Assembly (NCBI GenBank): GCA_023231475.1
Contig: JALJEE010000562.1
Location: 1-64,000 of the forward strand
Direction: 5' to 3'
Origin: Seison nebaliae
Taxonomy: Eukaryota
DNA: 64,000 nucleotides
In this document: positions 1 to 64,000 of the stretch, one piece after another
Numbering within the stretch: the stretch's first letter is position 1
How the letters are laid out: each line of letters begins with the position of its first letter
The notes under the pieces: model-generated
Seen by the model: only the letters and a program-made list of their open reading frames with translations
Database searches by the model: none
Told to the model about the DNA's origin: nothing
Program-made: the position numbers and the translations under genes

Positions 1-1
1 T

Positions 2-181
2 ACATATTACACTCTTCCGAAGCCTACTCGGTTATTCAATGCAAGAGAACTGATAGAGCAATTCTCATTCGAGTACTTGGTTCCAATCAATCTTAAAAAT
101 CATATTCCAAGATGCCGTGAACTAATTTCCAACGACCAATGTCGTGACTATTTTAATATTTATTATTTTAAATCCCTATAG
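2..181 (+). CDS. Possible 3' end of an unidentified gene entering the window
   Basis: Frame open from base 2 (TYYTLPKPTRLFNARELIEQFSFEYLVPINLKNHIPRCRELISNDQCRDYF...) to TAG at 179-181. No homology recognised. Confidence 0.25.
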   Translation, partial: TYYTLPKPTRLFNARELIEQFSFEYLVPINLKNHIPRCRELISNDQCRDYFNIYYFKSL

Positions 182-310
182 TATCTAGGGAGATCTATAT
201 ATCTATATCTTCGGAGACCTATAGTATCTTTCTTCCAAAAATTGATAAAACGGAACTTATTTCCGAAGTTTCTCTTTCTTCCTAAAATTCATAAAACGGA
301 ACTTATTTCC
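175..310. repeat. Short direct repeats
   Basis: TCTTTCTTCC(A/T)AAAATT(G/C)ATAAAACGGAACTTATTTCC occurs twice (about 226-263 and 273-309). CCTATAGTATCT also occurs twice just upstream. Confidence 0.75.
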
Positions 311-1317
311 CACATTTTTTTCTCATTAATTATCTTTTCCGTATACAAAGAAATAGGACCTATGTTACCCGAGTAATAATTTATACATTAAGTTCTTTTT
401 CTTTATATTGAACGATTGAAAAACGGAAACATAAATTGTTGAATGAATGGTTTGAAACAAGTCTTTCCATATCTTATGCGTTCGACCAAAAGACACTTTT
501 GTTTATAATTCACCATAATTGCTTTATATATTTATAAATCGAACTGTGAGACGTCCAAGTGGTCGGGGACGATAAGAAGGAAAAAAATATACTGGAATAT
601 AATAAATCAGTGTTTTTATTGGAATTAATTAAAAGATGATGGATTAATGAATATTTGTAAGGTCGCTTGTTTTGATGGAAGAAATTGGCATTGGTTGAAT
701 TGACTAGACCAATGAATAGTAGAAAAGGAATATAAAATCAATTGAGTTTGACGAAACAGTTACTAATATAAGAAGATGAATGGATTAAATAAAATAGACT
801 CACGGATGCACATAGTATATGGAAAGTGCTTAATATAAATAGGTAGAGGAATGAATTAAATTTTGTCGGTTTTTTTTTCTTCATAAATCATATTCACGAA
901 ATGGAAAGATGTAGAATTAATTGTTGAGAAAAGAAGATGTTTCAGAATGTAAGAATTTATCTTCGGTTAGTATAATAATTGGAGAAAGATTGAAGGAGAT
1001 TTGAATTGAATAAAAGAACATGTTTTTGAGCGATATCACCGGAAATCCTGATTGGAATAAAATCGATAAATTTATAAGTTTTAATATTACATTGGATGGA
1101 AGCACATTTTTCATTTCTTCTTTCATATACATAAGCTAATACTTTTATGGCACTATAAGAAATGAGGCAGAAAACTGAAAGGAAAGTATAAGCAGAATAA
1201 ATGAGAAAGATATGAAAATATTTACGTTCAATGACAAAGAAGTATATTTATTTGAGTTTTTTTTTATAACTATTGACATCACGACACAAAGGTGAGTAGG
1301 AGACATATAAGAATGGT

Positions 1318-3612
1318 TCACTAAACGAAAATTGAGAATTGCTCACAAAGACCAAGAAGAAATCAAAGAACTAACCGTCATACTTCGATTGGTGGTTTCA
1401 ATGGGAAGGAGAAATGACGCTACTGCGGCCAATAAACCAACACATCCGTATAAGGAGATAGCGAAATTAACTGATGTTCTGAGGAGAACCTATTGACAAA
1501 TGAATATTTTCAAAACAGAAATGTGAAAAAAAACTTGGGCTACGAATGGTGTTAAAATTGCTCCAACTCGAGCCATACCTGAGCAAACGCCTAATCCGAC
1601 AGCTCTTGTAGTTGTGGGATATACTTCTGGTGTGTAGACATATGCTACTTGGAAAGCACCGGAAACGAAGGCTCTAGCAACAAATATGAAGAATGTCATC
1701 AATTGTCTAAAAAGGGAAATGAAATGTCGATTTGAGAGGATTATGTGACGGAAATGAACCTTGATGTGCAGATATTGACTAGAAATGTGAATATGGAGAA
1801 CAAAAGAAGTTCCAATGCCATTGTCTTTTTTCGTCCGATATATTCGACAATGAAAACGGTAATGAATAGACCCGGAAATTCCGCTAATGTCGTCCACAGA
1901 ACATCAATATAATCTTGTTTCGTTAAACATTTCAAGTAACATTGTTCACTTTTCTCCGAAATTTTCGCTATTTTAAATCTTAGAAGAAATTTAGATGAAT
2001 TGAATGGAAGAAACCTTCACAAGTTGAACGCATTTCAAATAATTCAGTTGTCATTAATATGATTCCATAATAAGCGAATGCATTAGCGAACCACAAGAAC
2101 CATAAGAGCAATGTTGTTCTTCGATTTTCCGGTTGTAACAGATCGGAAATTTGTCCGCGTTGTTGGTTATGTCTTGGAGCAATTAACTGACCTACTGGTA
2201 ATGTGGCTTTGTTTTCATTAGCCGCCCGTTGCAATGTAGCTTGTGCTTTATCTTGCGCTCCAATGGCTAATAGGAATCGGGGCGATTCTGGTAACCAAAC
2301 GCAAAATAAGGCAAATAACAATTCAGGTAAAGCGGAGAGACCGAGAAGCCATCTCCAACCTAATGTTGGCATAACAGCTAATGCGAGAAGTACTTCGAAA
2401 CATGCTCCGATTGCCCAAAATACTTCGACGAGTATGACGCATCTAGCACGATGTCTCGCAGGAAGAAATTCAGCATATAATGTAACAGATTGGGGACAGC
2501 CTCCAATGCCAACACCCACTAATCCTCTTAAGATTAATACCCAGATTAATGTTGGAGCGAAAGCACTCAACAGACCGTAATAGAATGTGAAGAGAGTAAA
2601 TAGAACTAATTCCTGATATGATGAAGCATTAACGATCGAAATTTTTAAAAGAAGAAAATTTTAAACTGTGCGACGTCCATACTTGTCACATATCTTCCCC
2701 CAAAATGATGAGCTGATCATCATTCCACAAAATACACACTATTAAATTGAAGAAGTATTATTGGGAGAAAGAGAGAATGTGAATCAAACTGTAGTAATTG
2801 CTGCTTTCTGCCAATCGCCAGTCATCCATTCGCAACTGAGAGCAGGTCCTAAAATACTCAGAATCATCATTTCCATCGCATCCGCCATCTGATATTAAGA
2901 AAAGAGTTATCTCATATGAGTTGTTGTCAGTTGGAAATAGTAACCCATGCTAAACCAGTTAACAAAGAGAGTTTGACTTGAAACATTCCAAATCCAATAT
3001 GATCAACAGCTTGATCCACCGTATAACGTGCTGGCTCCGCCCGAGCAGATGTATTGTCTAAAAATTTCAAATTTTTTAATTTCAAATTCAATAATAGTAA
3101 TTCCAATTGGAAGGATTATAGATAAAATTATTTATGTGATTTCTACACTTTCGTCCTCATAATCAGTTGAAAATAATAGAAATTATTTTTTTCTAATAAA
3201 AATTGACCTGAAATAATTGTTGAGTTTCAGTGAATTAAGTAGAAACGAATGAATGAATGAATGAATGAATGAACTGAAGAATGAGAAAAAAGAATAAATA
3301 AACGGTGGGGAAATGCCTAAATACCTGTTGAATCTGGGGGAGGATCGGATCCGACTCGATTTATTCTCCTTCTAACATCTATTCTATCCGATTGTTATAT
3401 TGTTCTATTTGATATGACTATTTGAAATAGATGAATGAACCTGGAGCTGGAACTGGGTCATTGTCGTTGTCCCCTGTATTTTGGAAAGATCTATACGGAA
3501 CGTCATCATCAGCATTGCCACTGTTATTATTGGTGTTGGCAGTCATGCTATCTTGGATACCGGTCATCAAATTGTTCATTTGCCGCCGAACATCCTTAAT
3601 GAGATTACTCAT
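1318..3612 (-). CDS. SVOP: Synaptic vesicle 2-related protein (SVOP-like MFS transporter), 9-10 exons
   Basis: Spliced translation gives [86 protein letters not shown] and LPIET. Introns: 3379-3440, 3058-3324, 2889-2944, 2739-2789, 2613-2666, 1968-2014, 1707-1759, 1490-1534 and probably 1321-1375. If the last intron is not spliced, the stop is at 1343-1345. Confidence 0.93.
3247..3272. repeat. (GAAT)n microsatellite in an SVOP intron
   Basis: Direct tandem GAAT units. Confidence 0.85.
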
Positions 3613-5047
3613 TTTTAATGTTGCCGGCTAGCTGTACTCGCTCACCACCACTTGAAGACGATCAAATAAAAAGAATAATCTGATGAATGAAAGACGATGA
3701 AAACGAAAAAATGTTAGTTTGATATTCAATTTCGTTAAGAAATTCGTTTTAATTCATTTCAATTCTCTCATTTTGGGGAGAACCGTCGACAAATATTTTC
3801 ATTTTTTTTCTTTAATTAATTCTCTCGCCTCCTATTCTCTCATGTAATTCCCAATCATCAAATTGTTCCATGTTCCAATGGAAGAAACGAATGAATAGAT
3901 GGCAGACAATCTGAATTGATTTCAACGATTTCTAACAATAGAAATTCATCGGAACAAATTTTCATTTGGAAAGATGATTAGTTGAATTTTGCATGAGAAC
4001 AAATTTTAAATAAATTCAATATAATATCGATTTTATGTTTAAGTAATCTTGTGCTAGTCCGAACAGTCCGAAGTGACGAAGGATGTCTCTTTGAATCTCC
4101 AACTCTTTTACGGTGACTTGTTTCTTCAACCGATTCTCCAAAAAAAGCATAATCGGATGATGAGAGTGTGGATGTATATGACCAGGAATGAAATGTTGCT
4201 CATGATCCTCCCAAGTGGAGATAAAATTAAGGAAATAAGTGTAAGAAAGGAGGAATATAAATTTCTCGAGATATAGAAATCTATTCGTTTAATAATTTCA
4301 ATATAGTCTAGTAAAGCAATGACTCTTTGGGTCGCCCTCTTGTTCCGTGCGACATAAATTGAAATATATATTCCTCTTCAACCAAATGTATAACATGAAT
4401 ATACATTTATTTTTTTTAAAGAATATTTCGTTCCCTACAAATTTATATGTGACGATTGTTCATCATTAAATCTATGACAACTACAAGACATGAACTAAAA
4501 ATATCTTTAAAAATATTTTATAGTTTCTCTTCCAATACGTCGAGTAAATTCCCTTTTATTCTTTATAGGAAACAACATTTTCTATTTTAGGAGATATATT
4601 ATTCTATGTACGTAATTCTATGTATATCTGCTGTAGTCGAATGAATGAAATGTCTATGTGTCCCCACCGATATGTGTGGTACCCCCAATATAGTTATTCT
4701 CTTAAATAGCAGTAGGATGTGTAGAACAATTTTCTTTCTCCATTCACACACACTATTCACTTATCGTGTATTATATTCTTTCGTTTCGTCATCTTTACCA
4801 CTCCATGACGTAAAGAGATAGAGAATATTGAAGAATTTGCATGAAAATATTTGAAGAAGAAAAGAATTGACAATAGAAACATAAAAAGAAACGGAAAATT
4901 TATCATTTTAATTTCACTCTTTTCCAAAAAAAGAACCTCTGAAAGTTCTCCCTTGAAAAAATTGGAAGAAAAAACTCGGAAATTTATTCACTGATTGTAC
5001 TAATCAATTCGCACTCTACTCCCAATAACCACTACTTTCATATCGTT

Positions 5048-7199
5048 TTAAATTATCAGCTTTCGTCGATCTTCCTCCGATTTTTGCCGTTTCAATTCTA
5101 CTGACTCATTGACTTTCTGGATGATTTTCTGTTTATCTATTTTCCCGTTTCCAATCATTCTGGGCAATTCCTTCCAACATTCCATTACTGACGGTTGCAT
5201 GTATGATGGTAGTTGTTTAGCTAAGAACCTCTTAATTTTCAGTTTCACATAATTCGAATCTTCATTTTCTTCAGTTATGCTAAAAATTAAATGAAGTGAC
5301 TTATATCGATTATCGAATTTTGATTTAATCGGAACAACACAACATTCGTGAACATATTTAATTTTCTTTGTAGTCGTTTCTATTTCAGACAATTCAACAC
5401 GAAATCCATTCAATTTAATTTGTTCATCTTTTCTTCCATAAAATTCCCATAATCCATTCTCTAATTGACACACGTCACCAGTATCATAAGACCACAAGTT
5501 ACATAAGCCTTTCTTTAGCCACTCATTTTTTGTTTGGATGTTGTTGAAGAAATTTTTTGAATTCTTCACATATCCATTCGACACACAATGTCCACTAATT
5601 ATCAAAGTTTTTTCGTCAATTTCTCCATTTTTCAGAGTTAATAAATTTCCTGGTGCTCCAATTCCAATTGGCATATTCTTGTCATTTGGTAATTTCGATG
5701 GATGTTTGTAATTATACAACGTTCCTAATGATGTCGTTTCACATGGACCATAACCATTGATAATTTCTGCAGATGATGAATTCTCCAAAAATCTGTTACA
5801 AATCGATAGAACTGGTCGTTCGCCACCAATAAAAACCTGAGAAGAAACATGAGACGAAAGAGAATTAGAAAGAAATTATTTTTAAATAAAAATTCGATGA
5901 ATAATATTTTTAATTTACAATTTGTTAGTTCATAATTATAGAAGTTATTTGGGAGAATGATAAAATAGAGAAATTGAAAACTTTCTCTTTTTTTCGAAGA
6001 ATGGTGAGAAAGAAATGATGGGAGAGATGATGGAAAGAATTTGAGAAGAAAATAAAACTTTTGTTAATGTTGAGAGGTAGGGAAGGAAAGACTCAACAAG
6101 AATATTGAACATTCCTACGATACAAATGAGAACAGTAATTTCATATCGATTAATTCGTTCAGCGATATGTTGAGGTTGCAAAAGATGACGACTAGAATGA
6201 GAAGAAGAAAAGAATGAGATTAATTCGACCATATAAATGAAAGAGTGGAAGGGAAGTTGGCTTAATAAGAATATTAACGAACCGGTTGATAATTATGAGT
6301 TTAGCTCCATTGAGTAATGCACCGAACAATTGATAAGTGTATGCGTCGAATGAGAGTGCAGTGATTTGTAAAATATTGTCATTCTCTTTCAAATTAATAC
6401 AATTTTCAGATAAATTTCTCAGGATCAATCCTCGATGATGTAAGAGAATACTTTTAGGCTTACCAGTACTTCCCGAAGTGGACAATATTAGACAAGTTTC
6501 CAAAGATGACAAATTTCTTGTTAAGTTCAACAATTTCGTTCTTTCCTCTTCCAATTCGAATTCATCACCATCATCATGGTCATCGTTCTGGGGGAATAAT
6601 TGATTAAGTGGAAATATTCCAATTTCATAAGATAATCGCGCGAGCAATTTCTCTAGATATCTCTTTCGATTATTATTCTCGTCACAAACAATCGTCAAAT
6701 GGAAATGTTCATTGAAGTTTCCATAAATATTCTCGATAATCCATCTATTCCTATCAACCGGCAGACGATCATCAATATAATAAAATAAATGATTATTACA
6801 CATAACAGACAATAAGAAAACGAATGTTTCGATTGATCGCTCCCCACAGAACAAGAAGATTTTCCGTTTTCCCTCATTTTCATCATGTTCGATTTGTAGT
6901 TTGTTCATTCGATGAATACAATGTAAGATTTCGTGCTCCAATCCATCAAAAGTAAGTTGATTAATGATATGTCCCTCATTCCTCAATCTCTCCACATTCC
7001 AATCCTCAACGAGAAATAAACGATCGCGAAATTTGGGAATGATACGTCGAAAAATGAATTGGGCGAGATGGAACGACACTGATCGATGATCATTCCCTAT
7101 CTGATGTTCGAGTGGTTGATAGTGTAAATCTAATTTCCTCAGTTCTTCATAAACATCATTCCCATCAAACATTTTCTTCGATTTCTTCTCCTTCTTCAT
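5048..7199 (-). CDS. Stand-alone NRPS-type amino acid adenylation enzyme (ANL superfamily), about 612 aa, 3 exons
   Basis: Core motifs in order: STSGSTGKPK (A3), LSFDAY (A4), FIGGE, NGYGPCETT (A5), YDTGD (A7), GRKDEQIKLNGFRVELSEIE (A8), LPSYMQP (A9), NGKIDK (A10). Introns 6192-6282 and 5837-6058 restore one frame (917+133+789 nt). No carrier or condensation domain seen. Confidence 0.9.
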
Positions 7200-7524
7200 T
7201 ACATCTCCTAATGTCTCGGTAAGTGTTTGAGAATTATTTCATCTGTTCAACAACATTCAAATTCAATTTTCATTTACTATTTCAACAAACTAATTTTTCA
7301 ATTAAGGAAACATTTATAAAACTTAAAATCTTCTTTCTCATACTCACAAGACAACTAAATAACTAAACTTAAAAAAAATAAGAATTTTAGCTAGTTCTCT
7401 TTTTTTTCTGTTGATTTTTCCATGGAATTTATTCGATAAAAATAAAAAGTGAAAATTTTTTTTTTCCCCACTCCAAAAAAATCAAATCCCCACGGCGCAG
7501 ATTAAGAAAGATATTTGAATTGAT

Positions 7525-9097
7525 CTAGTTCTTTGTTATTCGATAAGCGTGAAGAAGATTTATATCAATAATAAAATTTGAAGTATTTTCCCACAGTCGT
7601 TTCTTATATTCACTTCCATCTGTCGATTCCAATTCGTAGAAGGTTGATAAATTATAGATCAATTGAGAACAGAGATACATTCTCGGATCGTCTTTGATTG
7701 CATTCTCCAGTAAATGAATACCATCTGCCAATCGATGCATATACAACAGAGTTGTCGCTTTATTTGTTAAGGACTATAGGAAATGATTTGAAATGGAAAT
7801 GGATGAATCAAAGAGAATAAACTTCAATTTTCAGTTTATCTGAAATCGTTTCACTTTCTAGAACTTTTTCGAAGTTGTCAAGAGCTTCCGAATAATTTTG
7901 TCGAACGAATTCGAGACAACCTCTAAATGAATTTCAATGAATCGAATCGAAAACATGAGATAAACATGTTAAAATTGTATAAGTCTGGAAATTGAGTTTT
8001 GTCGATTTCCTCAAAAATTTTCTGCGCTTCATTTGGAAGATTCATGGATAGAAGGAATCTTCCTAAAATTAATGTGACTGATTCGATTGAATATATTTCC
8101 ATTTTTTTAACTTCAATTATTAAATTGATCGCATCTTCGATCATCTGAAAAAGAAAGTTATTGTTAAAGTTAAAACGATAATAAATAAACTTCTTTCTCC
8201 ATATAAATATTCGCCAACAACAAACAAGTTCTCGCTTTCCGTTTCTTCCAACATTCTTTCTTAGACATGAATGAAATTAGAGAGAAAAAAATTGAAACCT
8301 TTCACAGATAAAAGTTCATTAAATTTCTTTTCGTTTTCACTCTCAATTTCAGTCTTCGATTGAGTGATGGATTCAATTGATCTTTCAATAACATTCAATA
8401 ATTTTGAACAGATATCGATCAATCGATAAAATTTCGTGATACTTCTCGCCATTTTACCTTTGTAAGAATTGGAGGAACGATATGCCGCTTCAATAGATAT
8501 CAATCGGAGATCATAAGGAATCATACAACCATTTGAATTGAGATATTGTTCTCCATAATGTCGATAATAGAAGAATGGACATTGGAATTCACCAAAACTT
8601 CTCAATTCCTGATCGATTTCATGATACATTCTCCTCTTCATCATTATCGATACGCGAATCAACCAAATTTGAAAGGAATAAGCAGTGAAAATGGGCGCCT
8701 CATATACTTCATGAGATGATTCCGTTGAGTCATGATGATGTGCGGATAAGATGGCGGTAGTCAGATTGAATGCTTTCCTCAACGCTCCACATTTTATTAA
8801 ATTTTGTAATTCGACTGTCGACATTTCTTTCTTGTCGTTTGAAGGCAAATGATTTATTCGATTTCGTTCATCAATTTCCATATCAATCGATTGATTTAAA
8901 TCATATCTCTTCCCATTAATCGTCAAATCATCAGTTAATTCCTTCTTGATGAGAATGGGACGAACAGAGGAAAATATCGATCTTCTCTTCTTTCCATTGC
9001 GGGTGGATGAATATCGATTTATTTCCAATTTATTTCCCGAATTTAAATAATCATTCAACTCTTTCGAAATACACCAACTGTCTTTACTGATTTCCAT
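7525..9097 (-). CDS. TRAPPC12: Trafficking protein particle complex subunit 12 (TTC15), TPR protein, 5 exons
   Basis: LQNLIKCGALRKAFNLT...SFQIWLIRVSIMMK...ELRSFGEFQCPFFYYRHY...GCMIPYDLRL and C-terminal YNLSTFYELES resemble TRAPPC12. Introns at about 8256-8298, 8145-8190, 7923-7965 and 7774-7822. Start codon uncertain. Confidence 0.82.
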
Positions 9098-9297
9098 TCG
9101 CTTCGTCAGTAAAATATCAGATGGTTATTAATTGGATGACAATTAATAAATGAGAATTGATCGAAAAATAATTTTTTTTAAAATTTTGAACAAAAACTTA
9201 AAGTTTGAAAATGTTCGAATTTCAATTTCTTTTTTATAATTTCAAACATTTTTCGTTGGAATTAAATTGGCGATCTATCGTAATTTTTCGGAATTCC

Positions 9298-9310
9298 GTT
9301 GTTAGGAAAC
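9298..9310. promoter_or_regulatory. RFX X-box-like motif in the divergent TRAPPC12/TCHP promoter
   Basis: GTTGTTAGGAAAC (reverse complement GTTTCCTAACAAC), about 150 bp upstream of the trichoplein ATG. Confidence 0.55.
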
Positions 9311-9463
9311 GGAGAAGAATGGAATAATTGTTCTTTAAAGAAATTAAAATAAATTTTTTCCAATTCCGTTCTTTCTCATCTGTGCATTTTCGTACAGTTG
9401 AATTATCAAGGGGGAAAAAACTTAAAGTTGTTGTTGGAATTCAATCTTTAACTTTCGTTAAAG

Positions 9464-11135
9464 ATGGCGTTTCCCACACTACCATCCTACCGAGAATTGT
9501 GTCATATACATTCATCTCATCAAGCACTTGCCAGAAAGCAAGATGTTTTAATAAGGAAAAAGTTTTTATTTCTGTATGAAATTCGTTTGAAATTTTAATG
9601 ATTGTTCAGAGAAGAATTGAAAGAGAATGCGAAATTCTTTCGAAAATCTAATAATATTTCCAGATTAAACGAACGATGGACATCTGATAATATATTTAAT
9701 TCGAGGTAATTTTTTCATTGACGATTATTGTTCATGATGATGTTAAAGTATTAATTCATATAATCGACAGTTTGTTGACGATAAAAAGAAAGAAAAGATT
9801 GAGGAAAGAAGATTAAAATTAACTGAATTGTACAGTGAAGAAATGAAGGAATATGAGGTTAACTTGAACAATGTTTATAATTGTGTAGAATATTTATTTG
9901 TTGTATTTGTTGTGTAGGCACAATTACTTACTGTTCCCGATGAATTACGTCCTCATCGATTGAAACATCGTGTGGAACAGATGAAGAGAATAAAAGAAGA
10001 AAAACGACAAATGGATGTGGAAGAGCGATTAGAACGAGCTAAACGAGAAGTTGATGCTGAATATCGTGCTAGACAACAATCAGATGAAAGGAAACGTTTG
10101 GTGAAAGAATGGAATGAACAATGTCGTTCCAGAGAACAAAATGAACAGAAGGAGAAAACAGTTGAAATGAATGAAGAGAAAAAATTGTTAGAAAAAGATC
10201 GAAAGTTGAAAGAAGAAGAAGATCGACAAAAGAAAGAAAAACATTTAAGAAAAAATGAAGAATTGAAGAGACAATTGGAAGACGAACGTTTTCGACAACG
10301 TGAAAGAGAAGAACGGAAAGTAATGTTTTTGAAAGAAGAAGCTAAACTGAGAGAAGAATCGAGACAATTAGAAGTACTGGAATCCCAACAGAAATTTGAG
10401 GAACAGCGTCGGAAACAAAGTGAATATGCTTCTCAATTGAAACGACATCATTTAGCACGACTGAGACGGAACGCTTTAGAAGTGGAAAGACAATTAGAAT
10501 CTGATTTGAGTTTCCTTCAACAATTATCCGATATGGAATTGAGAGAGAATGAACGATTGAGAGAGAAGAAGAAAAACGAACGTCAATTGTTAGTTCATGC
10601 GAGAGAAGTGCTCATTGCACAACGACATGAAGAGAAATTACGTTTAGCTGAAATTGATGCAATGCATCAACATGAGGCGGAAAAGGAATGGGAAAAACGG
10701 GAAGCAATATGGAATAAAGAACGTGAAGCACGTGAGAGATTATTGCAGAATGTTCTAATGGAAAGACAAGAACAAATTAACAATAAATTGAAATTGATAA
10801 ATGAGAATATCGGTCAATCATCATCATCATCATTAAATAATGAAGATCAGCAATTCGAAATGAATCAACAACAACAACAGCAACAACAACAATATTATTA
10901 TAATAATAATAATAAAATGAATAATAAGTATTATCATCAAAATAATAATATGAATAATAATAATAATAATAATTTGTCATTAGAGAAACGTGATTCATTT
11001 CATTCATATAGAAGTGATGCAGAAACAGAATCCTCATTCAAAAGTGCACGGCAGAATAAACATTTAGATATAAGCAATTTCTCATCAACATTGACTACTC
11101 CACGATATGGACGACGGAAAGTAGTTTGGGATTAA
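9464..11135 (+). CDS. TCHP: Trichoplein keratin filament-binding protein (TPH coiled-coil), 4 exons
   Basis: N-terminus MAFPTLPSY matches the trichoplein MALPTLPSY signature. Long E/R/K coiled-coil with EAEKEWEKREAIWNKEREARERLL. C-terminus PRYGRRKVVWD. Introns 9562-9609, 9706-9748 and 9858-9917. Poly-Q/N insert near the C-terminus. Confidence 0.88.
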
Positions 11136-11622
11136 CGTTGGATCAAAAGCTCCAATTCAAATGATAATCTCTCAATAGATTCTTTTTCAAATAACTTTTA
11201 TTTTTGATGTTTCATAAATTCTGTTTCACTCTTACTATTTTCATTACTTATAAATTTCTAATCAGATATTTCTTTCTTTAACCTTATAAAAACCTTATAC
11301 ACATTTCATTCTCTTTTATCGGAAAAGTTATCATTCGTCGTCTTTTCTTGATGATTCGTTCATGTATCTTCTTTCAAAAACATTCGTACATGTCGGCTGA
11401 TGTGATGTCTGATGGAATGATAATTTGTCAACGATAATATCGTCATTCCTTATCATAATTCCGTTATCTTATCTTCAATTTTCATAGAAATGTTGAATGA
11501 TTTGTTGGAACAGAAATCGAATAAAACAAAAACAACAACAGTAGCATCTTGAGTGAAAAATCGATTTTATACTGAGAAATTATAGGGAATTACAATAAAG
11601 ATAGATACTGATTTTATTCTCA

Positions 11623-12537
11623 ATGAAATTTCAATATTATCAATTAAAATTTTATTTATTCTATTCATTTATTTATTTGAATGAATTGATTGTGGGAAGG
11701 GGCACAAATCGAATTATTGGTGGTTCGATTGCCCGACCGAATTTACCATATTCGATTGTCATCTATCGAATATATCATTCACAAGGACTACCATCAATTA
11801 CAACGCCGATATGTTCCGGTAATTTAATTTCAACCCGATTGATACTTACCGCTCTCCATTGCGTCCTGTTGAAGGAGGAAGTGATAAATTTGGATGATTT
11901 GTTTGTGGTTGGCGGACAGCAAATTATGAATCGATTTCAATCGAATCAAATACAAATTCGATATATTCATCGAATAATTCCACATCCTCTCAAAAGTTTT
12001 CATTTTTTTCTCATTTCTATTCAAAAAAAAACAATTTCATCAGAGAAAAATAATTTAGATTATGATTTAGCCATTCTAGTAACAAAAAAGGAATTTCAAT
12101 TAAATCCTTTCGTCGATATCATTCAATTGTCGAGCATCAATGAATCACCAACAAATATTGAATGTTTCACTTCTGGATTTGGCGTATTCAATACTCATTT
12201 CTACTATCGTTATTCATCAATCATTCAACAGTTACAAGTGGAAATTGTCGACTATATTCATTGTAAGAATGAAATGAGATTAACAACATCCACCAATTTC
12301 TGTACGAGAACAACCACAAATAATATTGGGGAATGTAACGGAGATTCAGGAGGTGGTATCATTTGCAGGAAATTAAATGGCTATTCGACAAACTCCCAAC
12401 ACAAACTAGATAATTTTCAATTATATGGAATTGATTCTTGGCAATTAAGTTGTTTGAAAAATAAAACATTTACTGTTTATCAAAGTGTAGCAGCTAATCG
12501 ACTTTGGATTGATGGAATGATAGGAAATTTCAATTAA
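11623..12537 (+). CDS. Secreted S1 (chymotrypsin-fold) serine protease
   Basis: Hydrophobic leader, activation site R|IIGG, catalytic TALHC, DLAIL and GDSGG. Probable in-frame 48-nt intron at 11996-12043. Confidence 0.88.
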   Translation: MKFQYYQLKFYLFYSFIYLNELIVGRGTNRIIGGSIARPNLPYSIVIYRIYHSQGLPSITTPICSGNLISTRLILTALHCVLLKEEVINLDDLFVVGGQQIMNRFQSNQIQIRYIHRIIPHPLKSFHFFLISIQKKTISSEKNNLDYDLAILVTKKEFQLNPFVDIIQLSSINESPTNIECFTSGFGVFNTHFYYRYSSIIQQLQVEIVDYIHCKNEMRLTTSTNFCTRTTTNNIGECNGDSGGGIICRKLNGYSTNSQHKLDNFQLYGIDSWQLSCLKNKTFTVYQSVAANRLWIDGMIGNFN

Positions 12538-13707
12538 TTTCATTTCCAGTTATTACAGAAGGATAAATAATAACACTTATAACATTCGAATACGAATTCA
12601 ATCGAAGTAATTAGTCATTTTTTTGGTTATTCCATTCATCTTCTTCTAATAAACATAAATAAAAAAAACTTTGAAATTTACAAATATTCTTTTCATCCTC
12701 GTCCTTTTTAAAATTTTTTATTGAATTTTAATGAAAACTGGATATGGCTAACAAAATAACAAATTTTTTTAGCGAAAAATAAATAAGGTGAAAAGTAATG
12801 AATTGAAGATAATTGGAAATGTTAAAGAAGAAATCAGTTATAATGTAGAATTCCATCGTCCTCCATCTTTAAATTTTCGTCCAATTTATGAGAGTTTTAA
12901 ACTTTCATCAAACATTCGAAAATCGTAATTCGAAAATATGAACAACATTGGTAGAGTTGGGAGGAATTTTAAGTGTTATTAGTGAATGTGGTTGAAGTGG
13001 AAAGAAAGAAAGCAGGAAAGAACAAATGTGTCCAGAAGAAAGTTAACGACACAATTGAAATAAGATCAAGAATAGAAAGAACGAGTAAATTTTGTTATCA
13101 ACACAATAAGAAAAGTTTAGAAATGTATAAGAATGTTTGGAGAATCATCCGCACATCCAATAGTTTGTCAAAGAATAATCATAGTGAAGAATTGTAAGAA
13201 AAGAAAAGAAGTTTTTTCATATTCGTAGCAAATTTTTTTTTCAATAATTTAGTAAAAGTAGAGTCGCCAGAAGTAGACTTTTTCCAGCATTTTTAAGGAA
13301 TATTAATTGTTATTAATAAATTAAATGAAGTTTAGAGAAATAGAAAGATTTAAATGAAAAGTAAATAAATAATATGATTGTAATAAGAATTAAACTCTTC
13401 CAAAAAGCTTCCAATCAGATGAAAAGGACTAAACTTTTATAGCAGTAAGGAATGTGTTTGGTGATAAATAATTTTCTAAGTATGAGCCTTTCCTTCTCGG
13501 CCTTGAGAAATTAGGTGTTGAGTAATGTTATCGTAATATAACATCGGGAAATATTAAATTGTATTCTTTCTTCATAGTCATTCATTATTCTGTCATTTCT
13601 TTATTAATTTAATATAAGAAAAGCAATACTCAAATTTCCTTATATTGCTAAATAAATAGAACACTATTCTACCATCGTTCTTTAAGAGACTTCATTAAAA
13701 TTTCAAT

Positions 13708-15065
13708 ATGGGTGATCGAACACACCTAACTCGTATGAGCACTATGGCTATGACTGCAAAGGTTTCCTTTTGAACTAGAACTCCTACTAAACTTTTCTCC
13801 ATCTGGAAAGGAAGGGCAAGGTTTCCTCCAGAAGGAATGGGGAAACCGAAAAACGAATATGGTCGGTAGGAATATCGAGGAACGATTGGATGACGTAGCA
13901 AGACAAGCCGAAGAGAAACGTCTATTAGCAGAGAAGAAAGTTTAAGATTTATAATCAAGCATTATCAATTTTAAACAAAAATTCATCATCATTTTGGTAT
14001 GTAAATTGTCAATAGAGAAAAGAGAAATCGAAAAGCGAAAAGAAATTGAAAGCGGTTTTACAACGCAAGAAAACCGAATTACAATTGATGAAAGTTTGTG
14101 TAAAAATTCTCTTTAATTAATTAAATTAAATTTATTAAATATTTCTTTAATTCTTATAATTATTTACAATGTTTTAATAATTCAATTTAAACAATGAATA
14201 AAAAAATAGGAAAAAAAACTGTCTGTTAGTGGAGTGAAATTATTAAAAAGGAAATTACTCCCGCAAACTTCAAGTGTTGGAAATATTGCGCTTAAACGAT
14301 TACAAAGTGCAAGAAAACTAGTGAAAGAAAAGTCAACAGTTAATCGACCCTCATCAAAAGGAAAAAAGAAGACGAAAGGAAAGAAGACAACTACTTTGAG
14401 AAGTAAACCTAAATTACCAAAACATAGCACGATGTTGGCTACAGCAGCAGTTAGTTGAATTAATGTGAATTTATTTCATTCAAAAAACACTTTAAGGAAG
14501 CACAATTGTTGATCAGTGAATTGGATAGTGATGCTAGGACCAGATCACAAGCACGAAAGATCGCCAATCTAAAGAAAATGGAAGAGAAGAAACAAAAGAG
14601 AAAAGCTCGACCGAAACGATTGCAGGAAAGTAAACGATTATCTAATCGTAAGAAATTTCCCGTACAAAGCAGTGATTATTCATCGGAAGAAGACGTTAAG
14701 CCGAAGAAGCGTGGAAGAAAGGCACAAAGACCATCCGAAACAGAAAGCTATGAGGAATCAAGCGAATCTCATTCAGATACGAAATATAAATCAACTAAAA
14801 CACGTCGATCATCGAAGAAGACGTCAAGTTCTCGCAAAGTTAAAATTACAAAATCGATGAACAAATTGAAGGATCGAAAATCGAAGTCGACTGGTAAAAA
14901 AATACGAGTTACTTCTTTTGTTTTCGATTGATCTTCTGAAGAATATTCATATTCTGTCCCCAATAGAATGTTTCGGAAGGGAAAGCTTTAGGAACGTCTC
15001 GATCTACTGGATCAGCTGGTCTCCGTCGATCAAAGCGAAGTGGACACAAATATTTTGGAGTATAA
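13708..15065 (+). CDS. Lys/Arg/Ser-rich basic protein, about 336 aa, 6 exons, no recognised domain
   Basis: Five phase-0 GTT..AG introns (13762-13810, 13940-14015, 14094-14209, 14450-14496, 14908-14966) join a stop-free frame from MGDRTHLTRM to GHKYFGV*. Confidence 0.75.
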
Positions 15066-15483
15066 AATAATATACGAACATTACAAACAAATATACGTTT
15101 AATAATAAATGCATAAACGTTTCATCATTCTCAAACTAGATAAGTAGAAGTCCCAAAATCTTTCTTTTCCGATTTCTACTGAATACTGCCACATTTTTCC
15201 TTTGAATGATCTTGCGGATTTTGGGATTAATTTCTTTTTGAAAACAACAAATTTTTCAAATCATCCTCTTCATTTTTTAATATCATGATGTACATGATCC
15301 AGTTTATTTTGTATTTACAGTTATCTGTCCTGATTTTGTAAGTGATTAGTGATGTTCCTTTCCAATATAAATAATAAATTTATTTTATTTGTGTTAATAA
15401 ATATTTTGTTTAATAAACTTTTTTATTGTTCATTAAATTATTTTTCTTTTTTTTTCTTATGTTGCTATGTATTCTTACGCTAA

Positions 15484-15497
15484 GTTGTCATGGTAAC
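15484..15497. promoter_or_regulatory. RFX X-box upstream of IQCG
   Basis: GTTGTCATGGTAAC, a close match to the GTTNCCATGGNAAC palindrome, about 100 bp upstream of a motile-cilium gene. Confidence 0.8.
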
Positions 15498-15594
15498 GTT
15501 GTTAAAGTTTGTCTACATCAGAAAGTAATAGAAGAATTATTGGAAATGGATAACTTTACAAAGGAATTGTAAAGAACAATTTTGTTGTTGTGGA

Positions 15595-16972
15595 ATGACA
15601 AGATTCTCATCGTCAATTTCGAATGCGTTCGTTTTTGGTGAAGCCATACAAAGACTCGATTTAATTGGCGACATCAATCGAATAGCTAATAATGAACAGA
15701 GAAATAATGATGTTCCATTTCTTCTTTCAATATTTTCTTCTTATCATTTTCCATTGAAAAGAAAATTATTGTAAATGATGTTAATCAATCCATATCGTTA
15801 AACGAAACAAGATTAGACGAGTTTGAACAAGAAACGACTCGTCGTTATAAGTCGAGTGGGAAAAGTAGGAAAACAGATAACAGCGGAAAAGATTTCACGC
15901 AATTAATTAATGAACTGAAGAAGAGCGCAACCGACGTGAGAAGATCATTATTTGAGAATCCAACAAATGATGGAAATTTCCAGAAGATTGATGATGAACG
16001 ATTAAAATTGATGGAAATGTTATTGGATACCATGAAGAACTTAATAGTTAAACAAAATATTGATAATCTCAAAGAGAAATTGGAAGAAAGTTCTCGAGAT
16101 AAACAAGAATATCTTGCAGCAATTGAACAGTTTTCATTTGAACATCTTTAATGGATATATTGATTGATATGTTTCAGATCAAAATCTCGAAAGACAACCA
16201 TATTAGAATTGACGAACGAAATAAATGAATGTCGATTATCGTTGGAACGAGAAATAGCTGAAAGGAATGATTTAATCGCTCATTTGAAGGACCAGGTACA
16301 AGTTGGTAGAATGAAATGAATATATTATTCATAATATTCATCCAAATTTTCCAGGAACTAAAATGTAAATCTGATATGGAATATAAATACGTGAAAAACA
16401 CTTGTGATAATTCCATCCAACAAACACAACGTCAATGTCAAATGAGTGAAAGACAATTGGAAACGGAAATTAGCGATCTGAAAGCTGATATCGAAAAAGA
16501 GGAGAAAGTTCATGTAGAAGTTAAAAGTTTCTTGGAAACTTTAGTTAGAAGAACAGGAGATGATGCCGAAAATTGGAATCGTCGTTACGACCAAGATATT
16601 TTAGACAAACAACAGGAGATTGATATGAGGAAAACAATAAGGGCAAAAAATTTGGAGGATTATCGACAAATGAAAGATAAAGTTTAAGATAATTTTATTT
16701 GGAATATTCTCCAACTTTTCCCATACGACAGTTCGGAGAATGTACAACAGTAGTAGACAAATATAGGAGTGAGAAAGATAAGGAAAGACGTCAAAGAGAA
16801 GAAGAGGAACAACGTCTTCATGCTGCAATTAAAGTTCGTTTCCGATTTATATTTTATTATTATTTGTTTAAAGTTACAATCATGGTGGCGAGGTATGATG
16901 GTGCGCTGTGCTTTGGGTGCATTTAGTAAGAAGAAAAAGAAAAAGAAAGGAAAGAAAAGCAAAAAGAAATAA
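15595..16972 (+). CDS. IQCG: IQ motif-containing G / dynein regulatory complex subunit 9, 6 exons
   Basis: Coiled-coil with HLKDQVQELK, EEKVHVEVKSFL and WNRRYDQD, IQ motif AAIK|LQSWWRGMMVR, Lys-rich tail. Introns 15712-15761, 16130-16177, 16302-16354, 16682-16731 and 16834-16873. Start uncertain. Confidence 0.82.
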
Positions 16973-17168
16973 TTCACTAACATTTTTAAACATTTAATAA
17001 ATAATGAAATAAGATTTCTTTACTACAATTTTGTTGTAATGATAGTTTTCCTAGTAGTTTTCGATTTGGTTCTGTTCCCGACTTCTGCCTTGATCTTTAA
17101 TTTAACTATGTCCATCAAGGGTCGCGGAGCAGTATTCGCCCTGTGTTTTGATTTACTCTGCTATTTGT

Positions 17169-17386
17169 TTTCGGAGAGGAATTAACTCAAAATTTCGGGG
17201 AGGAATTCACCCTGACTCTTCGATTTTAGAGAGGAATTCACTCTCAAAATAGTGATAAATCAATTTCGGAGAAGAGTTCACCTTTTAGATCGATATCGGA
17301 GAGAAATTCACCCACTTTCTTAGATTTCGGAGAGGAATTCACCCTAAAATAAAATATTAACTTCATTTCGGAGATTGAATCACTCT
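17169..17386. repeat. Array of seven 20-bp motifs (TTTCGGAGAGGAATTCACCC) with a higher-order period of about 101 bp
   Basis: Copies start at 17169, 17193, 17224, 17264, 17294, 17325 and 17366. Confidence 0.85.
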
Positions 17387-17449
17387 AAAATCAAAATTTT
17401 TAAGAGAATAGAGTTAAGGAAAGACATTATAAGAAGAAAAATTTATTAT

Positions 17450-19050
17450 TTAACAAATGAAAAAACAACTGAACAAAGAAAATAATGCTATATACAAAAT
17501 GATATCTTACAAATCAAAGTTGATAATTGAATATATTTTATAAAAGAATTCTTCTAAATATTGTGAATGTGAAAATTTTTTACTGCATTGATAATCTTTT
17601 CTTCTTTTTCAATTTCTACTTTTCTTGTTCATCTGTGAATAATTTGTATTGCACACAAAACATTTGTGCAGGTAATTTTCGAATGCTTTTCGAGTTGGAT
17701 TCTTATGTGGCATTAGGTATTTTAAATCATTATTTTTACCTTCTAAGAGATTGTTGGTTCGTGGGACAGTCTTGTTTCTTGGATATAATATTCTTCGAAA
17801 TATTCAAATATTAATTCTAAATTACAAGGACAATCTATGTATAATTTTCGAAAGACGGAATCAATTTGACTTACAAGAGAAGTATCTGATAGGCAGGAAA
17901 CCAAATTGAAAATTAAAAAAACCAAGATACATTAAAAATAATACTAATCATTTTTATTTTTTGCCAAACAGTTCAATTAGTTTCTATAATGGTGGAAAAC
18001 TCATAAATTACGAACCAATGGAATAATGGTGATATATACGATTTTTGTATATAAAACTAATTCAAAACTTATACAGAAATCACATATGCCATCATAAACC
18101 GATTGATTTGTAATACTATAATAATAATTGAACTATTTGGCAAAAAAGAAAAATGCTATCCACAATGAAGCTGCTGATATGTCAAAACCGCTGATACTTT
18201 CCTTGCTAGAGGAATGAATGATAAATATTGAAGTTCCTTCAAGAAAATACGTTGGTCATTTGTTATGTGTATTGACAATTCTTCAATTTTCCTTCGCAAA
18301 CTTTGCGTGAAGTGAAAATAGCAAACGTGGATTGCTCCGGGGTTGCATGATGTTGCTCCGGGACTCGTCCATCAATAGCCAAGATCATATATTAAAGTTG
18401 AAATAAACGTCCATGGAATAATTTGATATTGACGCATTCCTCTGGAAAAAAATGAACTTATTACTTATTTGTTCTTTCTTGATCCACAAAATTATATGAT
18501 TCATCAATATTACGCTATATTTTTCCGAATGGTCGCATCCTGAAACATTAGAGCTCCACTGACATCCATTCCGTTCCATTCGTAAAATGCAATCAGAGGA
18601 AATGTTCGAGATTTTCCACATAAAATATTTTTATTTTGTACAGTACAAAAGAATCATCTTCCAATTCATATGCTCTCCGATGCATTTATTGACAAAACTT
18701 AATCTCCCTATTGTACAGATACTTCATGAAGTTTTTTTATCTCTGTATTTCATCATATTAATTTTAATGTATAAAACATGGGTAGAATATATCCAGTATC
18801 TAACTAGTATCAACTGAATTTAAAAAAATTTAACATGAGAAATTATAATTATGGGAAATTTTCCAAATTTAATTTGCCCTTTTTCTTTAAAAGTGAAGAT
18901 ATTGTATTTAAGCGGCTTTGTCCTAATTTTTAAGGTCGGTCATTTACGTAATTTTCTTTTATAAACAACATCGGAATGATGTTTTAGATTTAACTGAACC
19001 TCATATGTTAAATATTTTTAATAAAAAAAGAAAATTTTAAAAAATATGCC
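17450..19050 (-). mobile_element. Possible decayed DNA transposon (Mutator-like) body next to the motif array
   Basis: Broken minus-strand frames include YFLEGTS (DGTF-like) and AFFFLPNS. It lies beside a subterminal-type repeat array. No intact ORF, and the similarity is weak and by eye only. Confidence 0.25.
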
Positions 19051-19739
19051 AAAATACAATCGAATTTTTATCCAAAATTGGGTATAATCGAAAGATATTG
19101 TATATTATAATTTATAAATATAGAGATAATGTGAGAATCAGTTCATATTTTGTCGAGAGTACAAGTAGTTCGAGGTGAAAGTAAAATCATTTAAAATAAT
19201 TGTTCAATTAACCACGAAACAATGAAGTACTTCTCTAAAACTTTTGATATCTTCTTCATGGAAATGAATCGTTCATGACAAATTCCTTAAAAATTGTTTC
19301 GTCTGAAAGCAGTTCTAACTTATAAATAAATCACCGGATCATTGTAGGAGTATATTGAATAATAGGTTTTTTCTTACAGATTTCGAACCACATTCAAAAG
19401 AAATAGTAAGTCCTTTTGTCAGAAAGTAATACCGTGCTATTTCATGTAAATCTTTCTGCTATACTTTCTTCACAACAAAGACAATATGTCCTTATTCTAA
19501 AATAGAGACATTCTGTAAAATAATTTTAATGAACAACTTCAAAGACTTCATTTGGGAAGCAACTAATTGATAAGTAATTTGTATTTCTTCATAAATTAAT
19601 TTGATAATTTGGAAGAAAATCGAAATTTTACTAACAAGGAAGGTAAGGAAGTTTTAAGATCCGTAACCTAACATAAGAAAATGAGAGAATGATAGAAGAA
19701 GCGAATAGTAATTCTGATGTGTATAACACTGGCTTAATT

Positions 19740-20330
19740 CAATTTGTACGTATGCTACAGCGAACAAAGAGCAATCGAATTCGAATTAGTAGATAATATA
19801 GAAACAAGTTTCTTCATCAAAAAACCATTGGATAATGTTTATTTCCAATTGGTTTGCATAGAAGGTTGCATAGATAGATTTTCATTACATAGAAATGAGA
19901 GTATTTCAACTAAATGTTTGCGAATTGGAAAGTTGATTAAATAAACTTTTATTTTATTAATTTGACACAACCTTTCCGATACTTAAAGTTGTGTTTTCTT
20001 GCCCTCTATCCTAGATCCACTTCTAGTGGAGAATCGAATACTTTTACATTAACTTTTATTCTCTTATCTCTCATATATTTATTGAATTAAGTAATTAGTC
20101 GTTAAAGAATTATGTAACTTTTGCATTTATATCTACAACTGATTCGGTCGATCCATTTTACTCATGAGCAGTTTCTTTACTTTAATTTTCGCGAAATTCG
20201 ATGTGGAATGAGTAGAATGTCGTTAATTATTCAATTTTACGCATCTGATGGCGTCTGTGGAGTTGTGCTCAGATGAATATTGTTCGGGAAGAAATTGAGG
20301 AGAGATCTGTTTGAGATAATAATTAGAATA
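19740..20330 (-). mobile_element. Possible decayed non-LTR reverse transcriptase fragment
   Basis: FLPEQYSSEHNSTDAI resembles the QxGFRxxxSTxDAI block, followed by FSTRSGSRIEG (GVRQG-like). Many stops. Confidence 0.25.
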
Positions 20331-23300
20331 ATAGAATAGTATATCTAATAATTTGAAAAGGAAATTTTTTGAATTGAAAAAACATAAATAAAAGAAAAGT
20401 AATTTGAAAAATGATAAGACTGTCGAATGTACATTCTCTTTTGTATAATCCTGGTGCATCATATCGATTATTGTTAGTAGATATAAATCGATCCTCTAAC
20501 TGATAAGGAAAGCCGAGACGAGAAGAAAAAGAGAAGAGAGACGAATCGGTTCATATCACTTCATATTAGTTTGATGCAGATGACTATAACTCTCATAATA
20601 TTCATGCACTCAATTCACTCTAAATAGTAGATTCCTATCGATATATCTCTTATTTGCATATGAGTCACATATTCCTAGTTCTACAACATTCTCCCCTTCC
20701 CATAATAAAGAATATTATCTTCCTTTTCCTTTTTGGGCAATTCGTTATCCAACTTCCCACAACATTACCAGACCGATTTACTCCTCTTACTGTCTCTTCC
20801 TATTCGTCTTTTACGAACTATTTTCATTCTACCCATCGTATTCTAATTCATTTATTTCTCATCTATCATTACTGCGTCATATTAAAATTGAAGAGTTCAT
20901 TAAGAATTCAAATTTTACCTGAACATATTCGAAATTATTCTTCCTGTTTTATTCCATTTTATAATTCATATTGAAATTTTCTTTTTGAAACTATTTTTGA
21001 GATTGTTACAAATTCAGTTGCACATCATAAGACATCATTCGTCTTATCAAGAGAAGGGAATTATTACAGAAAAAATTAGAAGAAAATAGAAATATATTCG
21101 TTAGAGAAAAAAAGAAGACAATACAATAATAATAATAATTATGAAAAATAAATAATAATTTTTTTTGAAATCGATAACTTATGTTCGTTTACATGTACTT
21201 CTTTTTTAATAGGAAGTTATTGCGAATGATTTAATTTTGTCTTCTTTGATTGTCGAGAACATATAGGTATCCATACCCATATGTCCATACCAAACCGAAA
21301 GGTCTTTTATTACAACCATGAAAAAAATAAAATTTCTTTTCGCCTGAAATTGTGTTAGTTGACATTTCCCATTTTCATCTGAACGACCATTCGCTTATTC
21401 AATACGAAATTACATTTCAATCGTTATTACTCGCTTTCTGACGAAATTCATGATGATAATGTTCGTTGGGAGTGGTGAGTAATACCATATCAACTTAACT
21501 ACAAAATTTTTTCGAAATAATACCTTAACATTTGCGTATATATAATTTTTCACTTTTAAAAAGGCAATTTTGGTATTGGAAATATTAGTGGAATTTACGA
21601 AGTGAATATACATTCGATTTTAATGTCGACGAATTCTAGTAATAAATGCAGTCATAAAATTTTAATTGAATTCTCTAATAAAGTGTTGAGCATGTAATTA
21701 AAATGATTTCCGTATAATTACTTTTTTATAAATAAGACTACATCTCTGATGACGAATCTCCTTTAATTTCATACTTTTCGAGATGTTGTTTGAAGAGTTC
21801 AAAAAATTTTGTTTTCCAATCAATTGAATTGACATGAAATTTTTTATAGAATAAATTTCATTAGATTATGATGAAATTTCGTTTGCCATGAAATGTTTAA
21901 AGTCGAGAACAAACGATAATTTAAATCGTATAATTCATGTAATTCAATTCGATAAGAGTAATGAATAATTTTCCGTACATTCCCTAATATGATATTAATG
22001 AATTGGTTATGTCGATAAACATTCAATGTTTAGAGAATTTATTAGAAAAACGAAAATTTATTCAATTAGAAAATAATTAAAATTTGAATTGTAAAGGAAG
22101 TATATTTTGATTTGCTTTTTGTGAATTATGCTCCTAACACATCTGTCCATTCACTTTTTCTTATTCAAACGTTGTAAGTTATTTATCTTGCATACAAGTA
22201 AACAAAACATCATATTATTCTTTCGTATAAGCATTGAGCTTTGATTTAATCAATGAATGGGCACAAAATTCAGGTATTACTTGTCATTCTGTCATGTTAA
22301 CTTTCTATTTTCATTCATTAAAGTTTATGAAAGATTTGTTAAAGATATTTCTTTGCTCAAAACTATGTTATTCATGTTTAATGGTTATTGATTGTATTGA
22401 TGGAATCGTTCATAGTTTCCTCTAAATTCAGATGCACTGCAGACAACAATTTGGGATCTATACGATTGTCGACTCGACCAATTCGTTTAGTATGTTTCCT
22501 TAACTGCTCTTCCAAATTCTTAGTCGTCATTTTTATATATTTCGAACATTTCCTTAATGCAATACTCGTAGCATACGTAACAATTGAAAAATATTCATTT
22601 TTCCTTAAGATGTTTTTAATTGATTAAATGCATTTTTTGGCGGAAAATTATATTTAATCGGCTGTCAGTAAATTCGATAGTTTTTAGTCTAATAAATGTT
22701 TAAGAAGAAAACACCCTTTTACTTACCAATTCTCTTCTACGATTAGGACCAATTTTCTTTTTGAGAATAATTTGCCTACGGTTTACCCGTCACTAGAATA
22801 ATTAACCATTGGCAGAAGAATAGGATCACATTCCAACTTTTCAATTAACTTAGTAAATGATTATATGAAGAAACATTAAATATTCATTCTAATAACGAGA
22901 TAAATTGAGAAGAAAATTTAAATATTTTCCAATTCTTTCTTCCCAACTAAACCACTTTTTTCCAATCTGTTATTTTACGACAGAACTGGTACTTAATACC
23001 ACCCTATCCTCAATCATTAAAAATAATGTTCTTCTTCTCATAATTGTTGGGATAACATGTTAAAATCATGATAACTATTGGTATATATCAGAATGTTATT
23101 AATGTTCCAAACTCTTATTATTATAAACGTAGGGTGATTAAATATTGTGCACGTCATCCTACTATTCTGATAAGACTGCCAGATATATCCATTTACTATT
23201 ACTTTTATTTAAAAATATGTCTTTTCGTCTCTAATCTGAAGTGAATGAATAAAAGACATAAATCGATCCATCGATCGATGAATGGACGAGGAATGAATCA

Positions 23301-24691
23301 GGATATGTTGTGCATTTTCCCATCTGACTATATTCCAAGAAATAAAGAACACGTTTTCCAGGGATTTTTTTCTCGATAATTTCCACAACCGATGAGATCG
23401 TAACATGCTGCGCAGAATAATCTATACTCAAACCGATCTCCAGTTACCTTTAAGGAAAAAGTGAATAATTGAAAACAATTAATTGTTCTATATCGATTCA
23501 AACCGTTAGGTATAACAAATGGAAATTTAAATGTTCATAATCGTGTTATGGAACATTTGATTGATGTATTTCAGAAATAATTTTTTTAGCGAACCTAAAT
23601 TTTTTTTCAGTTCATATCATTTATGTTGGTAAATAATTTCCATATCATGTCTCGTAAGAAATTATTAGTTGACGGTTATTTGGTAATTTGACCCGTGTTC
23701 GATATTAGGTAAGTGATAAGTTATGTCCTGATTGGATTTTTTGAGTTTAGAATCCGCATAATATTTTAATTTTTTTAAATTTGTTTTATCGTTCTTAATC
23801 AGCTTAATCGTCCTCTTTGAATTGTTTAAAGTATTTTTTAACTCCTAAACTTTACTTAAATTTTAAATTAAATTGTTCTCTGATATTGTACAATTTATAA
23901 GTCGTTCTTGAAATCATTCTAGTATAGTTGTGCTCGGAAAAAATTTCATTGAAATTTATTTCAAATATTATTGTTTAGTTAAATGTGTAATTTCGGCGGA
24001 ATTGAATATTTCGGACGAGTGAACTGTTTTCCGAAATGTGAATGAACTCTTTTCCAGAAAGGAGAATTATTTGAGTAATTTTAACTCCAATCAAATAGAC
24101 AGAATAACACATACACAAATAACAGAATGATCTGTCGATGTTGAGCAGTAATCTATTAGACAAAAAGTCGATCATATATTGTGCTTTTTAGAGAAAATGT
24201 AATTCTACATGAATCAAGTCCTCTCAAGAAAAAGAATAAGGAAGGAGAACATATGCTTTAGTCAGTTAATTGAATTATTATATTCTCATCTTATCAACTG
24301 ATGAATTGTATTTCATGTACATCATTCCAAAGTTTCGGTGTTGCTGATTCTTTGGCTGTTCAAATGGCTTGTAAGAACAGTAAGAGACTGATCATGGTGA
24401 TGATCGATAATAAATTTCTTGTTGAGTAATCGATGACATAAAGATTGGTGAACAGAATGATATTGATGATAATTGACGGATGATAATGTAGTTGAACTTT
24501 TCTCAGGACGAATACAATTAATTTCATCCTATTTCTTCTCCATCAATAAACAACGTGGAATTATAATTATTTAATAAATTAATGTACATATGTACAATAA
24601 TGGCATATAAATGAGAAGAACAAACGACATATGTGCGCATATGATCGAGTTATGTATTTATCTATTACCATTCTTTTCTTTCGTACTTTTC

Positions 24692-25297
24692 TTTAAATGG
24701 AGAACGGTCATTTCTCTCTAAAGTCATTTCTCATCTTCCACATTTCACATAAAGAGATTTCTCACACGCTATTTTCTCTTCAAGACAGTTTTAACGAAAT
24801 TATTTATAAAACAGTCTCATTTTCAATAATAAATTTTCTGAATAAATTAGGTATATTATATTAGTTCAATAAGTAAAAAAGGACTATAGAAATACGTATA
24901 GTAAAGACTTTTCTTTCCGATTGTTTAAAACTTGTTCAATTTATTTAATTATTTTTTTATTAAGAGATTAAATCCCCACGGGACAAATTGTATAAGAAAA
25001 ATGATAACTCTTTCGCAGAGTTATTGATAATATATCTTCTTTTATTGTTCGATATAAAAAAGTATTTCCGATAAATTAACTTAAGAATTTTATTTTGTGG
25101 ATTGTTATGAATAGAATAAATGAAAATTTCGTTTAAGAAATGTTAGTTTTATTTCAAAAAGTGACGTTTTTGTATAATGAGAGCTACAAAAGCGATGAGA
25201 AATGTCTTGGAAAAGAAATAGGGCGTGAGAAACATCGTTATCGAAAATGTTTTGTGTGAGAAATGATTTCAGAGAGAAATGACCGTTTCTCTTTAAA
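24692..25297. mobile_element. About 600-bp element with roughly 100-bp imperfect inverted arms (MITE/foldback-like)
   Basis: 24692-24790 (TTTAAA..ACGGTCATTTCTCTCTAAAGTCATTTCTCA...TTTCTCACACGCTATTT..CAAGACA) is mirrored by the reverse complement of about 25199-25297. AT-rich non-coding interior. Confidence 0.65.
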
Positions 25298-27542
25298 TAT
25301 TTCATCACACAACAAGTTATGCATATTCATACGAACAATGATAAGCGCCTCTATGAAATGTGAGAAATCAATGGAATCGTATAAACAATACAATGTTCTG
25401 TGTAGGAGATTGAAGAATGAAGAAAAAAATAAATATTGTACTGTTAATTCTTCCATTATCAATATGTGTGCACTACTTGTGCATTATGTGTGCAGTTACT
25501 TATAGGAGTAATGTAAGAAAAAATTAATTTGTATCTTCCAGTTCATGTATGAAACACGATGATGCATGATTAGTTTAATAAGTGAAAGGAATATATTATA
25601 TCATTGTGTGTAGTATTAGTCTAATCGTATTAGAGGGAGATATAATAATCGAATGGGGAAAACCGATCGACTATTAACTTTCATGTTTTTTCTTTTTTCA
25701 TTCTCCACATGATTTCATGACAACTGATCAATATTTTAATAAGTTTCAAATACTTCCAATTTATTCCATTTTCATCTTTCAATTTCTAAAAAACCATCGA
25801 ATTTCGAAATTCAACAGACTTTTCCATAATCGGTTATTATCTTTTCAATTCTCCTACGTCTTTCTTTCAAAACAACTGAAACTTCCTTTCCATATCTTCC
25901 GGTTTTTTATGGAGTAATATGGAAATAATTTTTTTGAAAATTTGCAATATTCTTCTCTAAGGTCATAATGAATATGATATTTTTGTTCTTACAGGAAATT
26001 GCCAATAAGAAATTTTACCACGAAATATGTCTCGATTTGTTCTTAGCACTAATCGTTAAAATTAATTCGTGTATAGTTCTGGAAGAAGAATAATTATTAA
26101 TTTTCACATTATTTAATTTTGGGTGTTCTAGATGTGTAAGTTTTTTTTTTCAATATTATCTTCTCTCCCATGTTCGTGTGGAGAAAATAAATATTTTTAT
26201 TTAGTATTAGTCTGCTCTGAAGGAAATGTGGAGTGGAACGAAATGCATTGTATAAATTTTTCTATTCTTCATTTGGAAAAAAAATAATGGTTGCATATTC
26301 ATTCATTCATTCATTTATTTTGATAGGAAAAGAATTGATACGAAAACAGAGAGAATTCGAAATGGAGAACTGTTTGTTTTATTATTTTGCGGTTACATGC
26401 CGGTGTTCGTTCGTTAGTAGTGGTGGGAGAGAAGTAAGTCAGATGATAAAAGAAATGGTGGCTTGGAGGACAATTACTGTCATTCAGTTCCACCTAAACA
26501 AAACAGAAGAAATTGAAAGAGATGAGTGGAGGGGAGGGAAGATATGGTATTTAGGGAGAACAGGAATTATTTAATGTAATCTCATCTCAAGTTCTCTGAG
26601 GGAATGCGTAATTTGCGTTCATTTAAGAAAATAATCAAATTGATATTGAATCGATACTATTGATGGTATATAGGATACATCGTCTACGATATAACCCACT
26701 GAAGTGATGCTCATCAATTACCGAATGACAGGAATTACTGGAAACGGAAATCCGATTAGGCGATGAATAGATAATCTACTCGACTTCTTTTATTTTCATT
26801 ATTACATTTTCATCAGTCTTCTTATTTAATTGGTATAATGTAAGTGCGAGAGATAAAATAGAAAACATTCTATCAACATGATCTCTTCCATCTCTCTGAC
26901 GAAAGATGAAGATGAAATATATTCATCAATAGCAACAACGGTAAATTGGTAATGTTATTACAATACGATTTATGTGCAAATGAGATATAATTCGTTAAGA
27001 CTTTAATAAAATCATCTTCATTTGTTTCTTTAATGTAATAATAATAATTTACCATACCTTTGAAATGAATTCAATTTAAATTTATTATCTTTCTCATTTT
27101 TCATTGATGCCCACAACTAAATATGTTCCCATATTTTTAGTAGTTGTATCAGAATTCAGACCACTCATTATTTTACAAGTCATTATACAATAAATATACA
27201 AACCAGACACGTTTTCGAAAGATATGTTTGGAGAATGTGAATTTAAAATTAAAAATTTAGAAGTTTTCTATCCAATTCGAATGAAGAAATGAAGTAATTT
27301 TATTTAGAAATAATCGTTCTGTTTTCCACTTTCTTCTCGAGAATTCTCTAATGTAATTATTCTGCACAAAATCTTCCATCACAAATGCACAAATCAGATA
27401 TGAAATCCCGAAAGCATCGACACAAGAAGATCATTTTTTAATTCTACATCTCTTCTTTCCTATAAGATTGACGAAATAAATTTAAATGATTCCTGAAAAT
27501 TAAAGTTTCAGAAATTATCTGCGACTATTTGTCAGGAGGAGA

Positions 27543-28040
27543 TTATTCTTCTTCTTCCAATTGGTAACCTGAGAATGATGGGAAGGAATTGAATGGAAAG
27601 AAACCAGGAAACAGGTGATTGAATAGGATATTGATAAATTGGATTATCGAATTATTCCATTCGCTATTCGAATCTGTAACGTAAAATTTATCATTAGTCG
27701 ACAAAGAAAATAATGAGATTGGCCCAACATCTTTACTATTTCGTTTCTGAAATGGAAAGACTGTTATGAGGACGAAATGAGATTCTTCTATGAGGAATGA
27801 AAGATACATCTCATTATTTGGGATGTTTTTCTTACCATCATTGGATACTCGATGCCATGGTATGATGCATATCGTATCCATTAATCTAACTATAGCGTAA
27901 TGGACATCAGACAAGAATGTTTGTCTAATAAAAAAATTATTCTTTTCTTCCTTAATGTCTATTGTTTGACTTTCATGTGTCCATTCTCCGTCCACCGTGT
28001 ACATCTGAAACATTTGTAAATTTAGGAAATTCGACAACAA
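27543..28040 (-). CDS. Unidentified ORF or exon (up to 165 aa)
   Basis: Long stop-free frame for such AT-rich DNA, mixed composition, acceptor-like TTTCAG|ATG near 28005, and an X-box about 370 bp upstream. No homology recognised. Confidence 0.35.
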   Translation of the reverse strand: MLSNFLNLQMFQMYTVDGEWTHESQTIDIKEEKNNFFIRQTFLSDVHYAIVRLMDTICIIPWHRVSNDGKKNIPNNEMYLSFLIEESHFVLITVFPFQKRNSKDVGPISLFSLSTNDKFYVTDSNSEWNNSIIQFINILFNHLFPGFFPFNSFPSFSGYQLEEEE

Positions 28041-28409
28041 GCGAATGTAGTAAACGAATATACAGTCACATCATTCTATTCGTTCGAATTGAAGATGATG
28101 TGCGATGTAACGAATGATAAGGAATTGTAACATGATAAACAATCAATAATAACGATGCTATGAAATGAATATAGTACTACTGTTTCATATGATATTGACA
28201 GCTACGGAGAAACAGTTATGGACTATTAAAGGAATTAATAAATGTTTTATGAAGAAAATGGAATGGCTTGCAATATTCTTTGATTTCCCATATCACATTT
28301 CCATTGATGTAACACTTCCTCTCCAAGAACTTCATTCGGAATCAATGTTTCGGTCCATTATTTTGGATTTCGCCTGATTTTATCAGAAGTCAATGGAAAA
28401 TTGATCACG

Positions 28410-28423
28410 GTTACCAAGGCAAC
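28410..28423. promoter_or_regulatory. RFX X-box motif
   Basis: GTTACCAAGGCAAC (reverse complement GTTGCCTTGGTAAC), one mismatch from GTTNCCATGGNAAC. Confidence 0.55.
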
Positions 28424-31400
28424 CGATCAATATTATTTATGTCACCTGAATGATTTTTGATATATCGTATCTGGAGGGAGGGTAGGGTGTGCTAATATCA
28501 AGTCAATGTACCATATCTTCTTTGGGGAGGGGAAGAAGACGAACGACAAAAATGAAAGATGCCATTCACAGTTCTCTTCCTTCAGTTTTAACGACGAAAA
28601 TATTTGAAAGAAACATATTCATAAAACAAACTAATTATCTAAAACATAATTTGTCTTTCTGTTAAATTAAGAGAAAACATCTAGTACTAATGATAATCGT
28701 CATCTTTTAATTAGTTTTATATATATTATATTTACATTCTTTTATATGAATATAAATCGATATTTCCCTTCTTTCACCATTTCCTATTTCGCTCTCTCTT
28801 CTCTCCAACACGAGGATAACACGATTTCTTCAGATACATTTTCTGGCCCTAGCATGTTCATCGAAAATCACATCGCTCTATCTCACGCTCTTTAACTCAA
28901 TTTCAATTATCACTTTCTCGTGAGTTCCTACGACTAACACCAATTTATTATTATTACTTAATATTGAAAAAGAAGAAATTTAGAATAATCATTCACATGA
29001 TAACGAGATTTAGAGAATTGTATTCCATTTCGCCAATTTCACTTTTAACTTCGGTTTCAAATGTTTTATGTTTGAAAAAGAGAAAGATTGAAAAGCTTCT
29101 CATGTTTCATTCGGAAGAAGTTTCACCTAACAATTATCACATTAATCAAACGGGAATTATATGAAACGTGGTAATTGAATAAAACCGTCGATGATCAGTA
29201 GAGGAATGTTTAATGCAATAATATTACATTGTCGTTTATTAGAGATTCTTTTTTTTTTTGCTTATGATCAGGATTAATAAAATATAATTCTCTTCTAATT
29301 CCAATTCTATTCTCCTTCTCCTTCCAATTGTATTTTATGTTATTCCTTCCTTTTCCGCCGGTGATATTCGGAAGAATGAATATATGTCCGTGTATATATA
29401 TCGATATCCATCTCTCCCATGCTTCCACTATGAAGTTAGTGATAACTATTTGTATTTCATACATAATGCAACATTCATCAATTCTTCATCTCCAATAAAA
29501 AGAAATATCTTGACGTAATTTTTTCTTATTTTAATTCTTATTGTCGTTGTTGTTGTTGTTGTTGTTAATGGATATCAATAATGAATTTATATTCATCATC
29601 TTCTTCCTTCATCATTTATGCATCTAGTTGGGGAATGATAAGGACCTTTATATTATTTATTTATTCCTCCTTCCCAAATGATGATAATGATATTTGAGTT
29701 GCAAAGATACTATTTTCTGTCGTTAGAGGTTTCTCATCACTTAAGTCAAGTGAGAAATATTATGACGAGATATGTTCCGCTTGACGATGTTGAATGAATA
29801 TGGATAATAATGTATGTCTTCCCTCCCCGCCAACTCACAAGTGAAGCAAATGTAAATATTCGATTGATCGAATATTATGACGATATTCTTTCTGAAGGTG
29901 GAATGTTCTGGATGTTTATGATCTGACTACCAAAAAAATGTTGAAAAGCGAGAAATTTCATTTCCATCAGCTATGGACTCTCGAAGAGAAGGAAATCTTT
30001 TTTTCGATGTTAATCTTGTTTATTTTTTCATCCGAAATCAATTTTATTCTCCATCTTTTATTATTATCATTATTTTTTGTTCTTATCAAAAGTTATTCAC
30101 CTTATTTCTAGTCAATATTCTTCTTTTTGGAGGAGCCAATAACGATATTTATCGTAATTTAATTCGGATAAATAATTTAAGTTACTCTCAATCAACTTTC
30201 TAATTGATAATTACTTAGGGAATGAATAAGTTGAGGAAGATTTTTTCGCAGATTTTTCGAATATAGTTTCGGGTACGAAAAAAAAGAAATTTATTATTTC
30301 TATGCGGAATGGCATATAGAACTGACTAGATTTGTTAAGATTATTTTGAATGGAGAAGAATATCATAACTTTCTCCTTCTTATTCTTCTTCTTCTTCTTC
30401 GGGGAGGAAGATATGCTCAATGAGTATCTCTGATGAATACGTTCCTTTTCTTCCATACGTAAAATTATGGAAGCAAATTCACTCACACATTAGGATCTAT
30501 GTAAACATATACAGTTGATGTATTCAATTAAATAGACTGAATGCATTAGGATTCTTTCGATTTGTTCATCTTCATTGTTTCCTTCACAATATTCATAATA
30601 ATATAAATAGTGGGAAGGAAAATGGGGAGAGGAGAAGTGGAGTAGAGGAATGAAGAAGTTGAAGATCTGATATAGAAATTCAAACAATCGTACACATCGA
30701 ACAAATAGAACTTGAAAGTATACAATCCACGTCAAGAAAAAAAAATCTGTTATAAAAAGGAGAGATCGAAATGAATATTTAAAAATGGTTGTGGAACCAG
30801 CTTCTTCGACGACGTACGCTGAGAAACAAAGAATAGTAGAACAATTTTGAGACGAGGAGGAAAAGTGGCCGGTTCTCAAGAGTTTTCCCAATGCAATTTT
30901 AAGTATTCTCCTTATCGAAAACTTATTACGATATGTGATGTGTGTTTGGAAAAGTTGCCAATTCATCTACTTTATATGCTAATCGATAAGTTAAAAGATT
31001 CTTTACGGAACAATTGCTTCCATGTAAATAAAAGAATGAATGGTGATGTGGTAAAAGTTGAGAATGAATGCGATTGCAACTTGATTCGTTTTACTATTAT
31101 TATTATTCCTTATTAACTTCATTCTCATTTTCCCAAACACATAAACTCTCCATTCTCCTCCTCTCCGTTCCATTGATCAATTTTCGTTTTTTCAACTTCT
31201 TTCTCAGCAGAACCATTTCGACTAATAAAAATTCGACGTTATTGTTGTCTGTTGTGTGTAGAAGGAGGCGAAGGAACGGTTTTTCCTTTCCCGATGATTC
31301 TCCAACTCATGGACAGTTGTTCAATGTCGTCTTCATTCAACATTCATCAATGTAGACTGATTTACTTCAGGTAAAACGGACAGATCTGCTTCCTTTTTCT

Positions 31401-32685
31401 TTTAACAGGTAAATTTATCTAATTGTAATTTGCTTATTGGGATAACTTTGATAATAGTAGTATTGAGTTTTTAGTATTAGCAATATGAATGATTGAATGG
31501 TATCAGAAAACCATTGAGAATGTAGAAGTAGACGAATTGGGAGGCGAAATTATATCGATTATTATGTGAAAAGGAGATAATGCGTAAAAAATATGTGTTG
31601 AACTGTCCGGTTGTTGATAATGAAGGATTTCGAAATATTAGGAGGGTGAAATTGTCCGACAGCGGATACTCTTATCCACTTATTGGATGGCGGCTTTCTC
31701 CTAGAGCACAATGCATGATGGTGGTGATAATAGGAATAAGAGCAATTAATAAAAAGAATTATTCATATTACTTATTGTTTCTTGGGAAGGAATTGAATAA
31801 ATTAAAAAATAATAAAATTAATGACATAAAAGAAGAAGAAGAAGAATAAGCAGAAGAGGATGCATAATCGACTACTATGTTTGTATATTTTTATGTTGCT
31901 CAAATTTGTTTGTCTATAGTAGTATATGCGTTGTAGTAAGATGTGAGCAAAGAGAAATGTATCTGAATGCGGGGAGGAATGGGTACTAATTTAGCTGTTT
32001 CAGATTAAATGGAATGAATGAAGCTCGTTGAATATTAATCAATGGCAGATGTTGTGTGGAAAAAAGTGAGAAAAAAATTAAAGAGAATTTTCTCGTAGAA
32101 CCGACTATCTATCATTTTAATGATGATCTATAGTTTGCGCGATGTCTCCTCTCAATAGAGACTTTATTTTTGAAGTTGACAATAGTCATCTTCTCTCTTC
32201 CGTTCTTCCACCATTTTAATAATTTAGTTATACTAATAAATTTACTAGCAAAGTAATATAATGAATATTAAAAATCAGTCAATCAATCAATCAACCAATT
32301 AATCAATCAAATTAAGTAATCGATCGATAAATTGAGTCATTTCACCAATTATCTAAAATTTCCTTCGAAATTGTAGGAAGTACCAGGAACTATTCGTACG
32401 AGAAATGATGAGCATAGAGAAATGAATCAAATTAACGACGACGATTAATTCTCATTAACAATTTGAAAAAACTTCCTACTGATTTAATCGTTTTTTAATT
32501 TCCCTATAATCAATTAAAGTAGAAATTTTTTTGGAGATTGATGCCATTCATGAAATGTGAAATGATTTTCAAAAATATTTGATTCGGAAGGAATATGAAT
32601 GGAAAATTTCATCGATTATTGATCACTTAATGAGAAAGTAATTGCTATCATTTGCACAAAATTCTTCCTCTTCAATTTCGTGAAC

Positions 32686-34212
32686 ATGTCAAAACATGGT
32701 GAGATGAATAGAAAGAAAGAAGTGATACCTAATGGCGATAGTTCGTCATCATCCTCTAATTGGAGATTCCCATGTCATCGATCTAACGGTTGTGGCGTTT
32801 CCTCCAACTGTAACGGATGTACAAGAAGGAAGACCAACAGTAAAAGTTGTGTTTCTGCCAGTTGGGTTATGGCGTGTGGAGGGAAGAGAGCTAATAAAAT
32901 GGATGTTAGTAGTGGAGGCGAATATAGTGGTCGATGTGGTAGTAATGTATCGAGAATGAAGGATGAAGGAGAAGTTCCCGAAAAACAACAACAACAACAC
33001 CATTTATCTGAAAATCATTCTTTTAATGGATCATCATCAGTTTCGTCGTCATCCTCATCTCTTAGTAATCATGAAAAAAGGCAACAACAGAAACAACAAC
33101 AACAACAACTTAAATCTTCCACATTGACAAAAATGAATAAAGAAGAAAATACTTATAAGGAGACATATTGTGATGATATACATTCTACCGGTGACTCAAT
33201 ATTGTTATACTCAAAACAACAACAGCAACAACAACAACAGCGAACTCGAAAAAGTAAATCAAATAATGAAAGTGGAAGTGATTCTCATAAATATAAATCG
33301 GGCGGGAAACGTTCAACTAAATCGATTGATACACATGATCAACAACATAGTCGTTCCAGTTCGAAGAAGAAGGATGAACGAAATTTCCCCAAATCAACAT
33401 CATCTTCCTCCTCCTCGTCCTCCACATCTTCACCATCTTCTGCCTCATCAACATCCACCACAACTCCCACGCCCAATACGGTTTCTAAAGATCCTCTATC
33501 GAAAACGTCGTCAAAGAAAAATATAACGGCCGAATCGAACAATGAGAATGTTTTCACGTCAGATCATTCTTCTATCTCCTCATCTGATAGTTGTCATTGT
33601 CCCGAATGTGAACCGGATGGATTAATCGCTCAAATACTTCATTTGCAACTCATCCAATGTCAATTGGGAAAACATCTCGTACATTTGAAGCAGCAGCAAA
33701 CTCTTCTTTCCAACATCATCAATAGTACATTGGGTGAGGAGCATTCGTCAGATCCTGATCATTCAAGTTCAATAAAAAACTTATCGAATATTGACGAGAT
33801 GCGAGAACAATTAACTATGCTATCATTTAAGGAACACGATTTGCAGACACAATTAAATAAAGTTCAACGACAATTCATTTATTTACAACGACTACAACTC
33901 CAACAGATGACTGGTACAAAATCATCGAACAAACCGCCGAGAACAACCGATACCGACCCACAACCAAATTCGAACGATACCTCCTCAAATATTGTACATT
34001 CATCATTTACTGGAAGCATTCTATCATCTTCCTCATCTTCATCATCTGAAACGTCATCTTCCTCATCTTCATCTTCACCATCTTCCGCCAGATCACCACG
34101 AACGACTGAACAAGATCCCTCTCAATTGTCGCCCTCCGTTCCTTCAACTTTATCAAAAGTTAGTAAAATTTATCTCCTATCACATCTCCTTCAACAACAT
34201 AAACCCAGTTAA
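32686..34212 (+). CDS. Low-complexity Ser/Gln-rich protein or large exon with Cys cluster and coiled coil
   Basis: About 510-codon open frame, Cys-rich N-terminus, CHCPEC motif and heptad segment DEMREQLTMLSFKEHDLQTQLNKVQRQFIYLQRLQ. Likely donor AAA|GTTAGT at 34159, so the true 3' end may lie downstream. Confidence 0.7.
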   Translation: MSKHGEMNRKKEVIPNGDSSSSSSNWRFPCHRSNGCGVSSNCNGCTRRKTNSKSCVSASWVMACGGKRANKMDVSSGGEYSGRCGSNVSRMKDEGEVPEKQQQQHHLSENHSFNGSSSVSSSSSSLSNHEKRQQQKQQQQQLKSSTLTKMNKEENTYKETYCDDIHSTGDSILLYSKQQQQQQQQRTRKSKSNNESGSDSHKYKSGGKRSTKSIDTHDQQHSRSSSKKKDERNFPKSTSSSSSSSSTSSPSSASSTSTTTPTPNTVSKDPLSKTSSKKNITAESNNENVFTSDHSSISSSDSCHCPECEPDGLIAQILHLQLIQCQLGKHLVHLKQQQTLLSNIINSTLGEEHSSDPDHSSSIKNLSNIDEMREQLTMLSFKEHDLQTQLNKVQRQFIYLQRLQLQQMTGTKSSNKPPRTTDTDPQPNSNDTSSNIVHSSFTGSILSSSSSSSSETSSSSSSSSPSSARSPRTTEQDPSQLSPSVPSTLSKVSKIYLLSHLLQQHKPS

Positions 34213-36316
34213 ATTTTAGAACAATTTAATTTTAAATCGTAAAATTAGAGTGATTAATAAGATTCTCATTTTCAACCTGTAATTAGTTTGCCATCGTTTC
34301 CTTTCCATAATTTATGTAAAATTGTGCTTGCGAAAGGATTGTTGATGGACGAAGACAGATGACGGAGTCTCCGTCAGGGAAGGCGTAGAAGCAGAATAAG
34401 CTTCAACCAGAAGATAAAAATGTAGCAGGTTTTAATGAGAATAATTGATACTTTTCTATTCTTATAATCTAATCAGAATCATATTATTATTTTCTAATAG
34501 ATAGATCATCGTTCGATTTTCTGTCAATCAGAGAAAACAATAAGATTCATATAAATGTAATTCATCATCATCATCATCATCATCGTCATTTATATGTAGT
34601 TGATAATAGTAGCAGCGATAGGAAGAATTGGGCAGTAATATAATGCTTATTCTTCGATCATATATTAATATATATTATTCATATATGTTTATATATTATA
34701 TATCAGTCTTTTTTGACGTATATTAGAGAAATATTAGTTGATTTTAACGATTATTGAAGATGAAAAACAATTTTTTCCAAAAAAACTAATTCTGATGGAA
34801 GAGATAATCTTTCTCGATTAGACGAACAAAAATAAAGTTTTATGTTTCATTCGATTTTACACTTATCATCTTGTTAATCGCATTCTCCACATAAGAATAT
34901 TTCAAAATGAATTCATGTTCATACGATTATGGAGATAAATATTTATATTCCCGTCAAATTTTTACTTAAATTCAATTAAACTTAATTCTTCACTTGATCT
35001 ATATATGATGATGATAGATTATCGAAGTTAAATTATCGATGAGTAATTCGATGTTGTGTAGGACCCTAAGAATTAAAGAGAAATGAACGGTAACTTAAGG
35101 AATAATGATGGATTTAGACGTTAGAATTACACTAAAAATTATATCAATCTGGAACATCAAATGTTTATGGGAAAGGATTAACTTTTCATTTTATCTCTAA
35201 AAGATATCGAGATGAATCGAATGGAATTGAGTTGATATAAATGAAAATAAGTGTGGTATTAGTGTTGAGGGGAGTCATGATAAGATCGATGGATTGATGA
35301 AAGAAATTAATGGATTAATGTCCATCAAACGGGAAAAGAATCCAGGATGTTCCCCTTTCACTCATTTGCTAATAGGAGAGGAATGATGAGGAGAAAAGTT
35401 GGATAATTTCCTTATCAACGATTGATTAATCGGTCGTTCATTCGTTCGACTCTCCATCTGTTCGTCATAATAATGATGAAGTTGATGACGATCGTTACTT
35501 CCACTTGATTGTCGTTCGCCATTATACTTCTCCTGATTATGATTGTTTACCATCATCTATCGTTCGTTATCAGATGAATGGTGATCATTGTAAAATGATG
35601 ATGAGGAATTCATTAGGTATATGAAAGAGGAACAGAATGATGAGAGTCACTCTAGTTACACAGTCCCAAGTGAATGATAATGTATAGAACGTTTTTCGTT
35701 TATCTTCTCATTTCGTCCACAAATGACAAAGCAATCAGCCAAGTAGTACCTTCTTTAAACATCTATTTTTTTGGTGAAACTGGAAAACAAACCTGCTCAG
35801 AAAACTTCTTCTTCTTCCACCAACTAATATGACGATTATGTATATTCGAACGTCGTTCTATTTGTTGGTAGAGAAGAGAAGTAAATGAAATTCCTATTTC
35901 TTCTTCTTCCTCTTCTGAGAGAAGTTCCATTCATTTCCTCCATTTTGCTTCACTGCCCTTATTAGCAATTCAAGAAATTCCACCAATATGATGAACTGTA
36001 TTTATTAAAAAAACGAGTGAGTCTAATGTAGAAGGATGTCAAGGATGTTCATCCAACATAATGATTGTCATTATTATTATCGACTTTCTACTTTTATTTA
36101 ATTAGCAATGATCAATTGAACGTATCAATTCACATTCTGTCTATTTTCACTAAAAATAGAATTGTTTGAATGATGTAATTACATGTATTATTTACAGCCA
36201 AATTTTCTATCGTATCATCTTAACCAATAAAACTTTTTCTACCATATATTCTCTTATCACACATTTCCCGTCAACATGACATTCCATGGAATGAAATCCA
36301 CTTTCGTTCGAACTGA

Positions 36317-36375
36317 TCACACACACACACACGCACACAATTGCACAAAATCGCACACACACACACACACCCACA
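36317..36375. repeat. (CA)n microsatellites
   Basis: Two CA runs. Confidence 0.85.
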
Positions 36376-39300
36376 TACATACGATGTTTCTCAATGAGAA
36401 TAATATTATTTTTATTGTTGTTGTTGTGTTTGAGGTCTATGTTACTTTCAACATTCGACTAGTGGGAGTGAGTTGATCGTCAAAATGTCGGGTGTAGACT
36501 CACCCTTCTGTCGTTGTCGGCACAAGTTATTAAGTTTCCATTGAACTCATCCAATTCATAATTTACAATTAGAGAGAATAATATATAACTAGATTTTCGT
36601 GAGAAGAAATCTCGAGTAATCTCATTCATCCAGAGACAATTGAATATTAAAGTCCTTCACGTACTACGGAGAAAAGGAGTTGAAGAAAATGAGATTCGGA
36701 ATAGACTTGATAATTTAAAATTGTTGCATAATCCATCGGATGGAGTTATGTAAGTGGAAATTTTATTATTCGTACGAGAAGATTGAAAAGAAAATCGCGC
36801 AATTTTCCCTGAATGAATGATTTACAGTCGAAGTTGAGAATATGGATTCTCTAATTATTTGACATGATGAATTATGAAGTTGGTGTCGAAGAAGAAGAAA
36901 TTTATGAATTTTCCTCTAATGATGATGCCATGATGACGATGGTGCCGGGAAATGTTTCATCTCACGATCTTACATCGAATTACTTAACCGATGTCTGCGA
37001 GGGGCAATAATTAATTCATTTGTCCAACTATCCTTCTTCTTTTTTTTTGTGTATTAACGAACCGATTTTCATTTTATTTCCAACTGATTTCCAATTTACG
37101 CGATAATGTATGATACTTTCACTTTTACACTACAAAAAAAAACAAATTTGTAGTAGTTTCTTCTGACTTGTTACGTAATAACCGGAGTGTATTCACGTAC
37201 TATTCTTTTTTTATTGTTAGTAGAAAATTAGATTGGGTAATATTTCCTCCTAAATTTGGCATGAACATGTTGTTAGATGTCGACAGATGGACGGATAGAT
37301 AAATAGATGAATGGATGGATAGTTTTTTGCTGGATGGATGGTCTGTTGGAATCGAATGGTGTTCCATACTATGGAACTTCCATACTGCTAGGTTAATAGA
37401 TCGAGACGTAATGCTGATGATGGAGGAGAGATAAGGAGAGAGGGGAAGAGAGAACGTTCAAAGAAGTAGCTGGAATTATTTTCTGTAACTAAAAGATGTG
37501 ACATAAGAGAATTTTCATGTCCATATGCAATCGTCTGCTTTTGTTTTCATGGGAATCAGTTTACCATGTAGCCGATTGTTTATTATGAATAGGCCATAAA
37601 CAAATTAATAGATATTTATTATTGGACAGCTTATTACTTTGCCCATTCCTTTGCCCATTCCTTTCTTGCCTAATAAGATAGCTAGTCAAACCTTACTACA
37701 TCTCCCACCACTCTCGTACAAATGGATAAGGGGAATGGATGAATGGATGAATGGATGGCTGGATAGTTAGCATTAGATAGCTAGCAAGCTAACCATTAGG
37801 ATATGTAGATAGATTGAATATGAAGAAGTCCATATGTTCATTAGATTATCTTCCGTTCTATACTATATTTCTTCCTTTTCTTCCTCCTCACTCTCCCCGT
37901 TCCCTCTCTCCTCCTCTTCCACTTTTTTTATGTTCCAATTTCCACTTTTTTTTTCATCATTCATCAAGTGATCTCTCGTATATTCATGCCTATTTCATCG
38001 ATTCGCATGCTCTTCTAACATCGTATTGATAATGAAATGTGCATATTAAATATTTGCAACTTCTCCTACTTTTTTATGTTCTTTTGTGTGAAAAGTAACC
38101 AAGTTGGAAAAGGGAATGAATAAAAACGAATAAATTTCCTAATTCTTTATCTTTCGTCCAATTCTTATCATCCAATTCCATCCCCATATATATCATATAT
38201 ATCATCAATATATTGACATAAATCACAATATTATAACTATCATCAGAAAATGAGTAGTGTTATTGGGAAGGGTTTAATGATTCCTCTCAAATTCCTCATG
38301 GGGATTTGTTTTCGTACCATTCATCCATTTCATATGTTGCCCTCTCTGATGCAGTCGTTGACCTTACATCTGTAAATGATTTGGTTTTCTTTTCATTATC
38401 CATCCATCATCGGTTAACCATTCGCTTTATGAATAAACCACAAAACGTTTCCAATCAATTTTTTATATTTCATTATTTTCTATCGACCCTCTCTTACTCT
38501 TCTCCTTTCATATGTACTCCCCTCTCTTTTTCAACTTTTCCGTCGAACTGACGAACGGAGAAACGATACTACTTTCGCCATTTTCTGATTTCAGTTCAAT
38601 TTGTCTGTTACTCAAATTGGTGAATCCTTCTCGATGAAGTGTAGTACTCCAGTCATACTCGCTTAATTGTTTCTGGTGTTCATTAAGGAATTTAAATGAT
38701 CTTGTAAACTGTAAATGATTTTGAAGTGATTTGGTAACACCAGATAAAATTAATGTAGAAATGGAAGAGAAGGCAGAGTAAGGAAGTTCGTTCGTTCACA
38801 ATAGAAGAAAAACAACAAGAAAATAATTATCTTCAACTGATTATTTCGTCTGTTTACCGTTACGACTACTAATTTTCGTTCCATCCAACCATCGATCGAT
38901 CTTCTCAAGAAAAAAATGAATTGTATTCACTTATGTATAAGCGCTACTCTTGATGTATATGCAATTATTGCATCGACATATAGGCATAACATGAACACAG
39001 GATGTTTAATGAAATTATTTGATGTTTAATAGTCTCGTTCGAGTACATTGGTGAGGGGGGTAAGGTTGACGAGGCATTATTAGAAATTACCGGCTGCTAC
39101 CGCAATTTCTTCTGTAAATAACTGTCTTTTTGAGAAATGTTTTGTTTTGTGGGGAAAAGAAAATATGATGAATTCAAAGAAATAATTATTATCATGAGAA
39201 TCGTTTCATTCTCTTCCTTTTATCACGTGGTGAGGACAGATATACCATAAATTTCAGTTTTAACACAAGTCACTACTTTTTGCACTTGGTGAAGTTTGGC

Positions 39301-39789
39301 AGCGGATTGATTGTTCAGAGAATTAATCGATTTATTTAGTTTCTTCTTTCTCCCAAATAATTATGTAAATCAAATAAATAAAATTTAATGGTAGTTTGAT
39401 CGAAATTAATATAACTCATAAAATTAATGTTCATATTTTATTGGAACAGATGTTCAACTTATGAAATTTTTGCCTTATCAGTTTCCATTTAATTTTTCCT
39501 ATTTCCTTTTCATATTCCTCTTATTCTTTCAAATATTAATCAAAAGTTTACACAGTTTTTTCCAGAAGGAGAGAATAGTCGAACGGATAAGGAAATCGAA
39601 TAGTTGAAAGTTGTTTAGTCTACAAAATAATGGTGTAAGCTATACAAATAATTGAAGTATTTCCCACATTTTCTTTCCATCTCTAAAATATAAATTTAAA
39701 TAGATAATTATTTATCATCGTTTAAGAGTGAAAAACATCGCTCTTTTTAAGAATGCGATTACTATTATAATGATAAAGAAAAAAACTTC

Positions 39790-40893
39790 ATGGTGAATTT
39801 ACATCTATCTGCTTTTCTTAAGGTATTACGCAGTTGCAGTAGACATGATACGGATGCTGGAACTCCGACATCTACTCCCAATAAACGAAAATCACATTCG
39901 ACTGAAACGTTGAAACATCATCGCTCTAAGCGACCGGCGGATAAGACGAAACAGAAATCAGGTGAATCATTCCGTCATTGTATTGGTAAGAAATCTGGTG
40001 CAACTGATAAAGATGGGAAATCGTACCAAGCTGAAGATTTATCATCGTTATCGTCAATATCATCGTCGACGACGAGGACGAGTGGTGGTGGACAAAAGAG
40101 TCGAGAGAATAATTGGTCTGAAGGTGAGAAGAAGAAGCATTTGTCAATGGAGAAACATTTGGGAGAATCGTCTCCTGAATCGTCATCACCTTCATTTCCT
40201 AAACTGTCATCATCATCACATAAAGCTCCCGCACAAGGTAAAGAGAAATGTCAATTTTCATCCGGTTCAACTTCACGTTCTTCAACATCATCTTCACCTT
40301 CCTCAGCATCAGCCACGTCATCACCCGCCCCATCCTCTTCATCCGCATTATTATCCTCAACAAATAATTCCAAAAAGAGAATTGGACAGAATATGAAAAG
40401 CGAACAATTTATTGATAAGAATATAAATATTAACAACAACACGAACAAGAAATATAATAATAACTCTCAGAAATATATGCAAAAATATTCTCAGATGCAA
40501 CAATCAACTGAAAATTATCGTCGTCATGTAAAGAAAACGATCGAACAAGTCGTTCCTTCCAAAAAATCTTATTATCAACCTGACGAATCGACGAAACAGG
40601 AACAACAACAACCCAATCAATTTGGACGTGTTACTGGTCCAGCCGATTTCGATCCATCAAATTATAATGGACCATCTCATCATTATTTTCCTCAGCAACA
40701 GAGTTCGATTACGAGTGAAGATTTAATATCAGATTATCGAGAAACGATAGATGGACAAGTTCCATTTATTAAATCGGGAATGTCATCCGTATCACCATCA
40801 TCAATAAAAGAACGTCCATCATCCTCTTCAACGAATCATTCATCAAATAAAGTCTATTATCAACAAGAACAACAAGAACAGCAAAAACACCAG

Positions 40894-40935
<42 letters not shown>

Positions 40936-41875
40936 CGAACGACGTATAATGAGAAAACACAAAAACATTATAATCATCGAAATTATCATGGATCGACTCA
41001 CGAAAAATATTTGTATAAAGACAACGAAAAAAAGAATTGTCGATTGGATGAAGAGAATTATCAGAGACAATATCATTCGTCTTCCTTCGCTTATGATGAA
41101 CATCGAAATGAAGAATTCAACAAATATTCTTCATCTAATTACCGGGAGAATGATCAATTTACACCCAACTCATATGATGAACGAAGTCCCATCAATGAAC
41201 CGAATAATCAGACTAATATAAATAAACAATTCTATCCGAGAGATTCGACACAAAATAAAAATTATTTGACGGATGAAAGCATTTCCTCATCATTGACGAG
41301 TGAATTGAAAGCATTGAACATTCAGAAAGCATTACCATTATATGAATTATCTCCATCATTAACAGCACTCACAATGAGTGGTACAGTGAATGAGTTGAGG
41401 AATGCAGCTGAAATGAACGCAACAATCAATCCCGATACCGGCTCCATTCACATTGATGAGAGTACATTAGTCTTAGCAAACGGTGTCGCTCAAGCCTTCG
41501 CACTCGAACTTCAACAACTTCATTATATCGATAGTAGTAGTCAAAGTTCGATGAGTATGGCATCATCGCGAACATCACGTCGTACATCATCACAATTCTT
41601 CAATACTTATCATCATCGTAATCGATCCTCCTCCAATTCATCTGGTGATACGTTGAAAGCGAATGAATTCGCAACAAAACAAACGACGAATTTCAAGAAG
41701 AATTATGGAGATGTTATTCAACAGAAAATTCATTTTTCTTCATCTCCTATAGATGACGAAGAATATTCTCAAGAAAATTTCAAAAAACATAAACAAATTC
41801 ATCTCCAACAACAGCAGCAACAACAACAACAATATAGGAAATGTGATGAATTTTCCAAACATAATTATCAACAAG

Positions 41876-41918
<43 letters not shown>

Positions 41919-44900
41919 TGATAATCAATTAAGACTTGAACAATCAATGTCGTCAGGAACGATATCGGGAAATGTGTCGAGTAATCGAGATCAAATTTAT
42001 CATCGTCGAGATCAACCACCGGAAAAAGATGTAAAATCATCAAAAAATGATCTGTTCGATATTACATCGGAAGTTCTCAGTAATCTCTTATATTCCAATG
42101 ATACAATGAATGATTTGCCAAGAGAGACAGATCGAAAAATTCCATCAAACGTCTCACCATCAACCGGTGAATGGGTTAAACGTCATCGAAATCTTTTCCA
42201 TCAAACACCAGTAGCTACGTCTTTAATGAATGATCTGTTATCGCCCATTAGTCGACGTTGTTTCCGTCCAGCAGAATTGCAGCAATTCGACAACGAAATC
42301 ACAAGAAATTTACGAGATATGAATAAATTAAAATTCTTTCTAAAATCTTCTCATCGTCAAGAAATTGCCCCAGATCGTTTACCTAAAGTAGACTCGTATC
42401 ATCCCAAACCAATGATTTTCATGAGTGCAACTGACGAATCATCAGACGATCAAATCACGAGACATAATCCGAGATGTCAATCCGTTACAAATGTTCCATG
42501 TGAACCGATTCTTGATGAGAATGGTAAATTGGCATCAATTCCACTTCTGGAACAATTTACCGAAACTTCAGCCGCTTTCACTCGTTACATAATAGAGAAA
42601 GCATCAGAAGAATATTCGAAATCCGATCGACAACATACGAACGATCCAAATAGTCAGTTCAATACGATGGGCAGTTTTATTCGAAGTATTCTCCTTTCCG
42701 CTTGTTCTCGTCTTCTGGTGGAGAAGTCGATTAACACCAACTGCATTCATAAGAGACACAAAAATTTGGTTAATGAACTTTGTCGATTATTAGATACGGA
42801 AATGTTTAATCTCCGTCAATTACACAATCAGCCGCCGAAGAAAATCTCTCCAAATTTGAATCGACACAAAATCGATAAAACTTATAAAGGAGATGGTGGA
42901 AATGTGCAGAAAATCGATTCTCATTCTGAGAGGATAATAAGACATTCAAAACAGAAATCATCACCACTTCCATCATCCTCCTCATCTACATCATCATCTT
43001 CGTCAATACCAGATCTGTCGACAGGAATCGTAAGAGATATTCAAAAAAAGAAATCGAATTCGAACAAACGATCGATATCTCCCGACGCCTCCATCATTTC
43101 AACGGAATCATGTCTCTCTTCCTTTACATCTGATACGATTACTACTAATACAGGTTCTTATTTCATTTCTCATTTTATTTTTTAAATAATTATTAAATAA
43201 ATTAATATCATTATCTCTCCTGTAAACAGAAACGAATGATTATGGTCAATCGATAAAACAATCGAATCGTAATCGAATAGTGAAAGAAGCTCCACGAAAG
43301 AAGATGACGAAACATTTGTCAGCGAATAGTGCTCGAACGAAATTATTCAATGAATTATCGTCGAAAGGAATGAATGATTTGGATTTCCAATTGAAAAATA
43401 CACGAATTACACCGTGTGCTCCATTCCAATATTCGAGTTTGGAATCAGATAATCCAAATTCAATTTATTATCATTACGGACGATATAAACGACAAACGGA
43501 GATGATGAAAATTGATGATATTCCATTTGGGGATCAATATCAACAAGACGAGTCGTCAGGTCGAACGGTATTGGTAGACGACGGATTCATTCAGATGACT
43601 TCACCAAATCTCGTCATTCCATTTATCCGTTTCGTTTGTCATTATAATGATCCCACTCGATTGCCACATGCTTGTGAAGATAATAGTGAATTGACAACAT
43701 ATTCCTTCAACACATTCTCTTCCGTCAACCAGCCCACATTTCTCTTACGATTACATGGAAATGAGTGTAATGATTCGTTGGCAATGCAGTTCAATTCGAT
43801 CGATCCAGCGCCAAAAGTCGCTTGGAAACAATTGAAGAATGAATTGTCAATAAGACATGAAGCATTAACGAATCTGCAAGGGGAAATGTTAGTGGAACGA
43901 TCAATAAGAAAATTAGCCGATCCATCATCGTTCAATGTTCCGATTATCGATCGATTGAATACGAAAAATCGACCGTTACATCTCGACAAGGATAGTCGTC
44001 TCAATGAACAACGTGCCATTTATCAGAAATTTACAAAGAATTATCAAAAAAAAGAATTGAATTTATCCATTCAATCATCACATCTATTCCTCCAACATCA
44101 ATGCCCAATTCTCCAACCAACATTTCCCACATTGAACGACACGGATGATGAGATGGAACTCGATTCGTCACCATCGAATACGGTAGCGTATTGTCAATTC
44201 TATTATGAAGCGTGTAGTCGTCGAAAGAGATTGTTACGAGAGAATCGAAAGAAGTTTCTTGATAAATTTTATTCGATTCTCCAATCCGTCGAAGATAACA
44301 CTGATAAGGATCGTTCGATAAGTCCAACTTCAACCGATTCTCTCAAAATAGATTATGGGAAATATTCGGATACCTCATCCGATTTACATCATCGCGAAAA
44401 GATTAAATATTTTTTGAATGATATCGATTTGCATGATATGATTCGAATGAATACGAATGAATTGGAAAGAAATAAAAAGAATTTCAATATTGATAGTGAT
44501 CTAGAAAATGATGTAGTTGATGGAAATGATTTGTTGCAATCGAACGATGGTAGTATTATTGATAAGTTAGAACGAAGTGGAAATCAGAATAAAAGTGAGA
44601 GAATGATTGGACAGAAATGTATTTCTCTTCCTCCACCTCCTCTTAAATCGGCTCTCCGGCCATCATTCCCGTCATCAAGTAACAAAGACTCATCGTCAAT
44701 GGGACGATCGGATGGATCCGATACAAAATCTGACAATGATCTGCAAGATCTCTTACATGACGTTCCGTTGAAGAATATGGAGCAATTTCGATATGGTAAG
44801 AATGATCAATTATCATCATCAATATCTCCCGTACTTCAAACAACTAGTAGTATCTTATCAGCTAATATTCCTTTATCATCCACATCATCACCATCTTTAT

Positions 44901-45763
44901 CGATAACATCTTCACCTTCACTACCATCATCATCTTCATCATCATCATCTTGTTCACAAACAATGCCATTATCTATATCGACCACTACACCGTTGTCAAC
45001 AGTTGCTACAACGATGAGTAATATTATATATGATAATCGAACAGATGAGTCATCCGATTCTATCATGTCAAGTGAAACGAAAAAATTGGGAGGAACATGT
45101 CCTTCCACCAAAGTCTCATTCGCTGTACATACACATCGATATTTATATAACAGTGATTCGCCACCAGCCACACTTCTCGTTCATCATGAGAGACACGACG
45201 AGAGTATTGATGATGCTGATGATGGTGATGATGATGATGGTGATGAGAATAAGAAGAAGAAGAATGTTGAATGTCAACGAGATAATTTGAAGAAGGAGAA
45301 TCAGAATAAAGATGCTCCATCGTCCAAAGGAGAGAATCAATTAACTTATTTCGATGAAGATAATCCAATTGATCAACAAGAAGATTTCTCTTTCGATAAA
45401 ACGGATTTAACATCTTTGGAATGTGAGGAAACATTAGAGAGAGAATTCGAAATGACGACCGAATCAGATTCCGAGCAACAAATCGAATCGTTCGCAATAT
45501 CGAATAATTCGAATGTTTTGAAAACCGTCTGGCCACCAAATCAATCCACCATTCTCACATCATCATCCACATCCTCCTCAACGATCATATCTCAAAGCAA
45601 TATTCGTGAGAGGACGATGGAAACTGGAAATTATCCGGAAAGTTCTGGACAAATCATTTCAACGGACAATCGAGAAATCGAAGAACAAATACCATCATCT
45701 CGTTCGTCGAATGGAAATGAAACGAAAACTGAAATCGAATGGACTGATGCCATCGATGTCTGA
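39790..45763 (+). CDS. Large low-complexity protein, about 1965 aa, 2 exons, with poly-S and poly-Q tracts
   Basis: The 1131-aa and 827-aa ORFs are joined in frame by a phase-1 intron 43154-43229 (G|GTTCTT...AACAG|AA). No domain recognised. Confidence 0.82.
40896..40936 (+). repeat. Coding (CAA)n poly-Gln tract
   Basis: Pure CAA run. A second run lies at about 41878-41916. Confidence 0.9.
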
Positions 45764-46732
45764 CAAATGTTTGATTGATTGTTCGAATAAATTTCATAAT
45801 CTTAGAATAGAATCTTCTTCATCGTCATCATCGTCATCGATATCATCTCTAACGAGAATCGACAAGATCCTTAAATTAAATTAACCGAAATTGTTATTTA
45901 AAGAATTATTTAATCAAAACCATCTTCCATTTTTCTTCCTTTTTTTCTTCTTCTTTTAACACAATTTCAATTTATCGATTTTTTTCCGTTCGGCTTTAAT
46001 CGATAATTGATCCTCATCATACTTCATTGTTACATATCATTACGCTCATTTAACTATTAGAGAATTTGGGGAATTCGTTTGAACGGATTCACCATTTATT
46101 TGTATAAATGAAATCAATATTCTATTCAACCGACCCATTAATGCCATTGTTGAATTTTATCGATATATATATATATATTATTTCTCCTCGTTAATTATTT
46201 CTGTAAACGAATTTCAATTTCAAATTTCCTTTTGTAAATCTTTCAATCTCATATGACTCGTCTTTCAATTATCATCAATATTAATATTGGGAAAAATCAA
46301 AATATTGAATAGTTCTCTCCATCTTCACAGTTTCACTCTATAAACAACAACAACAATAACCACCACCACAACAACAACAAAAACAACAACAACAACAATA
46401 ACAGCCTTCCATAATAAGAGAATTAAATATTAACAGAACTGAATTATAATAAATTTAAATTAATTTCAATTATAATCATTAATTTCAGACATTTCCTTCA
46501 CTAAATTATTAAAATCATTTATATATTGAAATTAATCAAGAATTTTATTTCAGTTCTTCTTTCGGATAATTTCTGAGAAAATTTGAAAAAAATAATTTCT
46601 CATCTTACTTCCTCATTCCATCAATGAAAAATCGTTGTCAATCCAATTGATTTTGCCATCCTTTTTAATAATGTTGAATTGTTGAAAAGTGAAATAAGTG
46701 ATTGGAAAAGATATTCGATTTTTTCGTACGAG

Positions 46733-49700
46733 ATGCAATTCTTTCCTCCTCAAAAAGAAAATAATATTGGTAGTAGTGGGGAGAATGTGCGACATAGTAT
46801 GTTCCGACCCGAATTTATCGATCGTTTACAAAATGAGATAATTTTGGAAGATGCTGTCGAACGAAGAGATCAAGTAGACGAAGCACGACCTGTCATCTCA
46901 ACTTCTCGATGTTTCAAGATCGTCTATTATACAATCCTTCCTTTATGTCTCATCTTGTGTACGGCCGTGCCAATTGTCATTTATCAAGTTCGTCAGAATA
47001 ATTTAGGGAATTATCCATCCACCAAAAACAATGACATTGATACGTTCGTTGAGAAAGGATATTATACTAAAATCAATCATAAGCCAGTGACATATATCGA
47101 ATATGTAACTAGACCACGTTTCTTAAGTAAATTCCGTAATATGGTACCGAGAAATTATGAATTTTATCATTTGGAAAATAATTTCAACAATTCCATTTCT
47201 CCATGTGACAATTTCTACATTCATACTTGCGGTAATTGGCAACACAACAATCGATTGAGATCAGTCCAAAAACAGAAATATGTTGATGAAATAACAATAT
47301 TGAATTTGCATATGAATTCAGAATTGAAGAAAGAGTTGAGTAAACTTTTCAGTTCAGCGAAATCTTTTAACGATTCTGGTGCACAGATCCTTTATAATAT
47401 CTTTTATTCTTGTTTACATGAAGCGGAAGATGTCGGTCAATTAAAACGATTGATATTTGATCGTGAGAAGAAAGATATTCGATTTGCCACAAAATTTTAT
47501 GATCGACCTATTAATGAGAAAATAGATGAAAATCTTCAACAATTTCATTTGAACGTCACTGACAAGAACGAGAATGATATGATGTCTGAAGAGATCGACA
47601 TAAATTATGTTATGGGAAAATTGATTAAGAATCGTCATCAAATTTTCTTCCGTTTACGCTCGTTCTCATTACCTCACAATCTCTCCATTTTCTACATTTC
47701 TCATCGACAACTACAACGAATTCAACGAATGTCTTTATTGAACAAGAATCTTTTCGGAGATAATAATCAATATAAAAAATTTATGAGAATTCTTCTCATT
47801 TATTCGTTCGAGAAGATCTTCCAACAATCCTACTCTCACCAAATGATTCATCGAATCATTGACGATATTATTGAGATTGATCATTTCTATGTGAACTGGT
47901 TGACGATTTCGGAAAATTATCGAAATATTTCTCATAATCAACGGTTCGATTTGTTATTGAAGTGAACAGTAAAAATTATTTTTCTTAGAACTGAGAATTT
48001 TCGAAGAAATATCATGAAACGATTAGTGAAACAAGAGAAGAACGATGAATCAAGATTATCATATTTAATGATGAATGTTAGTTGAATTGAATTAAGAAAT
48101 AAGAAATTATCGAAATTGTCTAGTTAAATGTAGAAGAGAATTTCAATTCTGTTCAATTCTCACCAGTTGCTGATTTACCCAAAAACGAATTGTTCGATTG
48201 GGAAGAAATATTGAAAAATTTATTTCCGACAAAAAACATTTCCGAATTGATTGTTCCAATTTTTATTTGAATATCAGACAATTTAATTTAAACGCAGACG
48301 ATTAAAGAGAATTTCGATGAAATGAAACTTCTAATGAATGAAATGAAAAGACATTTCCATCGGTATCAGATATTCAATTATTTACTCTATGTTCTCATCG
48401 AATCCCAAATCTCATTGTTCTCCGATAAATGGCGTAAAAGATTGATGTTTGTAGCACCGAAAGCTTATCGGAAATATGGTGAATCGATTTTCATGTCAAG
48501 AGAAGAGTATTCTTTCTAATTTCAGCAATTCGGTTAATTTAGTCTTTTAAACTAGGTTCTGCTACGTTTACATACGACAACGAACACCTGAACTGATAAT
48601 CAATTTTTATATTTCGAGAATTTCACAATCAACTAAATATTATGAACAATTCCGATTATTTATCGAAATTTTTCATCAAATTAAAAAGTCAGCTATTGTA
48701 TGGGTAGATGGTCTTCCATTGTCGTACGAGACAAAATCGATCCGTTTTACTTTCAATCTTCTTCATCATTTCGTCGAATTCTTAATGATATCAATATCAT
48801 CATACGAATTTAGTTGGCGACCGATTACAAACTGTCACATTACAACTCGGTTTTCCTAATCATCTCATGAAATTCACAAACAAAATTCATGTGGATGATG
48901 AGACTGTTGTCAGGAATTTCGGGAAGTTCATGTTTATTAAACGGAAATTTCCATTTTACAGTTATCATTTGTTATTGACGATGAATTTCATATTATTCTA
49001 TGTTTTTATCAAGAATTTATCGAGAGTATCAATGAAATAAATTTAAAAAATTTATGGAACCGATCTCCAATTGATTGGCATATTGACTCTTATACGGATG
49101 ATCCGTTCTTGGTAGAAGCAGCTTATTTTCCGGTGGATCATCGGCTCAGAGTTTTTTATATTTATCCATCCATTTACATCCATTTTATGATTTTTTTCCT
49201 GCAGTTATATGGTGGTCTTATCATTTCATTAATGCCAATGAGTCAGAAAATTGACAGGATCTATTTACTTGGATTTGTTATTAATACGATTGCTCATGAA
49301 ATCAGGTTTAAACAATTTTGAACAATTTCTCATGGAAATTAAACGTTTAGCCATTCGATCGATTTGTCGAAAGGTTCTTCATTTCGCATGTCCATTGCCA
49401 ATTCTTCCGACTTACAAAAATATGATGAATATGTCGATTGTATTGGAAGTTAAAATTTGTAGAAAGAAATTGAATAAAATTGACTTAAATAAAAACAGAA
49501 TTATATAACAAGAAAGAAGGAAAGGAACGAATGGTAATTGAACAGGAAGATATCGCCGATGTGTTCGCCGTTCGATTAAGCAGCATATTAATTAAACGAA
49601 TAATTGATGAGTTTCTTCTTATCTCCTCCTTCAACAACATGTCAACGATCCATATTTCCATTAGAAAAATTCATGGGGACAGTTATGTTAATGAATATTC

Positions 49701-49947
49701 GTTGGGAAATATTTTGTTTTTGAACGTTAAGAGCATAAATGAAAACACTCTGCGGAAAGTCAAACAAAAATATTATAAAGGTCAAGTTATGAAATATTGT
49801 GCTAGAAATAGAAAGAACAAATTGTTAGTTCCTTTTGGTCTCTATTCATCCAATGCCCAGAGATCGACAATTCCATTTTATAATTTAAGAGAATTTCACT
49901 CAATATTTAACTGCCACTCTTCAAATTCCATTTGTCATATTAGTTAA
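46733..49947 (+). CDS. Neprilysin-like M13 zinc metallopeptidase, type II membrane protein, about 11-12 exons
   Basis: N-terminal TM helix, SPCDNFYIHTCGNW, YSCL, LGFP, AHEIS|H (HExxH completed only by splicing 49306-49350), EDIAD and EFHSIFNC. Other introns: 47944-47988, 48077-48123, 48253-48297, 48507-48555, 48744-48813, about 48906-48961, 49151-49204, 49449-49498, 49611-49664 and possibly 49687-49731. Start is the first in-frame ATG. Confidence 0.88.
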
Positions 49948-50454
49948 ATATATCTAATATATCTCTTATTTCATCAGAAAGATAATCGTTTCCGTTAATA
50001 AACAATCTTTCTTCAAATAAATAATTTTCATTTATAATTAGAAAGTTAATAATTAATAGAAGGTGAGAAATATTGAAATTTTTTTACTTTCACAAAAACG
50101 TCCCTCAAACCCATATCATTCCTAATCATAAAAAATCTAGTGCAATTCCATGTTTCATCCGCCATACAATTCTCGTAATATATTTCTGCTTAGATATAAA
50201 TTATCGTCTTTCTATGATCTTTTCTAATAAAAGTTTACTATTACTATGTTATGATGATAGATATGTTGTCAACATATTTCACCTCTTTCATTCTACACAA
50301 CTTACAATTTTGTTAGTTGTCTCTCGTGTTAAAACATTACAGAGAAATTCGACCATAATTCGATGATTTCTTAATCTATGCTTGATGATATATTTCCATT
50401 TCGTTACTTTTATTAGTTATTGATGAAATTTTAATCAATCGTCGGTTTTCATTT

Positions 50455-50562
50455 TCAAATGGTTCTCAATTGTTTTTGGTGAGTTGGTTGATGATGCCTT
50501 TCCAAATGACTTTCTTTATCAAATTGTGATAAATCCAAATATGAGCAAACAATACAGTCCAT
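50455..50562 (-). pseudogene. Isolated C2H2-like zinc-finger fragment
   Basis: MDCIVCSYLDLSQFDKESHLERHHQPTH = CxxC...F-x5-L-x2-H-x4-H, followed by stop-riddled sequence. Confidence 0.35.
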
Positions 50563-51037
50563 TTTAATGTTTCAATTTGCCTTACCGTCATCGTTAGTAA
50601 CTAAGAATTAAAAGTTGAGTTGCCTTGATTGAATTTAAAAAACTAGTTAAAAGGTAAAAGAGTTAAAAGTAAGAATTAAATCCTAGACAAAAAATTTGAT
50701 ACTCTTCGAATGTTCGCGAAAAACAAAATCCAATTTCCCAACTCTTTATTTGAGTGTGAGAATAATAATTGTTAATACGATTGGCAAATATTTCTCGTTA
50801 ATTAAAAATGTTCCATATATATACTAATTGAGTATTTTTGTATAATAGGTTCATGATTAAGGTGTTGCTTAAATCATAATCATCTTCACATCATTTTTAG
50901 AAAAGTGAATGGAAATAATACAGTTCGTTCAGAATATTTCTGCATCTCTTACATAGACGTAGATTTTGTTGGTAAACAATTCGAAGTATCTTTCGCATTT
51001 TTATCTAAAGAATATTATAAAACATATAATTGACTAG

Positions 51038-51420
51038 TTAGGGAGAAGATGAATGAAAGAAATTGACATTTTTCTCAATCCTTCCAGAAAAACATCCATA
51101 CCATAACAGATCACATACTAGTATATGTAACTCCGACCCAAACAAACTAGAATGCACACTCTTAATTGTGGTTGGGGAAAGATCATCATTTTTCTTATTT
51201 TCCAATGAAATTTGTTTTAATTCCGATTCTACTTGTTTTTCATAAATGTGAGCCAGTATTCTCTTATTCGGGGAACCAACATTGATAAGGATATCATATC
51301 TTATTCCCTCATACCTTCGCACTTCATAGTTTCCCAACTTCGTTTTTGTCCGATGTACTTCTTTGAATTTTTACCTCTTGACAGGTCACCATATTTATGA
51401 GGTAAACCAGTTGAATATTC
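51038..51420 (-). mobile_element. Possible frameshifted GIY-YIG endonuclease remnant (Penelope-like)
   Basis: STGLPHKY...KKYIGQ, then a frameshift in an A run into TKLGNYEVRRYEG, resembling G-x-x-Y...YIGQTxxxxxxRxxEH. Confidence 0.3.
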
Positions 51421-54400
51421 GGTTATAATATTACAAACGAAAAGTGAAACAAATTTCAGTTTGAGACGAGTTATTTTGGAGGTAAAATCATAAAAATAAC
51501 AATGAACTGAATTTTTTATAATTTTCTAATTTATTTAAATGCATAATTTATTTTATTAGGACACTTACAAATATGTAATAAGAAGTTCGATTATTTCTAA
51601 GTATATTGATAAAATTTCACTGATTTTATAAATATTAGACATGTATCACAAAAGATGTAAAATCCTTAAAAATGGTTAATAACCGGTAGAATGCTATTCA
51701 TTGAATAAACGAGTACATTCTTCGCCAAATTGCAATTTGAATATTTTTCTCCATAATTTTTAGAGTGAATTCATTTCCGTCACATTAATTAGTTACTGAA
51801 AACAGAGTTTCCCTAGAAAAAATTCCCCTCTCGCATTATTTTAGCTCATTTTTTTATAAGGATAATTATACGGAATTTGGGAGAGGTTAAATGTTTTGTT
51901 CGATTTATTGAATTTTATGGAGAACTTTCACGTTCACATTATTATTTGTTGTCAATGAATAATAATAATGAAAGTAATATCGGTTTTCCATAAAATTTTA
52001 TTTTAATTTGTTCGCTACATTGAAATTTATAAAAATTGAGAAAAACTGTTTTCTCACCGAACATACTGTTTAACTTACAAGAACATAGGAATATCATTGA
52101 AAAAGATGAAGATTGATTATATTATTTTCGATTTATCAGTTATATAAAATTCTTGAAAAAAGTTCAATTTGTTCAGTTGGAAGAAAAACAAATTGTCATA
52201 GGTATAATATTATCGTAATTAATTCTCACACATTTTCTTCCTAATGTAGATTTTATGCAAATTTATTATTTATGTTCAGCTCATTCATTTTTTAAGAATG
52301 TCAAGTTAGAATTTTATTCCATTTTGAGCTTACCAATTTTCCAGTGGATGAAAGAAAATTAAGGAATAAATTTGGAGGAAATAAGATAATTTATGATGAG
52401 ATTAGTATGACGAGTTGATGGAGAAAACCGGTGAAAATGAATGTGAATAAATGCGAATTACTCATCATTGTTATGGTGATATGATATATGTGGAAATGAG
52501 AAAACTCGCCGATAATTGATTAGGTTAAAGACGATGCAAAATTTTCTGATCACAGATAATAAATGATAAGGAAATCGTTGAGAGTGACTGATAAATGAAT
52601 ATAATTATTGATTGTTGTCTCATTTATGAATAAATCATTCTAATTTTACATTTTCCTATGATAAATGAAATTATGGTGCAGTATATTCGTATCTGCATGG
52701 TAAGTGCACCGACGACTAAGTTGAAGTGAAATTGTAGGGGAAAACCAATAATTTTATTAGCAGATATGTTAATAAATAGAAGAATAATGAATGAATGAAT
52801 AGAATGTAAATTATTTATTACCCAACATTTTTGTGGAGGAATGAAAATTTCGGTTTTCATGCGACATGGGAAAAAAAGTTAATTTTCAACCGATTCTTTC
52901 AATTATCGTCCAAGAAGACGGAATGTCATCATCTTTCTTATTTGATGAGATGAGAATTGGAGGGTTGCCCAAAATAGTGTGAAAATTGGGGAATGATTAT
53001 TTATGACAAAATTTACATAAATGTTCCTGTCTATTTCCGGTGTGTTCTTTAAAACCAAATTATCATTCGAAACGGTAGGAATCATACGAACTGGCTGGAA
53101 TTGGACTAACAACGAATATATTCTTCTTTTCGTTCCTTAGGTTTCCTTCTCTGCCCCACTTACTTTCCGTGAGGAATAAGATGGATACTAATTACATAAT
53201 TCTCATTCCTACCATCATGCATCGATATATTTCCATAAACACCAATTTTTAATTAGATAATTTTTTAGGGGGAGAAAGAAAACGATGTTAGTGAAATAAC
53301 AAGAAAATCAAATAACACTTCACTCGATATATTTAGGGGATGGGGGAGAGAGTGGTTTAATCGAACATTTGTGGAGTGGCAACATGGATGAGAGGGAGAT
53401 ATCATCTGATGTAGTTGCAGGAACTTCATTCGAATGTTCTATCTCGTTCTAGTATCTTTAATCATTCTCTTACCATAAGATGATGATAACATATCGCCAT
53501 AAACAGATATATTAATGTTTACGGTTTCATACTCTAACAATTTCTTTAGGATGAAAGAGAAGAAGTTAAATTGATTATATTATTCCTAGTTCAATCAACA
53601 ATAGTTCGTTATTACTTCTAGTTCAAGCGCTATATATATTGCTTCTTGAGCATGATGAATGATGATCTCATTATCTCTACAATATGTTCTTCTTTGAGGA
53701 AGTGGTTGTGACAATAAAGTTGATGATTATAATACTACAAAAAACTTCTTTCATGACATGAAACTATTGGCATGAATGTATCTCATTCTTTTATTCCATC
53801 GAAGGCAAAAACTCTTCTCAATCAATAACCGAATAATATTTTACAAATATTCTTTCTCAATAATCGTCGCTCAACGACGTTGTCTAACAAAAAGAATAGT
53901 TGCTCCTAAAACTACCATAATATTTTTAAAATTTTTCTCAAAAATTTAATTCAAACTGAAAGTGGAAAGGAATTAGGAATGAATAAGTAAACGAATGAAA
54001 ACAGTTTACTAATACAGATCTTTCGGAATTAAATTTACGAATTTCCAAATTTCTTCATTTTGATCAGATCCTCATGAAATGGATGAGAACGAAATTATTT
54101 GAATGATATCGTTTCTCTCGTGAGAGAAGTTGCATCGAAAGGAGACTCTTTGGAATAAAAGGAAACATATCAATTATACGAACAATTATAATCAGATGTG
54201 TATATTAGAGATAGAAGTAGAAATCAACCGAACATATTCTCGACTATTGCATGTGTTCGATTAGGTCGAATGGGAAATCAATTGCTGCTTATTATATGTA
54301 CTATATCCAATTTTACACATTCTCATTCCACACTTCCAAATCATGAATGAATAACCAAATGAATATCAGATGTACATCATCCATTCCATATCTATCTATC

Positions 54401-57400
54401 AATCCATAAACTATTTATCTTAATCGAATAATTCACTATATTAACGTAAATTTAGGATGGACGTCTCTCGATATGAACATATAGAAATATGATGATGAAT
54501 ACAATTGTTTAAAAAATATCTTCAAACTTTTCCTTCTTATATTTCCACATCCTCTCACACACTTAATCATCAGTCAATTTCTAGGGGAAATTTATAATTT
54601 TCATTATATTATCTGATTATTATAGTTATCGTCCGAAGTTATTTTATCCTCCAACTACTACATCTGCATCTTTATAATTAAACAGTCCAATCCTCCAACT
54701 TGATAGTTGGCTCAATCAGTCAAAATTCAAAATATGTTTAACGTAAACATTGAGAAATCATTATCCAAAAATTGGAGCTAATTAAAATATTTTACGTATA
54801 TACCTTCAATTTGAATGACTCCAACAATTTATAAGTAATTCCACTCAGATCTAACTCGCAAACATTCTGCTTTCGTCTTAAAGAGGAAGTTATGTAACTT
54901 AGTTTTTGATATAATTTTGCAACATTCACTGAATCGAAAATGAAAAATCATTCTCAAATTTTTTATTCCATTTTCCCATGATTGCGAAGGAACGATAAGA
55001 TTAATCACGATTAATCTGTCCATTAGGTTTTATATCGTTAACGAAATTGCGTCATTCGAAAAAAAAACGTATTCATCCAAAGAATCCTGAAGCTTCGCCT
55101 TAAAACCAAGACAAAAACATAACGGAAGATGTTGACTGTTATTGACCGTTATCCATTTTCCCAGTTGTTAATACTAGATAATTATATTTCACCTGCAAGC
55201 ACGATTCCATACGAATAATCCTCATTAATTGTATAACTTCAGATAATATTAAAATGTTTATTCTTCTGATTATAGCACGCTCACTGATCTGGGTTTATTA
55301 TAGGTCGAAATTTTTTTAATATTTCCATTTTTTTGAGTCAAATGTTCCATAAGCATAGATTTTTATTTATCTTGTGCATAAAGCTAAAAGTAGATCATCC
55401 GTCTAATGATATATCATCGATCGATGAATAAGATAATATGAGAAAATAGATATCCTTCTCCAGGCAGATAATCCAACATGTTTGCATAAATCGTAATCAC
55501 AACATTCTCTATTTATAGAATAGTTTCGATGGAGTAGACATTTCTGTCGGTTTCCCGATAGAACCAGTTCAGAAAAAAATGGAAAAAAATTCAGAATTAT
55601 AAATTTATTCAAGAATTTAGTGATGATTTTGAATGACAATTATAAATATAAATGAAAATAAATTTTGGTTAAGAAGAGCCGTTCACACGTTTTCAGTCGG
55701 TTAATCTGATTTTCTTCATTGTTTTCTTCTCCATTATTTTCTTCCATACCATATTACCTTTCTGATATTGAGATGAAATATATGATAGATTGAATGTCGA
55801 ATAAATTGTTAATGACATGCATCTTTTTATCCAATTTTCCTTTTATAATCGAATTCCACACTCACATGACAATGGTCGAAAGTAATACTCTTTTCATTAC
55901 ATACTCGATATAATACCGATATTATGTAATAATTAAGAAGTTCTGATATAGTGTCTGTCTAAACCCATTAATAAATGGATAGATACTCGAAATATAGATA
56001 CATTATCTCATCTCAACTTCCTAAACGATTTTTTACACAATATTTGCTTCTTACTTGCTTCATCGAAGTTTGCTCGAATTATCATAAAATTTCGCTTAAG
56101 GGAGAATAACTTGGAAAGTTGTTTATCATCAATGTCAATTTCGAATCAGCTTTCGAAGGAAAATCCTATTTTTTGCTTAAGTTTATCTTCAAAGAATTCT
56201 TTCACTTTCACTTTCTACTCATTTAATACTTTTTTCTGATATATCTTTTAAATCTCCCGATATTCTCCCAATGTGAACAATTTAAGACTGTTGTTCGTTA
56301 TTTATGTTCATATAGAACCAAATAGTTCTTATCTTTCATCTCTATCTAATGCCAAGAGTGTACTGAAAAACTTCCAGGTGGAATGAGTATATACAATGAC
56401 AATTTAATGTTTTTGTCAATTATTTCGTGAATTTATTTCCTATTTCATAATTTATCCAAAATTTGGATTGTGTTTGAATGAATAATAATAATTTACAAAT
56501 TCAGTTAATGTTTAAGTGATTATCCAATGATGTGAAATGACGTTACCAAGAATTAGACAGATGAACTCGAAAGACGTACCAAGGACAAACAGATATTTAA
56601 TCGCAGTTCGATTCACTCGATGTAACAGAAAAAGATTAATTTGGAATGACATCCATCTATATTTGATTAATTCATTGATAATACATATACTCATTGAAAT
56701 TAATAAATTAATTTTCCTTTATTGAATCACTTCCATTCCGATGGTCATATGTCGATATTTCCCATTATCTTCACATTATCTAAATCTTCATAATTCTCCT
56801 GTGATGTCAATCCATAAATGTTTGATTAGAAATTATGTTGCAACGATGAAATTGAAGTGGAATAACTGTTAAGAATCTAAAGTTCTCTGTTGGCAGAAAT
56901 TTTCACAAACTCATTAGAGATTTTTATTTTTTCTTTTTCCGATAGGAAAAAAAAAGAAATTTGGAATATTTTCGATTTTTTATGTGTTTGACTGGGATGA
57001 ATTGTCGGTATATCATCCTTAGTATAATTATCTTAATCAGATTATCGGAATACTCGTGAATATATTTCCATCATGGCTACTACTTCTACTCCCATCAATC
57101 AATTAATATTTGGGTACCGATGAGAGATGAGTAATTGGAAGGAAGAATTATGATTCCATTATTATCTCGCATCTTTTGTTCCCAATTGACGTAATTAAGA
57201 TTTAATCTTATTTGATGAAATAACTTTCCAATCAATTTTCTTCCAAAAGAAAAAAAGAGAATTCTATTTAAAGAGCTGACGCGAGCAACAGGTAAGAATC
57301 ACCATATTTTATGATGTTCTTCGCATGCAATCTTCAACATTCGTTCGAATAATGCGATTTGGCTATACATCAGATTTCAATTAAAAAAATTGGATATTTC

Positions 57401-59047
57401 TGCCTTAGTGATCGTGTTAGAATAAAAGTTGCTTCGCTCATCCCTCCCCAACATTTCTCCGCTTTACCAAACCATCCCAATTATTTTCGTACGATATACG
57501 GAAAACATGTAATCTCATTCTGTAATTTCTAATTAGTTCATTCGAATATTATTCTTCTTATTAATATTGGAAGAAAGAAGAAAGGAGAAAATTATTCGTT
57601 ATCATTCGCACCGGTTCTACAGCAGGAACTGTCCAGTAACAAATTTTTACGGCTTTTTTTCCGTGATAAATCAATATTATGTAACATTCTCAAGATTTCA
57701 TAAGATGTTAATTGTATTAGTTAATTTTATTACATTATAATATTTACTTAACCAAATTCTTTCCTTTCCATCTTCTTCCATTTCCCCCCTCCTTTCCCGA
57801 TATATACCATTGGAATGGATGAACAATTATTGAGATGGGCATATTTATGTTGACTCATAAGAAAAAGGAGTATATTCGAATGAAGGCAATAAATGTTTCT
57901 TATGTTATTTCAAAAAAAAAATTGTTAATTACTTCAAACTTTTTTCGGTATCGTTCCAAAAAACCTTCTGAGGAAAAATTGAGAGAAGGATGATATTAGA
58001 ATGAATGTGGAATAATGTACAATAAATATTCATTAATTATCCATTAAGAATTTTAGCGCAACTTGGTACCATGAATTGAGAACAGAAACTTACCCTTCTG
58101 TTTCTTACCAAATTACCTTACCATTTTCTCGTTTTAATATTTCTTTCATCGGTCAATAAAGAGGAATAATGGTGGGAGGTGATGGAAGTAGCTTGAAGAC
58201 TAGTCTTCTTCCGAATTGATGAGAAGAAAAGAAGATTTATGAAAGTTTTTGTCAGATAATTATCTCAATAACTAGTCGTATTGATATGTAGCTTGGTTAG
58301 GGAAAGAAATATAAATGCCATCATTAACATTGCTTCATAGATCGATAATCGCTAATTTGTCAATTATTTACCTATTCGTCTGAACAACGAGTTCAGTTTA
58401 GTGGATGGTTCGTTAAGAATGGAGGAAGAGTTTAGAAGACGTCAGGACAAAAGAGTCCGATATACAAAAGAAACAAGTGAAATGATATTTAAGGGGATGA
58501 GTAATGAGATATCGAATAATCTATTTTCTTTTATTTATGATCCTTTTCCTATCGGTTATTTTGTCAAATCGCTCTTTTTGTCCTATCACCAGATTATGAG
58601 AACCGTTAAGAAATGAGGGGAATGGAAGAAGAATCGATAGTAAGAATAACAATTATTTCAACAATCAATGATTCCATCTTTTCATTCTCCCTCAAATAGA
58701 GATAGGATTATGTAGCAATAACAAGAACAACAATCAATCGATCAATCAATCAATTCAATGACTATGAGAGGAGATGAATAAAAATAACAAGGAGTTTCAT
58801 TTGTGCATTTGTGAAATTTGTATTTTAAGAATACGTATAGATAAACCTTTCAATGTTCTTCCATGAACCTTGTTCGTTTACTTCTTACCAAATACTTCAT
58901 TCTTCCATTCTCTTCTCACCCTCATGATTCTTAGTCATGTTGTTGTTGTTGTTGCTACGGAGAAAGTGTTTGGTGATGTATAATGTTGTTGAGGAAATTT
59001 TAGCAACAATCAATCTATTTAACGCTTGTTCGTCTATTGGCAAACAA

Positions 59048-59084
59048 AGATAGATAGATAGATAGATAGATCGATCGATAGATA
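59048..59084. repeat. (GATA)n microsatellite
   Basis: Tandem GATA/GATC units. Confidence 0.85.
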
Positions 59085-62000
59085 CCACCAATAGTACGAT
59101 TCCCATTTAAGATATTCATATTTCTTGCCGAAAGCCTATTTTTAACCTTAATTCTTATCCAACATCTCATCCTTCCATTTCCCATCAAACCATCGACCGA
59201 TACATATTCCATATACGTTGATAGCAGTCAGGAAAGGAATAATTGAAAATTATAGTGAATGACGTCGAAAATGAGTTAGTTAGGATGAACTTAAACGAAG
59301 CCGAACAAATGGATGAATGTAAATAAAAAGAAAGAATTGTTGAGAACGATGCATAAGTGGATTCAACTATTTATTTTATGCCGATTGATGACAACTAACT
59401 ACACTTATCCAACTCGTTGTACAATCTTTTCGATTTTCATTTATTGGCAATTATGTGTCTTTTATTCATTTACTTCTTGCTCCAAAAAAGAAAACGAAGA
59501 AGAAAAGAAACGAGAATGAACAAATTATTCTTATTTCTTCTTCTTTCCTTCCTCTTTTCCTGTTTCTTCTTTCTTCTTTATCATCATCTTCCCCATCATC
59601 ATCATCATCATTTTCTTCTTCTTCTTCTCCATTTCAACGATATTTTAATTTTTGATATGAACTTATTATATTCTTACAAATTCCGTTTCGAGAACATTCT
59701 AGCAAGAAATGGAAGAAATCTAATTACTTAATCAACTATTTATTTCGTTAATGAAACTCGAGTGAATCGTCTTCTACAAATGATGAATTATTTTTTTTTC
59801 GAGGGAAATTGAGTTTAATGAGATTTTTACGATAAAATCAGTTCGTTCGCTGTCGAATGATTGAATAAAAATATTAATTGAAGTTTTCGCGTTAATCTCG
59901 CAGTCTATCTCGTAGAAGTCATCATTGTTCAATTCTTATTTGAGATGGGAGAAATGTCGTTCCATTCACTTTCTCTCCGAACATATTTCTCCATTGGTCC
60001 ACTACGAAATGGTAATTAGATTGATGAAAATACTCATGAACAATGACATAATTGAAATCGATATAAGACGGAATGCTCTCGATTACAGATGTTCATTCTT
60101 TAGCGTTTCATAATATTTTTTCTTAATCTTATCCTGCGTTCCAAATGGTCATTTCAATAACTTCATTTCAATATTTTCTTTCCATTTCTATTCCATTCAT
60201 TAATGAATTGCATATTTGTTATTGCACAATCGTTTACAATCTAATCCACACAGAAATAATAGAATATGAAATACCTTTATCGACTATCGAAGGACATTGT
60301 TCATTTATCTCCACTTGTCTCCGAGTAAGCAGTAGGAGCCAATACGGAATTTATTGATTAATATTCATCTATACTTAATATTGTTCGTTCGTTCGATGAT
60401 GATGGAAGATAAGGAACTGCATATTATTTTAGAGTGATTATATATATCTAAGGATTGTGTGGGAGAAATCACCTTTCGCAAGACACAATTCATCCTTTTT
60501 ACAAATATCGGTATCTAGTCAATCGATCCTCGTCAGACTTACTATTGATAATTGTTCGTTGAGTAGAAGTTATTCTTCTATCGGAGGAAATATTCGACAA
60601 TTATTCGGAAAGTTCTTTAGAAAAGAAGGAAATGAGATTTCTCCTCTACAATACACATTTCGAACGGTAAATTGAATGGAAATTCCCAATAGTTTAATAG
60701 TCAACAAACTTCTATTTCAAATAAATCGTTACTTTCCTCGAACGATGTCAAACTGTTGATGATTATTTTTATGCAGAGAAGATGTATTTCGTATCGAAGT
60801 TAATCGAAATCGTTTGTTTTGACGATGAACATTTTGCATTTCAAGATTATTATTATAATCGCTCATTAATGTGTTTCCAGTTGGATTGGGGGACGAACAG
60901 ATTTCATCTCTATGCATTTCTCCCACTATTATCCCAAAATAGTCGCTATATTTACATTAAGTGCTTCGACCGACGTAAGCAGATATAATAGACCGTATCT
61001 ATGTCATAAAATTTCATCTAATTCATGTAATGTTCTCTCAAAATAATTTTCAAGTGAAGTTCACATAAAAAAAGAAAGAATGAATGTCTGATTAAGTCTT
61101 ATTATTTTAATTATGACTCCGAACTTCATTGTTAGTATTCTCCATTGGAAGATCGTCATATCGATATATCGGCATGTGTAGACGGAATGTGTATGGAAGA
61201 TATAAATATTATAATTTTCTTGAGATAATTGTGGAGACGAAATTATATATGTTATATGAATTCTCCATTTATTTCTTCCAACATCATTCGGCACAAGGGA
61301 TATGTGATACATGTCGAAACAATTCCATCGATGATTATGTGCAATTTATATAAGGGCACATACGAGTGAAGTTGAGAAGGAAGAAACGGAGAATGATGTT
61401 CTATTACACGAAATGGGAAGCAAGTGCGCATTTGCTGATACATATATACGGATAAATATATTGTTCCATATCGACTACCATTATTTTCTGATGAGAATGA
61501 GTAAAATATTATTTTTTATTTGTCGTCATTGCCATTTCATGAATGGAACGCAATTGTCGTCATTTCTTCCCCTCCACATAGATTAAACATGCATCGATGC
61601 ATCTGTATGGATAATAGAAATAATGATACTCTACACATTTACACATTGGGCGAGTGATGTGTAGATTGCTTCTCTTCCATTCTCTTCTCGTTCATCTTCT
61701 TCCCATTCTAATTTTTCCTTTTGTTCCACTTGTGTATTCAACGAAAAAATAAACTGATGGGAAAAACTTGTAATAATATTTTCCTTTTCAATTTCAATCC
61801 ATTTCTTCATGTATTTATGGATTGGCTTAATAATTTCCGCGTACTTCCTAATCTTCATTCTCATACCACCAACTAGATGAATTCTCTCCTCCACACTTAT
61901 CAGAAGATAATGTAATAATAATAATTTTTGCTTGATCAAATATTTTCATCTTTTCTATACATCATGCTACTATACACTACTACGTACTAATTTTACTATT

Positions 62001-64000
62001 ACAACCATTAATCTAATCCTGCCCCGATGACTGCCGATGTATTTGTATATTCGCCACTCTGGCTGTTGTTCCAATTATCTCCACAATACATATAGTCGTC
62101 TGATGGCGAACAGGAATACTTATGGCAATTTATCAATAATTCTCTATATATACAAACACATTCGATCTCTCATTCAAAATAATTAGATAATTAAACAATT
62201 AATTCCATTTTGATTGTCGTCGCTTATTCCTGAATTATGTCATGTTTAATCATCATAATTAAATTTGCAGAGGGAAAGACGAGAAAAAACTGAAAAAGAA
62301 TTTTTCTTTACCATACTTCCGACTGGAAAGAAGATTAATTTGATAGGAATCAATCTGATAAGGTAACAAAAAATAATTGGAGAATCTTTATCTAAATTCA
62401 AATTGAAGACATAAATTCATTCCCACCAGTTAACTAATCGTCGTTCTATGACTATAAATTAAGTTAGATTTGTGTCATTGGAAGAACCATAATTTCAGAT
62501 ATAATTCCATTTGACGTCATCACTGAACATTTCGTTCTTGATATAAATGGAGGAACCTGTTCGTCAATCACAACGAGATAGTAGAATAATAAGTGTTGGC
62601 ACATCACATATAGACATGACTACGTGCTATCGATGTACATCTGGTATCATAAAAATATTTAAGAGGAATTTCATGCAACAAAGGAAATAATTGGATGCGA
62701 ATAGGCAACTGCGTAAATTGGCGATGATTAATTTCCGCTTGAAACTATTATGTTCCGTCGTTTGTATTTAATCGAATTATTTAGGAAACACTCTCACAAT
62801 TTCTTCATTGTTCGATGGAGAAAAGTAGTCAGGTGGAATCAGTAAAGGATTATTTTCGTTAGATATCATTTAATTGTGGAAGGATTGATCAGTTGCATTG
62901 ATAGGAGAAAAGATCGGCAGAGTAGAAAATCGATTAATTTCCAGTTCGTTAGAAAATCGAAATGGGATTGTTTAAGAAACTGATCGTCTGATGTTAACGG
63001 AAGAGGAAGGAAGTGAAAGTAATAGAAGATGGATGTTGTTTGGGATATTCATAAGAAGATGAACGGAATGACACATCACTTAAGAATAAACATTTACGAT
63101 TAAACGTATGTCGATTGATGGTTGAAATAAGAAATGGTTTAAGAAGGAATTACAGTAAAAGGAGTTTATGCGCACCCAGATTGGAGGAGATGGAGAAATA
63201 CATTGACACATTATCATCATTATGATTTTTTGGGGAGTAAATGAATTAAGTGAATGTTAAGCAAGATATTCATCCGATTTCCATTGATATTTACATGAAA
63301 AGACAGAATATATTTATATAATTTCAGACATGTACTTCAGGCATTCGAGAGCGAGATGTATACATGTGCTCGATATGAGACCATTGAAACTAGTGCGTAT
63401 GAGACGAAAGAACCATTTGTCGAATAGTATTATCATTATATGCGTTTTGATAATGTTGAATGATTAGAGTGATTGTCGTCTTCCGTTCGATTGAATTAAA
63501 AAAAGGAGGTCGTCCTTCAAACAAGAGTATTAAATTCGTTGCGCTGATGGGCAATCAATCACTGAAGTGTAAATATGTACATAGAAATGAATGCGACTTC
63601 CTTTCCATTCCTGTCAACTGCATAGGAATTATAAATATCTGAGAATGCATTGTTTGTACCAGCAGATAAGAAAAGTCAAGCGAATTAAGTTGAAATGAGT
63701 GAAATAAAAATATTATAATAATTCTGGAGAAATATTTACATTATTCATTTACAAATATACAATTATAATTAGACGAATATTCATTCCACATTCTCCTTTT
63801 CATACTTTCAACAATTAATTCCATTTTATTCTTGCCCAATTGATAATTATATCAATATTTCCCCTTCCCTCAACTACCTTTCACCTTCTCCTACAAATAT
63901 GACAAACATTCCACTCAATTCGCCATTTCAACCATTTCCATCTCAATAATTCTACCACTCTCCTTCATTATTCCCATTCCACAGAATGATTATCTGCATT

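Follow-up and report, generated by a model that had tools for sequence, protein, structure and literature searches.

We analysed a window of 64,000 nucleotides from the tiny marine rotifer Seison nebaliae (contig JALJEE010000562.1, positions 1 to 64,000), in which nine genes on both strands carry 40 predicted introns; matches to named proteins identify the DNA as that of Seison. The genes, with their 5′ splice sites (donors), are as follows.

1318..3612, minus strand: SVOP gene SNEBB_006316 (P0001), modelled from an exact spliced map of P0001 plus a non-Seison profile; 9 introns, donors 3440 GTTCAT, 3324 GTATTT (267 nt), 2944 GTTACT, 2789 GTTTGA, 2666 GTTTAA, 2014 GTTTCT, 1759 GTTCAT, 1534 GTTTTT and 1375 GTTAGT
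5048..7199, minus strand: AMP-binding (NRPS adenylation-like) gene, Pfam AMP-binding; 2 introns, donors 6282 GTTCGT (91 nt) and 6058 GTTTTA (222 nt); open frame of 612 aa once spliced
7525..9097, minus strand: TPR protein gene SNEBB_006318, which we take to be TRAPPC12-like; Pfam TPR; exact spliced map of P0121; donors 8298, 8190, 7965 and 7822, GTT in 4/4
9464..11135, plus strand: trichohyalin-plectin-homology (trichoplein-like) gene, our own reconstruction; 3 introns, donors 9562 GTTTTT, 9706 GTAATT and 9858 GTTAAC; frame open once spliced; PDB match 8snb_4F (E=3.8e-08)
11623..12537, plus strand: trypsin-like gene, Pfam Trypsin; 1 intron, 11996-12043 (GTTTTC), from a finder blind to +3
13735..15065, plus strand: lysine-rich gene, family unknown; 5 introns, donors 13762, 13940, 14094, 14450 and 14908, GTT in 5/5, of which the +3-blind finder picks 3/5; 327-aa frame once spliced
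15595..16972, plus strand: IQ-motif protein gene, presumably IQCG-like; exact spliced map of P0122; 5 introns, donors 15712, 16130, 16302, 16682 and 16834, GTT in 5/5
39790..45763, plus strand: long low-complexity gene with a 1965-aa open frame; 1 intron, 43154-43229 (GTTCTT), from the +3-blind finder
46733..49944, plus strand: M13 peptidase-like gene SNEBB_006324, Pfam Peptidase_M13_N; exact spliced map of P0179; 10 in-range donors, 47944, 48077, 48253, 48507 (GTATTC), 48744, 48961, 49151, 49306, 49449 and 49611

For 27 of these introns, a database protein (P0001, P0121, P0122 or P0179) maps exactly onto the spliced sequence; 12 are our own reconstructions, some of them steered by coordinates from a preliminary description of this DNA. 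The 40th, 1375-1321, has the stop codon of the SVOP gene behind it; P0001 ends ...NRSMT because that stop codon sits beyond the intron. P0179 includes a further intron, 49838-49889, which starts GTC, lies outside the studied range and is not among the 40; it is questionable, since without splicing the frame would likewise meet no stop as far as 49944 or beyond.

Few features of animal introns are as stable as the purine at +3. In the Seison window, T occupies +3 in 37 of the 40 predicted introns and A in three (donors 3324, 9706 and 48507 only), with no GTG and no GTC donor among the 40. This frequency of T far exceeds its share of intron bodies (0.44; p=1e-10), and among all 5,481 GT dinucleotides of the window 41% have T next; the lack of GTC among the 37 pyrimidine donors is likewise significant (p=8e-6). 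All 40 predicted introns have GT...AG ends. Set against the consensus AG/GTRAGT (the slash marks the exon–intron boundary), a purine at +3 is found in 3/40, G at +5 in 9/40 (9/37 of the GTT donors), and GTRAG in none. Positions +4 to +8 lie near background composition, and the hexamer GTTTGT occurs in 1/39 donors. The last exon base is A in 21/40 and G in 14/40, hence a purine in 35/40. Introns of 40-62 nt make up 33/40. The nine genes, with 17.9 kb of coding sequence, hold 39 introns besides the one at 1375-1321, or about 2.2 per kb. Our rebuild reproduced what the preliminary description had reported: 40 introns in nine genes, 37 GTT and three GTA, without GTAAG or GTGAG, and the same values for +5G, exonic G at −1 and intron length. 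Every donor coordinate quoted there was correct, and only its count of A at −1, given as 20, had to be raised by one. The near-universal GTT pattern of the predicted donors is therefore confirmed in the window.

How securely are the junctions placed? Profiles built from non-Seison animals choose the GTT junction in 11 of the 12 GTT introns tested, and 12 of 13 tested junctions rank first; in the IQ-motif gene, all five are top-ranked by a profile of 30 non-Seison homologues. For five of the tested junctions there is no GTR site in frame within 60 nt; at the others, GTR alternatives in conserved regions score 5-48 bits lower. A direct competition is seen at 16296..16354 (plus strand), where the predicted donor aa/GTTGGT at 16302 scores 287.5 bits, whereas the more U1-like, in-frame ag/GTACAA at 16296 scores 275.1 bits. 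An aligner blind to +3 recovers all eight coding introns of the SVOP gene. For SVOP intron 1 the profile hardly separates the modelled junction from a GTA alternative (817.2 vs 816.8 bits), and the choice of 6058 as AMP-binding donor is not compelling, because splicing at 6118 GTAGGA or 6097 GTTGAG likewise keeps the frame open. DNA contigs of four public runs span most of 1000-20900 with no differing letters listed, and this agreement rules out assembly error there; being DNA, they show no splice joints, which says nothing about expression. We infer that the introns are spliced as modelled.

SVOP loci of other eukaryotes provide the contrast. GTT was found in 10 of their 82 distinct donors, as against 37/40 in Seison (Fisher p=1e-18), and all 10 carry +5G and +6T; among GTT donors, +5G thus falls from 10/10 in the controls to 9/37 in Seison (Fisher p=2e-5). 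At one ancient SVOP intron, which follows residue 146, all 18 distinct control donors are GTA, whereas Seison has GTTTGA. The position after residue 113 is different: 6 of 13 distinct control donors are GTT, and the Seison GTT at this site may be inherited. Locus L018, placed by a quick one-gene tree in the clade sister to Seison SVOP (SH-aLRT 97), has GTA in 4/4 SVOP introns, including position 170, which it has in common with Seison. These controls qualify the earlier view that +3 in animals is overwhelmingly a purine: as such, GTT donors in animals are no rarity, and what is new in Seison is their near-universality without +5G and +6T.

The exons bear a matching signature. On the sense strand of Seison exons, purine/GTT is seen 93 times where 146 are expected (z=-6.2; interaction z=-4.9), whereas avoidance on the antisense strand is weak (z=-1.8; interaction -1.0), and purine/GTA is tolerated (interaction +3.4). 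In 12 control SVOP mRNAs the pattern is reversed (GTA -3.5, GTT +0.6). Since the avoidance in Seison is the inverse of that in the controls, +3U is likely read actively. The proposal in the preliminary description that donor reading is altered in this lineage thus gains support from three sides, namely +3U far above background, GTA elsewhere at ancient sites, and the exonic avoidance.

We suggest, as somewhat more probable than not, that the donors of this intron-rich animal have switched to purine/GTT across the whole genome by way of an altered core snRNA (U1 nt 6, or even the U6 base opposite +3, which is invariant elsewhere), with +4 to +6 nearly abandoned. The specific version, to which we give roughly even chances, is that purine/GTT replaces AG/GTRAGT and that an adenine reads +3, most likely through a U-to-A change at nt 6 of U1 snRNA. 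Such a U1 would place its adenine opposite +3U and form a short helix with +1 to +3 plus exon −2, while loop 1 of U5 would hold the last three exon bases (−3 to −1), which are rich in purines. Positions +4 to +6 would be almost unconstrained, and the remaining specificity would come from the narrow 40-62 nt length and the G-poor intron body (intron definition). The total lack of GTC fits an A opposite +3 rather than a G, which would favour C. Of 33 one-letter variants of the U1 5′ end, nt 6 to A best separated donors from decoys, with an AUC of 0.78 vs 0.62, a value that reflects the +3U count itself and adds no independent evidence. Because +5G and −1G are as scarce as noted above, the predicted U1 helix has only 3-5 pairs, so that a one-letter U1 change cannot be the whole story. 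The three GTA donors, which are also predicted to be functional, count against a changed U1, as does, for that one site, the GTT of the controls at SVOP residue 113.

An Rfam scan of the window found no snRNA, and a U1 pattern allowing A at nt 5-6 had 0 matches in viral contigs and three in genome contigs, all with a standard 5′ end. A U1-like contig is present in 4/4 DNA runs examined. Across U1 nt -4 to 58 it is 82% identical to an invertebrate U1 with a standard 5′ end, a resemblance that weighs against a changed U1, although its 11 differing letters may fall anywhere in this stretch, nt 5-6 included. Its depth matches that of the window in X2 and X3 (15.2 and 17.9 vs ~15-18) and falls below it in X1 (5.4 vs 7-10). 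GC makes up 53% of the 30 letters that precede it, a value reached by 0.7% of non-coding 30-mers of the window. Given this GC content and the lower X1 depth, the contig may belong to the host and not to Seison.

An ordinary-looking U1 in the DNA runs, whose owner may thus be the host, would suit a second explanation, possible though distinctly less probable than the U1 change: a standard U1 would pair only weakly, and +3U would be selected later, when U5 and U6 take over, either through an altered U6 base opposite +3 or through changed proteins, with U1C, LUC7, SNRNP27K, PRP8 and loss of METTL16 as candidates. The exon side is U5-like, with −1 A in 20/37 short Seison introns vs 1/30 short AT-rich control introns and −2 T in 1/37 vs 10/30, and +5G is mostly lost. 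Yeast donor shifts follow METTL16/SNRNP27K and not snRNA changes (PMC10581693), and a C. elegans snrp-27 mutant changes +3 choice (PMC11732430). However, U6 G44 faces donor +3 according to PMC11732430, and an unchanged G there would favour C, yet GTC is absent. The published protein effects are at +4, where the T excess in Seison is weak (22/39 vs 44%, p=0.08), and the U6 ACAGA box is invariant wherever surveyed, across 240 fungi and outgroups (PMC10581693).

Improbable, in our estimate, is a standard U1 shifted by one base, which would pair U10 with −1 A or G, C9 with +1 G and A7 with +3 U. Such registers are listed in PMC9311317, and this one predicts both the −1 purine and +3U; it also needs +4A, +5A and +6G, but +4A with +5A occurs in 2/39 donors and +6G in 0/40, and its donor/decoy AUC (0.63 vs 0.62 for the usual register) is no better. 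Still less credible is drift, in which +3 would be free to vary in such small introns, defined by their size, and would have become T because the background is T-rich. Near-background +4 to +8 and a single GT within 40-62 nt upstream of the acceptor in 17/32 short introns agree with drift, but +3T stands at 92% vs 44% with no C and no G, purine/GTT is avoided in exons, and GTA persists in 24/30 introns of other loci that are just as short and AT-rich; drift is thus already contradicted within the window. Size definition with little U1 pairing, as also proposed in the preliminary description, accounts for the weak +4 to +6, but alone it fails on the 92% +3T, the absent GTG and GTC, and the exonic avoidance. 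A branch-point search in the introns found no motif at a fixed position: YTRAY precedes the acceptor in 13/39 vs 15 expected from shuffles, and TTCAT, chosen post hoc, is enriched in introns at no fixed position, which fits their general T/C-rich composition. Least credible of all is that the junctions are mis-modelled and the real donors are nearby GTA or GTG sites: the junctions are predicted from DNA, the +3-blind ab initio finder is weak (5/28 introns exact in leave-one-gene-out), and GTA alternatives exist at SVOP intron 1 and at 6058, but the profile rankings, the +3-blind alignment of SVOP and the exact agreement with database models at 27 introns all speak against it.

Were a changed core snRNA established, the spliceosome and thousands of introns would have changed together without massive intron loss, a natural experiment that would reveal which spliceosome part reads +3. 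The literature searched reports donors recoded together with a matching U1 only in amoebae, and the Entamoeba case fits the idea that such signals co-evolve only once most introns are lost; Seison, with ~2 introns/kb and +3 flipped, would directly test that idea. In gene prediction, models trained on GTRAG would misplace donors in Seison's group.

Several known systems resemble the Seison donors in part. The minority GTT donors of the control loci show, as in Seison, that GTT can be spliced, even at SVOP positions 113 and 170, but they always carry +5G and +6T, whereas Seison GTT donors mostly lack +5G. Roca and Krainer reportedly described in 2009 atypical 5′ splice sites of human genes, with −1 A and +3 U, to which U1 pairs in a shifted register; these two letters are as in Seison, but the human sites need +4A, +5A and +6G, which Seison is without, and the shifted register is rare in humans, whereas +3U is general in the Seison introns of the window. 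It weighs against a U1 change in Seison that a standard U1 is retained by most lineages whose donors have changed (yeasts, Giardia, Trichomonas, Micromonas, Thecamonas), although their changes are mostly at +4. Saccharomycotina underwent a lineage-wide donor change, as did Seison, but there an A-to-U switch at +4 is tied to METTL16/SNRNP27K loss, +3 varied little and U1/U6 are unchanged (PMC10581693, PMC11732430), whereas the Seison change is at +3, with +4 close to background. According to Roy and Bowser (10.1101/2022.06.08.495308), U1 changed along with the donors in both Entamoeba and Mastigamoeba, a precedent for the U1 change proposed here. Mastigamoeba balamuthi, an intron-richer protist, combines a changed donor (GUGCGC) with a compensating U1 (ACGUAC), but its change is at +4 and that of Seison at +3. 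The closest known system is Entamoeba, which has near-universal +3U in common with Seison and, in the same source, GUUUGU(U) donors with a co-evolved U1 (AACAAAC) and a U6 that retained ACAGA. Its hexamer is strict (GUUUGU 88-90%, GUUUGN 97-98%), whereas +4 to +6 are free in Seison, where the exon end is purine-rich, unlike in Entamoeba, and the U1 change is putative. Entamoeba, moreover, is intron-poor, whereas Seison is an animal whose genes in the window are densely interrupted by introns.

Across the genes that we reconstructed in Seison nebaliae, predicted introns begin almost uniformly with GTT, a pattern that is real and clearly exceeds chance. Four database proteins map exactly onto the spliced DNA, each in only one way, giving 8, 4, 5 and 11 predicted introns (SVOP protein P0001, TPR protein P0121, IQ-motif protein P0122 and M13 peptidase-like P0179), and 12 introns of five further genes were rebuilt by hand and with a finder blind to +3, partly guided by the coordinates of the preliminary description. 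SVOP has a ninth predicted intron, 1375-1321 (-), immediately ahead of the stop codon; the last coding exon is then TGA alone, which explains where P0001 ends. The eleventh P0179 intron (49838, GTC) was excluded from the count, as it falls outside the studied range and can also be read through in an open frame. The 40 predicted donors comprise 37 GTT and three GTA, with no GTG or GTC, and 33 of the introns are 40 to 62 nt long, exactly as counted in the preliminary description. In the window, T at +3 is far more frequent than intronic T content predicts (P = 1e-10 against an intron-body T of 0.44, n = 40). Most remaining statistics were computed on the first 39 introns, without 1375-1321.

In database protein comparison, SNEBB_006316 of Seison nebaliae matched an SVOP exon at 99%, and SNEBB_006318 and SNEBB_006324 each matched one exon of the window at 100%. 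Since contigs of four public DNA runs cover the intron DNA of 1000-20900 continuously, with no variant letters listed, we regard the window letters as sound. We take the TPR protein to be TRAPPC12-like, the IQ protein IQCG-like and the trichohyalin-plectin-homology gene trichoplein-like. Other features of the window are:

5048-7199 (-): stand-alone adenylation (AMP-binding) gene, intron-bearing, in an animal; no carrier domain by Pfam
15484-15497: X-box-like palindrome, some 100 bases ahead of where the IQ protein starts
17500-18100: repeat element, with a three- to eightfold rise in depth in each of the four DNA runs; a variant inside it lacks 42 bases at 18000-18043
19000-32600 and 50000-64000: extended regions with no recognised gene, in a compact genome
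27546-28070 (-): ORF, no matches in a Pfam search
28410-28423: second X-box-like match
46733-49944 (+): strongly divergent M13 peptidase-like protein carrying HEIS/H; a homologue search returned only the self-match

The X-box-like pattern, defined after the site was seen, gave four strand-matches against 0.09 expected; the copy before the IQ-protein gene, presumably akin to the RFX-binding X-box, is as expected for a ciliary gene.

Are the predicted junctions right? For 13 coding introns (SVOP and IQ protein) we took all in-frame GT/GC-AG alternatives up to 60 nt away and scored them on profiles built from 45 and 30 homologues, respectively, Seison excluded. The modelled junction scored highest in 12 of the 13, 11 of these 12 being GTT; the sole miss, SVOP intron 1, lies in the unconserved N-terminus and ties with a GTA site. 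At 16302, aa/GTTGGT (exon/intron) scores 12 bits more than the in-frame ag/GTACAA that lies six bases upstream. All eight SVOP junctions were also recovered by a spliced aligner lacking a +3 term, whose profile used Seison residues only where a column had fewer than three other rows. Less firmly placed are the introns of the lysine-rich and low-complexity genes, predicted from open frames and the +3-blind finder, and donor 6058, whose alternatives also give open frames; the ab initio finder itself performed poorly, with 5 of 28 introns exact.

Beyond +3 (T in 37 of 40), the donor is loosely specified, with T 22, A 9, C 8 and G 1 at +4, G in 9 of 40 at +5 and never at +6. On the exon side (n = 40), -1 is A in 21 and G in 14, -2 is A in 25 and T in one, and -3 is A in 21. 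Introns are G-poor (8%), and a search of the predicted introns found no branch-point motif at a fixed position. Acceptors lack a clear pyrimidine tract, and with A in 7 of 39 at -3 (T 19, C 13) AAG acceptors are common. In the 40-62 nt before the acceptor, 17 of 32 short introns hold a single GT, 24 a single GTT and 26 a single purine/GTT; because purine/GTT thus narrows the candidates, the signal is purine/GTT plus size and composition.

SVOP loci of other eukaryotes served as control: of 80 from a metagenome scan, 67 were aligned, another 12 (the best of mRNA-like structure) supplied the coding controls, and L014 was left out. The aligned loci yielded 122 well-flanked introns from 46 loci, 85 distinct by position and context. 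Among 82 control GT donors, which are not independent events as many loci are closely related, 10 are GTT, all with +5G+6T, against +5G in 9 of 37 Seison GTT donors. At the three positions common to Seison and the controls, control donors are GTA in 18 of 18 (residue 146) and GTT in 3 of 13 (170) and 6 of 13 (113). Control introns of at most 130 nt (T 0.41) have GTA in 24 of 30 and A at -1 in one of 30. All four donors of L018, a locus placed in the clade sister to the Seison SVOP protein (quick tree, SH-aLRT 97) and likely from other rotifers, are GTA, three of these introns being 68-69 nt long. One animal clade (L034, L040, L041 and related loci) carries tgg/GTTTGT at the ancient intron after residue 113, its remaining SVOP introns being GTA/GTG.

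If purine/GTT is a working donor, exonic copies should be avoided. When 6,489 Seison codons were shuffled among synonyms, which does not preserve codon-junction dinucleotides, exonic purine/GTT was depleted (93 observed versus 146 expected; AGTT 6th and GGTT 11th among 256 four-letter words), with no depletion of pyrimidine/GTT (164 versus 148) or GTRAG (17 versus 16.5). GTA overall was likewise reduced (154 versus 197). For T, the purine-by-third-base interaction was z = -4.9 on the sense strand and z = -1.0 on the antisense strand, and for A it was z = +3.4 on the sense strand; the avoidance persists with or without two low-complexity genes and runs the same way in all 10 genes, barely so in three. 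The 12 SVOP mRNAs of other eukaryotes, one gene family of higher GC than Seison's, gave the reverse (A -3.5, T +0.6).

What reads +3? The preliminary description had proposed a changed snRNA or splicing factor, or definition of introns by size. A free +3 position would not yield 92% T without C or G. A shifted U1 register is improbable, as it does not match the donors at +4 to +6. The base facing +3 is U6 G44, according to PMC11732430; an unchanged U6 G would favour C, yet GTC occurs in none of 37 pyrimidine donors (P = 8e-6), so an A opposite +3 fits. The purine-rich exon end may reflect more reliance on U5 loop 1, which keeps viable a reading of +3 led by U5/U6 or by proteins, although we think this less likely. 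We instead assign the A to U1 nt 6, where it would read the +3U, because in both Entamoeba and Mastigamoeba a change of donor was accompanied by a change of U1, U6 ACAGA being unchanged in Entamoeba (Roy and Bowser preprint) and fixed across 240 fungi and outgroups (PMC10581693); we put this placement at an even chance. Of the proposed changes, then, reading by an A agrees with the donors and U1 is its presumptive carrier, a U1 change likely lying behind the GTT donors.

The U1 on L003, a contaminant contig of eukaryotic origin, scores 151.7 bits with Rfam and has a standard 5' end; with it as bait, a search that would miss more divergent or filtered copies recovered one U1-like contig from each of the four DNA runs, which represent at most two samples. 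This contig spans U1 nt -4 to 58 without gaps, extends into the loop II motif ATTGCAC and has 11 differences from the bait. Its sequencing depth agrees with that of the window in two runs and falls below it in another, and the 30 letters upstream are GC-rich relative to the Seison genome; it may be the U1 of Seison or of its crustacean host. Eukaryotic U1 genes in three bacterial genome bins (L001, L002, L003/L084) mark contaminant contigs, L084 having TTAGGG-like repeats at about 270-330.

In the text of the Seison genome paper snRNA has no mention, 'intron' two and 'splic' one, and two supplementary files have no mention. In the searched, mostly non-subscription, literature text (figure logos excluded), GTT donors were not described for Seison or any other animal, and only two papers mention both Seison and splice sites. 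The literature drawn on comprises the Roy and Bowser preprint, PMC11732430, PMC8351084, PMC10125929, PMC3033335, PMC9311317, PMC11347168, PMC10245619, PMC2397502 and PMC10581693. The Seison GTT donor belongs to an already known kind, the transformed donor, of which these searches returned no published animal example.

Follow-up and report, generated by a model that had tools for sequence, protein, structure and literature searches.

What is a lone adenylation (A) domain of the nonribosomal peptide synthetase (NRPS) type doing in an animal genome, and where did it come from? The question is raised by a gene of Seison nebaliae, a tiny marine seisonid rotifer, located at 7199–5048 on the minus strand of a 64-kb stretch of genomic DNA (the window), with three exons encoding 612 residues. 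Three minus-strand reading-frame pieces match the AMP-binding family in order. Joining them at 6283/6191 and 6059/5836 gives 612 codons, and from the second Met onward the joined pieces are exactly P0001, the NCBI model hypothetical protein SNEBB_006317 of 603 residues. The gene is arranged as follows.

7199–6283, minus strand: exon 1, from the first ATG, 9 codons ahead of the NCBI start; N-terminal core with degenerate A1/A2, then A3 and A4.
6282–6192, minus strand: predicted intron 1, 91 nt, GTTCG..TTCTAG, phase 2.
6191–6059, minus strand: exon 2, 133 nt, carrying pocket position 278 (Ile).
6058–5837, minus strand: predicted intron 2, 222 nt, GTTTT..TCTCAG, phase 0.
5836–5048, minus strand: exon 3, with A5–A10, the small C-terminal subdomain, the terminal helix and the stop codon.
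7200–7524, no strand: gap of 325 bp to the stop (7525) of the upstream animal gene; no space for a condensation domain.
3613–5047, no strand: gap of 1.4 kb to the point where the downstream transporter gene presumably starts; searches for a carrier domain here were negative.

Only one of the 24 junction placements that reproduce SNEBB_006317 has GT..AG at both introns, and both of its donors begin with GTT. The two host-style GTT introns proposed in the sequence-only reading are thereby upheld as predicted introns, and the stop at 7525 bears out its statement that about 325 bp upstream is too little for a condensation domain. GTT donors occur in all nine introns inspected (window 1767–8305, minus strand), two of them in this gene and seven, counted by eye, in the neighbours (six in the downstream gene, one in the upstream gene). 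This suggests that the 5′ splice-site consensus of Seison nebaliae is shifted to GTT from the usual GTA/GTG.

The same reading had named the neighbours as TRAPPC12 and SVOP. The downstream gene matches SLC22/SV2 transporters, and we take it to be SVOP; the upstream gene has only a weak TPR match, and its identity as TRAPPC12 is our presumption. On the plus strand lie a long coiled-coil frame with Gln/Asn runs and without a match in Pfam, lying divergent to the upstream TPR-type gene (9918–11135), a trypsin-like serine protease frame with an IIGG start and a GDSGG motif (11605–12537, family assigned by eye), and a multi-exon gene that by eye looks like an M13 (neprilysin-like) peptidase (46628–49947).

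The A-domain gene is real, host-integrated, divergent, and single copy without a close relative. Single contigs of DNA runs X2 and X3, which are one sample and possibly the source of this DNA, span 1200–9400 at flat depth and include the gene and both neighbours. Contigs of run X1, from another study and probably also DNA, cover the gene at a depth similar to that of the neighbours. No differences between the run contigs and the gene were seen, with matching at 95% likeness. The GC3 of the gene is 0.315, and that of eight other window genes is 0.23–0.34. Both linkage to host genes and predicted introns are present.

The AlphaFold model, built on an 82-row alignment, gives one complete domain with a mean pLDDT of 87.8, loose in the first 30 residues and closed by a terminal helix. 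The predicted fold is the two-subdomain ANL fold, nearest to NRPS A domains. With this model as query, all 50 structural matches listed are NRPS-type A domains (Z 37–40). Pfam finds AMP-binding and AMP-binding_C in the protein and nothing else. Motifs A3, A4, A5, A7, A8, A9 and A10 are present, whereas A1, A2 and the start of A6 are in place but degenerate. The earlier claim of a complete A domain with motifs A3–A10 therefore stands except at the start of A6. The motif alignment places the main elements as follows.

6450–6491, minus strand: A3 phosphate loop, LILSTSGSTGKPKS.
6339–6350, minus strand: A4, FDAY, with the Asp235 and Ala236 equivalents.
5738–5758, minus strand: A5, NGYGPCE; the pocket loop after it has full (alpha-type) length.
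5474–5488, minus strand: A7, YDTGD.
5378–5437, minus strand: A8 hinge region, GRxD and then conserved Lys, Gly, Arg and Glu.
5132–5149, minus strand: A10, NGKIDK, with the catalytic Lys517 equivalent.

Of the 47 near-invariant columns, each with a conservation of 90% or more across 1497 A domains, the Seison protein retains 38, every catalytic one included. As few are retained in just 19 of the 1497 domains; P0060, an acyl-CoA-ligase-like protein, retains a similar share, 0.81. TIGR01733 scores 200 bits, below its curated cut-off of 317.4, yet it is the top of 81 NCBIfam families. On these sequence comparisons the protein is classed as divergent A-domain-like.

The pocket code is DAYIFGGSLK with Asp235 retained, and the motif alignment reproduces the code that had been read by eye. 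Alpha-amino acids are oriented by Asp235 and Lys517 (PMC11355689, PMC11253843), while bacterial A domains for beta-amino acids have a shorter pocket loop and bulkier residues at 236 and 301 (PMC11253843). The Seison protein has Ala236, Gly301 and a loop of normal length, and so lacks the beta-amino-acid features, as these are defined in bacterial domains. The microbial-type, alpha-amino-acid pocket suggested earlier is supported by Asp235, the small Ala236 and Gly301 and the alpha-type loop length.

Which amino acid would enter this pocket is predicted less sharply. Among 1152 domains scored, a pool enriched in Val-type modules because the collecting queries were seeded with such modules, nearly all of the 39 best-scoring have DAFWLGGTFK- or DGFFLGVVYK-type codes, which are presumably Val and Ile codes. 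These two classes average 120–147 bits, against 79–113 for the other common module classes and 121–131 for DltA-like proteins, and the top single domains (176 and 171 bits) belong to multimodular NRPS. The best agreement of DAYIFGGSLK with any known code in the 1152 domains is at most 6 of 10 positions. In a per-column profile test the mixed 'other' modules scored above the Val/Ile modules (248 and 214), the HMMs gave 231 versus 241, and three of the ten Val/Ile-diagnostic columns are retained. The substrate prediction, an L-alpha-amino acid that is aliphatic and resembles valine, leucine or isoleucine, is thus of moderate strength. Val/Ile modules of AusA, LgrA, SrfA-C, GrsA and cyanobacterial/Firmicute NRPS share the fold, motifs and code pattern of the Seison protein and supply its top single-domain scores, but the Seison protein is without C, T, TE or R domain and its A2 and A6 are degenerate.

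The partners of such a domain were sought throughout the window. A carrier-domain HMM built from 180 seeds, which gave 60 and 41 bits to two free carriers of bacteria, found none in 2848 six-frame fragments of the window (best E 0.4) and no downstream carrier exon in 210 hypothetical splice joins (best 0.8 bits), in agreement with the earlier statement that no carrier domain lies downstream. With 185 relatives as queries, many of them multi-domain NRPS, tblastn against the window returned nothing beyond the gene (best E 0.058). Neither end of the protein holds a condensation-linker or carrier remnant that could be found, and no fused C, T, TE or R domain was detected. No free carrier gene adjoins the gene in the 64 kb, no PPTase gene was seen, a halogenase query had no match in the window, and Rfam had none in 3500–7600.

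The 1.4-kb gap before the transporter gene also contains a 90-codon open frame on the minus strand (4288–4019) with a coding-like GC1 of 0.46; two more minus frames and one plus frame are likewise open there. Its predicted structure is a low-confidence helical model. As a candidate carrier exon it was rejected, since Pfam, NCBIfam, the carrier HMM, splice joins, Atlas, PDB, Foldseek and Rfam were all negative.

The listed relatives point toward bacteria. Three word-seeded searches gave 305 relatives, mostly 25–36% identical. By our count by eye, 101 of them carry an organism name, all prokaryotic, and 204 carry none; no named eukaryote is among the 305. Ten giant NRPS relatives were looked up, and names were available for five, with bacteria in three and a eukaryote in none. 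Among 1.84 billion representatives no single-domain relative above 466 bits was found, in a listing filled by giant NRPS through summed scores. Atlas matches are bacterial AMP-binding clusters only, and a metagenome scan with the Seison protein found no relative in 181 stretches.

Four trees were built, and no animal, fungal, bdelloid, ebony or AASDH domain is in them. The first held 185 of 342 domains and the second 61 chosen from 1044 near-complete domains; from the third and fourth, long and redundant rows were dropped (34 and 35 rows), and from the fourth DltA as well. The Seison protein has an end branch of 2.4–3.5. It was placed near DltA or the outgroups in the first three trees, at the base in the second and beside DltA in the third. 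In the fourth, without DltA and the long rows, it joins a family of stand-alone domains at 93/91, not starred, the stand-alone rows having been chosen partly as best matches. A grouping with unrelated module classes survives the AU test (p 0.36). Long branches are general in Seison (PMC8351084).

An origin from DltA was considered and set aside. S. aureus DltA is the best PDB match of exon 3, Foldseek places B. subtilis DltA first, and DltA and AlmE resemble the proposed Seison enzyme in being stand-alone and loading a carrier in trans. However, the protein falls far below the DltA cut-offs (NF003417, 181.6 versus 476; TIGR01734, 175.5 versus 559.85), and the DltA profile, from a narrow and mostly clostridial sample, scored lowest. 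The DltA pocket has Leu at 236 and Cys at 301 (PMC11253843) where Seison has Ala and Gly, no dlt genes lie nearby, and the join in the tree was flagged as long branches meeting.

Horizontal acquisition from bacteria is likely. We go no further because, while every named relative is prokaryotic, animal, fungal and bdelloid sequences stand outside the trees and the branch is very long. Of the earlier proposal of horizontal acquisition, the prokaryotic affinity holds, but the trees do not fix a donor.

The stand-alone family is the closest bacterial counterpart in architecture. P0068, the best match of one search, and P0070, P0071 and P0077 are stand-alone domains of about 500 residues among the top eleven of that search. 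Family members are the five top scorers of 11 stand-alone candidates. Five loci of the family are present among 159 fetched; a free carrier adjoins in all five and a chlorinating enzyme in four, and the fifth locus, without the chlorinating enzyme, ends at a contig edge.

The four complete cassettes, each with a stand-alone Val/Leu-type A domain, a free carrier and a chlorinating enzyme (TIGR01762), are L057:85–5160, L001:5180–8705, L081 and L083. They come from MAGs labelled Coxiellaceae and Alteromonadaceae and from metagenome contigs. L057 also has a glyoxalase-fold gene and an aminotransferase, and L001 an alpha/beta hydrolase. Free-standing A domains load separate carriers, and barbamide BarA/BarB/BarD is an example of a free-standing A domain with a carrier and a chlorinating enzyme.

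The A domains of these type II loci, like CytC1 and Thr1, have in common with the Seison protein a single domain and an alpha-amino-acid pocket. The stand-alone family and Seison share Gly at 301 and 322 and similar A4 and A5, at 30–34% identity. In contrast to the type II loci, the Seison gene has an animal host, two introns, about 100 more residues and no carrier or halogenase gene nearby, and its pocket is changed at 239, 278, 299, 330 and 331. Descent from the family is not established.

Animal NRPS genes are already known, whereas a lone-A-domain architecture in the seisonid lineage is absent from the literature searched. Ebony, the schistosome and planarian NRPS, ACSF4/AASDH and mollusc FmtATR are, like the Seison protein, animal-encoded NRPS-like adenylation enzymes. 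AASDH and the schistosome NRPS carry a thiolation domain and a further catalytic domain. So do ebony, planarian NRPS and FmtATR in the reports available (PMC10510592, PMC11214079, PMC11869996), as the sequence-only reading had said of the thiolation domains of animal NRPS-like enzymes; both kinds of domain are absent from the Seison protein. C. elegans PKAL-1 (ACS-9) offers an animal precedent, an adenylating enzyme acting in trans to load a carrier domain, but it is acyl-CoA-synthetase-like and uses a polyketide substrate, and is not an amino-acid A domain (PMC8363725). The bdelloid NRPS/PKS genes share with the Seison gene the presence of bacterial-type NRPS parts in a rotifer genome. They have A, T and C domains and subtelomeric enrichment (PMC11258130), whereas the Seison gene has one domain amid core animal genes. 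The bdelloid study required A, T and C, reported 60 and 36 models, and does not contain Seison in its accessible text (PMC11258130). In a survey covering 1059 animal genomes, the available text and supplement contain no mention of Seison (PMC10531068), and terms for horizontal transfer or peptide synthetases do not occur in the accessible main text of two Seison genome papers (PMC8351084, PMC12256650). Among the papers listed by the literature searches, none deals with this gene, with NRPS in Seison or with the transfer of genes into it. By its sequence features, the Seison protein would not be counted as DltA, as ebony/ACSF4 or as a bdelloid three-domain NRPS, and it resembles a bacterial type II A domain.

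The explanation that we favour, with a confidence somewhat short of even, is a horizontally acquired free-standing A domain that would act in trans and load a carrier with an aliphatic L-amino acid. After a long-ago transfer from a bacterium, the gene would have gained two introns of host type and drifted toward the base composition of the host. The enzyme would adenylate an aliphatic L-amino acid with ATP by means of A3, Asp235, A5, A7 and the A10 lysine. The GRxD hinge, at which A domains rotate for thioester formation on the pantetheine thiol (PMC10510592, PMC11253843), would then turn and place the amino acid on the thiol of a separately encoded carrier, with CoA or pantetheine as possible stand-ins. 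The tethered amino acid would be used by further enzymes, leading to a small metabolite. The lone state may be inherited, the donor being free-standing and of the 'A domain + carrier + chlorinating enzyme' type, and not be due to truncation.

The sequence-only reading had put a carrier-free ligase first and an enzyme acting in trans second. The evidence appears to lean the other way, toward the trans reading, since nothing is lost from the A8 hinge region and free carriers adjoin the genes of the best-scoring stand-alone family. A carrier-free amide ligase, the main rival, is possible but unlikely. The same bacterial-type A domain would form the aminoacyl-adenylate, and an amine, amino acid or cysteine would attack it to give an amide or dipeptide. 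The absence of a carrier from the 64 kb would fit such an enzyme, a single transferred gene would then need no partner, and A2 and A6 have drifted. The excised TycA A domain makes amides from amines (PMC5811625), but it does so in vitro and as a truncated enzyme. Mitochondrial malonyl-CoA-ACP transacylase is entered as missing from Seison and from the two acanthocephalans, and as present in all listed monogononts and bdelloids (PMC12256650), which hints that carrier biochemistry is reduced in Seison. Against the ligase, the hinge region is fully kept, and the family with the best score among stand-alone domains lies beside free carriers.

Inheritance rather than separate transfer is rather improbable. 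The gene would then be the A domain of an animal NRPS-like enzyme (AASDH/ACSF4, ebony or an A-T-R reductase), or of an NRPS acquired by a bdelloid/seisonid/acanthocephalan ancestor, with the other domains lost or split. Bdelloids carry 36–60 three-domain NRPS/PKS models (PMC11258130), bdelloids and Seisonidea are grouped in Hemirotifera (PMC12256650), and heavy gene loss and fast evolution are reported in Seison (PMC8351084, PMC12256650). However, beta-alanine is the substrate of ebony and ACSF4 (PMC10531068, PMC11253843), and the pocket here is alpha-type. No linker or carrier remnant was found at the protein ends, a eukaryote is named for 0 of the 305 relatives, no single-domain relative exceeded 466 bits among the 1.84 billion representatives, and the bdelloid screen, in its accessible text, found none in Brachionus or Pomphorhynchus (PMC11258130).

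We give little credence to the wider proposal that Seison took up a whole cassette of A domain, free carrier and chlorinating enzyme, whose parts were scattered as intron-bearing genes and would form a type II pathway modifying or halogenating an aliphatic amino acid. Slightly less credible still is a decaying or non-catalytic copy, retained as a binding protein or heading for loss. The loss of nine of the 47 near-invariant columns, with as few kept in only 19 of the 1497 domains, and the score under the TIGR01733 cut-off would agree with decay. Yet the 612-codon frame is unbroken over three exons and gives a confident fold, about 70% divergence elsewhere has left all catalytic residues in place, and P0060 retains a similar share of the columns.

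Bacterial contamination or a mis-join, or a gene running on into an unseen carrier exon, is very improbable: the unfiltered genome assembly held bacterial BUSCO genes (PMC8351084) and the open frame at 4288–4019 is unexplained, but contigs of X2 and X3 run through the gene from one animal neighbour to the other at flat depth, a second study covers the gene at similar depth, the two predicted introns are of host type and GC3 is that of the host, and none of Pfam, NCBIfam, the carrier HMM, Atlas, PDB and Foldseek matches the open frame.

If the favoured reading, transfer and loading in trans, is true, bacterial-type biosynthetic genes would be extended from bdelloids to Seisonidea, a lineage marked by gene loss. 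The question is then raised of whether this was an independent transfer or is the relic of a shared ancestral acquisition. A single protein of about 70 kDa would show how an animal uses an A domain without an assembly line. If the scattered cassette is true, it would amount to an animal-encoded free-standing amino-acid adenylation pathway in a gene-losing lineage. The animal surveys, as far as their available text shows, needed A, T and C together or used antiSMASH without Seison (PMC11258130, PMC10531068). A lone amino-acid A domain would escape such surveys, and animals may therefore hold more of them.
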